Origin: an uncultured Phascolarctobacterium sp.
GTDB taxonomy: Bacteria > Bacillota > Negativicutes > Acidaminococcales > Acidaminococcaceae
NCBI GenBank assembly: GCA_949295115.1
Contig: CASFJU010000004.1
Span: 120,153 to 184,152 of the forward strand
Reading direction: 5' to 3'
Length of the DNA: 64,000 nt
Part shown: piece by piece, positions 1-64,000 of the stretch
Layout of the letters: every line of letters starts with the position of its first letter
Numbering within the stretch: position 1 is the first letter of the stretch
Notes under the pieces: model-generated
What the model was told of the DNA's origin: nothing
The model's input: only the letters and a program-made list of their open reading frames with translations
Database searches by the model: none
Position numbers and translations under genes: made by a program

Positions 1-388
1 ATACGGAATTTCCAAAATGGTGATGGTTTATTTGAAGAAACTGGAAAAAATTATGCTGCACGCGCTGGATACCCAGCCGTTTAAGCCGCCTGCCTCTTAC
101 GAAGAAACCAAGGCGCTGGTTAAAAACGTAATCGGCTACGGCAACAACATGGGCGAAGGCTGGCTGCTGACGGCGGAAATGCTGGAGCTTGCCAAAAACG
201 GCTACAACAATATCATCTGCGCACAGCCCTTTGGCTGCCTGCCCAATCACATCGCCGGACGCGGCATGCTTAACAAAATTAAGGAAATCGCCGAAGACGC
301 CAACATTTTGCCGATTGACTACGATTCAAGCGCTTCCAAAGTTAACCAGGAGAACCGCATTAAGCTGATGCTGGCAACGGCAGAATAA
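1..388 (+). CDS. C-terminal part of 2-hydroxyacyl-CoA dehydratase activator / DUF2229-type protein (5' partial)
   Basis: Frame is open from the window start; motif GEGWLLTAEM...ICAQPFGCLPNHI.GRG is typical of the C-terminus of CoA-substrate-specific enzyme activase fusions. Confidence 0.75.
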   Translation, partial: YGISKMVMVYLKKLEKIMLHALDTQPFKPPASYEETKALVKNVIGYGNNMGEGWLLTAEMLELAKNGYNNIICAQPFGCLPNHIAGRGMLNKIKEIAEDANILPIDYDSSASKVNQENRIKLMLATAE

Positions 389-402
389 AACGCAAAAAAA
401 TT

Positions 403-440
403 ACCCCGCTTACCATTACGGTAAACGGGGTTTTATTTTT
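403..440. terminator. Bidirectional intrinsic terminator
   Basis: ACCCCG-C-TTACC/GGTAA-A-CGGGGT stem flanked by A- and T-tracts between convergent genes. Confidence 0.75.
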
Positions 441-458
441 GTTTTTGGTTGTTACGAA

Positions 459-1445
459 TTAGTTGGTGCCCTGATAAACCATGCCCTGAATTTCGGTATC
501 GCCTTTAACCTGTACAAAGGTTACGGAGCCTGCCGGGATGTTTACGGATTTACCGGTTACAAACGCGCCGCCGATTACACCGATAGGCCCAAGCACAACC
601 ATGCCGCCGATAGTAGCGCCTGCTGCACCGGCAATGGTCTTGGCTTCCTGTTTGGCAATTTCGCCGAGGAATACTTTAACGCGGGTGTTGTCGATTGCAT
701 AAAGGAAACCGAAGTCAACGTCGATGCGTGCATCCTGACCGAACATACGCGGGCCGACAACTTTCATAACTTTGCCAAGGCCTTCAGCGCCTTTGGGGAT
801 TACGAGCACGTCGTTAACGAATACGTTATCGGCAACTTTATATTTAACAACATCGCCTGCCTGTGCGGTTTTGCTGCTCAGGTCTTCGGCAAATTCCAGT
901 TTAATTACGCTGTCTTTCGGCAGGGTAACGGTTTCAACAACTACAATGCCATCCTGGAAAGCAAGATTTGCCAGACCTTCCAGACGGCTGGCAAGGGAAC
1001 CGGTTCCAACTTCGCCGTTCAGCATGGTTTCCAGAGATTCAATGCGGCTCTTGGCCGGGCCGCCTGCCGTGCTTTCGGTAAACTGCCATTCAACTGCGCT
1101 CAGCTTGGTTAAAAAGCTTGCTTCGCCGCTGCCGGCATAACCGTTAACATAATCATACAAATTGTCAACTCTATTTAAAATCGGGTCGGTAGTAATGGTG
1201 CCGTAAATATCGTCTTCAAGGCTGTCCATTCTGCTGACCAGTGCGCCTGCCTGTTCCGTGCCGTACAAAGTTCTTTCCAGCGCGCTGATTTTTTCGCTGG
1301 CAGACATAGTTTTCGGCGCTGCGGTTTCTTCAATCGCGGCACTGGCCGAAATTTCATCGCCGCTGGCGGCTAAGGCAACACCCGGGAAAACGGACGTAAC
1401 AGTAAGCGATAAGGTTAAAAGTAAAGTAAGGAGTTTCTGTTTCAT
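459..1445 (-). CDS. Secreted/envelope hypothetical protein with N-terminal helical repeats and C-terminal beta-rich domain
   Basis: Start MKQKLLTLLL follows a GGAGG RBS; signal peptide; repeated LE..(L/I)YG/R...LE units; Gly-rich hydrophobic C-terminal segment. Confidence 0.75.
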   Translation of the reverse strand: MKQKLLTLLLTLSLTVTSVFPGVALAASGDEISASAAIEETAAPKTMSASEKISALERTLYGTEQAGALVSRMDSLEDDIYGTITTDPILNRVDNLYDYVNGYAGSGEASFLTKLSAVEWQFTESTAGGPAKSRIESLETMLNGEVGTGSLASRLEGLANLAFQDGIVVVETVTLPKDSVIKLEFAEDLSSKTAQAGDVVKYKVADNVFVNDVLVIPKGAEGLGKVMKVVGPRMFGQDARIDVDFGFLYAIDNTRVKVFLGEIAKQEAKTIAGAAGATIGGMVVLGPIGVIGGAFVTGKSVNIPAGSVTFVQVKGDTEIQGMVYQGTN

Positions 1446-1553
1446 TTTCGTACCTCCATGTTGATATATATAATCATTATAACACAAAGCCGCATAAAAA
1501 AATAGTAAACTAATTGAAAACCGGGCCCGCATTATGCTAAGCCCGGTAATTTT

Positions 1554-2459
1554 TTATGCTTTTAAATATTTGCCAAGGTTTTGCGCCACAGCGTCCTTCA
1601 TTTCATCCATTTTGGCAAAACGCCTTCTGTGCTGCGCACGTTTGGAAGGCTTTAATTCCTCCATGGATTTGCGGTATTCCGGAATGGGAATTTCGTAAAA
1701 GCGCTTGTCGTCAAGCTGGTGCCCTTCGCACTCTGCCCAAAAATCGTCAAGCGAAGTTTTCAGCTTGCGGTCGATACGCACATGGTTCATGGCGTAATAG
1801 CCTTCGTTGCTGACGGCGTAAATTTTTTCGCAGCCCAGCACATGCGCCACATTGCGGATGCCGTAGAAAATAAGGTTCTTGGTGCGGTAGCCGAAGAAGG
1901 CTTTGGTCAAGCCCTTGATAACTTCCGAACCGTTGGGCGTGCCCTGCAATGCGCCAATCCACAGCGCGGGTTTGCCTTCCTTATCCGGCGCAAGCCAGAA
2001 CATAATCTGGTACAGCGCTTCCGTATCCCATTTCAGCACCAGCGACAGGCAGCCTTCCTTGCGCTGACCGGCATGGAACCACAGCTCCAGCGTAAGCGGC
2101 TTTTCTTCATAGCTGTCCTCCCACAGGCGCAGCATTTCGCCGTTTACGTACAGCTTGCGCAGGGCTTCTTCGTTTAATTTAGCTTCCAGAAACTCCACAT
2201 GCGCTTTAATCAGCGCAATGCGCTCCGTGTAGTTGCTGTTTTTATAAAAGAACTGGCGCGTGGCCTGTTCCACAAAACTGGTGGTATGGTGCAGCATATC
2301 GCGCCTTAAGGGCGTTGCCGCAAAAAAATCCAGCAGCCCGCTGATTTCCGCACTGTGCAGCATGCAGCGCATGCGGAAAACAACGTAGCGTTTCCATTCT
2401 TTTAATATCTCTGTCTTGTACAGGCTATGCCCGATATGACTTAAAATTTCCGTATCCAT
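1554..2459 (-). CDS. VirK/YbjX (DUF535) family protein
   Basis: Motifs LWIGALQG, KAFFGYRTKNL, KTSLDDFWAE, IKPSKRAQHRRR-like C-terminus. Confidence 0.8.
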   Translation of the reverse strand: MDTEILSHIGHSLYKTEILKEWKRYVVFRMRCMLHSAEISGLLDFFAATPLRRDMLHHTTSFVEQATRQFFYKNSNYTERIALIKAHVEFLEAKLNEEALRKLYVNGEMLRLWEDSYEEKPLTLELWFHAGQRKEGCLSLVLKWDTEALYQIMFWLAPDKEGKPALWIGALQGTPNGSEVIKGLTKAFFGYRTKNLIFYGIRNVAHVLGCEKIYAVSNEGYYAMNHVRIDRKLKTSLDDFWAECEGHQLDDKRFYEIPIPEYRKSMEELKPSKRAQHRRRFAKMDEMKDAVAQNLGKYLKA

Positions 2460-2520
2460 GTCAGCCTCGCAATTGTTTGATATGTTACATTATAACACAT
2501 CGCAGGCTGCGCTGCCAGTG

Positions 2521-4638
2521 TTATGCCTTGTCGCGGTTGTACATCGGGCGCAAGCGTTCCTGCATCGGGATTTTGTCCGCCGTTGCGGCAAGCAGTGCCC
2601 ATTCGTACAGCGTGCTTTGCGCGCCGACCGGCTCCAGCCTGTTGGTTACGCGGCGGTAAGTGCCGTTACTTTGCATCATGTGCGCGCCGACGTTGTCGCG
2701 CAGGTACAAGTCAAGCACTTTTTTAATGCGCTCGATATGCGCCGGGGTTTCCACCGGGAAGAACAGTTCAACGCGGTCGTTCAGGTTACGCGGCATCCAG
2801 TCCGCACTGGACAGGAACAGCTGCTCCTTGCCGCCGCCCTGGAACCAGAAGATACGGCTGTGTTCCAGCTGCCTGCCGACGATGCTGCGCACGGTAATGT
2901 TGTCGCTGATGCCGTCCATGCCCGCGCGCAAACCGCAGATACCGCGGATAATCAGGTCTATTTTAACGCCAGCCATTGAAGCCTCGTACAGCTTCTGGAT
3001 AACAGGATAGTCAATCAGGGAGTTCATCTTGGCGATGATGTGGCCCGTGCCGCCGTTTTTAACAATGGCGATTTCGTTGTCAATCAGCTCGTAAATCTTT
3101 TTGCGCAGGCCGAGCGGCGCCATAACCAGCTTGTTCCATACCGGCGGGTCGGAATAACCGGACAGCACGTTGAAGAACGCCGATGCGTCGCTGCCGAACT
3201 GGTCGTTGGCAGTCATCAGGCCCATATCGGTGTACAGCTTGGCGGTGTTATCGTTGTAGTTGCCCGTGCCGAGATGTACATAGCGCTTAATGCCATCGGC
3301 TTCCTTGCGTACAACGAGGATAATTTTGGCGTGGGTCTTGAGCCCCATCAAACCGTAAATTACATGGCAGCCCGCTTGTTCAAGGCGGCGTGCCCACAGG
3401 ATGTTGTTTTCTTCATCAAAGCGCGCTTTTAATTCCACCAGTACCGTAACCTGCTTGCCATTTTCGGCAGCGCGTGCCAGTGCCGCCACTATCGGCGAGT
3501 TGCCGCTGACGCGGTACAAGGTCTGCTTAATTGCCAGCACGTTGGGGTCGTCGGCAGCGTCGCTGACAAATTTAACAACGGCGTCAAAGCTTTCAAACGG
3601 ATGGTGCAAAAGCACGTCGCGTTCGCGCAGAACTGCAAAAATATCGCTGTCGTCAGGCAGCTCCAGCGGGCGCTGCGGTACAAATGGCTCATACAGCCAC
3701 GGCCACATGCCGGGCAGCGAAGCAAATTTAAAGAAGCAGGTTGCGTCAAGCGGCCCGTTGATTTCATAAACCTCCTGCTCGGTAATATCCAGATTATCGT
3801 ACAGGAACTTACGGATACGGCTGTTGGCCTTATTATAAATCTCCAGCCTTACGGAAGCGCCGCGCGTACGTGCACGCAGAGATTTTTCCACTTCCTTCAG
3901 CAGGTTGTCGATGTCGTCCTCGTCAACTTCCAAATCACTGTCACGCGTAATGCGGAACGGCACAATGTCCAGAATTTTGCAGCCGCTGTACAAATCGCCG
4001 CAGTGCTCGTTGATAACGTCCTCCAAAAATACAAAGGTTCGCTTGCTCTCGCCCGGCACTTCAATCAGGCGCGGCAGTACGGAAGGCACCTGTACGATGC
4101 CCATGCTGTCCTCGCCCTCCTGATTGGTCAGCTCAACGGCAAGGTTCAAGGTTTTGTTTGCTAAAAACGGGAATGGGCGCGAAGCGTCAACCGCCATCGG
4201 CGTCAGTACCGGGAAGATTTCTTCCTGATAATAGCCTTCCAGCCAGCGGCGTCCGCCCTCGCTCAAATCGCTGACACGGCAGATGTAAATGCCTGCGGCA
4301 CGCAGCTCCTTAATCAGCGAAAGCAGATATTTGTTTAAAAGGCGCATCTGGTCGTGCGCGGATTTGCTGATTTCCGCCAGCTGCTGTTTAACAGTCAGCC
4401 CGGCGGCGTCGCGCTTGTTAATGCCGTTTTCAAACTGGTCCCACAGCCCGGCAACGCGCACCATAAAAAATTCGTCAAGGTTCGAGGCGGTAATCGCCAC
4501 AAATTTTAAGCGTTCCAGGAGCGGCGTGGTTTTAACGCCGGCTTCGCGCAGTACGCGCAGGTTAAATTTTAACCAGCTAAGTTCGCGGTTAAAAAAGTAT
4601 TCCGGTTTGTTAAGATTGATTTTTTCTTTCTTTTCCAT
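2521..4638 (-). CDS. ppk1: Polyphosphate kinase 1
   Basis: FFNRELSWL.FN.RVL, NLDEFFMVRVAGL, LLHHPFESF, ELKARFDEENN, SSADWMPRNL motifs; 705 aa. Confidence 0.97.
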   Translation of the reverse strand: MEKKEKINLNKPEYFFNRELSWLKFNLRVLREAGVKTTPLLERLKFVAITASNLDEFFMVRVAGLWDQFENGINKRDAAGLTVKQQLAEISKSAHDQMRLLNKYLLSLIKELRAAGIYICRVSDLSEGGRRWLEGYYQEEIFPVLTPMAVDASRPFPFLANKTLNLAVELTNQEGEDSMGIVQVPSVLPRLIEVPGESKRTFVFLEDVINEHCGDLYSGCKILDIVPFRITRDSDLEVDEDDIDNLLKEVEKSLRARTRGASVRLEIYNKANSRIRKFLYDNLDITEQEVYEINGPLDATCFFKFASLPGMWPWLYEPFVPQRPLELPDDSDIFAVLRERDVLLHHPFESFDAVVKFVSDAADDPNVLAIKQTLYRVSGNSPIVAALARAAENGKQVTVLVELKARFDEENNILWARRLEQAGCHVIYGLMGLKTHAKIILVVRKEADGIKRYVHLGTGNYNDNTAKLYTDMGLMTANDQFGSDASAFFNVLSGYSDPPVWNKLVMAPLGLRKKIYELIDNEIAIVKNGGTGHIIAKMNSLIDYPVIQKLYEASMAGVKIDLIIRGICGLRAGMDGISDNITVRSIVGRQLEHSRIFWFQGGGKEQLFLSSADWMPRNLNDRVELFFPVETPAHIERIKKVLDLYLRDNVGAHMMQSNGTYRRVTNRLEPVGAQSTLYEWALLAATADKIPMQERLRPMYNRDKA

Positions 4639-6192
4639 TTATCTTTCCACCCGTTCCAAAACTGCCTGTAATCCGTAAACTTCTTCAAAGAACGATGCCT
4701 TGGAAGCAAACGTCCATTCCTCAATCGTCAAATCCTCGCGCGTAACGGCTTCCACCTTCATCACGCCGTTTTTAACATTTACGCGGCAGCTTTTAATTTT
4801 CTGTTTGTAGCTGCGGTCCATTGCGTCCGCCAGACGTACCAGCGCGGCAAGTTTTGCCACCAGCGGCATAATCTCCGGCGACATTTGCTCCACGTCGGTG
4901 TGGATACTGCCGCTGAACAGCCTGTGCGCATGGTAATAGCTGGCCAGCGCCACAATCTTTTTATCCAGCTCACTGAAGCCAAGCATATCGCTCGACATCA
5001 GCAGCTTGTAGCTGTACAGCGAATGGCTGCGCAGCGATACGTACTTGCCGATATCGTGCAGCAGTGCCGTTGCCTGAAGTAAGATGCGGCTGTGGCTGTC
5101 CAGTCCGTGGTGCTTGCCAAGTTTATCAAACATCGCCACCGCCAGCTTTTCAACCTGACGGGAATGTGCCTCGTCATAATGGTAACGCCTGCCGATGCTG
5201 TGGAACAAGCTAAGCTGCTCCTGCTCCAGCTCTGCGGCGTAATCCCTGTTGGTTTTCGGCCCGATGTGCAGCAGGCAGATGCCGTCGATAAAGCGGTCGT
5301 CCGTCAGGATAATTTCCTGTACCTGCACCAAAGCCAAAAGCTGCTCGTACAATAAAATGGTCGGCACAACAAGTTCGGCAATATCCTCGTTAATTTTAAA
5401 CACTTTGATAATCTGCGGCAGGTTCAGCGCATGCACCGTTTTAAACAGCTGCATAAACTGCTCAGTCTTAATGCGGATAACGCCCGCCTTAAACTCAATG
5501 CCCAGCATCTGCAAAAGCAGCTCCGATTCCGCACCGGAAAGCACAAGGTAACGCACCTGCTCGTTTTTCAGCGCGTCCCTTACCGCGCCCATCGTGCTGG
5601 AAAGGTATTCCGCCAAAGCCTGGTTAAACTTCATCGAGCTGCGCTGGTTGCGGTTAAAGCTTTCCTTCACACGGATAACGCCGATGTTTAAATTCTGCTG
5701 GTAGCGGATAACGTTGTCCTTCACAAAGGTAATGCCCAGCCCGCCGGACGAAATATCCATCATCAGCATGCTCTCATCCACGCCGGTAAGCCCGTCCAGC
5801 TTCATCGTGCGGCGGATGGACTGATACTTGGTGTAAATTTCCTCCGGTAAATCAATAACGGTAACTTTCAGCCCCGTGCGGATATAAATCTGGTCAATCA
5901 AAAATACGCGGTTCAGCGCCTCGCGCACAGCGGTAGTCGCCTGCATGCTGTATTCCTCAACCTCGTACTCCGTCATCAGGCGCTTAAAGCCGACAAGGAG
6001 CTCACAGATTTCGTTAACCATGCTGAACGGGATAATTTTATTTTTAAAGGTTTCCTCGCCCAGACGCACGCGGCGGTTACATTCTTCAAGGATTTTAATG
6101 TTGTTCAAATTGCGGTACTGTACAATCTGCATGCTTATCATCTCAGAGCCGAGATGAATGGCCGCAAAAATTTTATATTGTTTTTTTCTCAC
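4639..6192 (-). CDS. ppx: Ppx/GppA family exopolyphosphatase with HD-like C-terminal domain
   Basis: IHLGSE, MDISSGG, ALLHDIGK, RLADAMDRS motifs; stop codon abuts the ppk1 start. Confidence 0.85.
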   Translation of the reverse strand: MRKKQYKIFAAIHLGSEMISMQIVQYRNLNNIKILEECNRRVRLGEETFKNKIIPFSMVNEICELLVGFKRLMTEYEVEEYSMQATTAVREALNRVFLIDQIYIRTGLKVTVIDLPEEIYTKYQSIRRTMKLDGLTGVDESMLMMDISSGGLGITFVKDNVIRYQQNLNIGVIRVKESFNRNQRSSMKFNQALAEYLSSTMGAVRDALKNEQVRYLVLSGAESELLLQMLGIEFKAGVIRIKTEQFMQLFKTVHALNLPQIIKVFKINEDIAELVVPTILLYEQLLALVQVQEIILTDDRFIDGICLLHIGPKTNRDYAAELEQEQLSLFHSIGRRYHYDEAHSRQVEKLAVAMFDKLGKHHGLDSHSRILLQATALLHDIGKYVSLRSHSLYSYKLLMSSDMLGFSELDKKIVALASYYHAHRLFSGSIHTDVEQMSPEIMPLVAKLAALVRLADAMDRSYKQKIKSCRVNVKNGVMKVEAVTREDLTIEEWTFASKASFFEEVYGLQAVLERVER

Positions 6193-6399
6193 ATGACCAC
6201 CTCATTTGAGTATTACTTAAATATTTCGACACGTACGCTTCAAATCCTTGCTTTTAACAAAGTTTTTACCGCGCTTTGCAATGCTTTTTACATTTTTTAT
6301 CCCTGCATGCAGGATTTTTTACTTTTGCCGGTAAATATATAATACTATGTGACTTGAACGGAACAAATTTTTAACCATAATCTGCGGGAGGGATGAACT

Positions 6400-7885
6400 T
6401 TGCAGAGGATTGCGATTATAGATATCGGCTCCAACTCGGCGCGCCTTGTAATAACGCATATTTACAAAAACGGCGCCTACAACATGGTTTATAACCAGAA
6501 GGAAGCCCTGCGCTTAAGCCAGAAGACCGACAAAAAAGGCTGCTTAACGCCGCAGGCCTTTACCGACACCATTGAAACAATGAAAAGCTTTGCCCATATG
6601 TGCAAGCTGTACCACGCCGACAGAACCATCGCCGTAGCAACAGCCGCCATACGCAATGCCAAAAACGGCGCGGAACTGACAAAGCTGGTTGAGCAGGAAA
6701 CAGGCATCAGCCTGCACATCATAACCGGCAACACCGAAGCCTATATCAGCTACCTCGGCGTAATCAACACCCTGCCGTATGAAAGCGGCATTATCTTTGA
6801 CCTTGGCGGCGGCAGCACGGAACTTATTTACTTTCACGAACGCAAAATACTGGAATCCGTTTCCGTGCCTATCGGCGCGGTAAACACCACCGCCATGTTC
6901 AACACCCGCAACGTCATCAGCCCCACGGCTTACAGCGACTTAACCTTTTTCCTGCGCACGCGCCTTTCGGAATACCCGTGGCTTAAACAGCCCAAGCTTC
7001 CGCTGATAGGCGTCGGCGGCACGGCGCGCACCATTGGCAAAATGCACCAGCGCGCCACCAGATACCCCACCACCAAAATCCATAACTATAAACTGACGGT
7101 GCAGGCCTTCCGCGGCATCTTCAACCGCCTTAAAGGCAGCACGCTGGAAGAACGCAAAAAAATCTCCGGTTTAAGCAGCGACCGCGCCGATATTATCTTT
7201 GCAGGCGCCGCTATCATCAACGCTCTTTTTGAAGTAACCGGCAGCAAACAGCTTATTACATCGGGCTGCGGCCTGCGCGAAGGGTTGTTTTTTGACTACT
7301 ACAGCAAAGAACGCAACATACCGCTGATTGCCGACGATATTTTAGCGCGCAGCACCGAAAACATTTTGAACCTGTACACGCCGGATGTAACACACAGCAA
7401 ACACGTTACGGAACTGGCGCTGCAAATGTTTGACAGCTGGAAACAGCTGCACGGGCTTGGCAAAAGCTGCCGCCGCCTTTTAAAAACAGCGGCGCTGCTG
7501 CACGACATCGGCATTACCATTAACTTTTACAGCCACGCGCGCCACGGCGCTTACATGATACAAAACGCCAAACTGTTCGGGCAACGGCGTATCCAAAAGC
7601 TATTTCTTCCGCGACCAGCTTTTTACCAGCATGCTGACCCCCAAAAACTGGGACACCGTCAACAAGCTGGCGCTGATACTGGCACTGGCCGAAAGTCTTG
7701 ATTACACACAAAGCAGCCTGCTGCAAATTAAAAGCGCAACGGTCAGCAAAACCGGCGCCAACCTTCTGCTGCACGCCGACGGCATCCCCGCCATCGAAAT
7801 GCACCAAATCCGCACGCACTTAAAATGGTTCTCCAAAACCTTCGGCGTCCCGCTGAATATCAGTTTGGTAGAAGAAAAAGAATAA
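6400..7885 (+). pseudogene. ppx: Second Ppx/GppA family phosphatase, frameshifted by an internal deletion at ~7580
   Basis: IIDIGSNSARL and FDLGGGSTEL motifs; frame 1 reads to ...QNAKLFG, then the Ppx C-terminus (NGVSKSYFFRDQ...LALAESLD...EEKE) continues in another frame to the stop at 7885. Confidence 0.75.
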
Positions 7886-7894
7886 CAAAAAATT

Positions 7895-7926
7895 AAAAGC
7901 ACCATAGCAAAAACTATGGTGCTTTT
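7895..7926. terminator. Bidirectional terminator between ppx and dnaB
   Basis: Perfect 13-bp arms AAAAGCACCATAG/CTATGGTGCTTTT. Confidence 0.8.
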
Positions 7927-7927
7927 C

Positions 7928-9283
7928 TTATTTATCCATCTTCGTCAGGCTGACAAACTTGGTGAATTGTTTGTGGAAGAACAGGTTGATGGTGCCTACC
8001 GGGCCATTACGGTGCTTGGCGACGATAAGCTCGGTGATATTTTTGTTTTCTGTTTCGGGGTTGTAGTAATCTTCGCGGTACAGGAACATTACGATATCGG
8101 CGTCCTGTTCGAGTGAGCCGGATTCGCGCAGGTCGGAAAGCATCGGGCGTTTTACCTGACGAGATTCCACGCTGCGGCTTAACTGCGACAACGCGATTAT
8201 CGGTACGTTCAGCTCACGCGCCAACGCTTTAAGCGAGCGGGAAATTTCGGAAACCTCCTGCTGGCGGTCGCCGCTTAAATTGCGTTTGCCGCTGCCCTGC
8301 ATCAATTGCAGGTAGTCGACGACGATTAAATCCAGCCCATGTTCAGCCTTTAACCGGCGCGCACGGCTGCGCATTTCCATTGCCGTTATACCCGCCGTGT
8401 CGTCGATATAAATCTGCGCCGCGCTGAGTGCGTCTGCCGTTTGTATCAGCTGCATCCAGTCTTCGTCGCGCAGTTCGCCGATACGCAGGCGCTGCGAATC
8501 TATGTTGGCTTCGGCGCAGAGCATACGCTGCACCAGCTGTTCCTTACTCATTTCCAAACTGAAAAAGGCAACAACCTTCGGCTTGCCGTCCGTCTGCCTG
8601 CCGCTGCGGATAGCCACGTTCTGCACAATGTTCAGCGAAAGCGCCGTTTTACCCATGGAAGGGCGCGCCGCCAGAATGATGAAATCACTGCCGTGCAGGC
8701 CGCTTGTCAAGTTATCAAAATCCACAAAGCCGGTAGGCAAACCCGTCAGCCCGTTTTTGTTGTTCATCAGGGCTTCCAAATCCTTAAAGGAATCCATGAC
8801 GATGTTGTTAATCGGCACAAAGTCGGTGTCCTTTTTGCGGTTGGAAATATCCAGTATTTTCTTTTCGGCAGAATCAATAATGTCGCTGACGTCCTCGCTG
8901 CCTTCGTAGCCAAGTTCTGCTATCTCGGTAGCGCTGCGCACCAGCTGGCGCAGAATCGATTTTTCTTCGACGATGCCCGCATGGTACACCACGTTGGCCG
9001 CCGTCGGCACGGCGTTGGCCAGCGAGGTAACGTAAGCAATGCCGCCCACGTCCTCCAGTTTGCCGTTTTTCTTCAAAACCTCCGTTACCGTTACCAAGTC
9101 AACGGCTTCGTTACGGTTGTAAAGCTCCAGCATGGCGTTAAAAATAACCTTGTGCGCTTCGCGGTAAAAATCTTCGGAACGCAGCTTTTCCATTACTTTG
9201 GCAATCGCCTCGCGCTCCAAAAGCATTGCACCCAGCACGGCCTGTTCTGCTTCTATGTTTTGCGGTGGTACTCTGTCAATCAT
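7928..9283 (-). CDS. dnaB: Replicative DNA helicase
   Basis: PPQNIEAEQAVLG, ILAARPSMGKT, VVDYLQLM, LSDLRESGSLEQDAD motifs. Confidence 0.98.
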   Translation of the reverse strand: MIDRVPPQNIEAEQAVLGAMLLEREAIAKVMEKLRSEDFYREAHKVIFNAMLELYNRNEAVDLVTVTEVLKKNGKLEDVGGIAYVTSLANAVPTAANVVYHAGIVEEKSILRQLVRSATEIAELGYEGSEDVSDIIDSAEKKILDISNRKKDTDFVPINNIVMDSFKDLEALMNNKNGLTGLPTGFVDFDNLTSGLHGSDFIILAARPSMGKTALSLNIVQNVAIRSGRQTDGKPKVVAFFSLEMSKEQLVQRMLCAEANIDSQRLRIGELRDEDWMQLIQTADALSAAQIYIDDTAGITAMEMRSRARRLKAEHGLDLIVVDYLQLMQGSGKRNLSGDRQQEVSEISRSLKALARELNVPIIALSQLSRSVESRQVKRPMLSDLRESGSLEQDADIVMFLYREDYYNPETENKNITELIVAKHRNGPVGTINLFFHKQFTKFVSLTKMDK

Positions 9284-9293
9284 GGCGCTCGCC

Positions 9294-9740
9294 TTATTCC
9301 GCAGCCACGGTTACGGCAAACTCTGCGGAAATTTCCGGGTGCAGTTTGGCAACTGCGGTGTATTCGCCCACGCCTTTAACGGCGGATTTAAGTTCAACCT
9401 TGCGGCGGTCGATGTCAAGCTTGGTCTGCTCAATCAAGGCTTCGGCAACGTCCTTGCTGGTTACGCTGCCAAACATTTTGCCGTTGTCGCCCACGCGCAC
9501 TTTAACAATAACATGCACTTTTTTCAGCTGAGCTGCCAGCATAACGGCTTCGTCCTTGCGCTGGGCTGCGCGGTGTGCTTCGGTAGCCTTGTTCTGTTTT
9601 GCTTCGTTCAGGTTAGCGGCGTTGGCTTCCTTAGCCATTTTGCGCGGCAGCAGGTAGTTGCGGCCGTAGCCTTCCGCAGTTTCAACAATATCGCCTTTTT
9701 TGCCTAAATTTTTAACGTCCTGCAACAGAATTACTTTCAT
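9294..9740 (-). CDS. rplI: 50S ribosomal protein L9
   Basis: MKVILLQDVKNLGKKGDIV...GYGRNYLLP; KMFGSVTSKD. Confidence 0.98.
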   Translation of the reverse strand: MKVILLQDVKNLGKKGDIVETAEGYGRNYLLPRKMAKEANAANLNEAKQNKATEAHRAAQRKDEAVMLAAQLKKVHVIVKVRVGDNGKMFGSVTSKDVAEALIEQTKLDIDRRKVELKSAVKGVGEYTAVAKLHPEISAEFAVTVAAE

Positions 9741-11787
9741 TGTTCTCATTCTCCTCTAACTGTTTTTTCGCCAGTGCGATTATCTGTTTTTTAACTTCTT
9801 CAACACTGATATTTTTAAGCTGCACGCCGGCTACCGTCTGGTGCCCGCCGCCGCCAAGTTCTTCCATTATAATCTGCACGTTTACCGTGCCGTCGCTGCG
9901 CGCGCTTACGCCGATGGAATTGTCCGCCGTGTATTCCGTAATGACAACGCTCATACACACGCCGGTAATGTAAATCATCGTATCGGCAGCCTGCGCTGCG
10001 ATAACCGACGACCGCACTTCCTTCGGCGCGTCGTTGTAAACCGAAATCATCATGCCCGGCTCCGGCATTTCCGCTTCCGCCACAAGGCGCGATTTAATCT
10101 GCACGGAATCAAGGTCATCTTTAAACAGCTGCCTTACCATGTTCGGGTCGGCACCGCTGCGGCGCAGAAGCGCGGCCGCTTCAAAGGTACGCTCACCTGT
10201 CTGCACAGCAAAGTTTTTGGTGTCTACCACAATACCGGCATACAGCGCCGTTGCCTCGCCCTTGGTAAATTCCAGGCGGTCGTTAAAGTAGCCCACAAGC
10301 TCCGTAACCAGCTCGCTGGTCGATGACGACGACGGTTCCATATACTGCAAGGTGGTATTTTTAATAGCGTCCTCCGCCCTGCGGTGATGGTCGATGATAA
10401 TGCGCAGCGGTATTGCCTCCAGCACCTTCTGGCTGGCGCAAAGCATTTTGCGGTGATGGTCAACCAGTACCAGCAGCGACTTGGGCGTAATATGCTTCAG
10501 CGCTTCTTCTTCTTCAACCATAATATCGGCGTAAACATCGTCCTCGTCCATCAGCTTCATATCGTTGCTGCGCAGGGCTTCGGCAATTTTAGTTACCGAT
10601 TCGTTCTGCCCGCTGACGACGATGTAGGTTTCCTTATTCAGGCTGCGCGCCATCTTGGCCATGCCAATCGCACTGCCGACAGCGTCAAAATCTTCCATGG
10701 TATGCCCCATGATAAAGATTTTTTCGGCGTTGGCCATCATCTCATGCACGGTATGCGCCACAATGCGGGCACGCACGCGCGTGCTTTTGGCCGCAACGGT
10801 TGTAACGCCGCCAAAAAACTGCATGTTGCCGCCGATGGTAACAACCACCTGGTCGCCGCCGCGACCAAGTGCCAGATCAAGCGCTTTGGCTGCGTTAAGG
10901 CTTACTTCCTCAAGGCTGCGCCCGTCGCAGGAAATACCCACGCTGATAGTCGGCGTAATTTTGTTGCCGACCTGTATTTCATGTATCCTGTCAAGGACAG
11001 GGAATTTCTTTTCCATTAAATCCTGCAAAGAGGCCTGATTGATGCCAATAAGATAGCTTTCCTTATTATTGGCAAGGATGAATCCGCTTTCTTCTTCAGC
11101 CCATTTGCTCAAAACCTCGTTAACTTCGCCGGAGATATTGGCACGCGCGCTTTCAACCATGCCCTTGGTAACGTCCTCGTAGTTATCAAAACGCACATAA
11201 GCCAGGCACAGTTTTTCGTTGTCGTATTTCTGGCGCAGCAGTTCAAAATCCGTCACGTCGGTCAGGTAAAAAATCAGGCTGTAGGCTTTGCCGCCATCCT
11301 TTTTGCTGTTTCCGCCCGCAGGCACGCGGCAGTGGCGCAGCTTGTAATAACGCCCGTCAATCAAAAGCAGGCGCTCGCCGTCCTTAATGCTTAAAGTGTC
11401 AAAGGCGTTTTCCGGCAGGTCAAAAATTTCTTCCGGGCGCTTGCCGTCCACGTTCTTAACACCGGCGTAACCGGCATATTCGGCAAACAGTTCGTTTTTC
11501 CACTGCAATTTGCCGTCCTGCCCGAACACCGCCATCGCCACGTCAAGGTTCTGCACGGCGTAATGGCTGGTGCGCTCAATGTTGCGCACAATGTTGTCAA
11601 GGTAGCCGTTAAACTGGATTTCCTTATTATAAAAGCTGCGGCGGCTGTACCAGTATAAACCACCCATCGCCACAAGGCCCACAGGCAACCACCACCAGCC
11701 GTAATACGTTAAAATTACGGTAAAGCCGGCCGTAAGGCTTAACGGCACCTTCATGTCGTTCCAAAAGTTCCAGATTTTATTAAACAT
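9712..11787 (-). CDS. gdpP: c-di-AMP phosphodiesterase, DHH/DHHA1 family
   Basis: Two N-terminal TM helices, degenerate GGDEF (LGRGGDQVV), DHH motifs (DFDAVGS, VDHH, IDHHR), GGGH; conserved synteny with rplI-dnaB. Confidence 0.93.
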   Translation of the reverse strand: MFNKIWNFWNDMKVPLSLTAGFTVILTYYGWWWLPVGLVAMGGLYWYSRRSFYNKEIQFNGYLDNIVRNIERTSHYAVQNLDVAMAVFGQDGKLQWKNELFAEYAGYAGVKNVDGKRPEEIFDLPENAFDTLSIKDGERLLLIDGRYYKLRHCRVPAGGNSKKDGGKAYSLIFYLTDVTDFELLRQKYDNEKLCLAYVRFDNYEDVTKGMVESARANISGEVNEVLSKWAEEESGFILANNKESYLIGINQASLQDLMEKKFPVLDRIHEIQVGNKITPTISVGISCDGRSLEEVSLNAAKALDLALGRGGDQVVVTIGGNMQFFGGVTTVAAKSTRVRARIVAHTVHEMMANAEKIFIMGHTMEDFDAVGSAIGMAKMARSLNKETYIVVSGQNESVTKIAEALRSNDMKLMDEDDVYADIMVEEEEALKHITPKSLLVLVDHHRKMLCASQKVLEAIPLRIIIDHHRRAEDAIKNTTLQYMEPSSSSTSELVTELVGYFNDRLEFTKGEATALYAGIVVDTKNFAVQTGERTFEAAALLRRSGADPNMVRQLFKDDLDSVQIKSRLVAEAEMPEPGMMISVYNDAPKEVRSSVIAAQAADTMIYITGVCMSVVITEYTADNSIGVSARSDGTVNVQIIMEELGGGGHQTVAGVQLKNISVEEVKKQIIALAKKQLEENENNESNSVAGR

Positions 11788-11801
11788 TTTTACCGCTCCC
11801 T

Positions 11802-12752
11802 TTACAGGCTGCGTTCTTTTAATTTACGGTAGTCAAAAACGGATTCAAACGCGCCCAAAAGTTGTATAAACATTCCCAAAAGAGGAACTGTTATTACTAA
11901 AAAAACTGCAACTGTTTTTATCCACTGAGGTTGTGCTTTTTCATTCAACCACCAAAACAATACAGCAAACCCCTGAATTGTAAAGGCAAAACCAACAATA
12001 TAATATAAGTTTATTGCTAAATTCATAATTAATTCAGGTGCGTCTGCGTAAAAAGCCAATACTATCATTGCTAAACCATATGGCCAAATCAAATATTCAG
12101 GCATGCGCCATTTTGAAAAAGCCGGTAAAGATTCAAATGTAATACCTAATTTAGCAAGAATTTTACGAGTGCCCCAATAATTACACAATGCTAATAAAGG
12201 AGACGCTATAATAAGAGAGCCCGGCAAAACAATCTCCATATTAGCTACAAATTCTTTATACATATTAATAACGGCAACAATTTCTGTTTCACTCATTCCC
12301 ATAGCACGGCAATAATCTTCTATTTCTACGTAAACACGTGCTATATTTCCAAATATCATAGCAATAGGATTTAACCCTAAAACCAAAATGGATAACAATA
12401 TATCAAGAACAAAAGAAACTGCTATTGCTAATGATGTAAAGGTCAATATTTTTACAGGCTTATACCGTCTGCACATGCACTCGCCTAAAACTATTGAAGG
12501 AAATCCCCACATCGTTAAAATAAATAACGCTTTTACAGGCCCCAGCAGCGAACCAATTACCGCGCAGGCGACGATTAAAGTCATCACGCTCCAGCGCAGG
12601 CCGTTGCGCATACCACACACCGCCACAGGCACCGGCCACAGCAAATTAAACAGCGCGCCCAGCACGGGCAGATATGCGCCAAGAATGGCAAACAAAACGG
12701 CAACCGCCGCTAAAATACCGGCTTCCACCATTTCCGAAGTTTTTCTTACCAA
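11802..12752 (-). CDS. YybS/DUF2232 family membrane protein
   Basis: Highly hydrophobic 316-aa ORF with LLGAFESVFDYRK C-terminus; conserved position upstream of gdpP. Confidence 0.88.
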   Translation of the reverse strand: MVRKTSEMVEAGILAAVAVLFAILGAYLPVLGALFNLLWPVPVAVCGMRNGLRWSVMTLIVACAVIGSLLGPVKALFILTMWGFPSIVLGECMCRRYKPVKILTFTSLAIAVSFVLDILLSILVLGLNPIAMIFGNIARVYVEIEDYCRAMGMSETEIVAVINMYKEFVANMEIVLPGSLIIASPLLALCNYWGTRKILAKLGITFESLPAFSKWRMPEYLIWPYGLAMIVLAFYADAPELIMNLAINLYYIVGFAFTIQGFAVLFWWLNEKAQPQWIKTVAVFLVITVPLLGMFIQLLGAFESVFDYRKLKERSL

Positions 12753-12906
12753 AGTTTTCCTCCTTAATTAACAGGGCATATGCCCACGTAATTATATTGT
12801 ACCGCAAAAAGGCAAAAAAGCAAAGTAAAACAAAGCGGCGAAAGAGCTGTAAAAATTGGCAAATCAATGTTAAAATGAAGGTAATTAACGTTAAAGGAGC
12901 TTAACA

Positions 12907-13851
12907 ATGGCTGAAAATAAAATCTGCGGACGTTTTGCGCCGTCGCCCAGCGGCAGAATGCACCTTGGCAACATTTTTTGCGCGCTGCTGGCGTGGCTTA
13001 GCGCGCGCAGCCAAAACGGCAACATGCTTCTGCGCATTGAAGACCTTGACACCTCGCGCTGCACGGAAGAAAAAGCGCGCGTGCTGATGGATGATTTGCT
13101 GTGGCTTGGTTTGGACTGGGATTACGGAGCAGCGCCGGACAAACCTGCAGACGAATATTACCAGAGCCGCCGCAGCGGGATATATAAAAAATACTTTGAT
13201 GAGCTTGCGGCGCAGGATTTAATTTACCCCTGCTTTTGCAGCCGCGCCGAGCTGCATGCCGCCAGCGCACCGCACGCCAGCGACGGGCATTTTGTGTATC
13301 CCGGCACCTGCCGCCGTTTAACGGCGGCACAGCGCGCCGCAAAGATTGCGGGCGCGCACAAATGCGCGTGGCGCATTAAGGTGCCGGCCGCTGATGTTAC
13401 TTTTGACGATTTGCATTACGGCAGGCAAAGCCTTAACCTTGCGCGTGAATGGGGCGACTTCATCGTGCGCCGCAGCGACGGTATCTATGCGTACCAGCTT
13501 GCCGTCGTTATCGACGACGCGCTGATGAATGTCACGGAAGTTATCCGCGGCAGCGATTTATTGACTTCTACCGCGCCGCAGCTTTATCTGTACAAGCAAC
13601 TTGGTTTTAACGCGCCGCAGTTTGGGCACCTGCCGCTGCTGACAGCGCCTGACGGACGCCGCCTTGCCAAACGCGACCTTGATCTGGACATGGGCGCGCT
13701 GCGCCAGCACTACAAAACGCCTGAAGCTGTTATTGGCAAACTCGCTTTTCTTGCAGGACTGCTTGAAAAAGAAGAACCCATTAAAGCCGCTGAACTCATC
13801 CCGTTGTTTGACTGGCAAAAAGTACCGAAGGAAAATATCATAGTAAACTAA
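12907..13851 (+). CDS. gluQ: tRNA glutamyl-Q(34) synthetase GluQRS
   Basis: GRFAPSPSGRMHLGN, LRIEDLD, YPCFCSR, YQLAVVIDD, RLAKR; 314 aa with no anticodon-binding domain. Confidence 0.9.
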   Translation: MAENKICGRFAPSPSGRMHLGNIFCALLAWLSARSQNGNMLLRIEDLDTSRCTEEKARVLMDDLLWLGLDWDYGAAPDKPADEYYQSRRSGIYKKYFDELAAQDLIYPCFCSRAELHAASAPHASDGHFVYPGTCRRLTAAQRAAKIAGAHKCAWRIKVPAADVTFDDLHYGRQSLNLAREWGDFIVRRSDGIYAYQLAVVIDDALMNVTEVIRGSDLLTSTAPQLYLYKQLGFNAPQFGHLPLLTAPDGRRLAKRDLDLDMGALRQHYKTPEAVIGKLAFLAGLLEKEEPIKAAELIPLFDWQKVPKENIIVN

Positions 13852-13880
13852 AAAATCCCCCGCTTTTAGCGGGGGATTTT
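13851..13880. terminator. Bidirectional terminator
   Basis: AAAAATCCCCCGC-TTTTA-GCGGGGGATTTT hairpin between convergent genes. Confidence 0.75.
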
Positions 13881-13896
13881 GTTTTGCAGCTGTAAA

Positions 13897-15294
13897 TTAT
13901 ACGTTGAATACTTTGCCCGGGTTCAGGATGCATTTCGGGTCAAGCGCTTTTTTGATGGCGCGCATCATTTTCATTTCCACGGGGTCGGTATATTTTTCCA
14001 TAGCAGGCAGCTTCTTCGCGCCGATGCCATGTTCGCCGCTCAGGCGTCCGCCAAGGCTGTAAACATAGGCATATGCTTCGGCGTGGAACTCGCTGAGCTG
14101 TTTTTCCCATTCTTCGTCGCTCAAATCGCATTTCAGAATCTGGAAATGCAGGTTGCCGTCACCGGCATGGGCCAGGCACAACAGCTTAAAGCTGTATTTT
14201 TTGGAAACTTCGTTCAAATGCTCAATGCATTCGGCAATTTTATCAACCGGCACAACAAGGTCGTCGGAGGTGCTGATTAAGCTCAGCACGCGGGTAGATT
14301 CCAGGCAGTTGCGGCGGATTTTCCAAACGCGTTCGTCTGCTTCCAGTACATCAGTCGCGCCGCTGGCGGTGCAGATTTCGTCCAGCTGTTCCATCTTGCT
14401 TTCCAGCTCGTCCTCGCTGAAGGTTTCCACGGTAATAATTACATAGTAGCCGTCTTCGTAATGCGGCAGTTTCAGCTCGCTGTAATCGCTGGCGCTGCGC
14501 ACAAAGCCGTTGTCCATAAATTCAACGCTGGTCGGGTTCAAACCGGCTTTAATCAAATTCGGCACAACGCCGATTGCTTTGTCCAGTTCGGTAAAGATTG
14601 CCAGAATATCCAGTTTGTACGGGCACAGCGGCAAAAGCTTCAGGCTGGCTTTGGTGATAACGCCCAAAGTACCTTCGCTGCCCATGATAAGCTGCTCAAG
14701 GCAGTAGCCGGTGCTGTTCTTTTTCAGCGTCGAGCCGAGCGTTACAATATCGCCGGTCGGGGTAACGGCTTCGATAGAATAAACCTGATTGCGGGTAGTG
14801 CCATAACGCACAGCCTTGTTGCCACCGGCGTTGGTGGCAATGTTGCCGCCGATAAGGCAGCTGTCGGCGCTGCACGGGTCGCCCGCATACAAAAAGCCTT
14901 CTTTATTGGCGTATTCCTGAATTTCCAGCGTTCTGGCACCGGCTTCAACAACCATGTACATGCCTTCCTTGTTCAGCTCAAGAATTTTATCCATGCGTTC
15001 CATCAGCATTACAATGCCGCCGCAAACAGGCACTGCGCCGCAGGATACGCTGGTACCGGCGCTGCGCGGGGTAACGGGCACATCAAATTCGTTGGCAATT
15101 TTCATAACGGCCGCAACTTCTTCGGTGTTGGCCGGGGCAACTACAACCTCCGGCAGATGATGATAGTGCGGGTCGGTTTCCTCGTCGGTTTTGTATCTGT
15201 CCAGAACTTCGGGGTCGGTCATTACGTTTTCACTGCCCACTGCTTTACGCAGAGCCTCCAATACTTCTTCGGTGACCGGTTTGTAATTCATCAT
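13897..15294 (-). CDS. FAD-binding oxidoreductase, GlcD / D-lactate dehydrogenase family (copy 2)
   Basis: IGGNIATNAGG, GSEGTLG, HAGDGNLH, GEHGIG, DPKCILNPGK. Confidence 0.9.
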   Translation of the reverse strand: MMNYKPVTEEVLEALRKAVGSENVMTDPEVLDRYKTDEETDPHYHHLPEVVVAPANTEEVAAVMKIANEFDVPVTPRSAGTSVSCGAVPVCGGIVMLMERMDKILELNKEGMYMVVEAGARTLEIQEYANKEGFLYAGDPCSADSCLIGGNIATNAGGNKAVRYGTTRNQVYSIEAVTPTGDIVTLGSTLKKNSTGYCLEQLIMGSEGTLGVITKASLKLLPLCPYKLDILAIFTELDKAIGVVPNLIKAGLNPTSVEFMDNGFVRSASDYSELKLPHYEDGYYVIITVETFSEDELESKMEQLDEICTASGATDVLEADERVWKIRRNCLESTRVLSLISTSDDLVVPVDKIAECIEHLNEVSKKYSFKLLCLAHAGDGNLHFQILKCDLSDEEWEKQLSEFHAEAYAYVYSLGGRLSGEHGIGAKKLPAMEKYTDPVEMKMMRAIKKALDPKCILNPGKVFNV

Positions 15295-15325
15295 TTTCTC
15301 AAATCCTTTCTACTGTACTACAAAA

Positions 15326-16729
15326 TTAATCCATGTTAAAAATCTTACCGGGGTTCAAAATGCATTTCGGGTCCATTGCTTTTTTAATGGTACGCATTAA
15401 GTTCAGTTCGCCCGGGCGGGTATATTTTTCCATTTCTTTCAGCTTCTTCGCGCCGATGCCGTGTTCGCCCGCAAGGCGTCCGCCGATGCTGTAAGCGTAG
15501 GTATAAACCTCGTCGTGGAAGGCCTGTACGTTCTGTTCCCATTCCTCATCGGTCAAATCGCATTTGCACAGCACAATGTGCAGGTTGCCGTCGCCGACAT
15601 GGGCGCAGATAAGCGGCGTAAACGGATATTTTTCGCCGGTTTTCATAACAAATTTAACCGCATCGGCGACTTTATCGCGCGGCACAACAACGTCATCCGT
15701 CAGGGATACAAGGCTGATGAGGCGCACGCTTTCCTGGCAGTTGCGGCGCATTCTCCAGATGCGTTCGTCGGCTTCCAGCACTTCCACAGCGCCTGCTTCG
15801 GTGCAAAGCTCGTCAAGGCGTTCCATCTTCATATCCAGTTCGTCCTCGTTGTAGGTTTCAACGGTAACGATAACGTAAATGCCGTCCTCATAATGCGGCA
15901 CGTTTTTGTATTCGCAGTAATCCGCAGTGGTGCGCACATAGGTGTTGTCCATGTATTCAATGCTGGTCGGGTCAATGCCTGCTTTTAAAAGCAGCGGCAC
16001 AAGGTCAATAGCCTTGTCCGGGTCGGTAAATACGGCCACAAGGTCAAATTTATACGGGCACAGCGGCAAAAGTTTCAGCGTCGCTTTGGTAATAATGCCC
16101 AGCGTGCCCTCACTGCCCATAATAAGCTGCTCTAAGCAGTAACCGGTCGAGCATTTTTTCAAACGCGCGCCAACTTCAATAATTTCGCCCGTCGGGCTGA
16201 CAAATTCAATTTCGTGAACCTGGTCACGGGTAGTGCCGTAGCGCACGGCTTTGTTGCCGCCTGCATTGGTTGCCAGGTTGCCGCCGATGAGGCAGCTGTC
16301 GGCGCTGCACGGGTCGCCTGCGTACAGGTAGCCTGCTTCGTTGGCCATTTTCTGAATATCAATCGTCGGCACGCCTGCTTCCGTAACAAGGTACATGCCT
16401 TCGGTGTTCAGCTCCAGCACTTTGTTCAGGCGTTCCATCAAAAGCACAATGCCGCCGTAAACCGGGATAGCGCCGTCGGCAAGGCTGGTGCCTGCGCTGC
16501 GCACGGTTACGGGCACGTCAAATTTATTGGCAAGCTTCATAATTTCCGCAATTTCTTCGGCGTTAGCCGGTTTAACAACAACCTCCGGCTTGTGGAACTT
16601 GCGGCAGTCGGTTTCCTCGTCGGTCTGATAGTGTTCCAATGTTTCGGCGTCGTTCAGCACATATTCAGCGCCCACAACGCCCTTTAATGCTTCAATTACT
16701 TCTTCGGTAACGGGAGCATAAGTTTTCAT
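15326..16729 (-). CDS. FAD-binding oxidoreductase, GlcD / D-lactate dehydrogenase family (copy 1)
   Basis: Same motifs; tandem paralogue of 13897-15294. Confidence 0.9.
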   Translation of the reverse strand: MKTYAPVTEEVIEALKGVVGAEYVLNDAETLEHYQTDEETDCRKFHKPEVVVKPANAEEIAEIMKLANKFDVPVTVRSAGTSLADGAIPVYGGIVLLMERLNKVLELNTEGMYLVTEAGVPTIDIQKMANEAGYLYAGDPCSADSCLIGGNLATNAGGNKAVRYGTTRDQVHEIEFVSPTGEIIEVGARLKKCSTGYCLEQLIMGSEGTLGIITKATLKLLPLCPYKFDLVAVFTDPDKAIDLVPLLLKAGIDPTSIEYMDNTYVRTTADYCEYKNVPHYEDGIYVIVTVETYNEDELDMKMERLDELCTEAGAVEVLEADERIWRMRRNCQESVRLISLVSLTDDVVVPRDKVADAVKFVMKTGEKYPFTPLICAHVGDGNLHIVLCKCDLTDEEWEQNVQAFHDEVYTYAYSIGGRLAGEHGIGAKKLKEMEKYTRPGELNLMRTIKKAMDPKCILNPGKIFNMD

Positions 16730-16889
16730 ACTTCATCATCCTTCCATAACTGCCCCGCACAGGCGGCGCAGGCAAATACATATCTTTTATAATTATAATA
16801 CAAAATTGCATAAATTACAAAAGCGCTTACGCTGATAAAAACAAAAAATCCCTGCTGAAAAACAGGGATTTTAAAAATTTTACTTAGTT

Positions 16890-18140
16890 TTAAAAATTGC
16901 GCTGGTAGCTGATACCGATAATTTTGGTAAAGCTGTCGTGAGTGTGGGCATGACCGCCAGGTCCACCTTCTTCTCTAAAAGCAAACCTTAAATCACCAAC
17001 ATCCATCCAACCCAGTGCCAGTGCCACGGTTTGCTTTTCATCATTGTAACGTGCACCAATGGAATAAGTACGGCGGTTGCCGGTCGGCACCATAAAGTCG
17101 CCGCCGTCATAAGGAATTGAAGATTCATCATAAGCATAACCAGCCATTACAGTGTATTTATCGCTCAGCTTATGCTCGATACCGATGGCATAACGCCAAC
17201 CGTCCTCCCAGTTTTTAGCACTGTTATGCATGGTGTCAAATATTGCATTACCTGTACCACTAACCATAATATCAAGATTCTTATAAGTATCCCAACCGGT
17301 ACGCACTGCATTTAATTCCACACGGGTTCTATCATTAAACTTATGGCTGTAACCGATATGCCAGGATTCCGGCAGCGTTACCTCGCCATAAGCATCACCG
17401 GAGAGATCACCAGTATTTCCTAAAATACCCATAGAAGAAGGTACTCCATATGCATTAAAATCTGCTTCCATGGAATGCTTAATACGGCTGCGATATACAA
17501 CGCCGATTTCGTTTTTATCGTCAAAGGCATAGTTGGCAGCAGCATTCCAGCCCAAAGCATAGCTTTCGCCTTTTGTATGGGTAGGAGAACCGAATACTGT
17601 ATTTTTCTCCATAGTTAACCCAACATAGTTAACTTCAGCACCAACAGCTGCGCTCCATTTATCGTCAAATTTATGCGCAAAAACCGGCGTAACGCTTACG
17701 CCGTTCAGACGAGAAAGAAATGCATTGGTAGAAACTGCAGAATTACGTTCAAATTCAGAAACCATGGCAAAGCGGCTGAAGGCACCGATGCCAAACCAGT
17801 CTTTATCATTAATCTTTTTTACATAATAACTGCCGGGTGCAAAACCAAAATGCACACGGTTATTACCATTTTCATGGAAGTTCTCTTTGTATAAATCATA
17901 TTCACCATGCGGACTGATATAAGTAAGGCTTGCTTTAAAAGCCTCGCCGTCTACCTTGGTAATGGAAGCCGGGTTGTACGCCACGTTGGCAGCGTCGCCT
18001 TCGGCAAACATGCGCGCGCCGCCCATGGCAACGCCTTCGGCACTCCACTCGTTAATGGCAAAGCCTTCTGCACCGGCAAGCTGCGGCACGGACAGGGCGC
18101 ACAGTACGCCCATTGCGATAAGTTTATTTTTTACTTTCAC
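16890..18140 (-). CDS. OmpP1/FadL/TodX family outer-membrane transporter
   Basis: Signal peptide followed by GFAINEWSA...GGA and YNPASIT hatch motifs; beta-strand pattern; terminal aromatic residue (ISYQRNF). Confidence 0.85.
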   Translation of the reverse strand: MKVKNKLIAMGVLCALSVPQLAGAEGFAINEWSAEGVAMGGARMFAEGDAANVAYNPASITKVDGEAFKASLTYISPHGEYDLYKENFHENGNNRVHFGFAPGSYYVKKINDKDWFGIGAFSRFAMVSEFERNSAVSTNAFLSRLNGVSVTPVFAHKFDDKWSAAVGAEVNYVGLTMEKNTVFGSPTHTKGESYALGWNAAANYAFDDKNEIGVVYRSRIKHSMEADFNAYGVPSSMGILGNTGDLSGDAYGEVTLPESWHIGYSHKFNDRTRVELNAVRTGWDTYKNLDIMVSGTGNAIFDTMHNSAKNWEDGWRYAIGIEHKLSDKYTVMAGYAYDESSIPYDGGDFMVPTGNRRTYSIGARYNDEKQTVALALGWMDVGDLRFAFREEGGPGGHAHTHDSFTKIIGISYQRNF

Positions 18141-18264
18141 GTCGTCACCCCTGTTTAAATTAGTACCTGTATTTTAGTAGCTGGTACTATTGTAACATAT
18201 TTGTAAAATTTTGGCTACAAAAAAATACGCCCTCTGCAATTTGCAAAAGGCGTATTTAAAATTA

Positions 18265-19002
18265 TCAGCCGTCAATGCCGCGGCGCAATACAACCGGGCG
18301 TTGTTTTTCCCATGGTTTGTACTGCACGGTACTGCAAAATTCGTAGGCTTTGTAGCGTTTGGCAGCATCCGTTTCCTCCGCCGCTTTGGCTAAATCGCGC
18401 TCGGCAATCTCGTTGCGCGGGTAATATTTAAACGCTTCGGCGTAAATATCGCTTGCTTTGGCATCGTCACCGGCGTTATGCGCGTCCTCCGCCAAAAATT
18501 TCAGTGCAAAATATTTGTACGGGTTTACGCCGTTGTTGTCCTTTTCGGCTTCCACCATCTGCTGCGCTTCCGTAACGGCCTGTTCTTCCTTGCCTGCTTC
18601 GCGCAGCACAGTCAGGCGGCGGTAAAACATATCGCCGCGCGCGCAACTGTGAAAGGTGTGCGTATAAGCACGGGCAATGTCGTAAGCCTGCTGCAGATAA
18701 GTCAGCGCCGCTTCTTCGCTTTTTGCCAGCTTCCACACAATTTCGGCAATGTCGCGCAGGCACAAAACCTTGTGTTCCGCCTCGCTCAAGCCGTATTCCG
18801 GGTCGTCATCCATGTTTGGCTCAACCTCCACCACGGTGCTTAAAACACGCATCGCGCTTTCAGTGTCGCCCATCCAGTAAAGCGCGCGCCCCACAATAGA
18901 GCGGCAGCGCCAGTCGTTATAATCCTGTATCATACCCACCGGCACGGGATATTCGCCGTTAGCCAGGCGGGATACATAGCCCATCCATTCCTGCTGGTCC
19001 AT
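18265..19002 (-). CDS. Hypothetical TPR-like alpha-helical protein
   Basis: AAGGAGG RBS precedes ATG at 19002; Ala-rich helical repeats. Confidence 0.7.
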   Translation of the reverse strand: MDQQEWMGYVSRLANGEYPVPVGMIQDYNDWRCRSIVGRALYWMGDTESAMRVLSTVVEVEPNMDDDPEYGLSEAEHKVLCLRDIAEIVWKLAKSEEAALTYLQQAYDIARAYTHTFHSCARGDMFYRRLTVLREAGKEEQAVTEAQQMVEAEKDNNGVNPYKYFALKFLAEDAHNAGDDAKASDIYAEAFKYYPRNEIAERDLAKAAEETDAAKRYKAYEFCSTVQYKPWEKQRPVVLRRGIDG

Positions 19003-19082
19003 AATATTTACCTCCTTATATATAAACGCTTTTGTTATCATTCAGCGGTTTAATTATACCATATAATCAGCGGGGCTTAAAT

Positions 19083-19179
19083 AAAAAAAGGCTGCGGCTC
19101 ACACCGAAAGATGTGCGCACAGCAGCCTAAAATAAGGGAAAGCGTCTGTCAGGCAATGCATAAAAAATATCATTGCACA
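19083..19179 (-). ncRNA. Candidate standalone small RNA (unknown family)
   Basis: Perfect TTGACA-17-TATAAT promoter on the minus strand (19214-19186), 5' hairpin, CU-rich linker, long stem followed by a U7 tract. Confidence 0.5.
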
Positions 19180-19185
19180 ATGCAA

Positions 19186-19214
19186 ATTATACACTCCTAA
19201 CAGAGATTTGTCAA
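19186..19214 (-). promoter_or_regulatory. Consensus sigma70/sigmaA promoter
   Basis: TTGACA (19214-19209), 17 bp, TATAAT (19191-19186). Confidence 0.75.
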
Positions 19215-19298
19215 GTTTTTCTGCAAATTATTAAAATTATTAACTTTTTGTAACATTTATTACCTTCTATAAGTATCCAAACGGACTAAAGGCAAAAT

Positions 19299-20468
19299 TT
19301 ACTGTTCCTTTGCAGGCGATGCGTCAGGGACTTCGCCCTTAACATCTTCCCACACCACAAAGTTGGCCTTGCTGAAGCCGTTGAACGTCGTCGCCGAAGC
19401 GGAGGTATACGCGCCGCAGATAGGCACGAGTATTAAGTCGCCTTCCTCCTGGCGCACCGTCATTTTGCCGCGGAACATAATGTCCAGCGAATCGCAGCTC
19501 GGCCCCGCAAAAGTTGCCGCCACCTGCTCGCCTTCCTTAAAGCTGATGAGCTTGAAATCCCACTGGTCAAACAGCACGCCGGAAAAAGTTCCGTACAAGC
19601 CGTCGTCAAGGAAGTACCACGGCTGCCCGCCGCGCTCCGTCACGCCGATGACGCTGGTAATAAGGTTTACCGCCGTACCGCAGATAAAGCGCCCCGGTTC
19701 GCACCAGATTTCCACGCCCGGAAAGTCTTCATCAAGGCGCGCGTTGATTTGCTTTAACATCTCCGTAAGGTTAAAACGCACCTTCGGTTCGGGGATGGGG
19801 AAGCCGCCGCCGATATCCATAATGCGCAGCTGCATGCCGTTTGCCGCAGCTTCTTCAAAAATTTCGCGCGCAATGTCCAGCGCGTTCAGATACGGGTCGG
19901 CACTCGTCGTCTGGCTGCCTACATGGAAGGCAATACCCGCAGCGTCAAGTCCTGCCGCTTTCGCCTTCTGCAAAAGCTCCAAAGCCTGCTCGCGGCCTGC
20001 ACCGAATTTTTTATTTAAGTCGACATGTGCCGAAGAATTATCTATCCTGATACGCAGGAGCGCCGTTGCACCCGGGCACTCACGCGCCATTTTATCTATC
20101 TCACCTGCGCTGTCAAAGGTCATCTTGCCTACACCGGCATTACGGCAGGCACGCAAACCGTTTACCGTTTTCATCGGGTTGGCGTAAATCATCCTGCTGC
20201 CGTCCACGCCTAAAGAAGCAAGCCCCATAATCTCGCCGTCGGAAGCAACGTCAAAGTTAGAGCCGAGGTCACGCATCAGCTCCAGAATGCGCCTGTGGGG
20301 ATTGGCCTTAATGGCGTAAAATACTTTAACGCGCGGCATGTGAGTGCGCAGAAGGTTATAATTTTTTTCAATCTGCTCCAGCGAAAGCACGAGTAACGGC
20401 GTTCCGTATTTTTCTGCCAGTGCTTCAACCGCTGCCTGGTTTAACTGAAAATATTTTTCTTTTTTCAT
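19299..20468 (-). CDS. Type III (alanine-racemase fold) PLP-dependent ornithine/lysine decarboxylase
   Basis: FYAIKANP, FDVASDGE, FHVGSQ, DIGGGF, EPGRF, GPSCDSLD, GAYT motifs. Confidence 0.92.
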   Translation of the reverse strand: MKKEKYFQLNQAAVEALAEKYGTPLLVLSLEQIEKNYNLLRTHMPRVKVFYAIKANPHRRILELMRDLGSNFDVASDGEIMGLASLGVDGSRMIYANPMKTVNGLRACRNAGVGKMTFDSAGEIDKMARECPGATALLRIRIDNSSAHVDLNKKFGAGREQALELLQKAKAAGLDAAGIAFHVGSQTTSADPYLNALDIAREIFEEAAANGMQLRIMDIGGGFPIPEPKVRFNLTEMLKQINARLDEDFPGVEIWCEPGRFICGTAVNLITSVIGVTERGGQPWYFLDDGLYGTFSGVLFDQWDFKLISFKEGEQVAATFAGPSCDSLDIMFRGKMTVRQEEGDLILVPICGAYTSASATTFNGFSKANFVVWEDVKGEVPDASPAKEQ

Positions 20469-20757
20469 ATCCACTCTCCCCTTGCCTATGCATTAATTAA
20501 CGTATATGATTGTACCACAATTTTCAGAAAGTACAATAGGAAAATGAAAGAAATTACAAATTTTTAAAGGAGTTTAAACCAAAACTAAAATAATCACGGA
20601 TAGCGGCAAATTTAAGTGGAAAAATGCTGATTTTTTAGGATTTTTTCATCATAACGCCCCTATACAAAATATTGTGCCGCCAGTCAAAGTAAAGGACAAA
20701 ATACGGCAAACAAAAAGGCCCTGCCTTTTAAGGGCAGAGCCATTAAGTTTAAACTGA

Positions 20758-22062
<1,305 letters not shown>

Positions 22063-22187
22063 TTAAATAATACTATTATTGTAGCACAAACGGCGGCAAT
22101 ATTAAAGTAAAACGGGAAAAAGGTTTTAATTAAATCGAATTTTTTGCCCAAGCGCCGCCGGTTTTTAAAAATTTTTTACAAAAACAC

Positions 22188-22216
22188 TTGACGGGAGGCG
22201 CTAAAGCAGATATACT
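22188..22216 (+). promoter_or_regulatory. Promoter of the tRNA cluster
   Basis: TTGACG-17-TATACT about 30 nt upstream of tRNA-Lys. Confidence 0.7.
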
Positions 22217-22244
22217 ATTTCTTGCACAGTTGCAAAACTTGCTT

Positions 22245-22320
22245 GGCCCATTAGCTCAGTTGGTAGAGCACCTGACTCTTAATCAGGGTGTCGTAGGTTC
22301 GAGGCCTACATGGGTCACCA
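22245..22320 (+). tRNA. tRNA-Lys(CTT)
   Basis: Full cloverleaf; anticodon arm CCTGA-CT CTT AA-TCAGG; encoded CCA. Confidence 0.96.
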
Positions 22321-22323
22321 TGT

Positions 22324-22398
22324 GGCCGGTTGGTCAAGCGGTTAAGACACCGCCCTTTCACGGCGGTATCGGGGGTTCGATTCCCCCACCGGTCACCA
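22324..22398 (+). tRNA. tRNA-Glu(TTC)
   Basis: Cloverleaf; CCGCC-CT TTC AC-GGCGG; CCA. Confidence 0.96.
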
Positions 22399-22401
22399 TA
22401 C

Positions 22402-22477
22402 GGGCGCTTAGCTCAGCTGGGAGAGCGTCTGCCTTACAAGCAGAATGTCAGCGGTTCGATCCCGTTAGCGCCCACCA
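22402..22477 (+). tRNA. tRNA-Val(TAC)
   Basis: Cloverleaf; TCTGC-CT TAC AA-GCAGA; CCA. Confidence 0.96.
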
Positions 22478-22493
22478 TTTCCTAACTTAATAC

Positions 22494-22570
22494 GGCCCGG
22501 TGGTTCAGTTGGTTAGAATGCCGCCCTGTCACGGCGGAGGTCGTGGGTTCGAGTCCCATCCGGGTCGCCA
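22494..22570 (+). tRNA. tRNA-Asp(GTC)
   Basis: Cloverleaf; CCGCC-CT GTC AC-GGCGG; CCA. Confidence 0.96.
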
Positions 22571-22574
22571 TTAT

Positions 22575-22592
22575 GCCTCGGTAGCTCAGTTG
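22575..22592 (+). pseudogene. Truncated 5' fragment of a fifth tRNA (possibly Phe)
   Basis: GCCTCGG-TA-GCTC-AGTTG matches an acceptor strand plus D-arm start, 4 nt after tRNA-Asp; no 3' half follows. Confidence 0.6.
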
Positions 22593-22643
22593 ATTTTGTC
22601 TGTTATTCAAAACCGGCAGGGTATACGCCCCGCCAGTTTATTT

Positions 22644-23237
22644 TTATGCTGCGTTTTGCGCACGCTCGACGCTTTTCATTTTTACAAGGTCCATTTTTGT
22701 TAAGCCTAAATCAATGTTGTCATCCAGTTCGTAATCAATAATCGTGCCGGGCTCAAGGTCAATTTCGCGCCCTTTAAAAAACATCCCGGAAAGCGGCACT
22801 ACAAAACCTATTGCCGTGCTGACGGCCATGTTGGCGTAGTTGATGCCGCCTTTAATTTTTACGTCCTGCGGGAAGCTGACCGGTTTGCCGTTTGGCAGAA
22901 GCACGTCGTCCAGCTTAACGCGGATAACGGCGCTCTGGTTAAAAATGCGGCTGCCGTGCGCTTTGCGGATTACGCCGCCAAGTTCCGTCCCCTGCGGTAT
23001 GATGACGATGTTTTCCACCGCCAGGTCATCCTTCAGCGTAAATTTAACGCGGTCGCCTTTTTTATGTACATTGCTGTCGAGCTTATCCACCAGTACAAGG
23101 TTTAAAACCGTGTCCTCCGGTATGTAGGCGTTACCGGGCTCGACGTCTTTAATTTCTTCCGCCAGTGCGGCATGTGCGTTAAAAAGCAGCAGGCACACCG
23201 TAAAAAGCACCGGCAGGTAAGTTTTTATCAGTTTCAT
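22644..23237 (-). CDS. Secreted hypothetical protein sharing its domain with the C-terminus of 459-1445
   Basis: Signal peptide; IPEDTVLNLVLVDKLDS...GDRVKFTLKDD...IIPQGT aligns with LPKDSVIKLEFAEDLSS...GDVVKYKVADN...VIPKGA. Confidence 0.75.
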   Translation of the reverse strand: MKLIKTYLPVLFTVCLLLFNAHAALAEEIKDVEPGNAYIPEDTVLNLVLVDKLDSNVHKKGDRVKFTLKDDLAVENIVIIPQGTELGGVIRKAHGSRIFNQSAVIRVKLDDVLLPNGKPVSFPQDVKIKGGINYANMAVSTAIGFVVPLSGMFFKGREIDLEPGTIIDYELDDNIDLGLTKMDLVKMKSVERAQNAA

Positions 23238-23249
23238 GGTTTTGCTCCG

Positions 23250-23957
23250 TTATCTGTTTTGCATCAGTTTAGCGGCGTAGCTGCGCATCTGTTCGTTGGC
23301 CTGCCGTGTAAAATCAGCCGGCGGCAAGGCAAAAGCTGTTTCCGCATCGACGGTGCTGCTCATCTCCACCACGTTAAAGCGCGGCAGGATGTTCACCTCG
23401 TAACCCAGCCAATCGGCAGTGCCTTTGGCAAAATAAAAATACATCACGCGCTCGCCCTGCGTCATCATGTCATAATCCTCGCCGGTCAGGCTGCGGCCGC
23501 TTTGCGGGCGTTCGTTAAACCAGCTTACCAGCGTTTCGGCAAACGGCAGGCTCATGCCCGGCAGTTCCGGCAGCTCATCATAGGTTTTGTTAACGTAATC
23601 AATAAAATACCAGCGCCCGCCTTTGGCAAAAGTACAGTAATCGCGCAGCACCTTGCCTTCGCCGTCGGTGGTAACGCTGCGCTCGGCGTTAATGCCGTTC
23701 ATTTCATTATATTCCGTGCGGATGTAACGCACCTTCTGCGCCGTTGTCAGTTTGGCGTAAGCGTCCGGTTCCAACACGTCCTTCATGTCGATGGTTTGCT
23801 GCACCACGAGATGCACCGGATGTTTATCGCTGTTTAAAGCGCCGCCCAAAAGCTCTATCGTGCGCTGGCCCGGGCCGAAATCCGCCGCTAAGACGCAGGC
23901 AGCGTTAAAAATTAACAGCGTGCAGAGCGCCGCAAGGCTTAACAAAAATTTTTTCAT
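23250..23957 (-). CDS. Secreted hypothetical protein
   Basis: GAGGTG RBS before MKKFLLSLAAL signal peptide. Confidence 0.7.
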   Translation of the reverse strand: MKKFLLSLAALCTLLIFNAACVLAADFGPGQRTIELLGGALNSDKHPVHLVVQQTIDMKDVLEPDAYAKLTTAQKVRYIRTEYNEMNGINAERSVTTDGEGKVLRDYCTFAKGGRWYFIDYVNKTYDELPELPGMSLPFAETLVSWFNERPQSGRSLTGEDYDMMTQGERVMYFYFAKGTADWLGYEVNILPRFNVVEMSSTVDAETAFALPPADFTRQANEQMRSYAAKLMQNR

Positions 23958-24217
23958 GGCGTTCACCTCATTTATAAGATAGTTTAATTATAACATATCC
24001 GTTAAGGATTGAAGGCTGTGATATTTTTGTAAAATTTTTTACAAAAGCGCCGCAAGATTTAGAATTTTCTGCCAAATGCACTGTATACATTAAATAGTGT
24101 ATACTTTTTCCTTGCCATTATGGCATTATATGGTATAATTAATTTTATAAGGCGAAGTAACGGTATGGGAACAACATTACTTCGCGTAAAAAATTTAAAA
24201 GAAAAGAGGTATTTCAC

Positions 24218-25531
24218 ATGACTGATGAAAACAAAAAAGTTGATGTGAAGGAAACAGCCGATTCCATCATCCGCGAAACCAAGGCTAAATCCAACAACAG
24301 CCAGTTTGTTCTGTGGTTTGCGGCGCTGATTCTTGGTGCTGTTTTGGGCTGGATGGGTATCCCGGCTCTGAATGAATTCTTTAATTTCGTAGCAACCGTA
24401 TTTACCCGTCTGTTCCAGTTTATTGCGGTTCCTACCATCGCGCTTGCGGTTATCACCACGCTGGCAGCACTTGGCGGCAACAAAGAAACCGGTATTATTT
24501 TTGCACACGCAGTTGTGTACACCTTACTTACTACATTTTTAGCCGCCTTTATCGGTTTGGGCCTGTACCTGTACATTGCCCCGGATAACCTGCCGGCTGA
24601 AATCGTTAACGCTGGTTCCGACGTTGTTAAAGGACAGAGCGTAGCAGCTCTCAGCTACTATGACCACATCCTCGGCGTTATCCCGAACAACGTACTGGCT
24701 CCGTTCCTTTCCGGCAACGTACTTTCCGTTATGCTTATCGCTGCTGCAGTTGGCTTGGCACTGGCTTTCATGCCCAGAACCGAAAACCGCGAAGCTCTGC
24801 TGAAAATCATCCAGGGCGTTCAGGAACTGGCATTCACCCTTATCCGTGCCATCCTCTACGTTCTGCCGATTGGTATCGTAGCTTTTGCTGGCCAGCTTTC
24901 CGCACAGATTGAAGCAGGCGTTATCGTTGGCGCGCTGGGCAAATACACCGCAGTTGTAATGCTCGGCAACGCTATCCAGTTCTTCATCGTTCTGCCGATT
25001 ATCCTCATCATCCGCGGCCTTAACCCGATTTACGTTATGCGCCAGATGGGCCAGGCTATCGCAGTTGCTCTGTTCACCAAGAGCTCCGCAGGCACCCTGC
25101 CTGTAACCCTGGCTTGCTCCGAACAGAACCTGAAATGCAATCCGAAAGTTTCCCGCTTCGTACTGCCTATCTGCACCACCATTAACATGAACGGCTGCGC
25201 TGCCTTCATTCTGGTAACCTCTCTGTTCATCATGCAGAACGCAGGCTTTGAAATGACCATGACTACCATGCTGACCTGGGTTTGCATCGCGGTTCTTGCC
25301 GCAGTAGGCAACGCAGGCGTACCGATGGGCTGCTACTTCCTGACCCTCTCCTTGATGGCAGGTATCGGCGCACCGATTGGCCTGATGGGTATCATCCTGC
25401 CGATTTACACCATCATCGACATGATCGAAACCGCTGAAAACGTTTGGTCCGATGCTTGCGTATGCGCAATGGTTGACCACGACCTGAAAGGCAAACTTTC
25501 CGACGACGGCGAAGTTCCGGCTGCTCTGTAA
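24218..25531 (+). CDS. Dicarboxylate/amino acid:cation symporter (DAACS, SstT-like)
   Basis: FTKSSAGTLPVT, PICTTINMNG, GNAGVPMG, DMIETAENVWSD; strong highly-expressed codon bias. Confidence 0.9.
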   Translation: MTDENKKVDVKETADSIIRETKAKSNNSQFVLWFAALILGAVLGWMGIPALNEFFNFVATVFTRLFQFIAVPTIALAVITTLAALGGNKETGIIFAHAVVYTLLTTFLAAFIGLGLYLYIAPDNLPAEIVNAGSDVVKGQSVAALSYYDHILGVIPNNVLAPFLSGNVLSVMLIAAAVGLALAFMPRTENREALLKIIQGVQELAFTLIRAILYVLPIGIVAFAGQLSAQIEAGVIVGALGKYTAVVMLGNAIQFFIVLPIILIIRGLNPIYVMRQMGQAIAVALFTKSSAGTLPVTLACSEQNLKCNPKVSRFVLPICTTINMNGCAAFILVTSLFIMQNAGFEMTMTTMLTWVCIAVLAAVGNAGVPMGCYFLTLSLMAGIGAPIGLMGIILPIYTIIDMIETAENVWSDACVCAMVDHDLKGKLSDDGEVPAAL

Positions 25532-25598
25532 TTTGCCATAATAAACAAAAAGCACTCTGATTGAAAATCAGGGTGCTTTTTTATTGCCCAAAACTTTA

Positions 25599-26573
25599 TT
25601 AAAACCTGTCAAAAACGGAACGGCTGCCGCACTGCAAACTGCGGGCTGAATAATTCGCCAGCGGGATGAATGTCAATCGCTGCGCTTCCGGAAACAGGTA
25701 AAAACCCGTGTACTGGTAGCCGCTGTGCTGCGTAAGCGTTAAGCGCACCATGCACGGCACACCGCCGGACGTGCATTTAAACTGCATATACTGCGAGTTC
25801 AGCCCCTGAAAGGTTTTATACTCGCCCGCTTCGACCAGCGTTAAATTTTTCAGCTGCTCCGGCAGACCCAGCGGCGTTACGTCAACCTTTTCGTAGCTGT
25901 ACTGCGGCAGCGCCTCAAATTCGGTTATCTCAATAACTTCTTCGGCAGGCGTGCCTTTGGCTTTATCCGCAGGCAGCGTTATATGCTTTGTTACCGGTGC
26001 TGGCGGCGGCAGTTGTTTTTTGCCTGCCAGTGCCGCTTTAAAAATCTGCGGCGCATCACTAACAGCGGCGGCGTTAAAGCTCATCGCCACGGTGTCGCTC
26101 GCGCCTCTGGCAATCATCGGCCCGCTTACAGGCAAGCCTGCCAGCAAATCACTGCCGAACGCATACGGAATCGCCAGGCTGTAGGCCGCGCCTTCTTTAT
26201 TAACATAGTAAGTAAAATCCGTCGGTTTGGTTAAGTACCATTTTTCCTGCGGCGGCGCTATTTTAACCGTTTTGCGTATTACGCGCGGTTCTTTTTTTAC
26301 CTGCTGCGTAGTTTTTTCTTTAGCTTCGCCCTGCGGGGCGGATTTTACGTTCTGCGCGTTTTTTACATTACCGTTCTGCACCTGCGTTTTATCTATAACC
26401 GGCGGCTTTTTGGCAGCTTTTCCGCTTTCTTTTGCTTCCGGCGCGTTCAGCTGTGCATTAACCTCTGCCAGCATGTCAGACGTGATGGCGTTGGGCGCGT
26501 GCTGCACCTGTGCCGCCTGCCCGCCGCCTGTCAACAGCAGGCACGCCGTTAAAATACCGATAGTTTTCTTCAT
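25599..26573 (-). CDS. Secreted hypothetical protein with low-complexity Lys/Pro/Ala linker
   Basis: Signal peptide MKKTIGILTACLLL; AAGGAG RBS overlapping the mnmA end. Confidence 0.7.
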   Translation of the reverse strand: MKKTIGILTACLLLTGGGQAAQVQHAPNAITSDMLAEVNAQLNAPEAKESGKAAKKPPVIDKTQVQNGNVKNAQNVKSAPQGEAKEKTTQQVKKEPRVIRKTVKIAPPQEKWYLTKPTDFTYYVNKEGAAYSLAIPYAFGSDLLAGLPVSGPMIARGASDTVAMSFNAAAVSDAPQIFKAALAGKKQLPPPAPVTKHITLPADKAKGTPAEEVIEITEFEALPQYSYEKVDVTPLGLPEQLKNLTLVEAGEYKTFQGLNSQYMQFKCTSGGVPCMVRLTLTQHSGYQYTGFYLFPEAQRLTFIPLANYSARSLQCGSRSVFDRF

Positions 26574-26576
26574 GGT

Positions 26577-27565
<989 letters not shown>

Positions 27566-27569
<4 letters not shown>

Positions 27570-28156
27570 TGCTTTTCAAAACCGGCGCAGATTTCGTTAA
27601 TCTTCGCTTCGTCCACACGCATGGCGGCAATGGTTTTCTCAAACAGCTCGTCCAGCGTCCAGCCAAGCATTTCCGCGCCCTGCGCGATAACCTCGCGGTG
27701 GCAGCCCGCAGCAAATTTTTTATCTTTAAACTTTTTCTTCAGCGATTTTACTTCCATGTCGCTTACGCTTTTGGACGGACGCATTAAAGCCGCCGCACCG
27801 ATGAGGCCGGTCAGTTCGTCAGCCGCAAACAGCACCTTTTCCATCTGGTGTTCCGGCGCAATATCCACGCACAGGCCGTAACCGTGGCACGCCGTAGCGT
27901 GAATGAGTTTTTCGTCAATGCCGCGCTCACGCATAATCTCCTGCGATTTTACGCAGTGCTGTTCCGGGTACATTTCAAAATCAAGGTCGTGCAGTAAACC
28001 TGCCAGCGCCCAAAAATCGGCTTCATCACCATAGCCAAGTTCGCCCGCGTACCAGCGCATAACGCCCTCCACCGTCAGCGCATGGCGCAGATGAAACGGG
28101 TCCTTGTTATATTCCTTTAATAATTCCCATGCCTGTTCGCGTGTTAAGTTCTCCAT
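27566..28156 (-). CDS. HD/HDIG domain hydrolase
   Basis: LRHALTVE, GLLHDLDFE, ACHG, FAADELTG, KDKKFAAG. Confidence 0.85.
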
Positions 28157-28198
28157 AAAAATACCTCCAAAATATTTATCGCAAAATTTTAAACAGCT

Positions 28199-28636
28199 TT
28201 ATTTACAGCAGCATTTTTCGTCCTGCCACTGCATTAAATCGGCCAGTGTGATGTTATCGACGACGCCGTTAATTGCATTGCCGATGCGCCGCCACACCTC
28301 CGTCGTTACGCAGTCGTCCACGCGCGGGCAGCTTACCGGATGCACCGACGCCGCACACGCCACCGGGGCAAGGTCGCCCTCCAGCACGCGTAAGATTTCG
28401 CCCACCGTGCAGGTTTCCGGTTCCTTCGCCAGTTTATAGCCGCCCTGCGCGCCGCGTGCGCTTACAACCAGCCCCGCCTTGCTTAAACGGCTGATAATCT
28501 GCTCCAGATACTTGTCCGAAATATCCTGCCGCAGCGAAATTTCCTTAACCGGAGTGTAGCCGTATTGATGATTGTTTGCCAAATCGAGCATTAAGCGCAA
28601 AGCGTAACGCCCCTTAGTTGAAATCTTCATGCCCAA
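28199..28636 (-). CDS. Rrf2 family transcriptional regulator (IscR/CymR-like, three Cys)
   Basis: ISTKGRYALR, YLEQI, RGAQGGY, EG.LAPV.C...C...C. Confidence 0.92.
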   Translation of the reverse strand: MGMKISTKGRYALRLMLDLANNHQYGYTPVKEISLRQDISDKYLEQIISRLSKAGLVVSARGAQGGYKLAKEPETCTVGEILRVLEGDLAPVACAASVHPVSCPRVDDCVTTEVWRRIGNAINGVVDNITLADLMQWQDEKCCCK

Positions 28637-28815
28637 ACTCCTTTCGTAAAAATATTTTACTACTAACGCAGTAGGAATTCAATAAAAACTTGTTTTTTCA
28701 CCATCCCGCCCGCGGCGGATAAAATAAAAAATTAACGGTTTTTTATTTTGGCTGTATGTGTTAAAATAAAAGCATAAATTTCATTTAAAAAAACTATAAG
28801 CCGGAGGCGTTGACA

Positions 28816-29163
28816 ATGGAAAATAAAGAAAACATGGATATTGAAAAAGAGTTTCAGCATTATCTTGATATTTTTAAAAAGGACAAGGAGCTTGGCAAGG
28901 CGTTAAGCCTCGTTTCCTTCCCGGCGCTATTCAACGATAAATTTTTGCAGGAGCACAGCAAATTCACTTCGCTGAACGATCTGGTCATCCGCAGCGGCTT
29001 CGGCATTATGAACCTGCTGGAAGTTGAAAACGTAAACCAGGAAAAATGGAACGCTTACATTGCCAAAAACAGTAACTGCACCACCTGGTACGAATTTGGC
29101 AAGCTGGCGATGATTGAATGGATGAAAGCCAAAATTGAGGAAGTAAAAAACGCAGCCAACTGA
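28816..29163 (+). CDS. Hypothetical protein
   Basis: GGAGG RBS; ~115-aa ORF with protein-like composition. Confidence 0.7.
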   Translation: MENKENMDIEKEFQHYLDIFKKDKELGKALSLVSFPALFNDKFLQEHSKFTSLNDLVIRSGFGIMNLLEVENVNQEKWNAYIAKNSNCTTWYEFGKLAMIEWMKAKIEEVKNAAN

Positions 29164-29194
29164 TTTAAATCCGGCGGAAAGGATGTGAACCCGC

Positions 29195-30136
29195 GTGGAT
29201 ATTGTACTGCATGCGTTTGAAGGTGTTTTTACCGTCAGCCTGATGGTACTGGCAGGCTATTACCTTGGCAGCCACCACTGGTTTTCGGACGAAAGCCTGA
29301 ACCTGATTTCTAAACTGATTACCAAAATCTGCCTGCCGTTATATATGATTGTCAATTTAACGGAAACGCTGACGCACGACACGGTTATCCAGATGAGCAG
29401 CGGCCTGCCGGTCGCCGTTTCGTCGATGATTATCTGCTTTATCGTGGGCCAGCTTGTTGTGCGCTTTGCCAATATCCCCAGGGGAAGGCGCGGCGTTTTG
29501 GCGGCAGTATTTTTTGTTACCAACACAATTTTAATCGGGCTGCCGTTATCGACGGAGCTGTTCGGCACCAAGTGCATACCGTTTGTGCTGGTTTACTACA
29601 TGGCCAATACCGTAGTGTTCTGGGTTGTGGCGGCACATATCATCGCCGTGGACGGCAGCGAAAAAGTACCGCCGCTGCTTAGCCTGCAAACCTTAAAGCA
29701 CATTGTTAACCCGCCGCTGACAGGTTTTGCCATTGGTTTTACGCTGGTGATGCTGGAACTGCACCTGCCGCACCCGCTGCTGGTTTCGTTCCGCTACATG
29801 GGCAATATGACGACGCCGCTGGCGATGCTGTTTATCGGCGCAGTTGTCAGCAATGCGGACTGGAGCAAAATCCATTTTGACCGCATGATTTTGCTGGCGC
29901 TGTTCGGGCGTTTTGTGGTGTGCCCGCTGGGCATTATTTTAATGGCGCCGCTGGTTGGCATCCCGCCCTTAATGACGCAGGTATTCACCATTCAGGCGGC
30001 CATGCCCGCACCTTCCGTTTTGCCGGTGCTTGCCAAAAACTACGGCGCGGATTACGAATACGCGGCGACGCTGACGGTTGTTACCACCGTGCTGGCGGTT
30101 GTAGTAATGCCGTTTTATATGTGGGTTGTTTCGTAA
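29195..30136 (+). CDS. AEC (auxin efflux carrier / malate permease) family transporter
   Basis: About 10 TM helices; NT..IGLPL, TTPLAMLFIG, AAMP motifs. Confidence 0.88.
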   Translation: MDIVLHAFEGVFTVSLMVLAGYYLGSHHWFSDESLNLISKLITKICLPLYMIVNLTETLTHDTVIQMSSGLPVAVSSMIICFIVGQLVVRFANIPRGRRGVLAAVFFVTNTILIGLPLSTELFGTKCIPFVLVYYMANTVVFWVVAAHIIAVDGSEKVPPLLSLQTLKHIVNPPLTGFAIGFTLVMLELHLPHPLLVSFRYMGNMTTPLAMLFIGAVVSNADWSKIHFDRMILLALFGRFVVCPLGIILMAPLVGIPPLMTQVFTIQAAMPAPSVLPVLAKNYGADYEYAATLTVVTTVLAVVVMPFYMWVVS

Positions 30137-30159
30137 GCGTTTGCCTTTTTAAATATTTT

Positions 30160-30234
30160 GCGAACAAATTTTCATAAATATGCTTGACAAAATGTGATGT
30201 TCGTTTTATTATATTTATAACGAACAGATGTTTT
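30160..30234 (+). promoter_or_regulatory. sigmaA promoter flanked by LexA (Cheo) box-like sites
   Basis: TTGACA (30184)-17-TATTAT (30207); CGAACAAATTTTC and CGAACAGATGTTTT resemble GAAC-N4-GTTC. Confidence 0.6.
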
Positions 30235-30253
30235 GAAAGGCAGTTGATTATTT

Positions 30254-30568
30254 ATGAAAAAGCTTATAACTGTAATTATGGCAAGCCTTTTATTATACAG
30301 CGGCTATGTTTTGGGCACCTGCGCCGCGGCCGATGAAGTTTACACCACCAAAACCGTAACCGTGTACAGCGGCGACACCATGTGGGATATTGCCTCCCGC
30401 TGGACGGAGGACGGCGAGGACGTGCGCGCGGTTATCTACCGCATTTGCGAAGCCAACGGGCTGGCAAGCACCGACTTGCAGCCGGGGCAGAAAATTATCG
30501 TGCCGGTGCGCGTACAACTTAACGATGCCAACATGATGCTTGCCGAAGCAGCGAACAACCATTTATAA
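30254..30568 (+). CDS. LysM-domain membrane-anchored protein, YneA-like SOS cell-division suppressor
   Basis: N-terminal TM then LysM (VYSGDTMWDIA...LQPGQKIIVP); SOS-like boxes upstream. Confidence 0.75.
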   Translation: MKKLITVIMASLLLYSGYVLGTCAAADEVYTTKTVTVYSGDTMWDIASRWTEDGEDVRAVIYRICEANGLASTDLQPGQKIIVPVRVQLNDANMMLAEAANNHL

Positions 30569-30614
30569 AAAGCCAAACAAAAAGAGGACTGATAAAATTA
30601 TCAGCCCTCTTTTT

Positions 30615-31805
30615 TTATTTCTGCCGCCATTTGCCGGTCAGCACTTTTAAGTAGTTTACTTTATCCGTATCGCCTTCGGTGCTTATCAGCAGCACGCGGG
30701 AGCTTTCGTTTAGCCCTAACGCTTTACGCAGCGGCGCAAGCTCCTGCTCCGTCATAATAGCGTCCAGCACACCAGCCGTAACCGCACCCGATTCGCCGGA
30801 AACCACCCGCGCGTCACCAGCCGGCGGCTTACCCAACAGGCACATGCCGCGCGCCGCGTATTCATCGCTGCACGCTACAAACGCCGACGCAAAATTATCG
30901 ATTATATCCCAGCTTATCGTGCAAGGCTCGCCGCAGCAAAGCCCCGCCATCATGCTGTCCATTTTGCCGCCGACCTTATGTATTTGCCCATCACCCGCTG
31001 CCGCCGTTTTATACAGGCACGCCGCCTTATCCGGCTCGCAGATAACCGTAACCGGCGCTTTACCGACCCACAGGGCAGCAAAATAACCAAGCACCGCACC
31101 AGCCATGCTGCCAACGCCCGCCTGCAAAAACAAATGCGTCGGCACATCGCCGTTCAGCTGCGCGGCAATCTCCTGCGCCATCGTCGTATAGCCCTGCATA
31201 ATCCACGTAGGTATTTCCTCGTAGCCCGGCCACGCGGTGTCCTGCACCATCACCCAGCCGTGCTTTTTGCTCATGGCGTAAGCAAGGCGCACCGCACTGT
31301 CGTAATTAAATTTGGTAATCTCCGCTTCTGCGCCCAGTGCGCGGATGTTGTTCAACCGCTCCAAACTGCTGCCTTCCGGCAGATAAACAACGGCCTTGTG
31401 CCCTAACAGCTTTGCCGCCCATGCCACGCCGCGCCCGTGATTGCCATCCGTCGCCGTTACAAAGGTAATCTGCCCCAGCTTTTGGCGGACTTCTTCGCTG
31501 CACAGAATGTTAAAAGCGTTTTCGTCCACCGGTATGCCAAGTTTACCGCACAAATATCTGGCAATGGCGTAACTTCCGCCCAGCGCTTTAAAAGCGTTCA
31601 GCCCAAAGCGTTTGCTTTCGTCCTTAACCCATATTTTGCTAACATTAATTTTTTGCGCCCATGCAGGCAAATTTACCAGCGGCGTTGCCGCATAGCCTTC
31701 AATGCCGCTGTGGAACTTCTGCGCCATATCCGCCTGCGCAGGCGTTACGCTTTGCAGCACCGCCGCATTACGCGCACCTTTATGAAGTACATAATCAAAT
31801 GCCAT
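30615..31805 (-). CDS. dpaL: Diaminopropionate ammonia-lyase
   Basis: VKDESKRFGLNAFKALGGSYA, TATDGNHG, QDTAWPGY, QAGVGS, MAGLCCGEP. Confidence 0.92.
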   Translation of the reverse strand: MAFDYVLHKGARNAAVLQSVTPAQADMAQKFHSGIEGYAATPLVNLPAWAQKINVSKIWVKDESKRFGLNAFKALGGSYAIARYLCGKLGIPVDENAFNILCSEEVRQKLGQITFVTATDGNHGRGVAWAAKLLGHKAVVYLPEGSSLERLNNIRALGAEAEITKFNYDSAVRLAYAMSKKHGWVMVQDTAWPGYEEIPTWIMQGYTTMAQEIAAQLNGDVPTHLFLQAGVGSMAGAVLGYFAALWVGKAPVTVICEPDKAACLYKTAAAGDGQIHKVGGKMDSMMAGLCCGEPCTISWDIIDNFASAFVACSDEYAARGMCLLGKPPAGDARVVSGESGAVTAGVLDAIMTEQELAPLRKALGLNESSRVLLISTEGDTDKVNYLKVLTGKWRQK

Positions 31806-31874
31806 AATCCACCCCGTATACCAAAACGGCACAGCCTTTAAAGCTGTGCCGTTGTTTATTCAGTTAAGCCAATC

Positions 31875-33158
31875 TTAAAACAGTTTTTTCAAAACCATGG
31901 TCTGTTCGCGGTCCGGGCCGACGGAAACAATGCCGATTTCCACGCCTGCTACTTCGCTCATGCGTTTTAAATATTTTTTGCAGTTTTCCGGCAGGTCCTC
32001 ATATTTGCGGATACCGCTGATATCGGTCATCCAGCCTTCAAACTCCTCGTAAACCGGTTCAACCTGTCCCAGAACCTTCAGGCTGGCCGGAATTTGTTTA
32101 ATTTCTTCGCCGTTCAGCTTATAGCCGACGCACATTTTAATAACCGGCAGGTCATCCAGAATATCCAGACGGGTTACAGCAAGGCAGTCAAGGCTGTTAA
32201 CGCGCGCGCTGTATTTCAGCATAAATGCGTCCAGCCAGCCGCAGCGGCGCGGACGGCCGGTAACGGTGCCGTATTCGTGTCCGCGTTCACGCAGCATGTC
32301 GCCGTCGGCGTTCAGCTGCTCGCAAACAAACGGGCCTTCGCCTACACGGGTGGTGTAAGCCTTAACAACGCCAACCACATGGTTGATGCACAGCGGACCG
32401 ACGCCGCTGCCGGTTGCCGCATTGGCAGCAGTCGGGTTGGAGCTGGTTACATACGGATAAGTGCCGTGGTCGATATCGAGGAAGGTAGCCTGCGCGCCTT
32501 CAAACAGCACGTTTTTGCCGCCTTCAAAAACTTCGCCCAGAACAACGCCGGTATCGCAGACATGCGGACGCAGTTCTTCGGCATAGCCGAGATATTCTTT
32601 TAAAACAGTGTCATAGTCAAACGGTTCAGCGCCGTAAATTTTGGTGATGATTTCATTTTTGGCAGCCAGGTTTACACGCAGCTTTTCAGCAAAGGTGTCA
32701 GGCTCCATCAAATCGCAGATGCGGATGCCGGTGCGGGCAACCTTATCCATATAGCAGGGGCCGATGCCGCCTTTGGTGGTGCCGATTTTGTGTTCGCCAA
32801 GCGCAGCTTCCTGAAGCTCATCAAGGCGTGCATGGTAAGGCATTACAACATGGGCGCGGTCGCTGATTAACAGATTGCTGCAATCAACGCCCTGCTCCTT
32901 CATGCCGGCAATTTCTGCCAGTACAACGGAAGGGTTGATTACAACGCCGTTGCCCAGAATATTGATTTTATCCTTGTACAAAACGCCGGAGGGCAAAAGA
33001 CGCAGCTTGTAAGCCACATCGTCAACCACAACAGTATGGCCGGCATTGGAGCCGCCGGAATAACGCACAACGGCGTCAGCCTTTTGCGCCAGGTAATCAA
33101 CAATCTTGCCTTTGCCTTCATCGCCCCACTGGGCGCCGATAACTACAACAGATGACAT
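31875..33158 (-). CDS. purA: Adenylosuccinate synthetase
   Basis: GAQWGDEGKGK, GTTKGGIGP, EYGTVTGRPRRCGW. Confidence 0.98.
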   Translation of the reverse strand: MSSVVVIGAQWGDEGKGKIVDYLAQKADAVVRYSGGSNAGHTVVVDDVAYKLRLLPSGVLYKDKINILGNGVVINPSVVLAEIAGMKEQGVDCSNLLISDRAHVVMPYHARLDELQEAALGEHKIGTTKGGIGPCYMDKVARTGIRICDLMEPDTFAEKLRVNLAAKNEIITKIYGAEPFDYDTVLKEYLGYAEELRPHVCDTGVVLGEVFEGGKNVLFEGAQATFLDIDHGTYPYVTSSNPTAANAATGSGVGPLCINHVVGVVKAYTTRVGEGPFVCEQLNADGDMLRERGHEYGTVTGRPRRCGWLDAFMLKYSARVNSLDCLAVTRLDILDDLPVIKMCVGYKLNGEEIKQIPASLKVLGQVEPVYEEFEGWMTDISGIRKYEDLPENCKKYLKRMSEVAGVEIGIVSVGPDREQTMVLKKLF

Positions 33159-33178
33159 AACTATCTCTCCTTATATAA

Positions 33179-34471
33179 TCATAATCCGAAGCGCGCCATA
33201 ATGAGGTCTACATTACGCAGCATCGGCTTGGGGTCAAAGCAGTGCTCAATTTCTTCATCGGTGAGGTATTTTTTGATGTCCTCATCGTGCTCAACATTGG
33301 TTTTAAAGTCAGCACCCTCCAGCCAGCGCGCCATAGCGTTGCGCTGTACCCATTTGTAAGCGTCCTCGCGCAGTACGCCTTTGCTTACAAGGGCAATCAA
33401 AAGGTTCTGGCTGAAAATCAAACCGCCGGTTTTGTTCATGTTGGCAATCATTGCGTCCGGGTAAACCAAAAGCTTGTCCACAATGTTGATGAACTTGCGC
33501 AGCATGTGGTCCAGCGCAATGGTAGCATCCGGCAGAATAACCCTTTCTACGGAAGAATGGGAGATATCGCGCTCGTGCCACAGGGTAACGTCTTCCAGCG
33601 CGGCAATGGCATAACCGCGCAGCAGCCTTGCCATACCGGAAATTTTTTCGCAGGTAATCGGGTTGCGTTTATGCGGCATTGCGGAACTACCCTTCTGCCC
33701 CGGGGCAAAATATTCTTCCGCCTCGCGGATATCGGTGCGCTGCAAATTGCGGATTTCGGTTGCCATTTTTTCCAGCGAAGAACCGATAATGGCGATGGTG
33801 GTTAAATAATCGGCATGGCGGTCGCGCTGGATAACCTGGGTTGCCAGGCGTGCAGCCTTAATGCCAAGCTTTTCGCAGACATATTCTTCCACAAACGGGT
33901 CGATATTGGAATAAGTGCCGACAGCGCCGGAAAGTTTGCCGACGGAGATAAACTCGCGTGCCTGTTTCAGGCGTTCCATGTTGCGCTCGGTTTCATCCAT
34001 CCACAGCGCAAATTTCAGGCCGAAGGTCATCGGTTCGGCATGGATGCCGTGGGTACGGCCAATCATAATGGTATGTTTATGCTCGGCAGCGCGGCGTTTT
34101 AAAACTTCGTGCAGCTTTTCCAAGAGACCCATCAAAACATCGGCCGACTGCTGCATCATCACGCCCATGGCGGTGTCCTTAACGTCGCTACTGGTCAAGC
34201 CCTTGTGGATATACTTGGAAGCGTCGCCGACATATTCGGCAACATTGGTTAAAAACGCGATAATATCGTGGTTGGTAACCGCTTCAATTTCTTTAATACG
34301 CTCAATGCGGAAATCTGCCTTCGTCTGGATATCATGCAAAGCGTCATCCGGCACAATGCCCAGCTTGTTCATCGCCTCGCAGGCTAAAATCTCAACCTTC
34401 AGCATAGTGCGGAATTCATTTTCCAGCGTCCAGATGTGGCCCATCTCCTGACTGGTATAGCGTTCAATCAT
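33179..34471 (-). CDS. purB: Adenylosuccinate lyase
   Basis: MIERY, GRTHGIHAEP, GSSAMPHKRNP, WHERDISHSSVER. Confidence 0.98.
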   Translation of the reverse strand: MIERYTSQEMGHIWTLENEFRTMLKVEILACEAMNKLGIVPDDALHDIQTKADFRIERIKEIEAVTNHDIIAFLTNVAEYVGDASKYIHKGLTSSDVKDTAMGVMMQQSADVLMGLLEKLHEVLKRRAAEHKHTIMIGRTHGIHAEPMTFGLKFALWMDETERNMERLKQAREFISVGKLSGAVGTYSNIDPFVEEYVCEKLGIKAARLATQVIQRDRHADYLTTIAIIGSSLEKMATEIRNLQRTDIREAEEYFAPGQKGSSAMPHKRNPITCEKISGMARLLRGYAIAALEDVTLWHERDISHSSVERVILPDATIALDHMLRKFINIVDKLLVYPDAMIANMNKTGGLIFSQNLLIALVSKGVLREDAYKWVQRNAMARWLEGADFKTNVEHDEDIKKYLTDEEIEHCFDPKPMLRNVDLIMARFGL

Positions 34472-34650
34472 ACTTTTGCCCCCCATACGGTTTTTTACAA
34501 TAAGAAACAGGAAGCAGCCTCCTTGTGCCCTTCCTTTTTACTATAAAACTTTTTATCCTCTCTTATCATACCATTTATAACATTTTACCGCAAGGCTATA
34601 CGTGTTTTTTGTAAAAATATTCCTTGCGAAAAACAAAACGGCGACGCCGA

Positions 34651-35775
34651 TTAAACAGTGCCGCCGTAATAAAACAGGTACAGCGCATACAGCGCCGCCA
34701 GAAATATTAAGTTATCCACGGTAAAAATCGCTAAATACTGCCGCCTTAAATGCGGATATTTTGCCGCCACCTGCTTGTAGGAGATTAGGCTTGCCATCGA
34801 CGCAATCAGCGTGCCCAGCCCGCCCATGTTGGTGCCCACGATGAGCGCCGCGTAATTATCGCTGTAACCACTGAGCAGCATCGCCGCCGGCACATTGCTG
34901 ATAACCTGGCTGACCAGAACGCTTATCAGCACCTCGTTGCCCATTAAAATGCTGCCGATAAAATCATGCAGGCTGCCGATGTGGTTCATGTTGCCGACGA
35001 AAATAAAAAAGAACAAAAACGTAAGCAAAAGCGAATAATCAATCTGTGCAAACAGCTTTTTATTTTTGTACAGCAGCGCCGCCGTAACAACTGCCAAAAG
35101 TATAAGGTGCGGCACAAAATGCGCCACCGTTAAAACGCACAGCGTAAACAGCACAAGGTAAAATGCCACGGCGCGCTTGTCGTTAAGCTGCTCCGTGCGC
35201 ATATCAAGCTGCAAATGCTCCTCCGGGTAAAACACAACCACAATCACCGTCAGCATAAACGCCGCAAGCCCGGTGTAAAGCCACATCAGCTCCAAAAAAT
35301 CGGGCACGCCCATGCCGGAAAGCGAAAACAAATACAAATTCTGCGGGTTGCCAATCGGCGTAAACATACTGCCAAGGTTCGCGGCAATCGTCATCAGCGT
35401 TATTGTGCCGCACATTTTATCCGTCAGGTTAATCATTTCCAAAATCATAATGCCAAAGGGCACAAAGGTAATGAGCGAAACGTCGTTGGTGATGAACATG
35501 CTGCTGATAAAACACAAAAACACCAGCGTAAACACAATGCCGCGGCGCGTTTTTACCTTAATTAAAATGCGGCTGCCGATGAACTGCAAAAAATTCTGTT
35601 CGCGCAGCCCTTCAATAATCAGCATCAGGCAAAACAGCATTATCAGCGTGTTAAAATCAATATAGCGCAGGTATTGCAGGCTCGGCGGCTCAATCAGGCA
35701 GCTTAAAAGCGCCAGCACCAGCGATACGCTTAAAACAGCGTCGCCGCGCAGATAATTTTTAATTTTTTGCGCCAC
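34651..35775 (-). CDS. SLC13/ArsB/citrate-transporter family anion permease
   Basis: ITNDVSL, AANLGSMFTPIGNPQN, ISNVPAA, GGLGTLIASMAS. Confidence 0.85.
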   Translation of the reverse strand: MAQKIKNYLRGDAVLSVSLVLALLSCLIEPPSLQYLRYIDFNTLIMLFCLMLIIEGLREQNFLQFIGSRILIKVKTRRGIVFTLVFLCFISSMFITNDVSLITFVPFGIMILEMINLTDKMCGTITLMTIAANLGSMFTPIGNPQNLYLFSLSGMGVPDFLELMWLYTGLAAFMLTVIVVVFYPEEHLQLDMRTEQLNDKRAVAFYLVLFTLCVLTVAHFVPHLILLAVVTAALLYKNKKLFAQIDYSLLLTFLFFFIFVGNMNHIGSLHDFIGSILMGNEVLISVLVSQVISNVPAAMLLSGYSDNYAALIVGTNMGGLGTLIASMASLISYKQVAAKYPHLRRQYLAIFTVDNLIFLAALYALYLFYYGGTV

Positions 35776-35999
35776 CTGCTTCACCCTTCCCGCACACGGC
35801 GATGTAATTTCTGATACATTGTACCACAAATCGGCGGCGATAAAAACGCCTTTGCCAAAATTTTGGCGTGTATTTTTATTTAATTACTTTTGTTGACACG
35901 ATTATTTAATAGAGTTACACTAATATCAATATATTAAATATAAAACGGCAGATTTTTAAGCGCCGTTACAAAATTACTTTGCATTGTGAGGGAAAGCTT

Positions 36000-36860
36000 A
36001 TGCAGAAAAATGTCGGCGCAAAGCTGATGTTCAGCGCGGCGATGGTTATCTTCGGCACGCTGGGCGTTTTTACAAGGAATATCGACGTTACAAGCGGCGA
36101 ACTGGCGCTGTACCGTGCCGTACTGGCAACGGCGCTTATCGGCGCGTATCTGTTGCTGTTCAATAAAGGCGGGCTGGGTTTAAAATCCGCCGGGCGCGAG
36201 CTGCCGCTTTTATTAGCCTCCGGCATCGCCATGGGCATTAACTGGATTTTGCTGTTTCAGGCGTACCGCTACACCACAATTTCCGCAGCGACGCTAAGCT
36301 ATTACTTTGCCCCCGTTATCGTCACCGTCGCGTCGCCGCTGCTGTTCCGCGAGCGGCTGACTGCCAAACAAATTATCTGTTTTGTCATGTCCACGCTGGG
36401 CTTGGTGATGATTATCGGCCTCGGCGGCAATGAAAACGCTAATTTGACGGGTATTTTCTTCGGGCTGGGCGCGGCAGTGTTTTACGCCGCCGTTATTTTG
36501 CTCAACAAATTTATTAAAAACGTCGCCGGAATCCAGCGCACCGTTTTGCAGCTGCTGGCCGCCGTCATTACCCTGCTGCCGTATGTGCTGTACAGCAGCG
36601 GCATTAACCTCAGCCAGCTGGACGGCACCGGCTGGGCGTGCCTTTTAACCGTCGGGCTGTTCCACACCGGCGTTACCTATTGTTTGTATTTCTCATCGCT
36701 GAAGGATTTAACCGGGCAGCAGGCAGCAATTTTAAGCTACATCGACCCGCTCGTCGCCGTCTGCATCTCCGTCCTGCTTCTGGGCGAACCGATGACCGTA
36801 ACCCAGCTCATCGGCGGCGCACTGATACTTGGCTTTACGCTGTGGAATGAGAAGGAGTAG
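36000..36860 (+). CDS. EamA/DMT family transporter
   Basis: Two EamA repeats; about 10 TM helices. Confidence 0.88.
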   Translation: MQKNVGAKLMFSAAMVIFGTLGVFTRNIDVTSGELALYRAVLATALIGAYLLLFNKGGLGLKSAGRELPLLLASGIAMGINWILLFQAYRYTTISAATLSYYFAPVIVTVASPLLFRERLTAKQIICFVMSTLGLVMIIGLGGNENANLTGIFFGLGAAVFYAAVILLNKFIKNVAGIQRTVLQLLAAVITLLPYVLYSSGINLSQLDGTGWACLLTVGLFHTGVTYCLYFSSLKDLTGQQAAILSYIDPLVAVCISVLLLGEPMTVTQLIGGALILGFTLWNEKE

Positions 36861-36913
36861 AAATTAAACAGGTACAACCAAAACAACCCGCCACTACAAC
36901 GGCGGGTTATTTT

Positions 36914-37588
36914 TTATCTCGTCAATATCCAGTTAACACCGGCGGCGCTGCGGCTGATAATATCGCGGTAATGCCCGCCGGTGTTCAGTTCGTAAAAAGC
37001 ATCTATGCCAAGGCTTTGGCAATGCGCAAAAATTGCCTCCGTGCAATCCTGCACCGTTTTAAGGGAAGCATTGCGCGCTTTGCACTCCCTGTCGCCCAGC
37101 GAAAAATACAAATGCTGCGGCAGCGCCGCCATTTTATTCGCCAGCGCAAAATCCTTAAACTGCGGATACCACAGCGAACCGCTCATGCTCGCCGCGCGGC
37201 TGAACAAATCCGTTTTGTACAGCGCATACACCGTAAACAAACCTGCCAGCGAATACCCCGCCAGCCCGCGCCACAAAACCTGCCCCGGCACCTGCGCTTC
37301 CGCCTGCGGCATAATGCGCTCCGTCAGCGTTTTTAAATATTCATCCGCACCGCCGGTAAACATCTCGCTGTATTTAAACAAATTACCCGCCGCCCACGGC
37401 GATAACTCCGCCTCCCAGTTCAAGCCGCTGATTGTCACCAGCGTAAAATCCGGGCAGTCCAGTTTCTTTAAAGCATTATAAACCTCGCCTCCGTCATCAT
37501 TGTACGTCGTTAAATATACCACCGGTTTATCCTCTGCCAAAGCAGGATAAACAGTTACTTTTTTGTTGTCGGTATTAAAGGTAAACAT
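36914..37588 (-). CDS. Alpha/beta hydrolase (esterase-like)
   Basis: GYSLAG nucleophile elbow; SGSLWY; NTGGHY. Confidence 0.8.
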   Translation of the reverse strand: MFTFNTDNKKVTVYPALAEDKPVVYLTTYNDDGGEVYNALKKLDCPDFTLVTISGLNWEAELSPWAAGNLFKYSEMFTGGADEYLKTLTERIMPQAEAQVPGQVLWRGLAGYSLAGLFTVYALYKTDLFSRAASMSGSLWYPQFKDFALANKMAALPQHLYFSLGDRECKARNASLKTVQDCTEAIFAHCQSLGIDAFYELNTGGHYRDIISRSAAGVNWILTR

Positions 37589-37784
37589 AACATGCCTCGA
37601 TTAAAATATTAGTTGGTTAAATTATACTCCTTATAATAAGTAATGCAAAGGCAAAAAAGCCAGTATCTGATTTTTACATCAGTACCGGCTTTTTTTCACC
37701 TGCCGGTAGAATTTTCTACTGCGTTCAATTACAAAGTTATTTACGCAGCGGCGCGATTATTTTACAATAAAAACAGGTGATAAT

Positions 37785-38600
37785 ATGCAGAATATTTTTG
37801 GGCAAAATTTACTGAACCGCCGCAAAGCCCTGGGGCTGACGCAGGAGCAGCTGGCGGCAAAATTAAAGGTCAGCTTTCAGGCGGTGAGCAAATGGGAACG
37901 TGGCGAAACGCTGCCAGATATTAAGCTGCTGCCCGTGCTTGCATCGCAGCTTAGCACATCTGCCGACAGCCTGTTAGGCTATGAAGGCGCGGCACCCGCC
38001 ACAATTTACGAAGAACGCTACCGCACGCAGGAATTATACTGGGGCGGCGAGCCAAATGAAATGTGCTACGATATTTTACGGCTGCTGCCGCCGACGCGTC
38101 CGCTGAAGGTGCTGGACATCGGCTGCGGCGAAGGCAAGGACATGCTGTTTTTGTCACGCTGCGGTTATTTAACAACCGGTTTCGACATCGCCGCGAGCGG
38201 CATTGCCAAAGCTAAAAATTTTGCGGCCAAAGCCGGATTAAATGCTGAATTTTTCCGCGCCGATATGCTGAGCTATACACCCACGGAGGATTTTGACATT
38301 TTATTTGCCAGTGGCGTGCTGCATTACCTGCCGCCGCAAAAGCGTCGCAGCATTTTAGAAATTTATAAAAGCAAAATGCCGCATGGCAGCCTGTGCGCGC
38401 TGAACGTATTTGTAGACAAGCCGTTTATTAAAATGCCGCCGGATGAAGAAATTGACGGCGCCTACTGGCAAAGCGGCGAGCTGTTTACGCTGTTCAGCGA
38501 TTGGAAGTTTCACCGCTGTGAACAGGTGATTTTTGATTGCAACAGCGGCGGCGTGCCGCACCAGCACTGCATGGATATTTTGATAGCGCAAAAAATGTAA
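37785..38600 (+). CDS. XRE HTH fused to a class I SAM-dependent methyltransferase
   Basis: LTQEQLA...VSFQAVSKWERG HTH; VLDIGCGEG SAM motif. Confidence 0.85.
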   Translation: MQNIFGQNLLNRRKALGLTQEQLAAKLKVSFQAVSKWERGETLPDIKLLPVLASQLSTSADSLLGYEGAAPATIYEERYRTQELYWGGEPNEMCYDILRLLPPTRPLKVLDIGCGEGKDMLFLSRCGYLTTGFDIAASGIAKAKNFAAKAGLNAEFFRADMLSYTPTEDFDILFASGVLHYLPPQKRRSILEIYKSKMPHGSLCALNVFVDKPFIKMPPDEEIDGAYWQSGELFTLFSDWKFHRCEQVIFDCNSGGVPHQHCMDILIAQKM

Positions 38601-38644
38601 ACAAAAAGGACGGTAAGCTTTAAAAGCTCATCGTCCTTTGTTTT

Positions 38645-39235
38645 TTATTCACGCCAGATAACGGTGTCGCTCCACGGTTTACGCGGGCGCGGCGCAGGTG
38701 CTTCATCCGGGTAGCCCAACGCAAAGGCGGCAAACAATTCTCCGCTGCAGTTAAGCCATTCGCACAATTCGCGGTAAGCAAAGTAAATATCGCAAATCCA
38801 CAAACTGCCAAGCCCGTGCTCCACCGCCGCCAGCGACATGTTTTCCACAGCAGCGCCGACGGATTGGGCATTGCAGATTTCAAACACGCGGTTTTCCGCG
38901 TTCTGCGGCGTCAGTAAATCCAGCCCCAGCGGGTTAACCACAAAAATTACCACGGGCGCCTGCCGCATAATGGCAAGCGTGTTGTGCGCACCGGCAATGT
39001 ACTGCGCGCTTTCGGGCAGCAGCGGCTGTTGTGCCTCACACTGCAAGCCGCGTTCCATTGCCGCCAGCGCTTCGGCCTTTGCCGCGCCGGTTGTTACCAC
39101 AAACTGCCACGGCTGCCTGTTTTTGGAGGACGGCGCAAGCATCCCCGCCCGCAAAACTTCTTCAATAATATTGCGCGGCACTTCCGTAGTTTTAAATTTG
39201 CGTATGCTGCGCCTTGCGGCGATTGCGTCAAGCAT
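38645..39235 (-). CDS. Nitroreductase family protein
   Basis: RRSIRKF, APSSKNRQPW, GLGSLW, ALGYPDE, RPRK. Confidence 0.9.
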   Translation of the reverse strand: MLDAIAARRSIRKFKTTEVPRNIIEEVLRAGMLAPSSKNRQPWQFVVTTGAAKAEALAAMERGLQCEAQQPLLPESAQYIAGAHNTLAIMRQAPVVIFVVNPLGLDLLTPQNAENRVFEICNAQSVGAAVENMSLAAVEHGLGSLWICDIYFAYRELCEWLNCSGELFAAFALGYPDEAPAPRPRKPWSDTVIWRE

Positions 39236-39845
39236 GTTCTTCCTCCGTCAGTAAATCCGACAGCTTTTCAATAATCTGTCGTAAAATTTTGGTGGTTTCA
39301 TCAAGCGGCAGGGCAAGCCTTTCATCAAATACCATCTGCGGAAGCAGCGGCACATGCACAAAACCTGTTTTAACATTGGTGCCGCTGAAATGGTGCAGCG
39401 CCATGTAAAAAATGTCGTTGCACACATAGCCGCCGGTGCAATAACCCAAATGCACGGGGCAGCCCGCTTTTTGCAGGCGTGTTACCAGCTTGTGTACGGG
39501 TATGGTGGCAAAATACGCCGCCGGTGCGCCGGGCACAACCGGTTCGCCCCAGGGCATTAAGCCTTTGTTGTCCTCCAGCAGTGCGTCGCGCAGGTTAACG
39601 GCAACGCAGTCCGCATGCAGGCGGGTGCTGCCGCTGTCCATGCCCGTCATTAAAATTACATCCGGCTGTACGCGCTCCGCTTCTTCAATCAGCAAACGCC
39701 CCGCCGTTCCGTAAATATTGGGCAGCATCAATCTGGTTACGGCAAAGCTGCCGATATTATCCGGCAGGGCTTTTACCGCCTCCCACGACGGGTTGATGTT
39801 GTAATGCGCAAACGGGTCAAAGCCCGTCAGTAACAGCTTTTTCAT
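39228..39845 (-). CDS. pcp: Pyroglutamyl-peptidase I
   Basis: LLTGFDPF...NPSW, GGYVCN, GFVHVP. Confidence 0.88.
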   Translation of the reverse strand: MKKLLLTGFDPFAHYNINPSWEAVKALPDNIGSFAVTRLMLPNIYGTAGRLLIEEAERVQPDVILMTGMDSGSTRLHADCVAVNLRDALLEDNKGLMPWGEPVVPGAPAAYFATIPVHKLVTRLQKAGCPVHLGYCTGGYVCNDIFYMALHHFSGTNVKTGFVHVPLLPQMVFDERLALPLDETTKILRQIIEKLSDLLTEEEHA

Positions 39846-41026
39846 TATTTTGCCATGCGGTAGATTGCTTCCATGTCGTTAATATCCAGCGCCTTAAAGC
39901 CGCCGATGGTGCGCGTGTTTTTAAAGCTGCATTTATAGGCCAGCTCTTTAATCTGTTCATCGGTCAGTTGGATATCCATGTCGCTGATTTTTGTCGGCAT
40001 GCCGATGCTGCGGAAGAAGGCTTCCATTGCTTCAATGCCTTCCAGCGCAATTTTTTCTTCGTCGCCCGCGGTGTAAGGAATGCCGAACACATTAACCGCC
40101 AACTGCGCAAAACGCGCCGGGTTAGCGGGCATTACATAGCGCGCCCAGCTGCCCCAAACTGCTGCCAAGCCTGCGCCGTGCGCGATATCAAACATGCCGC
40201 CCAGCTCATGCTCCAGCTGATGGCAGGCCCAGTCGCCCAAAGTGCGGTCGCCGGTGATATCGTTGTGGGATAAAGTACCGCTCCACATAATTTCGGCGCG
40301 CGCGTCATAGTCCGACGGATTTTTAAGCGCGATTTTGACGTTGCGCATAACATTTTTAATCAGCGTTTCGGCAATGCCGTCCGTTAAATTAAGCTGCTTA
40401 ACATAGGGTTTAACAAAAAAGCGTTCCAGGCTGTGCACAATAATATCCGTGCAGCCGCTCGCCGTCTGGTATGCAGGCAGGGTGTAAGTCAGTTCCGGGT
40501 TCATAACGGCAAATTTGCAGTACGCATAAGGCGAATAAGCGCCGCGTTTCAGCCAGCCGTCTTCGTTGGTAATAATGCTGGCGTTGCTCATCTCGCTGCC
40601 AGCAGCGGCAATGGTCAGTACCGTGCCGATAGGCAGGCACGCCGCCGGAGTTTTGCCGGTATAGTAATCCCACACGTCGCCGTCGTTGGTCAGGCCGTAG
40701 CCGATAGCCTTGGCGCTGTCGATAACGCTGCCGCCGCCAACTGCTAAAATAAAATCGACGCCCTCTTTTTTACCCAGCTCAATGCCTTCGTAAACTTTAC
40801 TGAGTCGCGGGTTCGGCACAACACCGCCCAGTTCAACGTGGCTGATGCCCGCAGCATCCAGCGACACGCAGATTTTATCAAGCAGGCCGCTTTTTTTAGC
40901 GCTGTGCCCGCCGTAATGGATAAGCACTTTTTTTGCGCCCTGTTCTTTGCATAATTCGCCCACGCGCACTTCCGTGCCGCGGCCGAAAATTACTTTTGTC
41001 GGTGCCAAATATTGAAAAAATTCCAT
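39845..41026 (-). CDS. Iron-containing alcohol dehydrogenase (NADH-dependent butanol dehydrogenase-like)
   Basis: GGVVPNPR, AVGGGSVID, TIAAAGSE, HQLEHELG, HGAGLA. Confidence 0.9.
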   Translation of the reverse strand: MEFFQYLAPTKVIFGRGTEVRVGELCKEQGAKKVLIHYGGHSAKKSGLLDKICVSLDAAGISHVELGGVVPNPRLSKVYEGIELGKKEGVDFILAVGGGSVIDSAKAIGYGLTNDGDVWDYYTGKTPAACLPIGTVLTIAAAGSEMSNASIITNEDGWLKRGAYSPYAYCKFAVMNPELTYTLPAYQTASGCTDIIVHSLERFFVKPYVKQLNLTDGIAETLIKNVMRNVKIALKNPSDYDARAEIMWSGTLSHNDITGDRTLGDWACHQLEHELGGMFDIAHGAGLAAVWGSWARYVMPANPARFAQLAVNVFGIPYTAGDEEKIALEGIEAMEAFFRSIGMPTKISDMDIQLTDEQIKELAYKCSFKNTRTIGGFKALDINDMEAIYRMAK

Positions 41027-41175
41027 TTGTTTCAGCTCCTTTTTAATGCTATACTCTTATGGTACGACAAAACCGGCGGCGTGTAAATATGCGCCAAAAA
41101 GTTTTACAATAAGCAGGCGTTTATAAAAAAATGGCGAAGATAATAATACTGTAAGTTTTTAAAGGAGGTTTTACT

Positions 41176-41607
41176 ATGCAGGGCAAAAAATATATAGCTA
41201 TGGCGCTGGTTTGCGGCTTTGTGCTTGGCAGCAGCACCGCGCCGGTACAGGCAGGCATTTTGGGCACGGTGTTAAAAGGCGGCGCTATCGGCGTTTTGGT
41301 TAACCAGTTTGACGACCAGCTTAACAGCGCCATCAACACCTTAACGGGTAAATACGCTGTCAGCAGCGATTACGCTACCAAGGTTGTGCCGGTAATTACC
41401 GTCGGCGACGGCAGCTACGCCGGTGCGGCACAGGTCAGCGGCCCGCACGCACAGGTTGAAAAATGCAAGGCTGCCCTTTTGATTGAAGCCTCGTTTTTCG
41501 GCAGTTTCCGCGCAAAAGCGCTGATACCGATTGACAAGATTGACATTACCGACGTTAACCGCGTGCAGGGCGTTGGCGTATCGGCACAGATTGACGTAAA
41601 ACTTTAA
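41176..41607 (+). CDS. Secreted hypothetical protein
   Basis: AGGAGG RBS; signal peptide. Confidence 0.7.
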   Translation: MQGKKYIAMALVCGFVLGSSTAPVQAGILGTVLKGGAIGVLVNQFDDQLNSAINTLTGKYAVSSDYATKVVPVITVGDGSYAGAAQVSGPHAQVEKCKAALLIEASFFGSFRAKALIPIDKIDITDVNRVQGVGVSAQIDVKL

Positions 41608-41619
41608 TGGAGAAAACTT

Positions 41620-42327
41620 GTGACGGCAGCAGATTTTATCAAAAAGCTACAATTATATAACAAGCCTTCGGTGTTTAACCCGTGGCAGGATTACGACCCC
41701 GAGTGCGACATCGGGCCGGAAGCCCCTGTTATCCGCGCGGCGAATTTACGGCGTTACCTTGAGCTGCGCAAAAGCGCGCACTTTTTGTTCATCGCCGAAG
41801 GGCTGGGCTACCAGGGTGGGCATTTCAGCGGCATGGCCATGACGAGCGAGCGCATTTTGCTGGGCTGCCACCCAGACGTAAACCCGCAGGCCGTACTGGG
41901 CGACTGGGATTACAAACGCACCAGCAACCCCGAAAGCGCGCGCCTGAACCGCACGCAGAAGCTGTACGGCTTTAACGAGCCGACGGCGACGGTGATGTGG
42001 AACACAATTGCGCGGCACGGGCTTTCGCCTTACGACACGGTTTTGTGGAACATTTTTCCGTTCCATCCTTATAAAGAAGGTAATATTTTAAGCAACCGCA
42101 CGCCTACCGGCGAGGAGCTGGACGTTGGCATTGAGTACGCAAGGATGCTGATGCAGCTCATCCCCGGGATGAAGGTGGTCGCCATCGGTCGCAAATCGCA
42201 GCAGACGCTGGGCAAATACGGCGTAGCATGCGACTGCGTGCCGCACCCTTCCATGGGCGGCGCCAATGCGTTTAAAGCGGCGGTGGCGGCGCTGTTTGCC
42301 GCGCAGGGCGGTGAAGCGAATGGCTAA
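41620..42327 (+). CDS. Uracil-DNA glycosylase superfamily protein
   Basis: FIAEGLGYQGGHFSG, EPTATV, WNIFPFHP, NRTP, HPS motifs. Confidence 0.8.
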   Translation: MTAADFIKKLQLYNKPSVFNPWQDYDPECDIGPEAPVIRAANLRRYLELRKSAHFLFIAEGLGYQGGHFSGMAMTSERILLGCHPDVNPQAVLGDWDYKRTSNPESARLNRTQKLYGFNEPTATVMWNTIARHGLSPYDTVLWNIFPFHPYKEGNILSNRTPTGEELDVGIEYARMLMQLIPGMKVVAIGRKSQQTLGKYGVACDCVPHPSMGGANAFKAAVAALFAAQGGEANG

Positions 42328-43102
42328 AACTGATTTTACGCGCGACCAGACCATCAACATCGCCGTTAAAATCGGCAAAATTCTGCTGAAAAGCGGCGCG
42401 GAAACCTACCGCGTGGAAGATACCATATCGCGCTGCTGCCTTGTCCACGGCTACGAAGTTGACCCGTTTGTAACGCCGACCGTTATCATTTTGGGCAACG
42501 AGGACACCGACAGCTTTATCCGCGTAAGCCGCATTGGCTACCGCAGCACCAATTTAAGCCTCATCAGTGAAATGAACACCATGTCCTATAACTTCCACAA
42601 GTGGGATAAAAGTTACGAAGAAACCTGCGCGTGGCTGGAGAAAAAATGGCGGCAGCCTGCGCCATACGGCAAGTGGGCTGTGTGCCTTGCTTCCGGCATC
42701 GGCTCGGCGGCGTTTGCGGCCATGCTGGGCGGTAACAGCCACGACTTTATTGCGGCCTTTGTAACGGGCGGCATGGCAATGGTGGTGCTTAAGCAAATTG
42801 CTGGCTACCACCCCAGCGCCTTTTGGGAAAACGCCATTGCGGGCGTGGCTATCGGCGCTGTTGCGCTGCTTTGCTGCGCCATGAGCGTGCAATGCACGAT
42901 GGAAAAAATCATCGTAGGCGCGCTGATGCCTTTCGTGCCGGGCGTGCCGTTCTGCAACGGGCTGCGTGACTACATGGCAGGCAATTTGATGAGCGGCAAC
43001 TCGCGTATCGCGGAAGCGCTGCTGTTTGCGTCGTCCATCGCCATCGGCATCGCGTTTGTGCTGCGCGTGTGGTTCATCTGGGGGTGGGATTTATGGAAAT
43101 GA
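42320..43102 (+). CDS. ThrE family threonine/serine exporter, subunit 1
   Basis: LLKSGAETYRVEDT, VPGVPFCNGLRD. Confidence 0.88.
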   Translation: MAKTDFTRDQTINIAVKIGKILLKSGAETYRVEDTISRCCLVHGYEVDPFVTPTVIILGNEDTDSFIRVSRIGYRSTNLSLISEMNTMSYNFHKWDKSYEETCAWLEKKWRQPAPYGKWAVCLASGIGSAAFAAMLGGNSHDFIAAFVTGGMAMVVLKQIAGYHPSAFWENAIAGVAIGAVALLCCAMSVQCTMEKIIVGALMPFVPGVPFCNGLRDYMAGNLMSGNSRIAEALLFASSIAIGIAFVLRVWFIWGWDLWK

Positions 43103-43584
43103 TTACCGCCTTTTTCTTCGCCTCCCTTGCGACCATGGCGTTTGCCATTTTGTTTCAGGCGCCGAAAAAAGTCGTGCTTATCGACGGCATTATCGGAGCT
43201 ATCGGCTGGGTAGTGTTTATCTACCTGCGGCATGAACTTGGCTATACCTCGTTCGTGTCCAATTTTACGGCAACAATTTCTCTGGCGCTGGCCAGCGAAT
43301 TAAGTTCGCGCATTTTTAAACAGCCGGTAACGGTGTTTGTTATCCCGGGTATTGTGCCGCTGGTGCCGGGGCTCGGCATTTATCAGGGCATGTTTGCCAT
43401 TATCAACAACGATTACAACAACGGCACTTCCATTTTACTGACGGCCATGACGGACTCCGTCGCTATCGCCATCGGCGTGATGCTGGTATCCAGCCTGTTC
43501 CGCGTAATTAAAGTACGCCGCTTCATGCTGCAATACCGCCGTTCCAAACGCCAGATGGAAATGAAAGTAAAGGGTAAGAAATAA
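43093..43584 (+). CDS. ThrE family exporter, subunit 2 (ThrE_2)
   Basis: VIPGIVPLVPGLGIY; AIAIG; overlaps subunit 1. Confidence 0.85.
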   Translation: MEMITAFFFASLATMAFAILFQAPKKVVLIDGIIGAIGWVVFIYLRHELGYTSFVSNFTATISLALASELSSRIFKQPVTVFVIPGIVPLVPGLGIYQGMFAIINNDYNNGTSILLTAMTDSVAIAIGVMLVSSLFRVIKVRRFMLQYRRSKRQMEMKVKGKK

Positions 43585-43651
43585 AAAGCGTAGCCCTTCT
43601 TCCTTGCCAAGATAGACGGGCTGTGCTATAATTATTACTGCAATTTAATAT

Positions 43652-43726
43652 GCGGGTGTAGTTCAGTGGTAGAACAATAGCTTCCCAAGCTATGTGTCGC
43701 GAGTTCGAGTCTCGTCACCCGCTCCA
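43652..43726 (+). tRNA. tRNA-Gly(CCC), integration target of the island
   Basis: Cloverleaf; ATAGC-TT CCC AA-GCTAT; CCA; promoter TTGCCA...TGCTATAAT upstream. Confidence 0.95.
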
Positions 43727-43727
43727 G
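43682..43727 (+). repeat. attL core (46-bp direct repeat)
   Basis: TTCCCAAGCTATGTGTCGCGAGTTCGAGTCTCGTCACCCGCTCCAG, identical to 61096-61141. Confidence 0.95.
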
Positions 43728-43806
43728 TAAATAAGCGCACTTGCAAATCTTTGCAAGTGCTTTTTTATTGAAAAACCAAAGATAAGACTTATTTTAAGAC
43801 TAAATT

Positions 43807-43846
43807 AAAAAATCCGTTAGAGTATTATTACTCTGACGGATTTTTT
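43807..43846 (-). terminator. Terminator of the XRE gene
   Basis: AAAAAATCCGTTAGAGTA/TACTCTGACGGATTTTTT hairpin. Confidence 0.7.
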
Positions 43847-43847
43847 A

Positions 43848-44456
43848 TTACTCTGCAAATATCGGCGATTTATTTTCGAAAACTACATTGAGCGATTTAA
43901 TGCAATGCTCTAAAAATTCTTTATTTGCTCCACTAATCAAAAGATAATGAAATATTTGATAGGCCTTAATTTTGATTTCAGACTCATCTTTATCAGCAAA
44001 TTCATAAATTCGATCTCCGACATACCGTTCCCATTCATACTTAATGATATAGAGCAAAAAAATAATATCTGCTCGAGCAGCTAATGAATATGTTTGTTGA
44101 CGAATTTCATAATTTTTATAGTCATCTGGCAACTCAATCGGCACATCTACTGTTGTATCACAAACCGTCACTGTTAACGGAAATGAAGAAGGTTCCAAAA
44201 TTTTAATAACAGATTCGGAGTATTTTTCATCTGAACGGCCAAGCAACCAGTCTAAATTAACAGCAAAAATATCAGCAACAAATTGTAAATTATCAACTGT
44301 AGGAGTCCGCTTATTATTTTCCCATAAACTTAAAGTAGATTGGCTTAAATTTATCACATTAAATACTGAACAATATCTTGCTAACACAGAATGAGTTAAC
44401 TGATATTGCATTCGTATACTTTTTAATCGGTTCGCAAACAGTTCTGAATTAAACAC
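43848..44456 (-). CDS. XRE family HTH repressor of the element
   Basis: FANRLKSIR...LSQSTLSLWENNKRTP...VNLDWLLGRS; GAGGTG RBS before GTG at 44456. Confidence 0.85.
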   Translation of the reverse strand: MFNSELFANRLKSIRMQYQLTHSVLARYCSVFNVINLSQSTLSLWENNKRTPTVDNLQFVADIFAVNLDWLLGRSDEKYSESVIKILEPSSFPLTVTVCDTTVDVPIELPDDYKNYEIRQQTYSLAARADIIFLLYIIKYEWERYVGDRIYEFADKDESEIKIKAYQIFHYLLISGANKEFLEHCIKSLNVVFENKSPIFAE

Positions 44457-44478
44457 AAAACACACCTCGTACTAAAAT

Positions 44479-44575
44479 AATATTGCAAAATTCATTGACA
44501 TTATTGCAATAACGCTTTATAATTATTATAACAATATTGCAATTGTAATATTGTTATAATAATAAGGCAATATTA
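44479..44575. promoter_or_regulatory. Divergent control region with consensus rightward promoter and operator palindromes
   Basis: TTGACA (44495)-17-TATAAT (44518); TTATTGCAATAA palindrome in the spacer; 42-bp near-perfect palindrome at 44522-44563. Confidence 0.75.
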
Positions 44576-44614
44576 ATATATCTAAATTATATCATAGTTG
44601 GGACTGATTGAACA

Positions 44615-45250
44615 GTGAAGAACGCTTTTTGTATAGACAAACGTGTTATTTCCGGTGCCCGCTTTTTGCGTTTAAGCGCTACAGCACAATCACTTTACTT
44701 TCATTTAAACGCTGACGCAGATGATGACGGCATCGTCGAAGCCTTTGCAACTGTCAACAAAATACGGGCTAATGAGCAAGACTTAATACAACTCATTCAA
44801 GCCAATTTTATTGTATTACTCAATAAAAATGAATTGGTAGCATATATCACGGACTGGGTACGAAATAATAAAGGGCTTGATATACGTTGGCATAAGCAAA
44901 GCGAATATCTACAGCTTTTAGCTGATGTATGTCCTGATGCAAAGATTTATGTTGCAATATTACGCAATGGCAAGAAAATTAAATTGTTAACTACGGCCAA
45001 AGAAGCCATAATGACAAAGAATACTAATAAAGATAACAGTACAACACAAGAGAATCTCATGGATTCTCTTGATATTCTCAAGCTAAAAACAAGACAAGAG
45101 AATAACAATAATAAGTTATTCTCTTGTCTTGATAGTAGTATATATCAATGTCCTACTTGTGATGGTAAAGGAACTGTGGATAACTTGCTATGTGAAACCT
45201 GTCATGGCACAGGCTTAATTCAATATCATAAAAAGGAGAAATCAAAATGA
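44615..45250 (+). CDS. Phage-type replisome organiser / replication initiator with C-terminal DnaJ-type zinc finger
   Basis: N-terminus FLRLSATAQSLYFHLNADADDDGIV...ITDW resembles Firmicute phage replisome organisers; C-terminus has CPTCDGKG...CETCHGTG. Confidence 0.7.
   Translation: MKNAFCIDKRVISGARFLRLSATAQSLYFHLNADADDDGIVEAFATVNKIRANEQDLIQLIQANFIVLLNKNELVAYITDWVRNNKGLDIRWHKQSEYLQLLADVCPDAKIYVAILRNGKKIKLLTTAKEAIMTKNTNKDNSTTQENLMDSLDILKLKTRQENNNNKLFSCLDSSIYQCPTCDGKGTVDNLLCETCHGTGLIQYHKKEKSK
45047..45131. repeat. Two inverted-repeat pairs with CAAGAGAAT core (candidate origin iterons)
   Basis: CAAGAGAATC/GATTCTCTTG (10 bp perfect) and CAAGACAAGAGAATAAC/GTTATTCTCTTGTCTTG (17 bp perfect). Confidence 0.8.
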
Positions 45251-45453
45251 CTAAAAAATTTTATAGCGTCGCTGAAGTAGTCGATATAATTGGAAACATT
45301 AGCAAGGGCAATATTTATCGCCTGATTAAACGTGGTGATATACCTGCTATGTATATTGGGCAACGCCCTTTTGTGCCTTGCAGCTGGGTAGCGAGCAAAC
45401 TGGCAGAAGCAGATGCGTGGCAAACTAAACATACCACGCCTACCAAAGCCTAA
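45247..45453 (+). CDS. Excisionase-like HTH protein
   Basis: 68 aa; FYSVAEVVDIIGNISKGNIYRLIKRGDIPA..IG..; directly upstream of the integrase. Confidence 0.8.
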   Translation: MTKKFYSVAEVVDIIGNISKGNIYRLIKRGDIPAMYIGQRPFVPCSWVASKLAEADAWQTKHTTPTKA

Positions 45454-46685
45454 TGGCACGCCGGGCATGGGGCGAAGGCTCCGTCTTTTTTGACAAAGTT
45501 AATCAGCGTTGGACATGGAGGGGCACATACCTGATAAATGGTATAAAAACTCCAAAAACATTAACTGCAAAACGGCAAATAGATTTAAAAGAAAAAGTAG
45601 AAAAATTTAAATTTGATGTCAATCAAGGAGTTTTTGACAGCGCCAATATCACTGTTGCTGATTGGATAAAAAAATATTTAATTTTGTTTGTACAACCTAC
45701 GGTTCGTCCATCGACTTTTAACACTTATACTGAAAAATTAAACTTTGTTGTGCGAGCCTTTGGAGAACGAAAATTAAAAACTTTAACCCCTATGGAATTA
45801 CAAAATTTTTTTAATTCTCTTGCTATTGACGGTGGCGCAAAACGACAGGGTCTTTCTCCTACATCTGTCAATACAATTCGCCGTTACTTTAAAGCAGCCT
45901 GCCAAGCAGCTGTTAAAAATCATCTGCTTACAGATAACCCTGTCGATGGAACAAAAGCACTCCGCACAAAAAAGCCCGTAATTATTGTAGCTGATGAAGA
46001 TGAAGTCTTACGCTTGTTAGAAGTAGCTAAAGACGGTTCATATATTTACGAAGGAGTAAAAAACAAAAATTATATTACTGAAAATGAAGGCACTAAATAT
46101 TATAAACAATGTTTTTTCAATGTAGTTAATTTAGACTTGGCCACCGGATTGCGTAGCAGTGAATTATTTGGCTTACGTTGGCAAAACATTAATTGGGCCA
46201 AAGGCTATATCGACTTAAAAGAACAACTATTAATCATCAATGGTAAATATACTTTTTGTGAATTAAAGACTGATAAATCGAAACGCAAAATATACCTAAG
46301 TGAAAAGGTTATTGTTGAGCTACGCCGTTGGAAAATATATCAAAATTTTTACGCAGAAATGCTTGGCGATAAATTTGAAAATATACATAATTTGATTTTT
46401 ACCAACACATTTGGAGGATTTGTAAATGTACAAAACTTTAAACGCCGTTATTATTTTAAGATGCTTTCCGCCGCCGGTATCCAAAAAGGTTTTAACATTC
46501 ACTCCATGCGGCACACTCATGCAACTTTGCTTTTAAAGCATGGTGTAAAACCAAATGTTGTGGCTGATAGATTAGGGCACAGCAATGCTACAGTAACACT
46601 CAACATCTATGCACATGTACTCGAAAATATGGAAGATACTGCACCTAATACTTGGCAAGATATTTTAAAAGGGGAGAATTTATAA
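45453..46685 (+). CDS. Tyrosine integrase of the element
   Basis: N-terminal arm-binding region RRAWGEGSV; catalytic TGLR, HSMRH, LGH, IY all present. Confidence 0.93.
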   Translation: MARRAWGEGSVFFDKVNQRWTWRGTYLINGIKTPKTLTAKRQIDLKEKVEKFKFDVNQGVFDSANITVADWIKKYLILFVQPTVRPSTFNTYTEKLNFVVRAFGERKLKTLTPMELQNFFNSLAIDGGAKRQGLSPTSVNTIRRYFKAACQAAVKNHLLTDNPVDGTKALRTKKPVIIVADEDEVLRLLEVAKDGSYIYEGVKNKNYITENEGTKYYKQCFFNVVNLDLATGLRSSELFGLRWQNINWAKGYIDLKEQLLIINGKYTFCELKTDKSKRKIYLSEKVIVELRRWKIYQNFYAEMLGDKFENIHNLIFTNTFGGFVNVQNFKRRYYFKMLSAAGIQKGFNIHSMRHTHATLLLKHGVKPNVVADRLGHSNATVTLNIYAHVLENMEDTAPNTWQDILKGENL

Positions 46686-46687
46686 AA

Positions 46688-46760
46688 GCTGGGGTTTAAG
46701 GGGTTTACCCCTTGCCAGTGCTATCGTTGGTACCAGAAAGGTACCACGATGGGGAGCTGG
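46688..46760 (+). promoter_or_regulatory. Candidate oriT
   Basis: AAGGGG-TTTA-CCCCTTGCCAG hairpin plus ATCGTTGGTACC/GGTACCACGAT inverted repeat immediately upstream of mobC. Confidence 0.5.
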
Positions 46761-46792
46761 CCAATCAATATAATAATAAACGAGGTTGTAAA

Positions 46793-47107
46793 ATGGCACC
46801 AAAGTCAAAAACAGGTAAAAATTGCGATTTGCATTTGCGCGTCAATACTCAATTAAAAATATATATCGCTAATAAAGCTTCTGAAAATAATAAAACAATT
46901 AATGATTATTGTACAGATATTTTAAAAAATTATAAATATGCCAACCAGCTGATGAATATTGAGGCAATTCAGAAGAAGAAAGTTCGGCTTTTATCAAATT
47001 TAGCTAATAATTTAAATCAGCTTGCAAAACTATGTAATAGTGAAAAAGAGGCACCTCAAAAAGAAATGTTGTTAGCTATGTGGAATGATTTAAAAGCAAT
47101 AAGGTGA
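46793..47107 (+). CDS. mobC: MobC-type relaxosome accessory protein
   Basis: RHH-like N-terminus (LHLRVN), LSNLANNLNQLAKLCN motif; precedes the relaxase. Confidence 0.85.
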   Translation: MAPKSKTGKNCDLHLRVNTQLKIYIANKASENNKTINDYCTDILKNYKYANQLMNIEAIQKKKVRLLSNLANNLNQLAKLCNSEKEAPQKEMLLAMWNDLKAIR

Positions 47108-47111
47108 TTTT

Positions 47112-48074
47112 ATGCCAATACTAAAAGCGATAGATAATCCTGGAAAAAGCGTGGGAACTGTTATCAATTATGCAGATAAAGACCGAAAAAAAGAAATGAA
47201 TGACACATTATTTTTCGGTATAAATTGTGCTGATAATGCTGAAATTGCAGCCTATCAAATGCAAAAAACTAAAGAGTTTTATAATAAAACCGATGGCAGG
47301 CAATATAAGCATTATGTATTATCTTTCGCATCCAACGAAATAAGTATAGAAAGCGCAAAAATATATGCAAAAGAATTTGGCGAACAATGCTTTGGTGAAC
47401 GTTTTGAAGTAGCTGTTGGCATACATGTAAACAGTGAAGGTGGCAAGATACATGCACATTTTGTAGTAAATTCCGTGAGCTTTATTGACGGCAAAAAGCT
47501 ACATTTTGGTAAAGAAGATTTGGAAAATTTTAAATCTATAAACGATTGTTTAGCAAAGCAATATGGACTAAAAGTAATCGACCGCAACCCTGAAGCAGTA
47601 AAAGCACGAGGCCGCCCTCAAATGTATTCACAAAAAATGTATTGGCAATTTACTCAAAAAATAAAAGATAGCTGGGTTGCTCAATGTTCTGTTTCTGTTA
47701 ATGAATCATTAAAAACTAACCCAAAAAACTTTAATGAATTTGCCGAAAAAATGCAAGCAAACGGATGGGACACCCAAATACGTGGAAAGAATATAACTTT
47801 TAGCTGTATTCAAAATCCCAAGTTAAAAGTACGCGCTAACACTTTGGCAAGAAAGTTTAATAATGATACATTAAGCACAGCTAATATAATGCGAGTTTGC
47901 AATACCGAAAACCAGTATGATTTTATTAAAAAATCTGAACAACCAACTTTAACTAAAAATATGACAAATATAGTATCTGCGGTTAAAAATTTATCTCAAT
48001 ATGATAATTCAATACCAACCACAAAAGGATTTAAAGTAAATTTAGATAGTCGGGATGACGACTACGAAAGATAA
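47112..48074 (+). CDS. MOBP-family relaxase / mobilisation nuclease
   Basis: Motif I Tyr (VINY), YKHYVLSF, motif III GKIHAHFVVNSVS. Confidence 0.9.
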   Translation: MPILKAIDNPGKSVGTVINYADKDRKKEMNDTLFFGINCADNAEIAAYQMQKTKEFYNKTDGRQYKHYVLSFASNEISIESAKIYAKEFGEQCFGERFEVAVGIHVNSEGGKIHAHFVVNSVSFIDGKKLHFGKEDLENFKSINDCLAKQYGLKVIDRNPEAVKARGRPQMYSQKMYWQFTQKIKDSWVAQCSVSVNESLKTNPKNFNEFAEKMQANGWDTQIRGKNITFSCIQNPKLKVRANTLARKFNNDTLSTANIMRVCNTENQYDFIKKSEQPTLTKNMTNIVSAVKNLSQYDNSIPTTKGFKVNLDSRDDDYER

Positions 48075-48090
48075 AAAGGAGAAGATAAAA

Positions 48091-48273
48091 ATGATTAAAT
48101 CAAATAATAGTTTAAAATTAAAAGGCAATGTTATGAATAAACAAATTACATCTTATCAAAAGCAAATTGACAAGATAACGGAAAATGGTAAAAATGCAGT
48201 CATCTTGCGGTATATATATTGGGCTATTATTGTTTTTGGTATTTTGAGTATAGTATATCGCGTGACTAAATAA
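48091..48273 (+). CDS. Small hypothetical protein with C-terminal TM helix
   Basis: AAGGAG RBS before ATG at 48091; YIYWAIIVFGILSIVY. Confidence 0.5.
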   Translation: MIKSNNSLKLKGNVMNKQITSYQKQIDKITENGKNAVILRYIYWAIIVFGILSIVYRVTK

Positions 48274-48518
48274 TGAAAATTCAAGAGAAAAAGGAGCATG
48301 TAAAAATGTATAAGGCAAATATAGCACCAAAATTAAAAAAGCTTACTGCTAAAAAGGAAAAAATGGAAGTTTTAAAAAAAGAAATAGAGCAGCTTGAAAC
48401 TGAAATTACCAATGCTAAAAATAAAGAGATCCATCGTTTGTCCATACAATATTTTACTGCTAAAGATGCTGATACGCGTATGCAGATTGAATCTCAAATT
48501 AAAATATTAATGGAGTAA
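48273..48518 (+). CDS. Small coiled-coil hypothetical protein
   Basis: TAATG stop/start coupling; heptad-like Lys/Glu pattern. Confidence 0.55.
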   Translation: MKIQEKKEHVKMYKANIAPKLKKLTAKKEKMEVLKKEIEQLETEITNAKNKEIHRLSIQYFTAKDADTRMQIESQIKILME

Positions 48519-48524
48519 TACTAA

Positions 48525-48902
48525 ATGGATTTAGAAGAATTGGCAGCACAAGTGCAGCAATCAACGCCGGAAGAAAAAATTTCTAAAAAATTTGATGAAG
48601 TCATAGAAACTTTAACAGCAATCAAAGCCCAAAATGAATTAATTTTAAAACATGATAAAGCAATATATAGTAATGTTGTGAATGGTAATAAAAAATTTAA
48701 TACCCAATTTGAAAAAATATCTCAAATTTTGCTTGCTGCCGATAAAAACATTAATTCTATTATTGGGCATCTTTCGGATATTACAGCACAAGTACAATCT
48801 GTAATTATAAGCCGTAATTACGTTGATAATTTACACCTTGCACTTTTGGCGCTTTGCTGTTTTGAATGTTTAATTATAGTTTATATTTCATTTTTTAAAT
48901 AA
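48525..48902 (+). CDS. Hypothetical coiled-coil protein with C-terminal TM anchor
   Basis: 125-aa ORF ending LALLALCCFECLIIVYISFFK. Confidence 0.6.
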   Translation: MDLEELAAQVQQSTPEEKISKKFDEVIETLTAIKAQNELILKHDKAIYSNVVNGNKKFNTQFEKISQILLAADKNINSIIGHLSDITAQVQSVIISRNYVDNLHLALLALCCFECLIIVYISFFK

Positions 48903-48918
48903 GCATTAATTTTGTTTT

Positions 48919-48954
48919 AAATACGGACAATCACTATTTAGATTGTCCGTATTT
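48919..48954 (+). terminator. Terminator ending the mobilisation operon
   Basis: Perfect 14-bp arms AAATACGGACAATC/GATTGTCCGTATTT. Confidence 0.75.
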
Positions 48955-49028
48955 TCATTTATGTTTTCAATCGTGTAATATGTTATAATTATACTAATTA
49001 AAAGTTTTTTACCGTTGGAGGCAATTAC

Positions 49029-51776
49029 ATGAATAAACAGCAGCTTGCATCTAAAATTTGGGAATCAGCCAATAAAATGCGTTCTAAAATTGAGGCTAAC
49101 GAATATAAAGATTATATTCTTGGTTTTATTTTTTATAAATTTCTTTCAGATAAAGAAGTCAAATTTTTAAAAGAAAATGACTGGACAGACGAATATTTGC
49201 CGGAACTTGATGAAAACGATACAGATAACGTAGACTTCGTGCAGAAGAATATAGGTTATTTTATTCCTTATGAACATTTATTTTCGACCTGGATTGCAAA
49301 AGGCAACGATTTTACAGCAGATAATGTAAGCGTTGCTTTATCTTCCTTCAGCCGTTTGGTAAACGAATCGCACAAAGGTGTATTTAAAAACATTTTTCAA
49401 ACGCTGGAAACAGGTCTGTCCAAACTCGGAGCAACTGCTCCTGACCGCACCAAAGCTATTCGCGATTTAATCAACCTTATTAAAGATATACCCATGGACG
49501 GCAAGCAGGATTACGATGTACTTGGCTTTATTTACGAATATTTAATCAGCAACTTTGCTGCTAACGCAGGCAAAAAAGCTGGTGAATTTTACACTCCTCA
49601 TGAAGTATCACTTTTAATGTCGGAACTTGTTGCGCATCACCTTAAAGACCGCGATAAAATTGAAATTTACGACCCTACCAGCGGTTCCGGTTCGCTGCTT
49701 ATCAACATTGGCCAATGTGCTGCCAAATATATTGGCAGTGAGAACAACATAAAATATTATGCGCAGGAACTTAAAGAAAATACCTATAACCTTACGCGTA
49801 TGAACCTTGTTATGCGCGGAATTTTGCCGGATAACATCGTTACCCGTAATGGCGATACTTTAGAGGACGACTGGCCTTATTTTGATGATAAAGACCCGGT
49901 TAATACTTATAATCCGCTTTATGTAGATGCCGTTGTATCTAATCCGCCATATTCCCAGGCATGGGACCCTACTGATAAAGAAATGGACGCACGTTATTCG
50001 CGTTTTGGCCTTGCACCTAAAAGCAAAGCAGATTACGCCTTCCTTTTGCACGACTTGTTCCATTTAAAAGCAGACGGCATTATGGCTATTGTACTGCCGC
50101 ATGGCGTACTGTTTCGTGGTGGCGAAGAAGGCAAAATTCGTAAAAACTTAATAGAATATAACCATATCGACGCTATTATTGGCCTTCCGGCAAATATTTT
50201 CTTTGGCACCGGCATACCCACTATTATTATGGTGCTTAAACAAAAACGTGATAACACCGATGTGCTTATAGTCGATGCTTCCAAAGGATTTGCCAAAGTA
50301 GGCAAAAATAATATGCTTCGCGCCTGTGATATTAAAAAAATTGTAGACGCTGTAACAACCCGCTCTGACATTGATAAATTCTCTAAAAAGGTAAGTCGCG
50401 ATACCATCCGCGCTAATGATTATAACCTTAACATTCCCCGCTATGTTGATTCTTCCGAAAAAGCTGAAAGCTGGGACATTTATGCCTCTATGTTTGGTGG
50501 CATTCCCGAAAACGAATTAGCGGATTTACAAGCCTATTGGGACGCCTTCCCTACTCTTAAAACATCTCTGTTTAAACAATTAAACGCCGGTTATTGGCTG
50601 CTTAATACTGATGATTTAAAAACAGCAGTTAGCGACAACACAGATATAACCACTTTTAAAACTAATTACAACAACGCCTTTGGCGATTTTAACGCTTATC
50701 TTAATGCTGAACTTATAGATGATACCGTAAATGTTAATATCTCTAAAGAACTAAACACTATCAGCGATAATATTTTTGCACGCCTTCAAAACGTGCCGTT
50801 AATCGATAAATACGAAGCTTACCAGCTGCTTGCCGATAATTGGAATAACATTGCCGTTGATTTAGAAATACTGCAAACCGAAGGTATGGACGCTGTTAAA
50901 GTGGTAGACCCTAATTTTGTTGTAAAAAAGAAAAACGGCAAAGATGAAGAAGTGCAGGAAGGTTGGAAAGGTCATGTGCTACCGTTTGAATTGGTACAAA
51001 AAGTTATCTTAAACGAAGATGTTCAAGAATTGGATTCAAAGAACTCTATGTTAAATAACATTAAAGCAAAACTTGATGATATTATTGAAAACTTATCTGA
51101 GGAAGATAGAGAGTCTAATTTATTAAATGATGCAAATACTGCTTTCAATGAAAGTGAAGTAAAAAATAAAATTAAAATTATTTTAAACGATATAAAAACA
51201 ACAGAAATTGAAGTATTGCAAGAATATTTATCTCTGAGCAAAAAGAAGGAAAAAATAGAATTTATAAAACAAAAAAACGATTATTTTCCAGATAAAATAT
51301 TGATTGCAAATGATGGAACCTATAAAAAGAATGATATAAAAAATTATATTAATGAGTTGAAATTAACATATCAGTTTCCAGAGGGGTCTTGGGAAAACAC
51401 ATTAAAAGAGATATTAGACCTTTTAAATAATGAAAAAATATTAAAAGATGAAATAAAGAAAAAAACTATCGCTTTACACCTTAAAACTAAAGAAGTTATA
51501 GAACAACTTACTGATGAGCAAGTAAACACCTTACTTAAAGAAAAATGGATTACACCGTTTTTCAACAGCTTAAACGGTCTGCCTGATGCTGTTGTAAATA
51601 CTTTAGTTAATAAACTGGAAACTATTTGCAAAAAATACGAAACCACTTTTGCTGATGTAGAAAAAGAGATTGCCGAAACCGAACAAAGTTTAATAGGTAT
51701 GCTTGATGAGTTGGAAGGCAATGAGTTTGATATGCAGGGTATTGCTGAACTGAAAGCATTGTTAGGGGGTAAGTAA
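49029..51776 (+). CDS. hsdM: Type I restriction-modification methyltransferase (long 915-aa form)
   Basis: LASKIWESANKMR, GEFYTP, DPTSGSG (motif I), NPPY (motif IV), VLPHGVLFRGG. Confidence 0.96.
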   Translation: MNKQQLASKIWESANKMRSKIEANEYKDYILGFIFYKFLSDKEVKFLKENDWTDEYLPELDENDTDNVDFVQKNIGYFIPYEHLFSTWIAKGNDFTADNVSVALSSFSRLVNESHKGVFKNIFQTLETGLSKLGATAPDRTKAIRDLINLIKDIPMDGKQDYDVLGFIYEYLISNFAANAGKKAGEFYTPHEVSLLMSELVAHHLKDRDKIEIYDPTSGSGSLLINIGQCAAKYIGSENNIKYYAQELKENTYNLTRMNLVMRGILPDNIVTRNGDTLEDDWPYFDDKDPVNTYNPLYVDAVVSNPPYSQAWDPTDKEMDARYSRFGLAPKSKADYAFLLHDLFHLKADGIMAIVLPHGVLFRGGEEGKIRKNLIEYNHIDAIIGLPANIFFGTGIPTIIMVLKQKRDNTDVLIVDASKGFAKVGKNNMLRACDIKKIVDAVTTRSDIDKFSKKVSRDTIRANDYNLNIPRYVDSSEKAESWDIYASMFGGIPENELADLQAYWDAFPTLKTSLFKQLNAGYWLLNTDDLKTAVSDNTDITTFKTNYNNAFGDFNAYLNAELIDDTVNVNISKELNTISDNIFARLQNVPLIDKYEAYQLLADNWNNIAVDLEILQTEGMDAVKVVDPNFVVKKKNGKDEEVQEGWKGHVLPFELVQKVILNEDVQELDSKNSMLNNIKAKLDDIIENLSEEDRESNLLNDANTAFNESEVKNKIKIILNDIKTTEIEVLQEYLSLSKKKEKIEFIKQKNDYFPDKILIANDGTYKKNDIKNYINELKLTYQFPEGSWENTLKEILDLLNNEKILKDEIKKKTIALHLKTKEVIEQLTDEQVNTLLKEKWITPFFNSLNGLPDAVVNTLVNKLETICKKYETTFADVEKEIAETEQSLIGMLDELEGNEFDMQGIAELKALLGGK

Positions 51777-51777
51777 A

Positions 51778-52867
51778 ATGCCTGAAAATGCTAAAAAACC
51801 GCAAATTAGATTCAAAGGATTTACGGACGATTGGGAACAGCGTAAGTTCTATTAGAAAAAGCGGAAAATATGAAATCCTTGGTTCTACTTCAGTTATTGG
51901 ATATGATAATTCTTATGATTATGAAGGTGATTTTTTACTAACTGCTCGTGTAGGGGCAAATGCCGGAGAATTATATAGACATAATGGAAAAGTAAAAATC
52001 AGCGATAATACTGTATTTATTCAAGGAAAAGCATTAGATTTTATATATTATGCTTTATTAAATTTTGATATAAAACGTCTTTCGTTTGGAACCGGCCAAC
52101 CTTTGGTGAAAGCCAGCGAATTAAAAGAATTATTACTTTATATGCCGAGCGAGTTAGAAAGAAAGTTTATAGGTAAGTATTTTATTTTTTTAGATAACCT
52201 TATCACCCTTCATCAGCGTAAGTTAGATAAGCTTAAAAATATTAAAAAATCTATGCTTGAAAAAATGTTTCCAAAAAATGGCAGCAATATTCCGGAAATT
52301 CGTTTTAAAGGATTTACTGACGCTTGGGAACAGCGTAAGTTGGACGAAATTGCAATTTTTAATCCTAAAGCTGAATTGCCAAATGTTTTTGAATATGTGG
52401 ACCTTGAATCTGTAATCGGAACCGAAATGGTATCTCATAGAACAGAAACTAAATATACTGCACCTTCTAGAGCACAACGTTTAGCTTATGCAGGAGATTT
52501 GTTTTACCAAACAGTAAGACCATATCAAAAAAATAACTATCTTTTTGAAAAAGCAGATAAATTCTATGTTTTTTCAACAGGCTATGCACAACTACGTCCA
52601 TTAACAGATGGTTATTTTCTGCTTTCTATTATCCAAAATTCAAATTTCGTAAAAACTGTTTTAGATAATTGTACTGGTACAAGTTATCCTGCTATTAATT
52701 CTAATGACCTCTCACAAATCTACGTATCAACTTCTTTAGATATGGAAGAATGTAAACAAATAGGATATTTCTTTCGTAAACTTGACAACCTTATCACCCT
52801 TCATCAGCGTAAGCTGGAGAAGTTACAGAACATAAAAAAAGCTTGCTTAGAAAAGATGTTTGTATAA
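51778..52867 (+). pseudogene. hsdS: Type I specificity subunit (TRD-a + TRD-b), frameshifted at ~51849 in this sequence
   Basis: MPENAKKPQIRFKGFTDDWEQRK then FY-stop; the rest (TRD, LITLHQRK, MLEKMFP..IRFKGFTDAWEQRK, TRD, LEKMFV) is in another frame. Confidence 0.85.
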
Positions 52868-52884
52868 GCAGAAAGGAAAAAGTC

Positions 52885-55800
52885 ATGGCTTTTACATCGG
52901 AAGCAGAATTTGAAAAAGCATTAGTTGATTTATTGCCGTCTAAAGGTTGGGAAAAGACTGTTTTAAAAAATCCTACCGAAGAACAGCTTATTCAAAACTG
53001 GGCTGATATTTTATTTGAAAACAACCGCAGCATTGACCGTTTAAACGATTATCCGCTTACTAAAGGAGAAATGGCTCAAATTTTAGAGCAAATTAAAAAC
53101 TTAAGAACGCCACTGATGCTGAATGGTTTTATTAACGGCGGCAGTGTACAAATTACGCGCGATAATTCGCAGGACACTTTGCATTTTGGCAAAGAAGTTT
53201 CGCTTAAAATTTATGATCGCCGCGAAATTGCCGCAGGCCAAAGCCGTTACCAAATAGTTGAGCAGCCGCAGTTTAATACTAAATCACCCATACTTAACAA
53301 TAGGCGTGGTGATGTAATGCTGCTTATTAACGGTATGCCGGTAATTCATATCGAACTTAAAAAGAGTGGCATCCCTGTAAGTCAGGCATATCACCAAATC
53401 GAAAAATATGCGCACGAAGGCGTATTTACCGGGCTGTTTTCATTAGTGCAAATTTTTGTAGCCATGAACCCTGAAGAAACCGTATATTTCGCTAACCCGG
53501 GACCTGATGGAACTTTTAACTCTGATTTTTACTTTCATTGGGCAGATTTTAACAATGAACCTATTAACGATTGGCAGCGCGTTGCCTCTACTCTGCTCTC
53601 TATACCAATGGCACATCAATTAATTGGCTTTTATACTGTTGCAGACGATTTAGACGGTATTTTGAAAGTTATGCGAAGCTATCAGTATTTTGCCGCCAGT
53701 GCTATTTCTGATAAAGTTGCTAAAACTAAATGGGAAGGCAATGAACAATTAGGCGGTTACATTTGGCATACTACCGGCAGCGGCAAAACTATGACTTCTT
53801 TTAAATCTGCACAACTTATTGCTGCCTCTAACGATGCTGATAAAGTAGTATTTTTAATGGACCGTATCGAACTTGGCACACAAAGTTTAAGGCAGTACCG
53901 TGGTTTTGCTGATAATGCCGATAATGTACAGGCAACGGAAAACACTGGTGTGTTGGTAAGTAAATTAAAAAGTAACGATGTAAAAAATACTCTGATAGTT
54001 ACCTCAATACAAAAAATGAGTAACATTAAAGACGAAGCCGACGGTGGCATGACTTCTGTTGATGTCAAACTAATGCAATCTAAACGCATCGTTTTTATCG
54101 TTGATGAATGTCATCGTTCTACTTTCGGTGATATGCTGTATATAATTAAGCAAACTTTCCCTAAAGCCGTATTTTTCGGCTTTACCGGCACGCCTATTCA
54201 CCTTGAAAACCAAAAGAAAAAATCTACGACAGCTATGGTTTTTGGTAATGAACTGCACCGTTACAGTATTGCAGACGGCATTCGTGATAAAAACGTACTT
54301 GGTTTTGACCCTTATAAGGTTTTAACCTATAAAGACCAGGATGTGCGCGAGCAAATTGGATTAGAAGCAGTTAAAGCACAAACACTTGAAGAAGTGTACG
54401 CCGATGAGAAAAAAACTAAAAAATTTAATGAATATATGAAAATGCCTATGGCTGGGTATTATGAAAATAATGAGTATATAAAAGGCATTGAGGATTATTT
54501 GCCTGATAGTCAGTACCGCACAGAAGAACACCAGAACAATGTTGTAAAAGATATCATAGATAACTGGGTATATCTTAGCCATAATAGTAAATTCCACGCT
54601 ATTTTTGCCACATCAAGCATTAACGAAGCCATAGAATATTATAGACTGATGAAAAAAGCTGCACCGCAGCTTAAAATAACAGCACTTTTTGACTCCAGCA
54701 TTGATAATAATGGCAAAGCAGAATTTAAAGAAGATGGTCTTGTAGAAGTTATCGAAGATTATAATGCACATTATAATCAGCATTTTACTATCCCTACATT
54801 TGCCGCTATGAAGAAGGATATTGCCGCAAGGCTGGCGCATAAAAAACCTTATCAACGGCTGAAGCCTGAAGAACAGGTTGATTTGTTGATAGTAGTTGAC
54901 CAAATGCTTACCGGGTTCGATTCAAAATGGGTTAACACGCTTTATATGGATAAAGTGCTTAAATATGAGAATATCATTCAAGCGTTCTCGCGTACCAATC
55001 GCATTTTTGGACCGGAAAAACCGTTTGGCACAATTAAATATTACCGCAGGCCGCATACTATGGAAAAATTAGTAGCGGCAGCCTTTAAGCTTTACTCCGG
55101 CGATAAACCGTTTGGCTTATTTGTAAACAAGTTAAATAAAAACTTAGAAGATTTAAATTTTTATTATAAAAGCATTAAAGACCTCTTTGGACAAGCAGGC
55201 ATAGCGGACTTTGCTAAACTGCCGGAGCAGCAAGCCGAATGTAAGGAGTTTGCACGTTTATTTAAACTATTAAACGAAGCTTTGGAAGCAGCTAAATTGC
55301 AAGGTTTTAACTGGAATAAATTAGAATATCAATTCGTAGACGAGAATAGCGGAGAAAAGTACAGCATTAAAGTAGCTTTAGATGAAAAGACTTATAAAAT
55401 ACTGGCCAAAAGGTATAAAGAATTATCCAAACCTGGCGGAAGCGGGCCTGGTGAAGAAATGCCTTATGATATTGATGGTTATTTAACAACTATTGATACC
55501 GATGATATTGATTCAGATTACATGAATTCCCGCTTTGTAAAGTATATTAAATTACTGCATACTGATGGTACATCGGCAGAGATTTTAGCTAAAGCCGCTG
55601 ATGAGTTGCATAAAACTTTTGCTACTTTAACTCAGGAAGAACAAAAGTACGCAAATATTTTATTACACGATATTCAGCGTGGCGATGTAATACCGGAAGC
55701 TGGTAAAACCTTTAGAGATTACATAACAGAGTATTTAGCCAATGCCAAAAACACGCAGGTACATAAAGTGGCGCAAATTTTAGGTTTAGACGAAGCCAAA

Positions 55801-56013
55801 TTGCTGAAAATGATGGCGTTAGGTGTGACAGATGCCAATATTAATGCTTTTGGACGTTTTGATGAATTAAAGACAACGGTCGATAAGCAAAAAGCGAAGG
55901 CTTATTTTGAAAAAGTTGAAGGCAAAAAAATTATACTGCCTAAAGTAAATAACAAAATTGACCTGTTTTTAAGAAATTTTATTATAAGTGGAGGATTTGA
56001 TATCGAGCAATAA
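52885..56013 (+). CDS. hsdR: Type I restriction endonuclease subunit R
   Basis: D...IELKK nuclease motif, HTTGSGKT, DECH, FTGTP, QAFSRTNR. Confidence 0.96.
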   Translation: MAFTSEAEFEKALVDLLPSKGWEKTVLKNPTEEQLIQNWADILFENNRSIDRLNDYPLTKGEMAQILEQIKNLRTPLMLNGFINGGSVQITRDNSQDTLHFGKEVSLKIYDRREIAAGQSRYQIVEQPQFNTKSPILNNRRGDVMLLINGMPVIHIELKKSGIPVSQAYHQIEKYAHEGVFTGLFSLVQIFVAMNPEETVYFANPGPDGTFNSDFYFHWADFNNEPINDWQRVASTLLSIPMAHQLIGFYTVADDLDGILKVMRSYQYFAASAISDKVAKTKWEGNEQLGGYIWHTTGSGKTMTSFKSAQLIAASNDADKVVFLMDRIELGTQSLRQYRGFADNADNVQATENTGVLVSKLKSNDVKNTLIVTSIQKMSNIKDEADGGMTSVDVKLMQSKRIVFIVDECHRSTFGDMLYIIKQTFPKAVFFGFTGTPIHLENQKKKSTTAMVFGNELHRYSIADGIRDKNVLGFDPYKVLTYKDQDVREQIGLEAVKAQTLEEVYADEKKTKKFNEYMKMPMAGYYENNEYIKGIEDYLPDSQYRTEEHQNNVVKDIIDNWVYLSHNSKFHAIFATSSINEAIEYYRLMKKAAPQLKITALFDSSIDNNGKAEFKEDGLVEVIEDYNAHYNQHFTIPTFAAMKKDIAARLAHKKPYQRLKPEEQVDLLIVVDQMLTGFDSKWVNTLYMDKVLKYENIIQAFSRTNRIFGPEKPFGTIKYYRRPHTMEKLVAAAFKLYSGDKPFGLFVNKLNKNLEDLNFYYKSIKDLFGQAGIADFAKLPEQQAECKEFARLFKLLNEALEAAKLQGFNWNKLEYQFVDENSGEKYSIKVALDEKTYKILAKRYKELSKPGGSGPGEEMPYDIDGYLTTIDTDDIDSDYMNSRFVKYIKLLHTDGTSAEILAKAADELHKTFATLTQEEQKYANILLHDIQRGDVIPEAGKTFRDYITEYLANAKNTQVHKVAQILGLDEAKLLKMMALGVTDANINAFGRFDELKTTVDKQKAKAYFEKVEGKKIILPKVNNKIDLFLRNFIISGGFDIEQ

Positions 56014-56043
56014 AAAACTTTCGCTTATATACGGCGCAAAGAT

Positions 56044-56074
56044 AAAAGAGTCAAGGATTTTCCTTGGCTCTTTT
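56044..56074 (+). terminator. Terminator after hsdR, insulating the silent cassettes
   Basis: AAAAGAGTCAAGG/CCTTGGCTCTTTT hairpin. Confidence 0.65.
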
Positions 56075-56081
56075 GCTATGT

Positions 56082-57049
56082 TTGGGAACAGCGTAAGTTG
56101 GGAGAGATAGCAGAAACTTATTCCGGTGGCACGCCTTCAGTAAGTATAAAAAAATATTATATTGGAAATATTCCTTTTATTCGTTCAGCAGAAATAAATA
56201 GTAAAAGCACAGAATTATTTATCAATGAGGAAGCTTTACTATATTCATCTGCTAAACGTGTTTCAACTGGCGATATTTTATATGCGCTATACGGGGCTAC
56301 TAGCGGAGAAGTAGGGAGAGCAGCTTTAAATGGAGCAATAAATCAAGCTGTATTAGCTATTTTACCACAGAAAAAATATGATTCTGAATATTTAATGCAA
56401 TGGCTACGTAAAAGTAAATTTAAAATAATAGGAACATTCTTACAAGGTGGTCAAGGTAATTTATCAGCAGAAATAGTCAAAAATTTAAATATTGATTTGC
56501 CAAACAAAGTAGAACAAGAGAAAATAGGAAATTATTTCTTAAATCTTGATAACCTTATCACCCTTCATCAGCGTAAATATTTTTGCAGTAATAACCTAAT
56601 ATTTACTATAACAACCGCTTGGGAACAGCGTAAGTTGGGAAAATTTGGATATACTTATACTGGTCTTTCTGGAAAAATCAAAGAAGATTTCGGCCATGGG
56701 CAAGCTCGCTTTATTACTTACAACATCGTCAGAGACGCCTGAAGAAGTTGGGATGTCCTCGGTTTTACTTGAAAAATATAATATAACTTATTTAAATAGC
56801 TTTTGTTTTGGATTTAGGCCAACTGAAAAATTTAATAATCACTTTATCGCATATATGCTCCGTTCCAAAACAGTGAGAGAAAAAATTATTCTTCTTGCAC
56901 AGGGGATATCAAGATATAACATATCAAAAAATAAAGTGATGGAAATAGATATTTCTTTGCCGACGCTTAAAGAGCAAAAATTTGTTGGTCAATATTTTAA
57001 GTCTCTCGACAACCTTATCACCCTTCATCAGCGTGAGTGTTTTTATTAA
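56082..57049 (+). other. hsdS: Two silent hsdS TRD cassettes (TRD-c, TRD-d); TRD-d carries an internal frameshifting deletion at ~56718
   Basis: Each cassette is bounded by WEQRK and NLITLHQR repeats; no RBS or N-terminal leader; conserved central spacer is replaced by a short linker. Confidence 0.85.
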
Positions 57050-57064
57050 AAAAGGAGGTGCAAA

Positions 57065-57994
57065 ATGTTAAGTTTAATTAAAAATGTAGACCTTTTTCAT
57101 CAGTATTATCATTCATGGATAAAGGTTTACAAAGAAGGGGCTGTACGAAAAGTAACTATGGATAAATATTATATGACATATTCATGGTTAATAAGATTAG
57201 CGCCCAAATTGCGTTTATGTGATGTTACCAGAATTACTTATCAGCAGTTGCTTAATGATTATGCCATATATCACGAAAGGCAAACTACCATGGATTTTCA
57301 CCATCAACTGAAAGGTGCAATAATGGACGCTGTTGATGAAGGACTTATTGAGCGTGACCCTACACGAAAAGCGATAATTAAAGGCAAAACACCGGCAATA
57401 AAAAAGAAAAAGTATCTTAACCAATTTGAACTGCATACTTTGCTCATCAATTTAGATTTGCAAAACAGAATTAACTGGGATTGGCTGATTATGTTAATAG
57501 CCAAAACAGGCATCAGGTTTTCGGAAGCATTAGCTATTACGCCTAAAGATTTTGACTTTTCTCACCAAATGCTTTCTATTAGCAAAACTTGGGATTATAA
57601 GGGGAGCGGCGGTTTTTTGCCAACAAAAAATGCGTCTTCAGTGCGGAAAATTCAAATTGATTGGCAAACAGTAATTCAGTTTGCAGAACTGGTAAAAAAT
57701 TTGCCTAACGATAAACCTATATTTTTGTTAAAAGAAAAAATATATAATTCTACTATAAATGATATTTTAGAAAGGCGTTGCCGCAAAGCTAATTTGCCTG
57801 TTATTTCTGTACACGGGCTTAGGCATACGCACGCATCATTGCTACTTTTTGCTGGTGTTTCCATTGCCAGTGTTGCCAGACGGCTCGGCCACGCCAGCAT
57901 GACAACAACACAAAAAACTTATCTGCATATTATACAAGAGTTGGAAAATAAAGATGTTGATTTAGTTATGCGCTCCATAGCCGGACTAAGTTAA
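57065..57994 (+). CDS. Second tyrosine recombinase, hsdS-shufflon-associated type
   Basis: 309 aa with no arm-binding domain; TGIRFSE, HGLRHTH, RLGH, TY; adjacent to the TRD cassettes. Confidence 0.88.
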   Translation: MLSLIKNVDLFHQYYHSWIKVYKEGAVRKVTMDKYYMTYSWLIRLAPKLRLCDVTRITYQQLLNDYAIYHERQTTMDFHHQLKGAIMDAVDEGLIERDPTRKAIIKGKTPAIKKKKYLNQFELHTLLINLDLQNRINWDWLIMLIAKTGIRFSEALAITPKDFDFSHQMLSISKTWDYKGSGGFLPTKNASSVRKIQIDWQTVIQFAELVKNLPNDKPIFLLKEKIYNSTINDILERRCRKANLPVISVHGLRHTHASLLLFAGVSIASVARRLGHASMTTTQKTYLHIIQELENKDVDLVMRSIAGLS

Positions 57995-58111
57995 AAGCAA
58001 ATGCTCTCGCTGATGATAATTATAATTTTAAGCTTTTATATATTGAACTTTGACCGGATTATGCTGTATTTATGGTATAATATTTAAAAATGATTTAATG
58101 AGGAACACAAA

Positions 58112-58987
58112 ATGGATAATTTAAAATATAAATACGAACTTCTAATAAACTGGTGGCGTTCACTTAATATTACTGATGATGCTGCACTTGCAGAAGCTTT
58201 TAACGAGCATATCATTAATTTTGCATATAATTCCGGCAACATTGAAAATCCTAATGTTACCTACCACGATACCCGTGAAATTTTTGAACATGACAGTGTT
58301 ACCGGCTACACAGGCAATTTATGCACGCTGTTTGAAATTCGTAATGCTAAAGTTGCTATGGAATACTTCTTTAAAGCCTTTAGGGATAAAATGCCTTTGA
58401 ATGAAACCTTCATCAAAGAATTGCAGCGGCGTTTGACACTTAACACTTACGATGAACGCCGCTGGCAGTGCTGTGAGTGCCCGGGAGAATACAAGAAATG
58501 CGATTATGTTACCGGCAGAAATGAAACCGGCGCATCTGCCGAAGATGTTCCGGATGAAATGCAGGAGCTGTTAGAGGATTTAGAGGTACTGCCGAAAGAA
58601 CCTGAAAAAGTTTTGATGGCAGCTGCTTTCTTCCACGCAAAGTTTGAAAATATCCATCCTTTTGCCGACGGAAATGGGCGTACCGGCCGCCTTGCCATGA
58701 ATTACCTGCTTGCCATAAATAATCATCCGCCACTTGTAATTCATCAAGAGGATAGAAAAGCGTACTTTGAAGCCCTTGAAGCGTGGGACACGGAGCAGAA
58801 CCTTAAACCGTTAAAAGCCTTTTTGTTGAAACAGATTATAAAAACGTGGGCAAAAAGGATTACTGTTTTAGAAAAAGCGGAAAATGAGGAAGATTTAAAA
58901 GATTTTAAGCAGGCAATGGATGAATTTAAGAAAAATCCTAAAACCTATACCCACGAAGAAATGAAGAAAATGTTTGATTTAAAATAA
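58112..58987 (+). CDS. Fic family protein (class II) with an extra antitoxin-like C-terminal tail
   Basis: Canonical HPFADGNGRTGR; N-terminal inhibitory SGNIEN matching (S/T)xxxE(G/N). Confidence 0.9.
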   Translation: MDNLKYKYELLINWWRSLNITDDAALAEAFNEHIINFAYNSGNIENPNVTYHDTREIFEHDSVTGYTGNLCTLFEIRNAKVAMEYFFKAFRDKMPLNETFIKELQRRLTLNTYDERRWQCCECPGEYKKCDYVTGRNETGASAEDVPDEMQELLEDLEVLPKEPEKVLMAAAFFHAKFENIHPFADGNGRTGRLAMNYLLAINNHPPLVIHQEDRKAYFEALEAWDTEQNLKPLKAFLLKQIIKTWAKRITVLEKAENEEDLKDFKQAMDEFKKNPKTYTHEEMKKMFDLK

Positions 58988-59009
58988 AAATGCAAAAGGA
59001 GTTGATAAC

Positions 59010-59276
59010 ATGGGGTTAGAAAAAGCTATTGCCCATGGTAAAGAGCACCGTAAACCTTATCATGATTCAAGGGCTATCGCAGGAGAATGCAGAAATCACG
59101 GCGGCTGCCCATACTGCACCGGCAATAGATTGTATAGTTTTGAAAAACAAAAACAATCAGCTATTCAAAAGCTAAAAGAATATTACTCAAATGACGGGCA
59201 AAATTTCAGCAATGATAAAATGCCCGTTATTTTTTATTCCAGAAACGATAAAATCATCTTAAAAAGTGCTGTTTAA
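59010..59276 (+). CDS. Small basic hypothetical protein with CxxHxxCxxC motif
   Basis: AAGGAG RBS; GKEHRKPY...CRNHGGCPYC. Confidence 0.65.
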   Translation: MGLEKAIAHGKEHRKPYHDSRAIAGECRNHGGCPYCTGNRLYSFEKQKQSAIQKLKEYYSNDGQNFSNDKMPVIFYSRNDKIILKSAV

Positions 59277-59448
59277 GGCTTTAAAAAAATGAGTGGCATA
59301 TAAATGTTCGCGATTTAACATAAAATGTTTTTAAAGGCATTTATGACGATTTTAGAGGCAAGTTAAGTGAACTCTATTATCCTATGAAAATATTAGCTTT
59401 TCAAAAATTAAACATATATGACTTATTGAACAGATTGAACATATAAGA

Positions 59449-59483
59449 AAAACCGCGAAGCAACTTAAACTTCGCGGTTTTAG
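59449..59483. terminator. Terminator of the ATPase gene
   Basis: AAAACCGCGAAG/CTTCGCGGTTTT hairpin. Confidence 0.7.
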
Positions 59484-59498
59484 TATAAATAAAAAATG

Positions 59499-60821
59499 TT
59501 AATTATTTTCTAACAGCCAATCAATTATGTTTAATGATTTAATGCCATTATAATCAGCGTCGTTGTTTAAATCCATAGATAGCACAATCTTTTCGTAATT
59601 ATCACGTATTTTCTGCAACGGTGCTAATTCACGCTTGCGTACTTCTTCTCCTTGCAAGCTTTCCGTTACCTGAATATACAATTTTTCGTTATATTTTGTT
59701 GCTATAAAATCAACTTCGGTATTATCAACCTTGCCAACGGCTAAATCGTAACCACGCCGCAAAAGTTCAAGGTAAATAACATTTTCTAAAATGTGTCCTC
59801 TATCACGGTCGCGGTTGCCAAGCAAATAGGTTCTAAGCCCAGTATCGACAATATAATATTTGCCAAGGGTTCTTAAAAATTCTTTGCCTTTTATATCAAA
59901 TCGTTTAATTTCATAAAAAAAGTAACTTTCAGTTAAAGTGTTTACATAAGACTGGACAGTATGCGTACTGGGCTTGCCTTTACGTGTTTCTATATCTATT
60001 AATCCTTCATTGCTAAGCGTACCTGCCATTGATGTAGCAGAAATACTGCTGCCAATATTATCTGCAAGGAAAAGGATTATTTTACGTAATAACGCAGCAT
60101 CAGTAATACGTTTTTGACCCCTGCGCTTTTCCCTTTCCAGTATATCTCTTATTACTACTGTTGAATAAATTCCGTCCAATAGTGCCATAGCCTTGTCCAT
60201 TTCAAGACCTATATCGGCAATGCCAGGCATACCGCCAAAAAGCAAGTAAGCATTAAAGGCTTCTGCCGGTTCATAACTAATACCGTTTTTGTCTTTAATA
60301 ATTTTACGCTTGCCTCCAAAGGCACTGGTAGCTTCTTCTATCTTAAACTCGTGGAAATCAAGAAATTCTGCAAAAGAGAGCGGCAACATTTTAATTTCAA
60401 CGCTGCGTCCGGAAAGATATGTGGCATATTCTGACGATAGCAAATAGGCATTAGAACCGGTTATATAAATATCGCAGTCAAAATCAACACGGAAAGAATT
60501 AACAGCATCTTCCCAACCTTCTATGCGTTGAAGTTCATCAAAAAAGAGATACGAGCGTTTTTCTGTATTGATATGCTCTTTAACATAACTGTAAAACTCC
60601 TGCGCTGTCATATTCCTAAAAGCCATAGATTCAAAATTCATTGACAGTATTTGGTTATCTGCAACGCCTTGTTCCTGTAAATATTTAATCATCAGCTTTA
60701 GCAAACTGGATTTACCACAGCGGCGGATGCCGGTAATTATTTTTACAGGCTCTGTATCTTTAAAAGCGATCAATTTATTTAAATAACCGTTTCTTGATTT
60801 TAAAATTTGGTTGCTAATCAT
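59499..60821 (-). CDS. AAA_14 + DUF4143 ATP-binding protein
   Basis: ITGIRRCGKS Walker A, FFDELQ, ITGSN, LSGR, LENVIYLEL, EVDF, YIQV. Confidence 0.88.
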   Translation of the reverse strand: MISNQILKSRNGYLNKLIAFKDTEPVKIITGIRRCGKSSLLKLMIKYLQEQGVADNQILSMNFESMAFRNMTAQEFYSYVKEHINTEKRSYLFFDELQRIEGWEDAVNSFRVDFDCDIYITGSNAYLLSSEYATYLSGRSVEIKMLPLSFAEFLDFHEFKIEEATSAFGGKRKIIKDKNGISYEPAEAFNAYLLFGGMPGIADIGLEMDKAMALLDGIYSTVVIRDILEREKRRGQKRITDAALLRKIILFLADNIGSSISATSMAGTLSNEGLIDIETRKGKPSTHTVQSYVNTLTESYFFYEIKRFDIKGKEFLRTLGKYYIVDTGLRTYLLGNRDRDRGHILENVIYLELLRRGYDLAVGKVDNTEVDFIATKYNEKLYIQVTESLQGEEVRKRELAPLQKIRDNYEKIVLSMDLNNDADYNGIKSLNIIDWLLENN

Positions 60822-61095
60822 TTTTAACACCTGCCTTATGTAAATTATAGCACAAACTCTAAAAAAAACAAAGTTTATGCTATGAAATGCACAAACTTTT
60901 GAAATATTAACGAATTTGAATTGTTGAAAACATATGAAATTATAAACAAATAGTAAGACAAAATAGTGACTAATTCTAATTTAACTGCTTTGAAACATAA
61001 TAAAAAGTTTACACAAATTATGGTTTAAACTGATATTTTTATAATAAAAAAGTAAAATATTACACATGAATTATATAATTCTTTCATATTGAAAA

Positions 61096-61141
61096 TTCCC
61101 AAGCTATGTGTCGCGAGTTCGAGTCTCGTCACCCGCTCCAG
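61096..61141 (+). repeat. attR core (duplicated 3' half of tRNA-Gly)
   Basis: Identical to 43682-43727; followed by a hairpin and T-tract (61147-61180), probably the original tRNA terminator. Confidence 0.95.
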
Positions 61142-61359
61142 CATTTATGCTGCTTTCCGGATTTGGGAAGCGGCTTTTTTATTTGCTTTGGTGCTTGTCA
61201 GGTGCTTATTTTATAACAGAAGCACTACATACGCTATACCGGTATGGGTATTATATTTTATTAGCAAAAATATTTTAAATAATATCTATTTGCAATAAGT
61301 GCTAAAACAATGTATAATAATCAGGAAAGTTTAAACATTTATGCAAAGGAGCTGATTTT

Positions 61360-62325
61360 ATGAATGATACTTTAACTGTCTGCGGGCTGACGGTTGAGCG
61401 CGGCGCCAAGCTGCGCACGATGCTGCCCGTTCCCGGTACGGATATAGAAATTCCTTTGACAATCATTAACGGCGCACATGACGGAGCAACGCTTTTGGTA
61501 ACGGCAGGCATCCACGGCGGCGAATACCCCGGCATTGCCGCTGCCATGGAGCTGGGGCGCGAACTTGAGCCGCAGGATATCTGCGGCAGTCTGATTATGC
61601 TGCACCCGGTTAACATACAGGGCTTTTGGGCGCGCCGCGAATTTATTGTGCCGGAGGACGGTAAAAATTTAAACCGCGTATTCCCCGGCAATCCGCAGGG
61701 CACGCTGTCCGAAAAAATTGCGTATTTAATCAGCAGCGAGCTGTTACCGCTGGCGGATTTTTACGTGGACCTGCACAGCGGCGATATTCACGAAAGCCTG
61801 CACCCCTATGTTTATTACCCCGGCCAGCCGACGGAGGAACTAGCAGCCAAAGCGCGCAGCGTTGCCAAAGTGCTGAACGTGGAATATATGGTGCGTTCCA
61901 TGGCGACGGGCGGAGCTTACAACTACGCCGCTTCTACCGGGCTGCCTTCCATTTTGATCGAACGCGGCGGCGCAGGTCTGTGCCTGCACGAAGATATCGA
62001 AGAATACAAGTCTGATTTAAGGAATATCCTGCGCAAGCTGAAACTGCTGGACGAACCGGTTAAGCCGCGCCGCTACATTCCGCGCGACGTGACGGACATT
62101 ATTTACCTTGAAGCGATGGAAACAGGCTGCTGGCTGCACCACATCCACAGCGGCGATTTTGTGCACGAAGGTCAGATTTTAGGACGAACTACCGATTTGT
62201 TCGGCGAAACTCTTACGACCTATTACGCACAGCAGAGCGGCATTGTGCTGTATGTCTGCCCGGCGCTGGCCGCACCCAAAGGCACAGTGCTTTTAGCTTA
62301 CGGCAAAATCCATAACGACGATTAA
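61360..62325 (+). CDS. Succinylglutamate desuccinylase / aspartoacylase (M14) family protein
   Basis: AGIHGGEY, NLNRVFPG, VDLHSG, ERGG; C-terminal biotinyl-like domain. Confidence 0.88.
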   Translation: MNDTLTVCGLTVERGAKLRTMLPVPGTDIEIPLTIINGAHDGATLLVTAGIHGGEYPGIAAAMELGRELEPQDICGSLIMLHPVNIQGFWARREFIVPEDGKNLNRVFPGNPQGTLSEKIAYLISSELLPLADFYVDLHSGDIHESLHPYVYYPGQPTEELAAKARSVAKVLNVEYMVRSMATGGAYNYAASTGLPSILIERGGAGLCLHEDIEEYKSDLRNILRKLKLLDEPVKPRRYIPRDVTDIIYLEAMETGCWLHHIHSGDFVHEGQILGRTTDLFGETLTTYYAQQSGIVLYVCPALAAPKGTVLLAYGKIHNDD

Positions 62326-62376
62326 CTTATAAAGCAAAGAAGCAATCCTATAAGGATTGCTTCTTTTTTATTTTCC

Positions 62377-63510
62377 TTATTTAATTTTAATCAGCTCGTA
62401 GCTGCGGGTGCCCATGCCGATTTTTTCAGCATGTTCAAGGCAGGCTTTCCATTCGGATTCCGGCGTGATGTTGTGGAAATGGTCGTGTTTGGCTGCTTCT
62501 TCCGGGTCTTTGGCAATGTGCTCGCCCAGTACGGAATCGGCCACAGGCGTTGCTGCATTAACAAGGTCGGCGCAGGCCTGGTCCAGCGCAACCGGGTCGA
62601 AGGAAGCCAGCATGCCGATATCCGGCACAACCGGCGCATCGTTCTCGGCGTGGCAGTCGCAGTAAGGCGATACATCGACAATAAGGCTGATGTGGAAGTT
62701 CGGCCTGCCTGCCAGAATAGCCCATGCGTATTCAGCCATGCGTTTATTAAGGCGTTCACTGCTGCTGTATGCTTCCGGCGGGCAAACGGCATCCATCGGG
62801 CACGCGCCGATGCAGCGCCCACAGCCCACGCATTTATCCTGGTCGATATGCGCTTTTTTGTTTTCGATAACCGGTGCATTGTGCGCGCAGATTCTCTGGC
62901 AAGCTCCGCAACCAATGCACTTTTCGGTAATAACATGCGGTTTGCCGTCGTGGTGCATTTCCATCTTGCCTGCGCGGGAACCGCCGCCCATGCCGATATT
63001 TTTAATGGCACCGCCAAAGCCGGTCATTTCATGTCCTTTAAAATGGGTCAGGCTGATAATAATGTCGGCGTCCATCAGCGCCTTGCCTATTTTCGCTTCT
63101 TTAACCAGTTCACCGTTAGGCACCGGCACATACGCCTCATCCGTGCCCTTCAAGCCGTCAGCAATGATAACGTGGCAGCCGGTGGAAAAGGGGCTGAAGC
63201 CATTTTCGTAAGCAGAAGTGATATGTTCCAGCGCGTGTTTGCGGCGGCCAACGTACAAAGTGTTGCAGTCCGTCAAAAACGGCATGCCGCCAAGCTCCTT
63301 CACAACGTCCGCCACAGCCTTGGCGTAGTTGGGGCGCAAGTAAGAAACATTGCCCGATTCGCCAAAGTGAATTTTAATGGCGGCAAACTTTTTATTAAAA
63401 TCAATGTTGCCGATACCGGCAGCCTTAATCAGCTTAGCCAGCTTGCCGGGCAGGCTCAGTCCGCCGTAGCCGGTGCGCATGTCAGTAAAATAAACCTTTG
63501 CTTTCTCCAT
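62377..63510 (-). CDS. DUF362 domain protein with 2x[4Fe-4S] ferredoxin insert
   Basis: KIHFGESGN, THFKGH, CIGCGAC...C and CVGCGRCIGAC, SPYCDC, DPVALD. Confidence 0.88.
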   Translation of the reverse strand: MEKAKVYFTDMRTGYGGLSLPGKLAKLIKAAGIGNIDFNKKFAAIKIHFGESGNVSYLRPNYAKAVADVVKELGGMPFLTDCNTLYVGRRKHALEHITSAYENGFSPFSTGCHVIIADGLKGTDEAYVPVPNGELVKEAKIGKALMDADIIISLTHFKGHEMTGFGGAIKNIGMGGGSRAGKMEMHHDGKPHVITEKCIGCGACQRICAHNAPVIENKKAHIDQDKCVGCGRCIGACPMDAVCPPEAYSSSERLNKRMAEYAWAILAGRPNFHISLIVDVSPYCDCHAENDAPVVPDIGMLASFDPVALDQACADLVNAATPVADSVLGEHIAKDPEEAAKHDHFHNITPESEWKACLEHAEKIGMGTRSYELIKIK

Positions 63511-63578
63511 AAAATCATCCCTCCATGATTATGTAAAAGTAAATATTTGCTGTGCATGTGCTGCACTTATTAATTTAA

Positions 63579-64000
63579 TTATATCAGCCCCGGCAAAAAT
63601 ATGCCATCCTCGTAAACATCGGGCTTACCCAGATGGCGGCTTGGCACAAAGCTGCCGTGGCAGTCGCTGCCGCCGCTGATAAGCATGCCCTCCGTGCGGC
63701 AGTGCGTTAATAAAAGCTGCGTGTCCTGTTCGCTGTGTCCGGAATGGTAACATTCAAAACCGTCGAACGGTTCTTCAATCAGCTCCACCAAAGTCTGCGC
63801 CAGCCCCGGGCCGTGGAAGCTGCTTGCCGCATGGGCGCATAAAGCAACGCCGCCCGCGCCGTGGATAGCGTTAATAACTTCGCGGATAGTCGGAAAGGTC
63901 GGAAAGCCCAAATCATGTTCTTTGGTAAAAATGCGTTTAAAAAAGTCGTCAACGCCGGTGCATAAGCCCTTATCTATTAAATACGCCAGCGATTTCCAAC
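63579..64000 (-). CDS. PHP domain phosphoesterase (C-terminal part; 5' end outside window)
   Basis: LCAH, GFECYHSGH, SGGSDCHG; frame stays open to the window edge. Confidence 0.82.
   Translation of the reverse strand, partial: WKSLAYLIDKGLCTGVDDFFKRIFTKEHDLGFPTFPTIREVINAIHGAGGVALCAHAASSFHGPGLAQTLVELIEEPFDGFECYHSGHSEQDTQLLLTHCRTEGMLISGGSDCHGSFVPSRHLGKPDVYEDGIFLPGLI

Follow-up and report, generated by a model that had tools for sequence, protein, structure and literature searches.

A probable 17.4-kb IME with a repressor-controlled rep-xis-int-mob operon and defence cargo in a tRNA-Gly gene of Phascolarctobacterium

The window analysed, a 64,000-nucleotide stretch of an uncultured Phascolarctobacterium genome, carries an element that is very probably an integrative mobilizable element (IME), or ‘iMOB’ hitcher, of this gut bacterium. 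Integration by a tyrosine integrase placed it in the 3’ portion of a tRNA-Gly(CCC) gene, and it has a putatively repressor-controlled rep-xis-int-oriT-mobC-relaxase operon and a defence cargo. The element probably excises, copies itself briefly and uses the conjugation machinery of another element. It is assigned to the IMEs because 21 of 21 related loci keep the XRE|rep-xis-int arrangement at a tRNA gene together with a MOBP or MOBQ relaxase. A sequence-only reading of this DNA had proposed a hybrid element in which a repressor-controlled rep-xis-int operon precedes oriT-mobC-relaxase, and had pointed to Negativicutes genomes for comparison. Gene content and order support an IME of this layout, the host is indeed of this class, and all sequence features listed there were found where it had placed them.

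The boundaries of the element were defined by the following features:

43652-43726, plus strand: tRNA-Gly(CCC) gene, the integration target (ARAGORN; Rfam tRNA, 70.2 bits)
43682-43727, unstranded: attL, a copy of a 46-nt direct repeat (repeat search and sequence)
43737-43760, plus strand: terminator hairpin carried by the element, in place of the chromosomal tRNA terminator (terminator scan)
61096-61141, unstranded: attR, a copy of the 46-nt repeat and the displaced original 3’ part of the tRNA (repeat search, empty-site comparison)

The att repeat read earlier within tRNA-Gly is exact, with two identical copies that span the tRNA from the anticodon loop to the 3’ end and lie 17,414 bp (~17.4 kb) apart as the element is measured. 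The attL copy holds the 3’ 45 nt of tRNA-Gly(CCC), and the chromosomal terminator follows attR. The crossover was narrowed to TTCCCAAGC by a variant locus (L013), and two loci (L006 and L008) carry an identical terminator sequence 3’ of attL. The GC content of the element is 34.3% compared with 50.7% elsewhere in the window (chromosome ~51%). When the empty site was reconstructed (43300-43727 joined to 61142-61500), it aligned ungapped and with 95% identity to a Phascolarctobacterium locus (L012). Because this close relative has a precise empty site, the element boundaries are exact and the repeat is not a chance one.

The left 5 kb of the element consists of a repressor gene, a facing promoter with a palindrome, and then the rep-xis-int-oriT-mobC-relaxase genes with three small ORFs:

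43848-44465, minus strand: CI/XRE-type repressor, 205 aa (Pfam HTH_3, 1.4e-8; PHROG transcriptional regulators/repressors)
44495-44523, plus strand: consensus sigma-70 promoter, TTGACA-17-TATAAT (12/12 promoter match)
44522-44563, plus strand: 42-bp palindrome, presumed operator (inverted repeat, 95% complementary)
44615-45250, plus strand: rep, 211 aa (PHROG 8489/5708; profile search; BFVD fold matches; tblastn)
45041-45138, unstranded: candidate origin within rep (DNA fold z -7.8; repeat cluster; family conservation)
45247-45453, plus strand: xis, excisionase-type HTH_17 protein, 68 aa (Pfam HTH_17; PHROG 66 excisionase)
45453-46685, plus strand: tyrosine integrase, 410 aa (Pfam Phage_integrase, 2.3e-24, and Phage_int_SAM_3; PHROG 1, 1.4e-63)
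46686-46793, plus strand: candidate oriT (DNA fold z -3.5; conservation)
46794-47107, plus strand: mobC, relaxosome accessory protein with NikA-like RHH and MobC motif (Pfam NikA-like and MobC, ~3e-5)
47112-48074, plus strand: relaxase, 320 aa, MOBP superfamily, PF03432 (Pfam Relaxase, 7.8e-25)
48055-48902, plus strand: three small ORFs of 72, 81 and 125 aa (conserved in close relatives)
48919-48954, plus strand: terminator hairpin closing the rep-to-orf125 transcription unit (terminator scan, 14 pairs)

The divergence of the XRE repressor from a rep-xis-int operon was borne out by the genes, the promoter and the overlapping reading frames, the start of xis overlapping the stop of rep and the start of int that of xis. 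As had also been noted, the integrase gene is internal, its start lying 1,726 nt (~1.7 kb) from attL. The terminator at 48919 is the single one credited to the operon; the terminator scan also returned a weak terminator-like hairpin at the start of int (45467-45484), which counts against the model proposed below. The 42-bp palindrome overlaps and follows the promoter, abutting the -10 box, and a related palindrome occupies the equivalent position in one related locus (L001). An HTH_3 domain occupies the N-terminus of the repressor, and its C-terminal ~120 aa form a domain without a match; a Pfam scan found no S24 peptidase (autocleavage) domain, and comparison with the PDB gave weak matches to TP901-1 CI and ICEBs1 ImmR.

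Downstream of rep-xis-int the predicted oriT-mobC-relaxase module was recovered, mobC and the relaxase by Pfam and the candidate oriT by a conserved pair of hairpins (46698-46713 and 46714-46762) that precedes mobC. The oriT structure is kept in four MOBP-type relatives, with compensatory pairs at 4/25. The relaxase scored 88 bits against PF03432 (cut-off 24.6 bits) and matched NCBIfam TraI_MobP weakly; Tyr20 and a histidine-rich motif, HVNSEGGKIHAH, can be read from its sequence. Its plasmid homologues (25–33% identity) are typed MOBP/mobilizable, in agreement with the class proposed earlier, and on plasmids, too, mobC precedes the homologous relaxase genes. Two of the three small ORFs encode C-terminal hydrophobic helices. 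The reported lack of T4SS, capsid, terminase and helicase-loader genes held: none of these, nor a coupling protein, was found among the element ORFs of at least 65 aa, 18/18 of which were scanned with Pfam and ten each with PHROGs, NCBIfam and PADLOC. No T4SS was found among ten ORFs sampled from the rest of the window.

Rep is composed of an N-terminal winged-helix domain (residues ~1-140), a disordered linker and a C-terminal CxxCxGxG zinc ribbon, and its N-domain appears from sequence to be of the origin-binding type of phage and satellite replisome organizers. It matched PHROG ‘DnaD-like helicase loader’ families (E=6e-19), and a profile search returned 5,882 relatives. The AF2 model has a pLDDT of 81, and among the BFVD fold matches are proteins labelled ‘DnaD-like replication protein’ and ‘replisome organizer’. 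The best full-length tblastn matches lay in Streptococcus satellite prophages, where the protein is named ‘putative DNA replication protein’ (30–33% identity to the satellite Rep N-domain over 97% of the query), with phage sequences also among the matches; homologues are nearly absent from plasmids. Comparison with solved structures gave no significant match. The description of Rep as a phage-type initiator therefore holds for its replication-protein homology (PHROG, BFVD, tblastn), but what it shares is the N-terminal domain of the organizers. The DnaB_2/DnaD C-terminal domain is absent and no DnaI loader lies next door, whereas both are present for the satellite homologues; autonomous replication with host DnaB, as previously put forward, is therefore something we infer and was overstated.

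The candidate origin contains four copies of CAAGAGAAT, forming two inverted pairs with an AT-rich stretch after them, and a perfect 17-bp inverted repeat (45090-45131) lies among these pairs. Five matches to CAAGAGAAT occur in the window against 0.41 expected, 4/5 of them at this site. Across the family, a perfect 14–18-bp palindrome is found at the same codons of the linker-coding region of rep in six sequence versions, and we read it as a putative origin inside rep. A precedent is SPP1 gp38, which binds an origin located in its own gene (PMC6316719).

The analysis thus shows where the element begins and ends, its empty site, what its genes are, synteny and cis-element conservation across the family, and horizontal spread; from these features we infer how it is repressed, excised, replicated, nicked and transferred. 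At rest, the CI/XRE repressor would sit on the 42-bp palindrome and silence the operon from rep to the small ORFs. Since the repressor has no autocleavage domain, its release would probably be brought about by a partner protein of a helper element. Upon derepression, Xis and Int would excise the element by recombining the repeats within their anticodon-loop part, and Rep may bind the iteron-like palindromes within rep to start transient theta-type replication. Helicase loading would be supplied by the host or helper, as the element has neither a DnaD-type domain nor a loader. MobC and the MOBP relaxase would nick the conserved hairpin region in the int-mobC interval, the single strand would exit via the T4SS of a conjugative element present in the same cell, and Int would reinsert the element at the tRNA gene of the recipient.

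It is possible, if doubtful, that the element is an IME unable to replicate by itself after excision and that ‘Rep’ is instead a DNA-binding regulator or architectural factor. It might, for instance, be an activator of the xis-int-mob operon or its autoregulator, or it might act on the internal palindrome, which would then serve as a single-strand origin or an attenuator. Consistent with such a role, the winged-helix N-domain is all that Rep shares with replisome organizers, the C-terminus being a zinc ribbon, and the element has no DnaD/DnaB_2 domain, loader or helicase. The PDB fold neighbours of Rep score below significance and are wHTH transcription factors; a rep deletion is tolerated in one relative (L107); and copy number is not raised in the metagenome holding the element, where its depth of 22 is about equal to or slightly lower than that of the flanks (24–25). 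However, the named sequence and fold relatives of Rep are phage and satellite replication proteins, the iteron-like inverted pairs and AT-rich stretch of the linker-coding segment resemble origins that lie within organizer genes, and rep opens the induced operon, as in replicative IMEs and satellites.

A phage-satellite lifestyle was not supported, and a PICI-like satellite, or a dual hitcher packaged by a helper phage besides being mobilized by conjugation, is very unlikely. The divergent repressor/rep-xis layout, a repressor without autocleavage domain like those of the Stl type, best full-length Rep matches that lie in Streptococcus satellite prophages, a length that fits small capsids, and a tRNA-Arg relative in tandem with a prophage via a shared partial tRNA copy would all suit it. 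Yet PHROGs and Pfam detected no homologues of terS or of capsid-remodelling, portal, head-tail or packaging-interference genes, none of 2.9 million IMG/VR contigs holds a family member, and the relaxase that satellite homologues lack is present in 21/21 family loci, some of which carry TrbL/VirB6. It is more improbable still that the segment is a decayed, immobile island, an ICE or prophage remnant fixed at the tRNA gene. Frameshifts in hsdS and one silent cassette, 1.7-kb remnants that occupy this site elsewhere among genomes, and the lack of an excision signal in metagenome depth or of an attP junction in JGI metagenome contigs (assembled contigs break at the att repeat) point that way. Against decay, the backbone genes are all intact with overlapping frames, the two att copies match at all 46 nt, a near relative has an empty site, 96% identical copies occur in hosts whose flanks are 84% identical or unrelated, and backbone and cis-elements are conserved family-wide with compensatory changes.

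The element belongs to a family of related loci; in all 21 of them XRE(-)|rep-xis-int(+) is directly followed by a relaxase of either the PF03432/MOBP or the MobA_MobL/MOBQ type, and loci with the left end present lie at tRNA-Gly(CCC), tRNA-Arg(CCT) or tRNA-Arg(TCT). The element represents a new family within a known kind. The combination, thought unrecognised in the sequence-only reading, is already described in IMEs with replisome organizers (PMC5704250), and SGI1 and the PIMEs set the precedent for the cycle. A 2017 review lists IMEs that encode phage-type replisome organizers, some together with DnaC and some not, and its Firmicute examples include Tn6104 of Clostridioides difficile, IME_SpnAP200_rumA, IMESp2907 and related streptococcal IMEs, which are presumed to replicate once excised (PMC5704250). 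Like the element, these are integrated and non-conjugative, with their own relaxase module and a prophage-derived maintenance gene of replisome-organizer type. By their descriptions, they differ in having serine integrases, rumA or ICE-gene sites and, in some, DnaC, whereas the element has a tyrosine integrase, a tRNA site, a shortened organizer (N-domain and zinc ribbon) and no loader.

SGI1 and the PIMEs of Pseudomonadota are replicative IMEs with an excise-replicate-mobilize cycle, and defence cargo makes up about half of a PIME (PMC7433901; bioRxiv 10.64898/2026.01.12.698999). They share with the element int/xis, regulators, their own rep and ori, and mobilization genes, and their helper-dependent excision, transient replication and conjugative transfer match the proposed cycle. 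Their proteins, however, are unrelated to those of the element (Rep_3/RepA iteron initiators, AlpA/LuxR or AcaCD-dependent activation), they have IncP-type tra genes or no relaxase, and their hosts are Gram-negative. The likeness is one of analogy rather than homology. PICIs/SaPIs and Streptococcus satellite prophages (Javan462, Javan368) are likewise att-flanked, with a repressor divergent from a xis/rep operon. In the Javan462/Javan368 type, int lies at the repressor-side end rather than inside the induced operon, Rep has DnaB_2 and is followed by a DnaI loader, and there is no relaxase; the element instead has relaxase and oriT but no packaging genes. Small mobilizable Firmicute MOBP plasmids (such as C. 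botulinum pRSJ2_1 and S. aureus pRIVM6519-1) have the mobC-then-PF03432-relaxase cassette in common with the element at the low identity given above, but they rely on RepL or other replicons and lack an integration module. NBU1-type Bacteroides elements are also IMEs at tRNA 3’ ends with a tyrosine integrase, a need for a helper conjugative transposon and a replication-type gene (a primase homologue) beside oriT-mob; they differ in a terminal int, a single Mob protein, other regulation, unrelated proteins and another phylum.

About two thirds of the element (49029-60830, ~12 kb) is cargo, which the earlier reading had omitted:

49029-56013, plus strand: type I R-M system (Pfam; PADLOC MTase_I, Specificity_I, REase_I; frame analysis)
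49029-51776, plus strand: hsdM (Pfam, PADLOC)
~51780-52867, plus strand: hsdS (Pfam, PADLOC)
52843-56013, plus strand: hsdR (Pfam, PADLOC)
56082-56576 and 56619-57036, plus strand: two silent hsdS target-recognition cassettes in direct orientation (repeat families; Pfam Methylase_S)
57065-57994, plus strand: second tyrosine recombinase, 309 aa (Pfam Phage_integrase)
58112-58987, plus strand: Fic-domain protein with HPFADGNGR motif and DUF6290 tail (Pfam Fic, 2.3e-21)
59499-60830, minus strand: AAA_14/DUF4143 ATPase, defence candidate PDC-S01 (Pfam; PADLOC PDC-S01, 8.9e-154)

Frame analysis placed the break in hsdS of the studied copy at 51848/9. The Fic protein matched the PADLOC defence candidates PDC-S04 (5.6e-40) and SoFic (2.6e-29). 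In the proposed model, the R-M system with its exchangeable specificity cassettes, the Fic protein and the PDC-S01 ATPase would benefit host and element alike. The ATPase gene, at the right end, is also found in tRNA-Arg relatives and is the sole gene of the 1.7-kb remnants.

The ends of the element are marked by an exact 46-nt direct repeat (43682-43727 and 61096-61141), which runs from the anticodon loop to one base beyond the 3' end of a tRNA-Gly(CCC) called by both ARAGORN and Rfam at 43652-43726, confirming the att repeat in tRNA-Gly noticed in the sequence-only reading. GC content drops from 50.7% in the remaining window to 34.3% between the repeats. For an empty-site query, 43300-43727 on the left and 61142-61500 on the right of the element were joined, and comparison loci were retrieved via the downstream host gene. 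The joined flanks aligned to one of these, L012 from an uncultured Phascolarctobacterium, as a single ungapped segment with 95% identity, which gives the insertion exact ends and a length of 17,414 bp. As in integrative and mobilizable elements (IMEs), an insertion carrying a tyrosine integrase between att repeats is thus missing from a relative. Rfam found nothing in the element apart from the tRNA.

The flanking host gene places the host in the Acidaminococcaceae, in agreement with the earlier assignment to the Negativicutes. Ten large ORFs sampled outside the element were all ordinary chromosomal genes, with no T4SS gene among them. Housekeeping genes of the remaining window include ppk, two ppx genes, gdpP, serS, purB, a four-tRNA cluster (22245-22570) and the host replicative helicase gene dnaB (7928-9283). 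In related Phascolarctobacterium genomes a PhdYeFM-type antitoxin and a 101-aa partner, absent from the window, sit between ThrE-like genes and the tRNA (L006 8282-8846, 5' of tRNA-Gly).

The backbone occupies 43728-48954 and comprises the following features.

Backbone of the element
43737-43760: element-borne terminator for the tRNA, just past attL
43848-44465, minus strand: XRE/CI-type repressor, 205 aa, with HTH_3 and PHROG repressor-family matches
44495-44523: promoter, perfect TTGACA-17-TATAAT
44522-44563: 42-bp palindrome, directly after the promoter
44615-45250, plus strand: rep
45247-45453, plus strand: xis
45453-46685, plus strand: int, tyrosine integrase
46794-47107, plus strand: mobC
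47112-48074, plus strand: PF03432 relaxase, followed by three small ORFs
48919-48954: first strong terminator of the operon

Gene calls, Pfam and PHROG bore out the order that had been proposed, with a repressor divergent from rep-xis-int and then a candidate oriT, mobC and the relaxase gene. A divergent region of 149 bp separates the repressor gene from rep. The repressor has weak matches to TP901-1 CI and ICEBs1 ImmR, and its C-terminal domain (~120 aa) gave no match and is no S24 peptidase. The internal position of the integrase gene also stood, its start lying 1,726 nt from attL. Co-transcription with rep and xis, claimed outright before, is better put as an appearance: int appears to belong to the induced operon because the rep/xis and xis/int reading frames overlap and strong terminators are absent, with a weak terminator-like hairpin at 45467-45484 as a caveat. 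Phage matches to the integrase were all below 30% identity and uninformative. Homology, gene layout and conservation predict that the element is repressed, excised, replicated, nicked and transferred.

The product of the first operon gene, Rep, has no initiator domain in Pfam, where its sole match, spanning residues 175-200, is to a CxxCxGxG zinc ribbon. Residues 9-150 match two PHROG 'DnaD-like helicase loader' families (6e-19, PHROG 8489, and 1.5e-13). The close Rep family is tiny, consisting of 16 clusters, all from gut metagenomes, and a profile built from it retrieved 5,882 proteins at E<=1e-3 with the same ~120-aa N-terminal domain; these are mostly 250-340 aa long, and a few carry a C-terminal DnaB_2, HNH or DUF6017 domain. 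AlphaFold modelling with 145 sequences reached a pLDDT of 81, compared with only 51 in a nine-sequence run, and showed residues 10-130 at pLDDT >90, a disordered linker (142-173) and then a small ribbon. In BFVD, 13 entries matched this fold at E<=1e-3, and those that have a name are annotated 'DnaD-like replication protein' or 'Replisome organizer'. No PDB entry matched it significantly, the neighbours being wHTH regulators at E ~0.1 and an anti-TRAP-like zinc ribbon, and PDB sequence and profile searches returned the zinc ribbon alone or nothing. Among GenBank phages, near-full-length matches were confined to the 'putative DNA replication protein' of two Streptococcus satellite prophages, Javan462 and Javan368, which aligned along 97% of the query at 30-33% identity, with partial matches to lactococcal phage r1t ORF11, Lj928 and the phiCp-B 'replisome organizer'. 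The satellite homologues possess a DnaB_2 C-terminal domain with a DnaI loader gene next to them, and those satellites are without a relaxase. Just three partial matches were found on plasmids, each of ~40 kb, so Rep does not belong to a plasmid initiator family. A search of one genome per species returned no relative.

Given the PHROG, BFVD and satellite matches together with the C-terminal zinc ribbon, Rep is the origin-binding module of a replisome organizer of phage or satellite origin, in which the ribbon replaces the helicase-recruiting part. The N-terminal origin-binding winged-helix domain is the part recovered by PHROG 8489 and BFVD; DnaB_2 is absent from Rep, and neither a loader gene nor a primase gene was found in the element. 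The phage-type initiator that had been proposed is therefore upheld in its N-domain, which is homologous to replication proteins, but not in the helicase-recruiting part or by any Pfam initiator domain. The element may plausibly replicate autonomously. One family member, L107 (8001-8384), holds a natural rep deletion variant of 129 aa without the linker in an otherwise intact backbone, and rep is therefore dispensable for persistence while integrated.

A candidate origin lies inside rep itself. Of five copies of CAAGAGAAT in the 64-kb window, where 0.41 would be expected, four fall within 45047-45126 as two inverted pairs. The larger pair forms a perfect 17-bp inverted repeat (45090-45131; DNA fold z = -7.8) followed by an AT-rich stretch, and the cluster coincides with the codons for the disordered, poorly conserved Rep linker. 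At the same codons a perfect 14-18-bp palindrome is present in relatives with 42-74% Rep identity. Six sequence versions exist (the window, L001, L105, L096, L097 and L106/L108), which differ by changes in both arms together; the palindrome is missing from L098, which has a longer Rep, and from the L107 deletion variant. We read the CAAGAGAAT cluster as the candidate ori of the element, and the palindrome may alternatively be a single-strand origin or an RNA structure. In lambda, within O, and in several lactococcal phages the origin is likewise embedded in the organizer gene. SPP1 gp38 binds oriL, which is located inside gene 38 (PMC6316719).

The spacer between int and mobC, 108 nt long and GC-rich, contains two predicted hairpins (DNA fold z = -3.5). 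This layout is kept in four MOBP-type family members, where both partners have changed in 4 of 25 predicted pairs and GGAGCTGGCC is conserved after the second stem, and the spacer is a candidate oriT. The relaxase aligns to the full PF03432 profile (1-132/132, 88 bits) and, by eye, has an N-terminal Tyr20 and the histidine motif HVNSEGGKIHAH (H105/H114/H116), which place it in the MOBP superfamily. Its plasmid homologues share 25-33% identity, are encoded downstream of mobC and are assigned to MOBP by MOB-suite, and 633 of 732 homologues are on plasmids predicted to be mobilizable. The NCBIfam TraI_MobP model scored only 38 bits against a cut-off of 250, and the relaxase is therefore a distant MOBP subgroup; it has no relative in the PDB. 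In MOBQ-type family members the int-relaxase spacer is unrelated to that of the window and contains TAAGTGTACCCT (L001 12090-12445), which we take to resemble an RSF1010-type nick region. Because the spacer differs along with the relaxase in this way, oriT and relaxase appear to have been swapped together as one cassette.

The element is probably an IME. Like other IMEs it has its own relaxase, MobC and candidate oriT, and it is without a mating-pair formation set. Among the 18 element ORFs of at least 65 aa, all compared with Pfam and ten with PHROGs, NCBIfam and PADLOC, there was no T4SS component, VirB4, coupling protein, capsid, terminase, helicase or loader, and the absences listed in the sequence-only reading held. 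With phage satellites it shares an integrase, att sites and a repressor-controlled divergent module, and of a satellite's own replicon the Rep N-domain homology and the candidate ori were seen, with DnaB_2, primase and loader missing. PHROG and Pfam revealed no packaging-hijack genes (terS, capsid-size redirection or packaging interference), although cos or pac sites may escape analysis by sequence alone, and a Rep alignment against the viral collection IMG/VR brought up no family member; a phage-satellite or dual lifestyle is unlikely. That Rep is not an initiator fits the lack of a DnaB_2 domain and of a loader and is a more serious alternative, although still a somewhat unlikely one given the replication proteins matched by its N-domain. 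An arrangement in which the right-end ATPase gene and attR form an older resident remnant beside the IME was rejected, there being no third att copy near 59440.

Among loci retrieved through Rep homologues 21 were examined, and all of them show the minus-strand XRE repressor gene, plus-strand rep-xis-int and, immediately after, a MOBP or MOBQ relaxase gene. Wherever the left end is present, the element lies just 3' of tRNA-Gly(CCC), tRNA-Arg(CCT) or tRNA-Arg(TCT); attR of the tRNA-Arg relatives was not found within the retrieved flanks. In 3 of the 21 loci a TrbL/VirB6-like gene is located further downstream, 3' of the relaxase gene (L096 6782-7717, L097 7024-7686, L106 about 8670), and this lone component may adapt the channel of a helper. 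Copies of the window type have backbones 96% identical and host flanks 84% identical, or unrelated in L008, a contrast which points to horizontal movement in the recent past and lends indirect support to excision and transfer. The element occurs in public metagenome runs from human and chicken gut. In Logan contigs, which are broken at the 46-nt repeat, element depth was equal to or slightly under that of the flanks, indicating no amplification, and the exact attP junction pattern had no match in JGI metagenome contigs.

At the same tRNA-Gly site, L013 (7941-9782) and L082 (7837-9670) contain a 1.7-kb att-flanked remnant whose sole gene is PDC-S01, equivalent to window 59441-61141 with a different terminator on the attL side. 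The remnant looks like a deletion derivative of the cis-mobilizable kind. In L013 the 3' half of the attL tRNA differs from the attR copy beyond TTCCCAAGC, and the crossover therefore fell within the anticodon-loop segment. A tRNA-Arg family member (L004 1-9100) directly follows phage tail genes (Phage_min_tail, Phage-tail_3, NLPC_P60), the junction being a 45-49-nt partial tRNA-Arg copy; a prophage and an IME appear to lie in tandem at one att site.

Elements of related design have been described. IMEs with a replisome organizer have been tabulated, all with serine integrases (PMC5704250), and a streptococcal survey reported IMEs whose relaxases are of the PF03432/MobP and PF03389/MobQ types, as well as tyrosine integrases that target tRNA genes (PMC5357655). 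SGI1 and the recently described PIMEs undergo excision, replicate through a repA-oriV of their own and rely on helper plasmids for mobilization (PMC7433901; bioRxiv 10.64898/2026.01.12.698999), about half of a PIME being defence cargo (bioRxiv 10.64898/2026.01.12.698999). Since replisome-organizer IMEs and SGI1/PIMEs are described, the hybrid is a combination known in kind, and the claim that it was unrecognised survives only for the backbone, which matched no described family; overall, what had been observed stood and its interpretation was partly supported. The Tn6104 group (PMC5704250) inserts by a serine integrase into rumA or ICE genes, whereas the window element has a tyrosine integrase at tRNA-Gly. 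The Javan462 and Javan368 satellites combine a DnaB_2 Rep with a DnaI loader and no relaxase; the window element, in contrast, has a relaxase and neither loader part. As a family, the backbone would be new in that its tyrosine integrase is encoded within a rep-xis-int operon under repressor control and located at tRNA genes. Further distinctions are the shortened organizer with its zinc ribbon and internal palindromic ori candidate, interchangeable MOBP/MOBQ cassettes, and a Negativicute host. In a full-text search no paper had Phascolarctobacterium together with all three of 'mobilizable', 'integrase' and 'relaxase'.

A broader and rather improbable reading is that the family are minimal-replicon hitchers, which encode origin recognition only, borrow loading, use both phage and T4SS helpers and swap relaxase cassettes. 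Rep would then be an organizer N-domain with a zinc ribbon acting on an ori in its own gene. A conjugative element or a prophage co-resident at the same tRNA could serve as helper, phage and T4SS helpers could induce and amplify the element and perhaps move it, and MOBP/MOBQ oriT-relaxase cassettes could be swapped on the fixed backbone. The current picture of IMEs is unchanged by the element. Hardly any mobile elements have been described from Phascolarctobacterium and its relatives, which are abundant commensals of the gut, and the family illustrates how small islands that depend on a helper may carry defence systems between gut Negativicutes. Having a single promoter and a single operon, it is a compact test case for whether a bare origin-binding domain suffices to replicate an excised island, and for how relaxase and oriT modules exchange on a constant backbone.

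The remainder of the element is defence cargo, which the earlier reading did not mention.

Cargo of the element
49029-60830: whole cargo region
within the cargo: type I R-M genes hsdM, hsdS and hsdR
within 56082-57994, after hsdR: two silent hsdS target-recognition cassettes in direct orientation
after the silent cassettes: tyrosine recombinase, 309 aa
58112-58987: Fic protein with HPFADGNGR, matching the defence candidates SoFic and PDC-S04
59010-59276, after the Fic gene: 88-aa cysteine-rich ORF, no match
within the cargo: AAA_14/DUF4143 ATPase, matching the defence candidate PDC-S01 (9e-154)

The frame of hsdS (51780-52867) breaks exactly at 51848/51849, the end of a conserved WEQRK(L) repeat, where the source metagenome run also has an alternative in-frame continuation; the break is possibly an assembly chimera at the repeat. 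The second silent cassette is frameshifted near 56717. Direct hsdS repeats would lead to deletion or cassette exchange, not the usual inversion switching. The C-terminal tail of the Fic protein is an antitoxin-like DUF6290, and the Fic protein and the 88-aa ORF may form a toxin/defence pair.

Follow-up and report, generated by a model that had tools for sequence, protein, structure and literature searches.

What is the function of two perfect inverted repeats that lie within the coding sequence of a small gene on a mobile element? The question is raised by a gene, here called X, in the 64,000-nucleotide stretch of DNA from an uncultured Phascolarctobacterium sp. that was analysed (the window). 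The explanation that we favour, with rather more confidence than doubt, is that the two inverted repeats (IR-A and IR-B) represent two tiers of an iteron-type replication origin which is placed inside the linker codons of X. This is the best supported reading because the repeats sit where related in-gene origins and repeat clusters are found, just past the N-terminal domain. Sequence comparison supports it in four respects, namely conservation of the repeats with compensatory change, homology of the N-terminal domain, repeat placement in the wider family, and the anatomy of the operon and the element; binding by X, opening of the duplex, the part played by the zinc finger and replication as such are inferred. 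The positions of all features are collected in Table 1.

Table 1. Features of the element and of the region around gene X (positions are those of the window).
Feature	Position	Strand	Remarks
attL	43682-43727	+	46-bp direct repeat; is the 3' portion of the tRNA-Gly(CCC) gene (43652-43726); left boundary of the element
HTH_3 (XRE/RstR-like) repressor gene	43848-44465	-	Pfam HTH_3 1.4e-8; PHROG transcriptional regulator/repressor families
Sigma-70 promoter	44495-44523	+	TTGACA-17-TATAAT; 12/12 consensus match
Palindrome I2	44522-44563		21-nt arms, 95% complementary; overlaps the promoter; carries TTGCAATATT motifs, related copies found
Gene X	44615-45250	+	211 aa; carries both inverted repeats
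AACAC	45043-45047	+	invariant in 12/12 distinct homologues (columns A34-C38, alignment A3)
Tier 1 (contains IR-A)	45047-45082		CAAGAGAAT 45047-55 (+); ATTCTCTTG 45063-71 inverted; ATTCTCAAG 45074-82 inverted
IR-A	45047-45071		left arm CAAGAGAATC 45047-45056, right arm GATTCTCTTG 45062-45071; 5-nt spacer; perfect
IR-B (tier 2 palindrome)	45090-45131		arms CAAGACAAGAGAATAAC 45090-45106 / GTTATTCTCTTGTCTTG 45115-45131
Short A+T run	45132-45146	+	ATAGTAGTATATATC; between palindrome and zinc-finger codons; conserved in alignment A3
xis, HTH_17 excisionase	45247-45453	+	Pfam HTH_17 2.5e-6; PHROG 66 excisionase
int, tyrosine recombinase	45453-46685	+	Pfam Phage_integrase 2.3e-24; Phage_int_SAM_3
Conserved non-coding stretch, int-mobC gap	46691-46762	+	alignment A4: four divergent MobC + PF03432 relaxase elements
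mobC/NikA-like gene	46793-47107	+	Pfam NikA-like/MobC; probable ATG 46793, inferred from alignment A4
MobA/VirD2-type relaxase gene	47112-48074	+	Pfam Relaxase 7.8e-25
attR	61096-61141	+	repeats the 46 bp of attL exactly; right boundary of the element

Both inverted repeats were verified in three ways (direct reading, a repeat finder and a separate scan), and the two perfect pairs described in the initial annotation, one with 10-bp arms and a 5-nt spacer and the other with 17-bp arms and an 8-nt spacer, are confirmed on the sequence. The loop of IR-B consists of A+T, and its arms have an invariant core (AAGAnA / TnTCTT). Tier 1 includes a degenerate third copy (ATTCTCAAG, with 2 changes and 11 nt beyond the second copy) that had been missed. 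The 64-kb window contains 5 copies of the 9-mer CAAGAGAAT, where 0.41 would be expected; none of 100 shuffles had as many. Four of these copies are within IR-A and IR-B and the fifth lies inside int (45814-45822); we treat the latter as fortuitous or lineage-specific, as the int genes of the homologues were not found to have their own arm core as an extra copy at the matching place. The earlier description of four copies of one 9-mer holds for the lineage of the window only; in other lineages IR-A and IR-B are unrelated in sequence. The pentamer AACAC directly precedes the repeat cluster, in a linker that is otherwise variable.

When folded as single-stranded DNA, the region 45030-45150 forms both hairpins (-26.2 kcal/mol, z = -8.5), and none of 200 shuffles folded as well. 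The same DNA had been called AT-rich, which is mildly true (70-77% A+T in the repeat zone, compared to an island mean of ~67%), but less stable DNA exists in its vicinity. The least stable is the promoter/operator region, ~500 bp upstream of the repeats, where 30-bp stability has minima of -27 to -29 kcal/mol (44515-44598) against a regional mean of -36 kcal/mol (sd 3.5). No distinct A+T-rich unwinding element was seen beside the repeats, 30-bp stability there being -31 to -34 kcal/mol. The short A+T run that follows the palindrome reads AATAATATATATAC in most relatives and might at best be a weak candidate for the site of first melting; by nearest-neighbour energy it is not unusually unstable.

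Protein X consists of an N-terminal domain (~aa 1-135), a disordered linker (aa 141-175) and a zinc finger of the DnaJ type with two CxxCxGxG motifs (aa 177-204), and the repeats occupy the codons for aa 145-172. In the AlphaFold2 model the pLDDT of aa 141-175 is below 50, on which account we regard this segment as a linker; with domains on either side, the proposed location of the repeats between N-terminal domain and zinc finger is borne out. The model as a whole is poor (mean pLDDT 64, pTM 0.39), and a Foldseek search with it against the PDB returned nothing under E 0.18. Fold evidence was therefore set aside and the kinship of X is based on sequence homology. Residues 9-150 match PHROG 8489, "DnaD-like helicase loader" (E 6e-19), and PHROG 5708 (1.5e-13), and in a tblastn search X is 45% identical to ORF11 of phage r1t over aa 6-104 (E 4e-14), with matches to 57 other phage records. 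Among the matches are genes annotated as "replisome organizer" and "DNA replication protein" from phages of Lactococcus, Lactobacillus and Clostridium and from Streptococcus satellite phages. The C-terminus of X gave DnaJ_CXXCXGXG and anti-TRAP matches that are under the curated cut-offs, and the DnaJ zinc finger was the sole match when the PDB was searched by sequence. Neither of the C-terminal domains of the phage and satellite relatives, Phg_2220_C (PF09524) and DnaB_2, was found in X.

Gene X is located on a 17.4-kb integrative mobilizable element (IME) of low G+C content that is inserted in a tRNA-Gly gene, the G+C content dropping from ~51% to ~33% between attL and attR. We classify it as an IME on the basis of flanking repeats at the tRNA-Gly gene, genes for integrase and excisionase, a relaxase together with MobC, and the lack of conjugation machinery among the scanned ORFs. 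X, xis and int are tightly packed, such that the start of xis overlaps the stop of X and the start of int abuts the stop of xis. The repressor gene is divergent from this operon and keeps its place in all homologous elements, and the intervening region 44495-44563 probably represents the promoter and operator of X-xis-int. In the gap between int and mobC, the conserved non-coding stretch contains G+C-rich inverted repeats (AAGGGGT/ACCCCTT and TGGTACC-N5-GGTACC) and an invariant GCTGGCC. For the other ORFs covered by the scan, matches were to a type I restriction-modification system, a recombinase, Fic and an AAA ATPase, and two small ORFs have no Pfam match. No helicase, helicase loader or primase was detected among the scanned ORFs of the element (all but 56645-57049), and X is the sole replication-type gene of the element.

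Contigs with an empty site are found in the same metagenome samples as the element. Depth was taken from assembled contigs of two runs, X1 and X2, that match the window almost exactly, and was 22 for the element and 24 for the flanking chromosome in X1, the respective values in X2 being 5-10 and ~10. Thus, no excess depth that would indicate a multicopy form was seen in the contigs of either run; such contigs may break at the 46-bp att repeat, the length of which exceeds that of the 31-letter words used in the run index.

An IR-B counterpart at the same position of the gene is present in all 12 distinct close homologues, the proteins of which share 38-75% identity. These counterparts have 14-18 perfect pairs but occur with ten different arm sequences, and this is the outcome of the check on conservation and covariation among rep homologues that the initial annotation had proposed. 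Among the loci of the close family (204-218 aa), all 23 that keep the linker carry a perfect repeat of 14-18 bp, and the sole locus without a palindrome has a deletion of the linker. For loci that share the N-terminal domain only, any perfect repeat of at least 10 bp was found in ~12 of ~237, and at scattered positions. Beyond this family, a megablast search of 43800-48100 against plasmid and phage collections gave no match, and a scan of genome contigs found distant relatives alone, which have only the N-terminal domain in common and are at most 37% identical over long stretches.

The changes in the arms are compensatory. In alignment A5, 96% of the cells are paired, compared to 78.5% in shuffles (0/500 reaching the observed value) and 40-56% when the partners are slid against each other. 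Over its 17 pairs and 12 sequences a two-sided change is seen in nine pairs and a one-sided change in none. In a register-aligned table, the 14 core pairs are 100% Watson-Crick without any G:T, except for one cell at the loop edge in locus L178. For IR-A, compensatory variants are found in L167 (CACGAGAAC/GTTCTCGTG) and in L175. The orientation of tier 1 varies, as it consists of three direct CRYGAGAAnnT units ~11 nt apart in L171, L172, L174 and L177 and is partly inverted in the window, while tier 2 is inverted, as a perfect palindrome, in every close homologue. P0016, which belongs to the same module but is divergent, lacks a perfect palindrome. The palindrome arms encode, in one frame, linker peptides of the types K/R-Q/E-E/D-N-N and L-L/F-S-S/C-L, and the two arms change together. 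These comparisons support the view that the repeats are a real and conserved cis element at the level of DNA. The perfect symmetry is no proof of a hairpin or cruciform, as concerted evolution of iterons can explain it too.

Placement of repeats behind the N-terminal domain is frequent in the wider family to which X belongs. A 7-mer is present three or more times within 110 nt in 140 of 235 distinct genes having this domain, and in 116 of these 140 the cluster is centred at aa 120-160 from the start of the domain, with spacings between repeated 7-mers of 15, 10, 11, 22 and 33 nt. In the closest Streptococcus satellite-type relatives, CAAGTCAAG of the X-family palindrome arms occurs at the same relative position. 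In r1t ORF11, four copies of GGAACCGAAAT with a period of 11 nt are followed by three copies of AGATAAGAATA with a period of 15 nt, right behind the N-terminal domain (aa ~105-132).

The initial annotation had compared X to the O-type initiators of lambdoid phages. The lambda O gene carries iterons with internal dyad symmetry in the codons for a linker between its DNA-binding and recruiting domains, and the design principle, in-gene repeats at a linker, is the same. This is an analogy of design and not a homology, as the lambda O-type family is absent from the Pfam, NCBIfam and PHROG matches of X, even with E values up to 5. The true relatives are of the r1t ORF11, Rep2009 and G38P kind.

For two P335-type lactococcal phages, TP901-1 and Tuc2009, it is reported that ORF13 of the former and Rep2009 of the latter each bind direct repeats that lie in the gene of the protein itself, and that these repeats are the origin; r1t ORF11 is given there as a homologue of Rep2009 (PMC8965321). 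The P335-type proteins share with X the homologous N-terminal domain and in-gene repeats directly behind it, and r1t ORF11 resembles X further in having a tier with an 11-nt period that is followed by a second, AAGA(N)AAT-like tier (AGATAAGAATA in r1t, AAGAGAATAAC in X). They differ in that their second tier consists of direct repeats rather than a perfect palindrome, and in having a Phg_2220_C C-terminus instead of a DnaJ-type zinc finger. Also, X is followed by xis and not by a DnaC-like loader, and its setting is an IME with xis, int and mob, not a phage. In SPP1, oriL, with iterons ("AB boxes") and an unwinding element, is likewise embedded in the initiator's own gene (gene 38), and G38P, a replisome organizer, lacks an AAA+ domain (PMC5737612). 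The C-terminal Pfam family of G38P, PF09524, is common to r1t ORF11 but absent from X, and SPP1 has its own loader (G39P), helicase (G40P) and adjacent A+T-rich unwinding element, none of which was seen in the element described here.

Firmicute IMEs and the Javan satellite phages (PICI-like) are, like the element of X, small and integrated and encode this N-terminal domain. The gene from Javan462 has in-gene repeats (AAGTCAAG / GGTCAAGACAA) at the same relative position, with an arm motif common to some palindromes of the X family. Unlike X, the Javan-type genes have a DnaB_2-type C-terminus, an adjoining DnaI-type loader gene and direct repeats. More generally, a gene for a DnaC/DnaI-type loader adjoins in the phage and satellite relatives, and r1t and Javan462 additionally have a C-terminal recruiting domain. 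Many Firmicute IMEs encode replisome organizers that are presumed to maintain the excised form, and the replication of excised IMEs had, according to a 2017 review, never been studied (PMC5704250). In the literature we found no experimental definition of an origin in the replisome-organizer genes of Firmicute IMEs or Javan elements.

If the repeats are an origin, the following sequence of events may be envisaged. Relief of repression by the divergent HTH protein would allow the promoter at 44495-44523 to drive X, xis and int as one operon, whereupon Xis and Int would excise the element from tRNA-Gly. The N-terminal domain of X would bind the tier-1 repeats and both arms of tier 2, and the resulting complex would open the duplex, possibly aided, in supercoiled DNA, by the palindrome, the loop of which is A+T, extruding as a cruciform. 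The C-terminal zinc finger, which takes the place of the helicase-loader-recruiting domains of the phage relatives, might then bring in host replication proteins, and the excised circle would be copied and so not be lost before transfer or re-integration. Several observations speak against an origin: the element has no helicase, loader or primase and X has none of the C-terminal domains of its relatives, a distinct unwinding element is missing, contig depth equals that of the chromosome, and P0016 has no perfect palindrome.

As a tentative extension of the origin reading, which we consider possible but hold with little confidence, tier 2 may have been rebuilt as a palindrome in order to fold, either as a hairpin on the incoming strand or as a cruciform on the excised circle. 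The palindrome would then be a double-strand origin and a single-strand signal in one, and the zinc finger may have been adapted to recruit host proteins for priming or helicase loading, the element having no loader of its own.

Alternatively, X (or Xis) could bind the repeats in the service of regulation or excision instead of replication, the sites having been co-opted; we regard this explanation as unlikely. X might be a roadblock or autoregulator that keeps read-through to xis and int low, or it might have an architectural function in excision, and in some mobilizable elements proteins of the replication type do have such a function. Such a role would suit repeats that lie upstream of xis and int in a single operon with abutting stop and start codons. 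It would also suit an element with no other replication gene, no unwinding element and no excess depth, and a protein the C-terminal domain of which is no known helicase-recruiting domain. However, the position and the two-tier layout fit the in-gene origins of homologous replisome organizers, a precedent for a roadblock was not found for this protein family, and the promoter region already has its own, different palindromic operator with the TTGCAATATT motif.

It is less likely still that the palindrome serves as a hairpin in single-stranded DNA, that is, as an initiation signal of the sso or primosome-assembly type for synthesis of the complementary strand after conjugative entry, be it alone or in addition to a role as a double-strand origin. 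With a relaxase and MobC the element is mobilizable, and it should therefore enter recipients in single-stranded form. All 23 loci with a perfect palindrome belong to the HTH/X/xis/int/mob module, whereas direct repeats are found in those relatives from phages and satellites that were examined, and the strictly Watson-Crick stem with short A+T loops gives a very stable fold in single-stranded DNA. On the other hand, P0016 belongs to the same module and has no perfect palindrome, known sso elements are longer and imperfect structures, and inverted iterons that evolve in concert predict perfect symmetry equally well.

It is very unlikely that the palindrome is a structure of the X-xis-int mRNA, for example a translational pause or an RNase III site, or that it serves the minus strand as an intrinsic terminator. 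The hairpin does lie inside a transcribed operon, and in the window the minus strand, with TTTTTAGCTT after the 17-bp stem, was scored as terminator-like, fitting a loose terminator pattern with 6 G-C among 17 pairs and a TTTTT tail. Yet the stems are A+T-rich, and a run of 4-5 T after the stem is found in the window, L167 and L181 only, the nine other distinct homologues having no such run. As a G+C-rich stem with a T-run is not conserved among the homologues, the terminator was rejected; there is also no obvious minus-strand transcript to terminate, since the minus strand of the element has no ORF of at least 120 aa from 45.3 to 59.5 kb. The absence of one-sided (G:U-type) changes over 17 pairs in 12 sequences is unlike RNA helices, and no Rfam family (Rfam 15) matches the region, five tRNAs alone reaching gathering scores in the window.

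It is extremely unlikely that the palindrome is an oriT recognised by the relaxase of the element, although an inverted repeat is typical of such sites and genes for both relaxase and MobC are present on the element: L171 and L172 share an identical palindrome but have different relaxases (MobA_MobL PF03389 vs MobC + PF03432), so that the palindrome travels with X-xis-int rather than with the mob module, and the oriT reading was rejected as the palindrome does not co-vary with relaxase family. The palindrome is, furthermore, 1.6 kb from mobC, while the conserved stretch 46691-46762 is directly upstream of that gene and would be a better oriT candidate than the in-gene repeats.

The locus differs from known in-gene origins in the perfect palindrome, which stands in place of direct repeats, the C-terminus with a DnaJ-type zinc finger and the IME setting. 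Taken as an origin, the locus is a compact candidate, consisting of one gene and ~90 bp within it, that is conserved across a family of gut elements, and this family carries defence cargo (a type I restriction-modification system and Fic). In addition, the locus clearly exemplifies a constraint at the level of DNA that dictates protein sequence, as the arms of the palindrome are read as linker peptides. If the palindrome is indeed an adaptation to single-stranded transfer, the architecture of an origin would be tied to the mode of horizontal transfer; if it is not, the locus would be an ordinary extension, to mobilizable islands, of the phage design in which the origin lies inside the initiator gene.

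The two inverted pairs that the initial annotation described in gene X, a reading frame with a replisome-organizer-type N-terminal domain, are present with exactly the arms and spacers claimed, as direct reading and re-reading of the sequence and repeat searches agree (table). Five copies of the 9-mer CAAGAGAAT are present in the whole window versus 0.41 expected, four of them in the small (IR-A) and large (IR-B) inverted repeats and one in int, and a degenerate third copy, ATTCTCAAG, lies 11 nt past the second; together with IR-A it forms the first tier of repeats (45047-45082), the palindrome IR-B being the second. Folded computationally as single-stranded DNA, 45030-45150 forms both hairpins (-26.2 kcal/mol, z = -8.5). 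The copy in int is probably due to chance or specific to the lineage, as the int genes of homologues have no corresponding additional copy of their own arm core.

Features of the X-bearing island, in window coordinates
Feature	Coordinates	Strand	Details
Flanking direct repeat	43682-43727 and 61096-61141		46 bp, 3' part of tRNA-Gly(CCC); bounds the island
Promoter	44495-44523		perfect consensus; overlapped by palindrome with 21-nt arms and repeated TTGCAATATT motifs (region 44479-44598)
Gene X	44615-45250	+	211 aa
Additional TTGCAATATT motif copy	44949-44962		within gene X
IR-A	45047-45056 / 45062-45071		CAAGAGAATC / GATTCTCTTG; 5-nt spacer
Degenerate third copy	45074-45082		ATTCTCAAG
IR-B	45090-45106 / 45115-45131		CAAGACAAGAGAATAAC / GTTATTCTCTTGTCTTG; 8-nt spacer
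Fifth exact CAAGAGAAT	45814-45822	-	within int
Candidate oriT	46691-46762		between int and mobC
Type I restriction-modification cargo	49029-57994		hsdM, hsdS, hsdR
Spare hsdS fragment	56098-56742		after hsdM/hsdS/hsdR
Second tyrosine recombinase	57065-57994		after hsdM/hsdS/hsdR
Fic/DOC-family protein	58112-58987		DUF6290 tail; right end of element
AAA_14/DUF4143 ATPase	59499-60830	-	right end of element

We found 16 relatives of X, and an HTH/X/xis/int/mob module is common to all those whose DNA was examined. Conservation and covariation of the repeats, which the initial annotation had proposed as a check, are both observed for the palindrome. Each of the 12 distinct close homologues (38-75% identity) keeps, immediately before the zinc finger, a perfect 14-18-bp inverted repeat around an A+T loop of 3-8 nt, and the arms occur in ten different sequences. 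In a register-aligned table the 14 core pairs are Watson-Crick throughout, with no G:T, save for one loop-edge cell in L178. On the alignment of homologues, 96% of the cells are paired versus 78.5% in shuffles (none of 500 reached 96%) and 40-56% when the partners are slid. Of the 17 pairs, 9 change on both sides and none on one side only, and the invariant core is AAGAnA / TnTCTT. Judged from this alignment, symmetry so strict at lineage-variable positions shows a constraint at the DNA level. Pairing as a hairpin or cruciform could be the cause, and so, equally, could concerted evolution of inverted iterons, since the direct 15-nt repeats of phage r1t likewise show 100% identity among themselves.

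In these comparisons the palindromic repeat is specific to the X subfamily: only ~12 of ~237 loci sharing just the N-terminal domain have any perfect repeat of at least 10 bp, at scattered positions. In one close relative, L182 (3001-3390, compared with L174 820-1458), the repeat is lost: 252 nt are deleted in frame between two copies of GTCTTGATA, one of which sits in the palindrome's right arm. The deletion takes away the tier-1 repeats, a portion of the N-terminal domain and the greater part of the palindrome. The more distant P0016, with a longer linker, has only an imperfect palindrome and direct copies of AATTCAAG.

The first tier is more variable. IR-A is perfect solely in the window, L167 and L175, with compensatory changes there; other lineages have three direct CRYGAGAAnnT units ~11 nt apart in its place. 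In the former three loci tier 1 thus has one copy forward and two inverted, and in L171, L172, L174 and L177 three direct copies at that spacing, as if a ~24-bp segment had been inverted with the frame kept. A 9-mer common to IR-A and IR-B is found in the window's lineage alone; the original description of four copies of one 9-mer therefore holds for the window but does not extend beyond that lineage. AACAC ahead of the repeat cluster is invariant in all homologues.

Residues 9-150 of X match PHROG 8489, 'DnaD-like helicase loader' (6e-19), and residues 177-204 form a DnaJ-type zinc finger (CxxCxGxG twice) whose matches fall under the curated cut-offs. Residues 141-175, encoded by the repeats, are predicted to be a linker because their modelled pLDDT is <50; the proposed location of the repeats between N-terminal domain and zinc finger is thus borne out by the domain matches and the pLDDT profile. 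A tblastn search aligned residues 6-104 with ORF11 of Lactococcus phage r1t at 45% identity (E 4e-14); X also matches 'replisome organizer' and 'DNA replication protein' genes in phages of Lactococcus, Lactobacillus, Clostridium and Enterococcus and in satellite phages of Streptococcus.

The replisome organizers ORF13 of TP901-1 and Rep2009 of Tuc2009 bind direct repeats inside their own genes, and these repeats are the origin; Rep2009 has r1t ORF11 as a homologue (PMC8965321). Likewise, SPP1 gene 38 contains oriL, with iterons bound by G38P, a PF09524 member (PMC5737612); the C-terminal domain of r1t ORF11 is also PF09524. In r1t ORF11 we find GGAACCGAAAT four times (11-nt period) and then AGATAAGAATA three times (15-nt period) right after the N-terminal domain codons, and in Javan462, a satellite-type Streptococcus element, AAGTCAAG / GGTCAAGACAA repeats occupy the corresponding site. 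Among 235 distinct genes that encode the N-terminal domain, 140 contain a 7-mer three or more times in a stretch of 110 nt, 116 of these clusters being centred at aa 120-160; their spacings (15, 10, 11, 22 and 33 nt) indicate iteron arrays rather than amino-acid repeats. CAAGTCAAG, an arm motif of some X-family palindromes, also occurs in this zone of the closest Streptococcus relatives. IR-A and IR-B therefore correspond to the first and second tier of a repeat region that characterises the gene family and that in its characterised members is the origin. Among known systems the nearest are the in-gene origins of r1t, Tuc2009 and TP901-1, linked to X by domain homology, and SPP1 oriL, linked by family membership via r1t ORF11; the lambda O parallel drawn initially stands as an analogy of design, not as kinship. 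X differs from its phage relatives in its perfect palindrome, which replaces the direct second-tier repeats, its zinc-finger C-terminus, the absence of a helicase loader and its setting.

That setting is an integrative mobilizable element (IME), 17.4 kb long and low in GC content (~33% vs ~51%). An HTH repressor gene (minus strand) is followed by the promoter, whose overlapping palindrome is probably the operator of this divergent repressor, then by X, xis and int, whose stop and start codons abut, the genes for MobC and a relaxase, the restriction-modification system with its spare hsdS and second recombinase, an arrangement typical of phase-variable specificity shuffling, and lastly the Fic and ATPase genes. 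A scan of the island's ORFs revealed no conjugation genes and no replication genes besides X. Empty-site contigs, with 43727 joined straight to the sequence right of 61141, are present in the same metagenome runs. L161 (1282-1846), from another host whose gene X is identical, has two small genes between ThrE and tRNA-Gly; they may be a toxin-antitoxin pair, as one weakly matches the PhdYeFM antitoxin, and being absent from the window they represent host-side variation adjoining the integration site.

Several other roles for the repeats were considered. X bound there could serve in regulation or as an excision accessory, and the palindrome could act as a single-strand hairpin following conjugative entry. 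The window is loosely compatible with a minus-strand terminator, but among the 12 distinct homologues a T-run of 4-5 comes after the stem in the window, L167 and L181 alone. We disfavour an oriT, because the palindrome is identical in L171 and L172 although their relaxases belong to different families, and because a better-placed candidate adjoins mobC. This likely oriT, a non-coding segment conserved across divergent elements, has G+C-rich inverted repeats (AAGGGGT/ACCCCTT, TGGTACC-N5-GGTACC) and an invariant GCTGGCC; mobC probably starts at the ATG at 46793, not at the TTG at 46712. The HTH/X/xis/int module is joined to a MobA_MobL relaxase (499-563 aa) in L167, L171, L174, L175, L177 and L263 and to MobC with a PF03432 relaxase in the window, L172, L179 and L180, a gene arrangement that indicates module exchange downstream of int. 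The alignment contains no one-sided changes and an Rfam search of the window gave no match at the repeats, which makes an RNA structure unlikely.

Some points speak against an origin: the element's ORFs encode no helicase loader, helicase or primase, neither PF09524 nor DnaB_2 was found in X, no distinct unwinding element was found beside the repeats, and in contigs from two runs matching the window almost exactly the depth of the element is about that of the chromosome. Replisome organizers are known from Firmicute IMEs, and their function 'has never been studied' (PMC5704250). We nevertheless consider it most likely that the repeats are the X-bound replication origin of the excised element. 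Upon derepression of the operon, X would bind the tier-1 repeats and both palindrome arms via its N-terminal domain and open the DNA, its zinc finger would recruit host replication proteins, and these would copy the excised circle from the repeat region.

What the first reader, a model, noticed from the sequence alone, without database searches (positions are those of the whole stretch)
51778..57994. Type I RM shufflon whose specificity cassettes are all in direct orientation and bracket hsdR
Seen: the order is hsdM - hsdS[A-TRDa-B-spacer-A-TRDb-B] - hsdR - terminator - [A-TRDc-B]-[A-TRDd-B] - tyrosine recombinase, with four exact copies each of an 18-bp repeat A and a 24-bp repeat B, all on the same strand. 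Established: most recombinase-driven hsdS shufflons (e.g. the pneumococcal ivr locus) use inverted repeats, while the pneumococcal tvr locus shuffles by excision-reintegration between direct repeats. Inference: crossover between a repeat in hsdS and its twin in the silent array would excise TRDs together with the whole hsdR as a ~4-kb circle. One recombinase could then both reshuffle four TRDs and switch the cell between restriction-on and restriction-less states. That would be useful for a mobilisable element entering an unmethylated host.
Basis: partly seen in the sequence, partly recalled or inferred. Interest (0 to 1): 0.85.

Follow-up and report, generated by a model that had tools for sequence, protein, structure and literature searches.

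The report
Direct-repeat Type I specificity shufflon spanning hsdR
A restriction-modification gene cluster on a mobile island swaps its DNA-recognition modules between an expressed gene and a silent store lying beyond the nuclease gene, using same-direction repeats where the well-studied systems use inverted ones; it is a widespread but barely studied variant of a known kind of switch.

Summary
There are four exact copies each of an 18-bp repeat A and a 24-bp repeat B, all on the + strand. The layout is hsdM, hsdS[A-a-B..A-b-B], hsdR, terminator, [A-c-B][A-d-B], tyrosine recombinase, inside a GC-poor mobilisable island.

TRD-a lacks 44 nt and TRD-d lacks 101 nt. Neither deletion appears in the reads of the best-matching sample or in a 99.97%-identical contig, so they are probably assembly artefacts.

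A and B match, with one mismatch each in the compared stretches, the published recombination sites of the E. faecalis EfiA ("clade 4") hsdS invertase. They are conserved at synonymous positions across 80 related loci.

Unitigs from one metagenome sample carry all four junctions expected if a and d have exchanged places, at roughly one third of the depth. Relatives place the same TRDs on either side of hsdR.

So direct-repeat shuffling across hsdR is supported. The hsdR-bearing circle and the restriction on/off idea remain inferred: hsdR depth equals its flanks, and the one hsdR-less contig could be an assembly chimera.

It works like the pneumococcal tvr locus, with a recombinase of the EfiA kind. 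The layout recurs in many gut Bacillota. Verdict: new variant of a known kind.

The parts
49029..51776 (+). hsdM (915 aa; methyltransferase with a ~425-aa C-terminal extension of unknown family)
   Evidence: Pfam HsdM_N + N6_Mtase, NCBIfam TIGR00497. The extension has no family or PDB match.
51778..52867 (+). Expressed hsdS: N-terminal conserved part, A1, TRD-a, B1, 104-nt central conserved spacer, A2, TRD-b, B2, C-terminal conserved part. Frameshifted in the window by a 44-nt gap after A1.
   Evidence: Pfam Methylase_S; translations; intact 377-aa version in L002.
51831..51848 (+). Repeat A1 (site A)
   Evidence: Exact match.
52196..52219 (+). Repeat B1 (site B)
   Evidence: Exact match.
52324..52341 (+). 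Repeat A2
52787..52810 (+). Repeat B2
52885..56013 (+). hsdR (1042 aa), lying between the expressed hsdS and the silent cassettes
   Evidence: Pfam HSDR_N, SWI2_SNF2, T1R_D3-like, EcoR124_C; NCBIfam TIGR00348.
56043..56075 (+). Terminator-like hairpin (15 pairs plus T run) between hsdR and the silent array
56082..57049 (+). Silent array: A3, TRD-c, B3, 44-nt spacer, A4, TRD-d, B4. It has no start codon or RBS and lacks the distal halves of the conserved helices. TRD-d has a 101-nt gap at 56717/56718 in the window.
   Evidence: intact 350-aa ORF in L002.
56082..56099 (+). Repeat A3
56551..56574 (+). Repeat B3
56619..56636 (+). Repeat A4
57011..57034 (+). Repeat B4
57065..57994 (+). Tyrosine recombinase (309 aa, 930-bp gene), EfiA-like, lying outside every excisable segment
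   Evidence: Pfam Phage_integrase. Motifs typical of tyrosine recombinases, read by eye: GIRFSE, HGLRHTH, LGH, TYLH. More than 1100 relatives at 74-83% identity sit next to hsdS cassettes.

Best explanation
This is a Type I R-M specificity shufflon run by a tyrosine recombinase of the E. faecalis EfiA kind. Here the two site types, A (in the codons for WEQRKL, upstream of each TRD) and B (in the codons for DNLITLHQRK, downstream of each TRD), are all in direct orientation.

Four TRD cassettes (a, b expressed; c, d silent behind a terminator, downstream of hsdR) each sit between one A and one B. A pair of crossovers, one AxA and one BxB, exchanges a cassette of the expressed hsdS with one of the silent array and leaves everything else in place.

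For a site-specific recombinase acting on direct sites 4-5 kb apart, the simplest path has two steps. The first crossover excises a circle of about 4.3-4.8 kb carrying hsdR, the terminator and the intervening cassettes. The second crossover, at the other site type, reintegrates it. This is the excision-reintegration scheme shown for the pneumococcal tvr locus.

Four TRDs can give six pairings, and so six target sequences. If the circle is lost, the cell is left with hsdM, a truncated hsdS and no hsdR.

Shown: the sites, their conservation, the swapped a/d junctions in one sample, and cassette relocation across hsdR among relatives.

Inferred: recombinase dependence, the circle, and the idea that excision removes the terminator so that the recombinase is read from the hsdM promoter.
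For: 1. Site identity. A and B match the experimentally defined inverted repeats of E. faecalis Efa4125I: TGGGAACAGTGTAAG has one mismatch to A, and the first 26 nt of ATCACTCTTCATCAGCGTAAGTTAGAACAG have one mismatch to B plus its downstream flank. efiA is 930 bp, as is the gene here.

2. Site conservation. Across 80 GTDB loci with a 74-83% identical recombinase, A and B are at least 90% conserved at most nucleotide positions, including synonymous ones. The QRK codons read CAGCGTAAG in 76 of 120 A sites. In B sites they read CAGCGTAAG in 61 of 144 and CAGCGTGAG in 33.

3. In-sample variants. In runs X1/X2 (one sample, holding 98% and 96% of the window's words), the k=31 unitigs for TRD-a (433 nt) and TRD-d (517 nt) end exactly at A and B. 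That means each cassette has at least two contexts. The bridging unitigs give:
- N-terminal context-A-a and N-terminal context-A-d, at depths 17 and 13.3;
- 44-nt spacer-A-a;
- a-B-recombinase context at depth 8, against 16.8 for the parental d-B-recombinase junction;
- d-B-central spacer.
TRD-b and TRD-c stay joined to their contexts on the A side, and c on both sides.

4. Cassette f. TRD f is 100% identical in L004 (expressed position 2) and L001 (first position, followed by the silent-type spacer), apart from a 29-nt tandem duplication in L001. Site polymorphisms place the crossovers inside A and inside the 3' part of B. Both intervals contain the core CAGCGT(AAG) that A and B share.

5. 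Family-wide movement. In 35 loci with a recombinase gene at least 97% identical, a shared TRD pool occupies every position on both sides of hsdR. Direct-only loci L126 and L129 are cyclic permutations of the same three TRDs. Protein hits show b-, c- and d-like TRDs in all positions.

6. Precedent. tvr shuffles through two types of direct repeat that share a core, via circles.
Against: - No read links position 1 to position 4, so [d,b|R|c,a] cannot be told from a mix of [d,b|R|c,d] and [a,b|R|c,a].
- The junctions of the circle are the same as those of the swapped chromosome, so the circle is unobserved.
- hsdR depth equals its flanks in S1, so any excised or lost state is rare there.
- The sample is a metagenome. 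Two long-separated clones of one strain would give the same picture, although no SNP splits the 8-kb and 3.9-kb flanking unitigs.
- Only the a/d exchange was seen.
- Recombinase dependence is untested.
- Relatives often carry the same TRD twice, which a purely reciprocal mechanism does not produce.
Confidence: 0.62

Rival explanations
1. The cassettes are exchanged at A and B by the recombinase, but between sister chromosomes or by circle capture into a sister copy. This would be non-reciprocal and conversion-like. No free hsdR circle would need to be lost or regained, and there would be no restriction-less state.
For: All four recombinant junctions in S1 would also arise from [d,b|R|c,d] plus [a,b|R|c,a]. 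Relatives often hold the same TRD twice in one locus, for example L157 with t10 on both sides of hsdR, and L100, L152, L161, L168, P0004. hsdR depth is unchanged.
Against: Sites 4-5 kb apart on one molecule should meet more readily than sites on sister chromosomes (general expectation, not tested here). The depths of a (24.3) and d (21) stay about equal. tvr uses circles. L126 and L129 are cyclic permutations, as excision-reintegration predicts.
Confidence: 0.2
2. The locus is a locked or decaying relic. The recombinase normally inverts, the direct layout cannot switch productively, and the variants seen are old events or imports by horizontal transfer among co-resident strains.
For: The window copy has two frameshifted cassettes. 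L001 lacks hsdR and has a frameshifted TRD. The samples are metagenomes holding several related strains.
Against: The frameshifts are absent from the reads and from L002. The two arrangements coexist at roughly 2:1 on an otherwise identical background. Breakpoints fall exactly at sites that are conserved at synonymous positions. Direct-only layouts made up 13 of 55 complete loci.
Confidence: 0.12
3. The direct layout is a misassembly of an ordinary inverted locus.
For: Assemblies of such loci are error-prone. The window has two spurious deletions, and many public contigs break at B.
Against: A read-derived 3853-nt unitig carries B2, hsdR, A3, B3 and A4 on one strand. L002, L004, L042, L102, L122 and others repeat the layout. 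There is no inverted A or B anywhere in the 64 kb.
Confidence: 0.02

Closest known systems
Pneumococcal tvr locus (SpnIV), TvrR-driven excision-reintegration (Kwun et al. 2018, PMC6265443)
   Same: TRD cassettes are bounded by two kinds of short direct repeat that share a core (tvr: ~18-bp MPR and ~70-bp TER with an ~11-bp core; here 18-bp A and 24-bp B sharing CAGCGTAAG). There is an adjacent tyrosine recombinase and a hairpin that can limit read-through into it. A Doc/Fic-family gene lies nearby. Cassette order varies within a population.
   Different: In tvr the circle carries the recombinase, the Phd-Doc pair and TRDs, while hsdR stays on the chromosome. Here the excisable segment carries hsdR and the terminator, and the recombinase stays behind. 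TvrR is placed in invertase clade 2, whereas the sites here are those of the clade-4 enzyme EfiA. In tvr, N- and C-terminal TRDs keep to their own positions; here all cassettes have the same flanks.
E. faecalis Efa4125I / EfaH25I 'epigenetic invertons' with EfiA (Huang et al. 2020, PMC7672463)
   Same: The recombination sites are nearly identical: TGGGAACAGTGTAAG, and ATCACTCTTCATCAGCGTAAGTTAGA (the start of the published repeat). The recombinase gene has the same length (930 bp). The sites lie in the same places in the conserved hsdS regions flanking the TRDs.
   Different: There the second hsdS is inverted, each crossover is an inversion, and hsdR lies outside the invertible segment. Here every site is direct, so a single crossover deletes, and two are needed for a swap.
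Pneumococcal ivr/cod locus (SpnD39III, PsrA/CreX)
   Same: One expressed hsdS plus silent partial hsdS genes and a tyrosine recombinase. Six specificities arise from a small TRD set.
   Different: It uses inverted repeats and a different recombinase clade (clade 1), and hsdR is not inside the rearranging segment.
Sphaerochaeta halotolerans Type I locus noted by Huang et al. 2020
   Same: Direct instead of inverted repeats in the hsdS genes. The authors proposed excision-reintegration.
   Different: It is mentioned only as 1 of 46 sampled loci and was not analysed. Its layout relative to hsdR is not described.

Membership tests
Type I restriction-modification system | HsdM with N6-adenine methyltransferase domain | tested here: met
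   PF02384 E=4.5e-100, PF12161, TIGR00497 above cut-off.
Type I restriction-modification system | HsdS with two TRDs separated by conserved regions | tested here: inconclusive
   PF01420 hits. The gene is frameshifted in the window, but it is intact (377 aa) in the 99.97%-identical L002 and in the reads of X1/X2.
Type I restriction-modification system | HsdR with nuclease, SF2 motor and C-terminal domains | tested here: met
   PF04313, PF18766, PF22679, PF12008, TIGR00348.
Inverting hsdS shufflon ('epigenetic inverton', ivr/EfiA type) | Inverted repeats between the expressed hsdS and an oppositely oriented silent hsdS | tested here: not met
   There is no A, B or HsdS-like sequence on the minus strand anywhere in the window.
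Inverting hsdS shufflon ('epigenetic inverton', ivr/EfiA type) | Recombination sites matching the published EfiA repeats | tested here: met
   A differs from TGGGAACAGTGTAAG at 1 of 15 positions. The B region differs from the first 26 nt of the published repeat (ATCACTCTTCATCAGCGTAAGTTAGA) at 1 position.
Inverting hsdS shufflon ('epigenetic inverton', ivr/EfiA type) | Recombinase homologous to EfiA | not tested
   No EfiA sequence was at hand. Indirect support: the gene has the same length. The window's recombinase is 78% identical to one in an Enterococcus cecorum hsdM-hsdS contig and 65% identical to one on E. raffinosus plasmids.
tvr-like excision-reintegration shufflon | [quoted passage not shown] | tested here: met
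   Four A and four B sites, all direct, with the shared core CAGCGTAAG; compare.
tvr-like excision-reintegration shufflon | Cassette order heterogeneous within a population of one strain | tested here: met
   All four a/d recombinant junctions appear in S1 unitigs on an otherwise unbranched background. Caveat: this is a metagenome, not a clonal culture.
tvr-like excision-reintegration shufflon | Circular excised intermediate | not testable with these tools
   The circle's junctions are identical to those of the swapped chromosome. Only k=31 contigs were available, and no long reads.
tvr-like excision-reintegration shufflon | Recombinase orthologous to TvrR (clade 2), carried on the circle with Phd-Doc | tested here: not met
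   Position: the recombinase and the Fic gene lie outside every A-A or B-B interval. Clade: the sites are those of the clade-4 enzyme EfiA. Direct sequence comparison with TvrR was not possible.

The most novel reading that the evidence does not exclude
Placing hsdR and the terminator inside the excisable segment may be functional. Under this reading, each specificity change passes through a state in which hsdR is on a non-replicating circle and the recombinase is de-repressed by loss of the terminator. That would give a built-in restriction-alleviation step and a drive towards reintegration. Circle loss would provide a one-way exit to a restriction-free island.
Probability: 0.15. Interest if true: 0.8.

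Novelty: new variant of a known kind. Interest (0 to 1): 0.58.

Why it matters
Surveys of phase-variable Type I systems look for inverted repeats. The one large survey read here (PMC7672463) met a direct-repeat locus in 1 of 46 sampled loci and set it aside.

Here the same recombinase sites that drive inversion in E. faecalis are found in all-direct arrays in about a quarter of complete loci of this recombinase family. In 9 of those 55 loci, cassettes lie on both sides of hsdR. There is also evidence from reads that such an array exchanges cassettes.

If confirmed, inverted-repeat screens undercount phase-variable methylomes in gut Bacillota. One recombinase-site pair would then support both inversion and excision-reintegration. 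These loci would also offer a natural test of how cells survive a change of restriction specificity when the nuclease gene itself is part of the moving segment.

Tried and rejected
- Runs X18/X20 and X3-X7 turned out to be complex metagenomes holding several related hsdS loci. Their junction variety could not be assigned to one strain.
- A look-up of the window's 359-aa frameshifted ORF found nothing. Junction-word searches found no relevant run.
- The protein search with a concatenated a-b-c-d query returned only TRDs from other lineages at up to about 80% identity, and no alternative arrangement of this strain.
- The metagenome scan gave no relative closer than 80%.
- No dyad symmetry was seen by eye in A or B. 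This was not computed, so the exact cleavage positions remain unknown.
- The tvr repeat sequences are available only as an image, so no direct site comparison with tvr was possible.
- Depth ratios of A-type against B-type recombinant junctions (about 0.42-0.44 against 0.32) are too noisy to reveal excised forms.
- The organism was not identified. The host part of the window is about 51% GC.
Full report
**Observation**

The repeats are as described. A (TTGGGAACAGCGTAAGTT) occurs at 51831, 52324, 56082 and 56619. B (AACCTTATCACCCTTCATCAGCGT) occurs at 52196, 52787, 56551 and 57011. All copies are exact and on the + strand. There is no further copy on either strand at up to 2 or 3 mismatches, and shuffled sequence gave none.

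Domain searches give these genes:
- hsdM at 49029-51776;
- an hsdS with two TRDs at 51778-52867;
- hsdR at 52885-56013;
- two further TRD cassettes at 56082-57049;
- a 309-aa tyrosine recombinase at 57065-57994.

A 15-pair hairpin followed by a T run lies at 56043-56075, between hsdR and A3. The cluster sits in a 34.5% GC island within roughly 51% GC DNA. The island also carries an HTH repressor, an excisionase, an integrase, NikA/MobC and a relaxase.

**A flaw in the window copy**

Read from its proper ATG (51778), hsdS stops after 25 codons (WEQRKFY*). TRD-d is also out of frame. Contig L002, from another sample, is 99.97% identical over 17 kb and has the same four TRDs in the same order. 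It differs by 44 extra nt right after A1 and 101 extra nt inside TRD-d, which gives an intact 377-aa HsdS and a 350-aa silent ORF.

In runs X1/X2, which hold 98% and 96% of the window's words, the unitigs for TRD-a (433 nt = A + 391 + B) and TRD-d (517 nt = A + 475 + B) are intact at full depth. The words spanning the two deletion junctions are in no relevant indexed run, and the frameshifted ORF is not on record. I therefore treat the two deletions as probable assembly artefacts. They hit exactly the two cassettes that are polymorphic in position in that sample (see below).

**What the repeats are**

A lies in the codons for WEQRKL, upstream of each TRD. B lies in the codons for DNLITLHQRK, downstream of each TRD. 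The two share the core CAGCGTAAG.

Published work on E. faecalis Efa4125I/EfaH25I defined the inverted repeats at which the recombinase EfiA inverts hsdS segments. They are TGGGAACAGTGTAAG and ATCACTCTTCATCAGCGTAAGTTAGAACAG... (PMC7672463). The first has one mismatch to A. The first 26 nt of the second have one mismatch to B plus its downstream flank. efiA is 930 bp, the same length as the recombinase gene here.

The recombinase has more than 546 relatives at 74-83% identity in GTDB genomes and more than 581 in metagenome contigs. Nearly all sit beside hsdS cassettes. In the 80 GTDB loci, A and B are at least 90% conserved at most nucleotide positions, including third codon positions. The QRK codons read CAGCGTAAG in 76 of 120 A sites. 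In B sites they read CAGCGTAAG in 61 of 144 and CAGCGTGAG in 33. The taxa span Clostridia, Lactobacillales, Negativicutes and Pasteurellaceae. That is conservation at the DNA level, as expected of recombinase sites.

**Evidence for movement in this strain**

Logan contigs are k=31 unitigs, and the repeats are shorter than 30 nt. A unitig therefore breaks at a repeat only if the cassette has more than one neighbour. In X1 the picture is as follows.
- The a and d unitigs end exactly at A and B.
- b stays joined to the central spacer on its A side.
- c stays joined to hsdR and the 44-nt spacer.

The short bridging unitigs give all four junctions expected if a and d have exchanged places:
- The N-terminal context (ATTTACGGACGA) plus A is followed by either the start of a or the start of d. 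These are two 42-mers, at depths 17 and 13.3 in X1.
- The 44-nt spacer plus A is followed by the start of a, ATTAAATGAAGT.
- a-B is followed by the recombinase-side context GAGTGT, at depth 8 in X1 and 2 in X2.
- d-B is followed by the central spacer, at depth 2-4 in X2.

The parental junctions are correspondingly reduced: spacer-A-d is at depth 13 of about 22, and d-B-recombinase at 16.8 of about 24. Roughly a third or more of the population therefore has d in the expressed first position and a next to the recombinase. No SNP splits the flanking 8-kb and 3.9-kb unitigs.

**Evidence from close relatives**

- L004 has the identical recombinase protein and four other TRDs, arranged e,f | hsdR | g,h.
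- L001 reads hsdM, N-terminal part, A, f, B, 44-nt spacer, A, g, B, recombinase, with no hsdR.
- L003 and L007 have g next to the recombinase, preceded by the 44-nt spacer.

TRD f is identical in L004 and L001 apart from a 29-nt tandem duplication in L001, yet both of its flanks differ. A T variant inside B travels with f, and a C variant at position 17 of A travels with g. The crossovers therefore fall inside A and inside the 3' part of B. Both intervals contain the shared core.

L001 is exactly the product predicted for an A1xA3 deletion of a [x,y|R|f,g] parent. It could equally be a chimeric assembly path, if f occupies position 1 in some cells of that sample and position 3 in others.

**Evidence from the wider family**

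The same sites occur inverted, direct, or both. Of 55 loci with hsdM, a recombinase and at least 1.5 kb downstream:
- 13 have only direct sites;
- 9 have cassettes on both sides of hsdR in the same orientation.

L042, L029, L102, L122, L107, L124 and L115 share the window's layout of two silent cassettes between hsdR and the recombinase; L042, L107 and L124 also carry inverted cassettes upstream of hsdM.

Among 35 human-gut loci with a recombinase gene at least 97% identical, a common TRD pool occupies every position. For example, t1 is silent in L122 and expressed in L124, and t3 is expressed in L102 and silent in L124. The direct-only loci L126 and L129 are cyclic permutations of the same three TRDs. 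Called proteins show b-, c- and d-like TRDs both in full-length HsdS and in silent-array ORFs, in all orders.

The same TRD also occurs twice in several loci, for example L157 with t10 on both sides of hsdR. Non-reciprocal events therefore happen too.

**Mechanism**

A tyrosine recombinase acting on direct sites deletes the DNA between them. A swap that keeps everything else in place needs one AxA and one BxB crossover. The simplest route has two steps:
1. A1xA4 excision, which releases a 4.8-kb circle carrying a, b, hsdR, the terminator and c.
2. Reintegration through the circle's B1 into the chromosomal B4, which yields [d,b|R|c,a].

This is the scheme shown by PCR, mutants and exonuclease assays for tvr (PMC6265443).

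Here it is inferred, not shown. The circle's junctions are the same as those of the swapped chromosome. Exchange between sister chromosomes would also give the same four junctions. hsdR depth (22.5) equals the hsdM side (22.2) and the recombinase side (23.8), so an hsdR-less fraction, if any, is small in this sample.

Two consequences follow from the anatomy alone:
- Every excision across hsdR removes the terminator, so the recombinase would then be read from the hsdM operon.
- Loss of the circle leaves hsdM with a truncated hsdS and no hsdR. L001 may be such a product.

**Comparison with known systems**

The locus works like tvr: two kinds of direct repeat with a shared core, a recombinase, a hairpin before the recombinase, and a Doc/Fic-family neighbour. 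It is not a tvr homologue in layout. In tvr the circle carries TvrR and Phd-Doc, and hsdR stays on the chromosome. TvrR represents invertase clade 2 in the published classification, whereas the sites here are those of the clade-4 enzyme EfiA.

It fails the defining feature of an inverton, which is inverted repeats. The published survey found direct repeats in 1 of 46 sampled loci and suggested excision-reintegration without further study. Two further literature searches and a check of a 2023 inversion survey found no description of an all-direct EfiA-type array or of hsdR inside the rearranging segment.

**Verdict**

Shuffling through direct repeats across hsdR is supported. The circle, the restriction on/off switch and the adaptive story are not shown.
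- It is a new variant of a known kind, common in gut Bacillota, and of moderate interest.

Noticed in passing
window 50499-51776: HsdM carries a ~425-aa C-terminal extension with no Pfam family above threshold and no PDB sequence match. The related lineage (L001/L004) has a shorter, 851-aa HsdM.
   Followed up: partly
window 58112-58987: Directly after the recombinase lies a Fic/Doc-family protein fused to a RelB-like antitoxin domain (DUF6290). In tvr, Phd-Doc homologues next to TvrR repress shuffling. A Fic gene follows the recombinase only in this lineage, not in the wider family.
   Followed up: partly
window 43600-59500: A GC-poor (34.5% against 50.7%) integrative mobilisable island carries the R-M locus: HTH repressor, excisionase, integrase 45453-46685, NikA/MobC 46712-47107 and relaxase 47112-48074. 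Its ends were not mapped. The left flank differs between the window and L001, while the right flank is shared.
   Followed up: partly
window 51848/51849 and 56717/56718: The window's two frameshifting deletions (44 nt and 101 nt) fall exactly in cassettes a and d, the two that swap positions in sample S1. This suggests consensus or assembly errors in a mixed population. The cause is unexplained.
   Followed up: partly
L001 8964-9021: TRD f in the hsdR-less contig has a 29-nt tandem duplication (GATGATGGAGTTATGTTTTTATCAGTGGA) that breaks the frame. It is otherwise identical to f in L004.
   Followed up: partly
L157, L100, L152, L161, L168, L095; protein P0004: The same TRD occurs twice in one locus or one HsdS. 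In L157 it lies on both sides of hsdR. This points to duplicative (non-reciprocal) cassette transfer in this family.
   Followed up: no
L126-L129: Four loci with near-identical recombinases and only direct sites hold the same three TRDs. L126 (28,29,16) and L129 (29,16,28) are cyclic permutations. L128 (16,29) and L127 (16,28) show two of the three. In these loci hsdR lies between the cassettes and the recombinase.
   Followed up: partly
L005-L009, L013, L016, L018, L026-L028 and many others: Public contigs very often start 50-150 nt upstream of this recombinase, or exactly at site B. This is what assembly breaks caused by cassette heterogeneity would look like.
   Followed up: no
window 59499-60830 (minus strand): An AAA_14 / DUF4143 ATPase gene with its own terminator (59481-59449) lies at the right edge of the GC-poor region. 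Its function is unknown.
   Followed up: no
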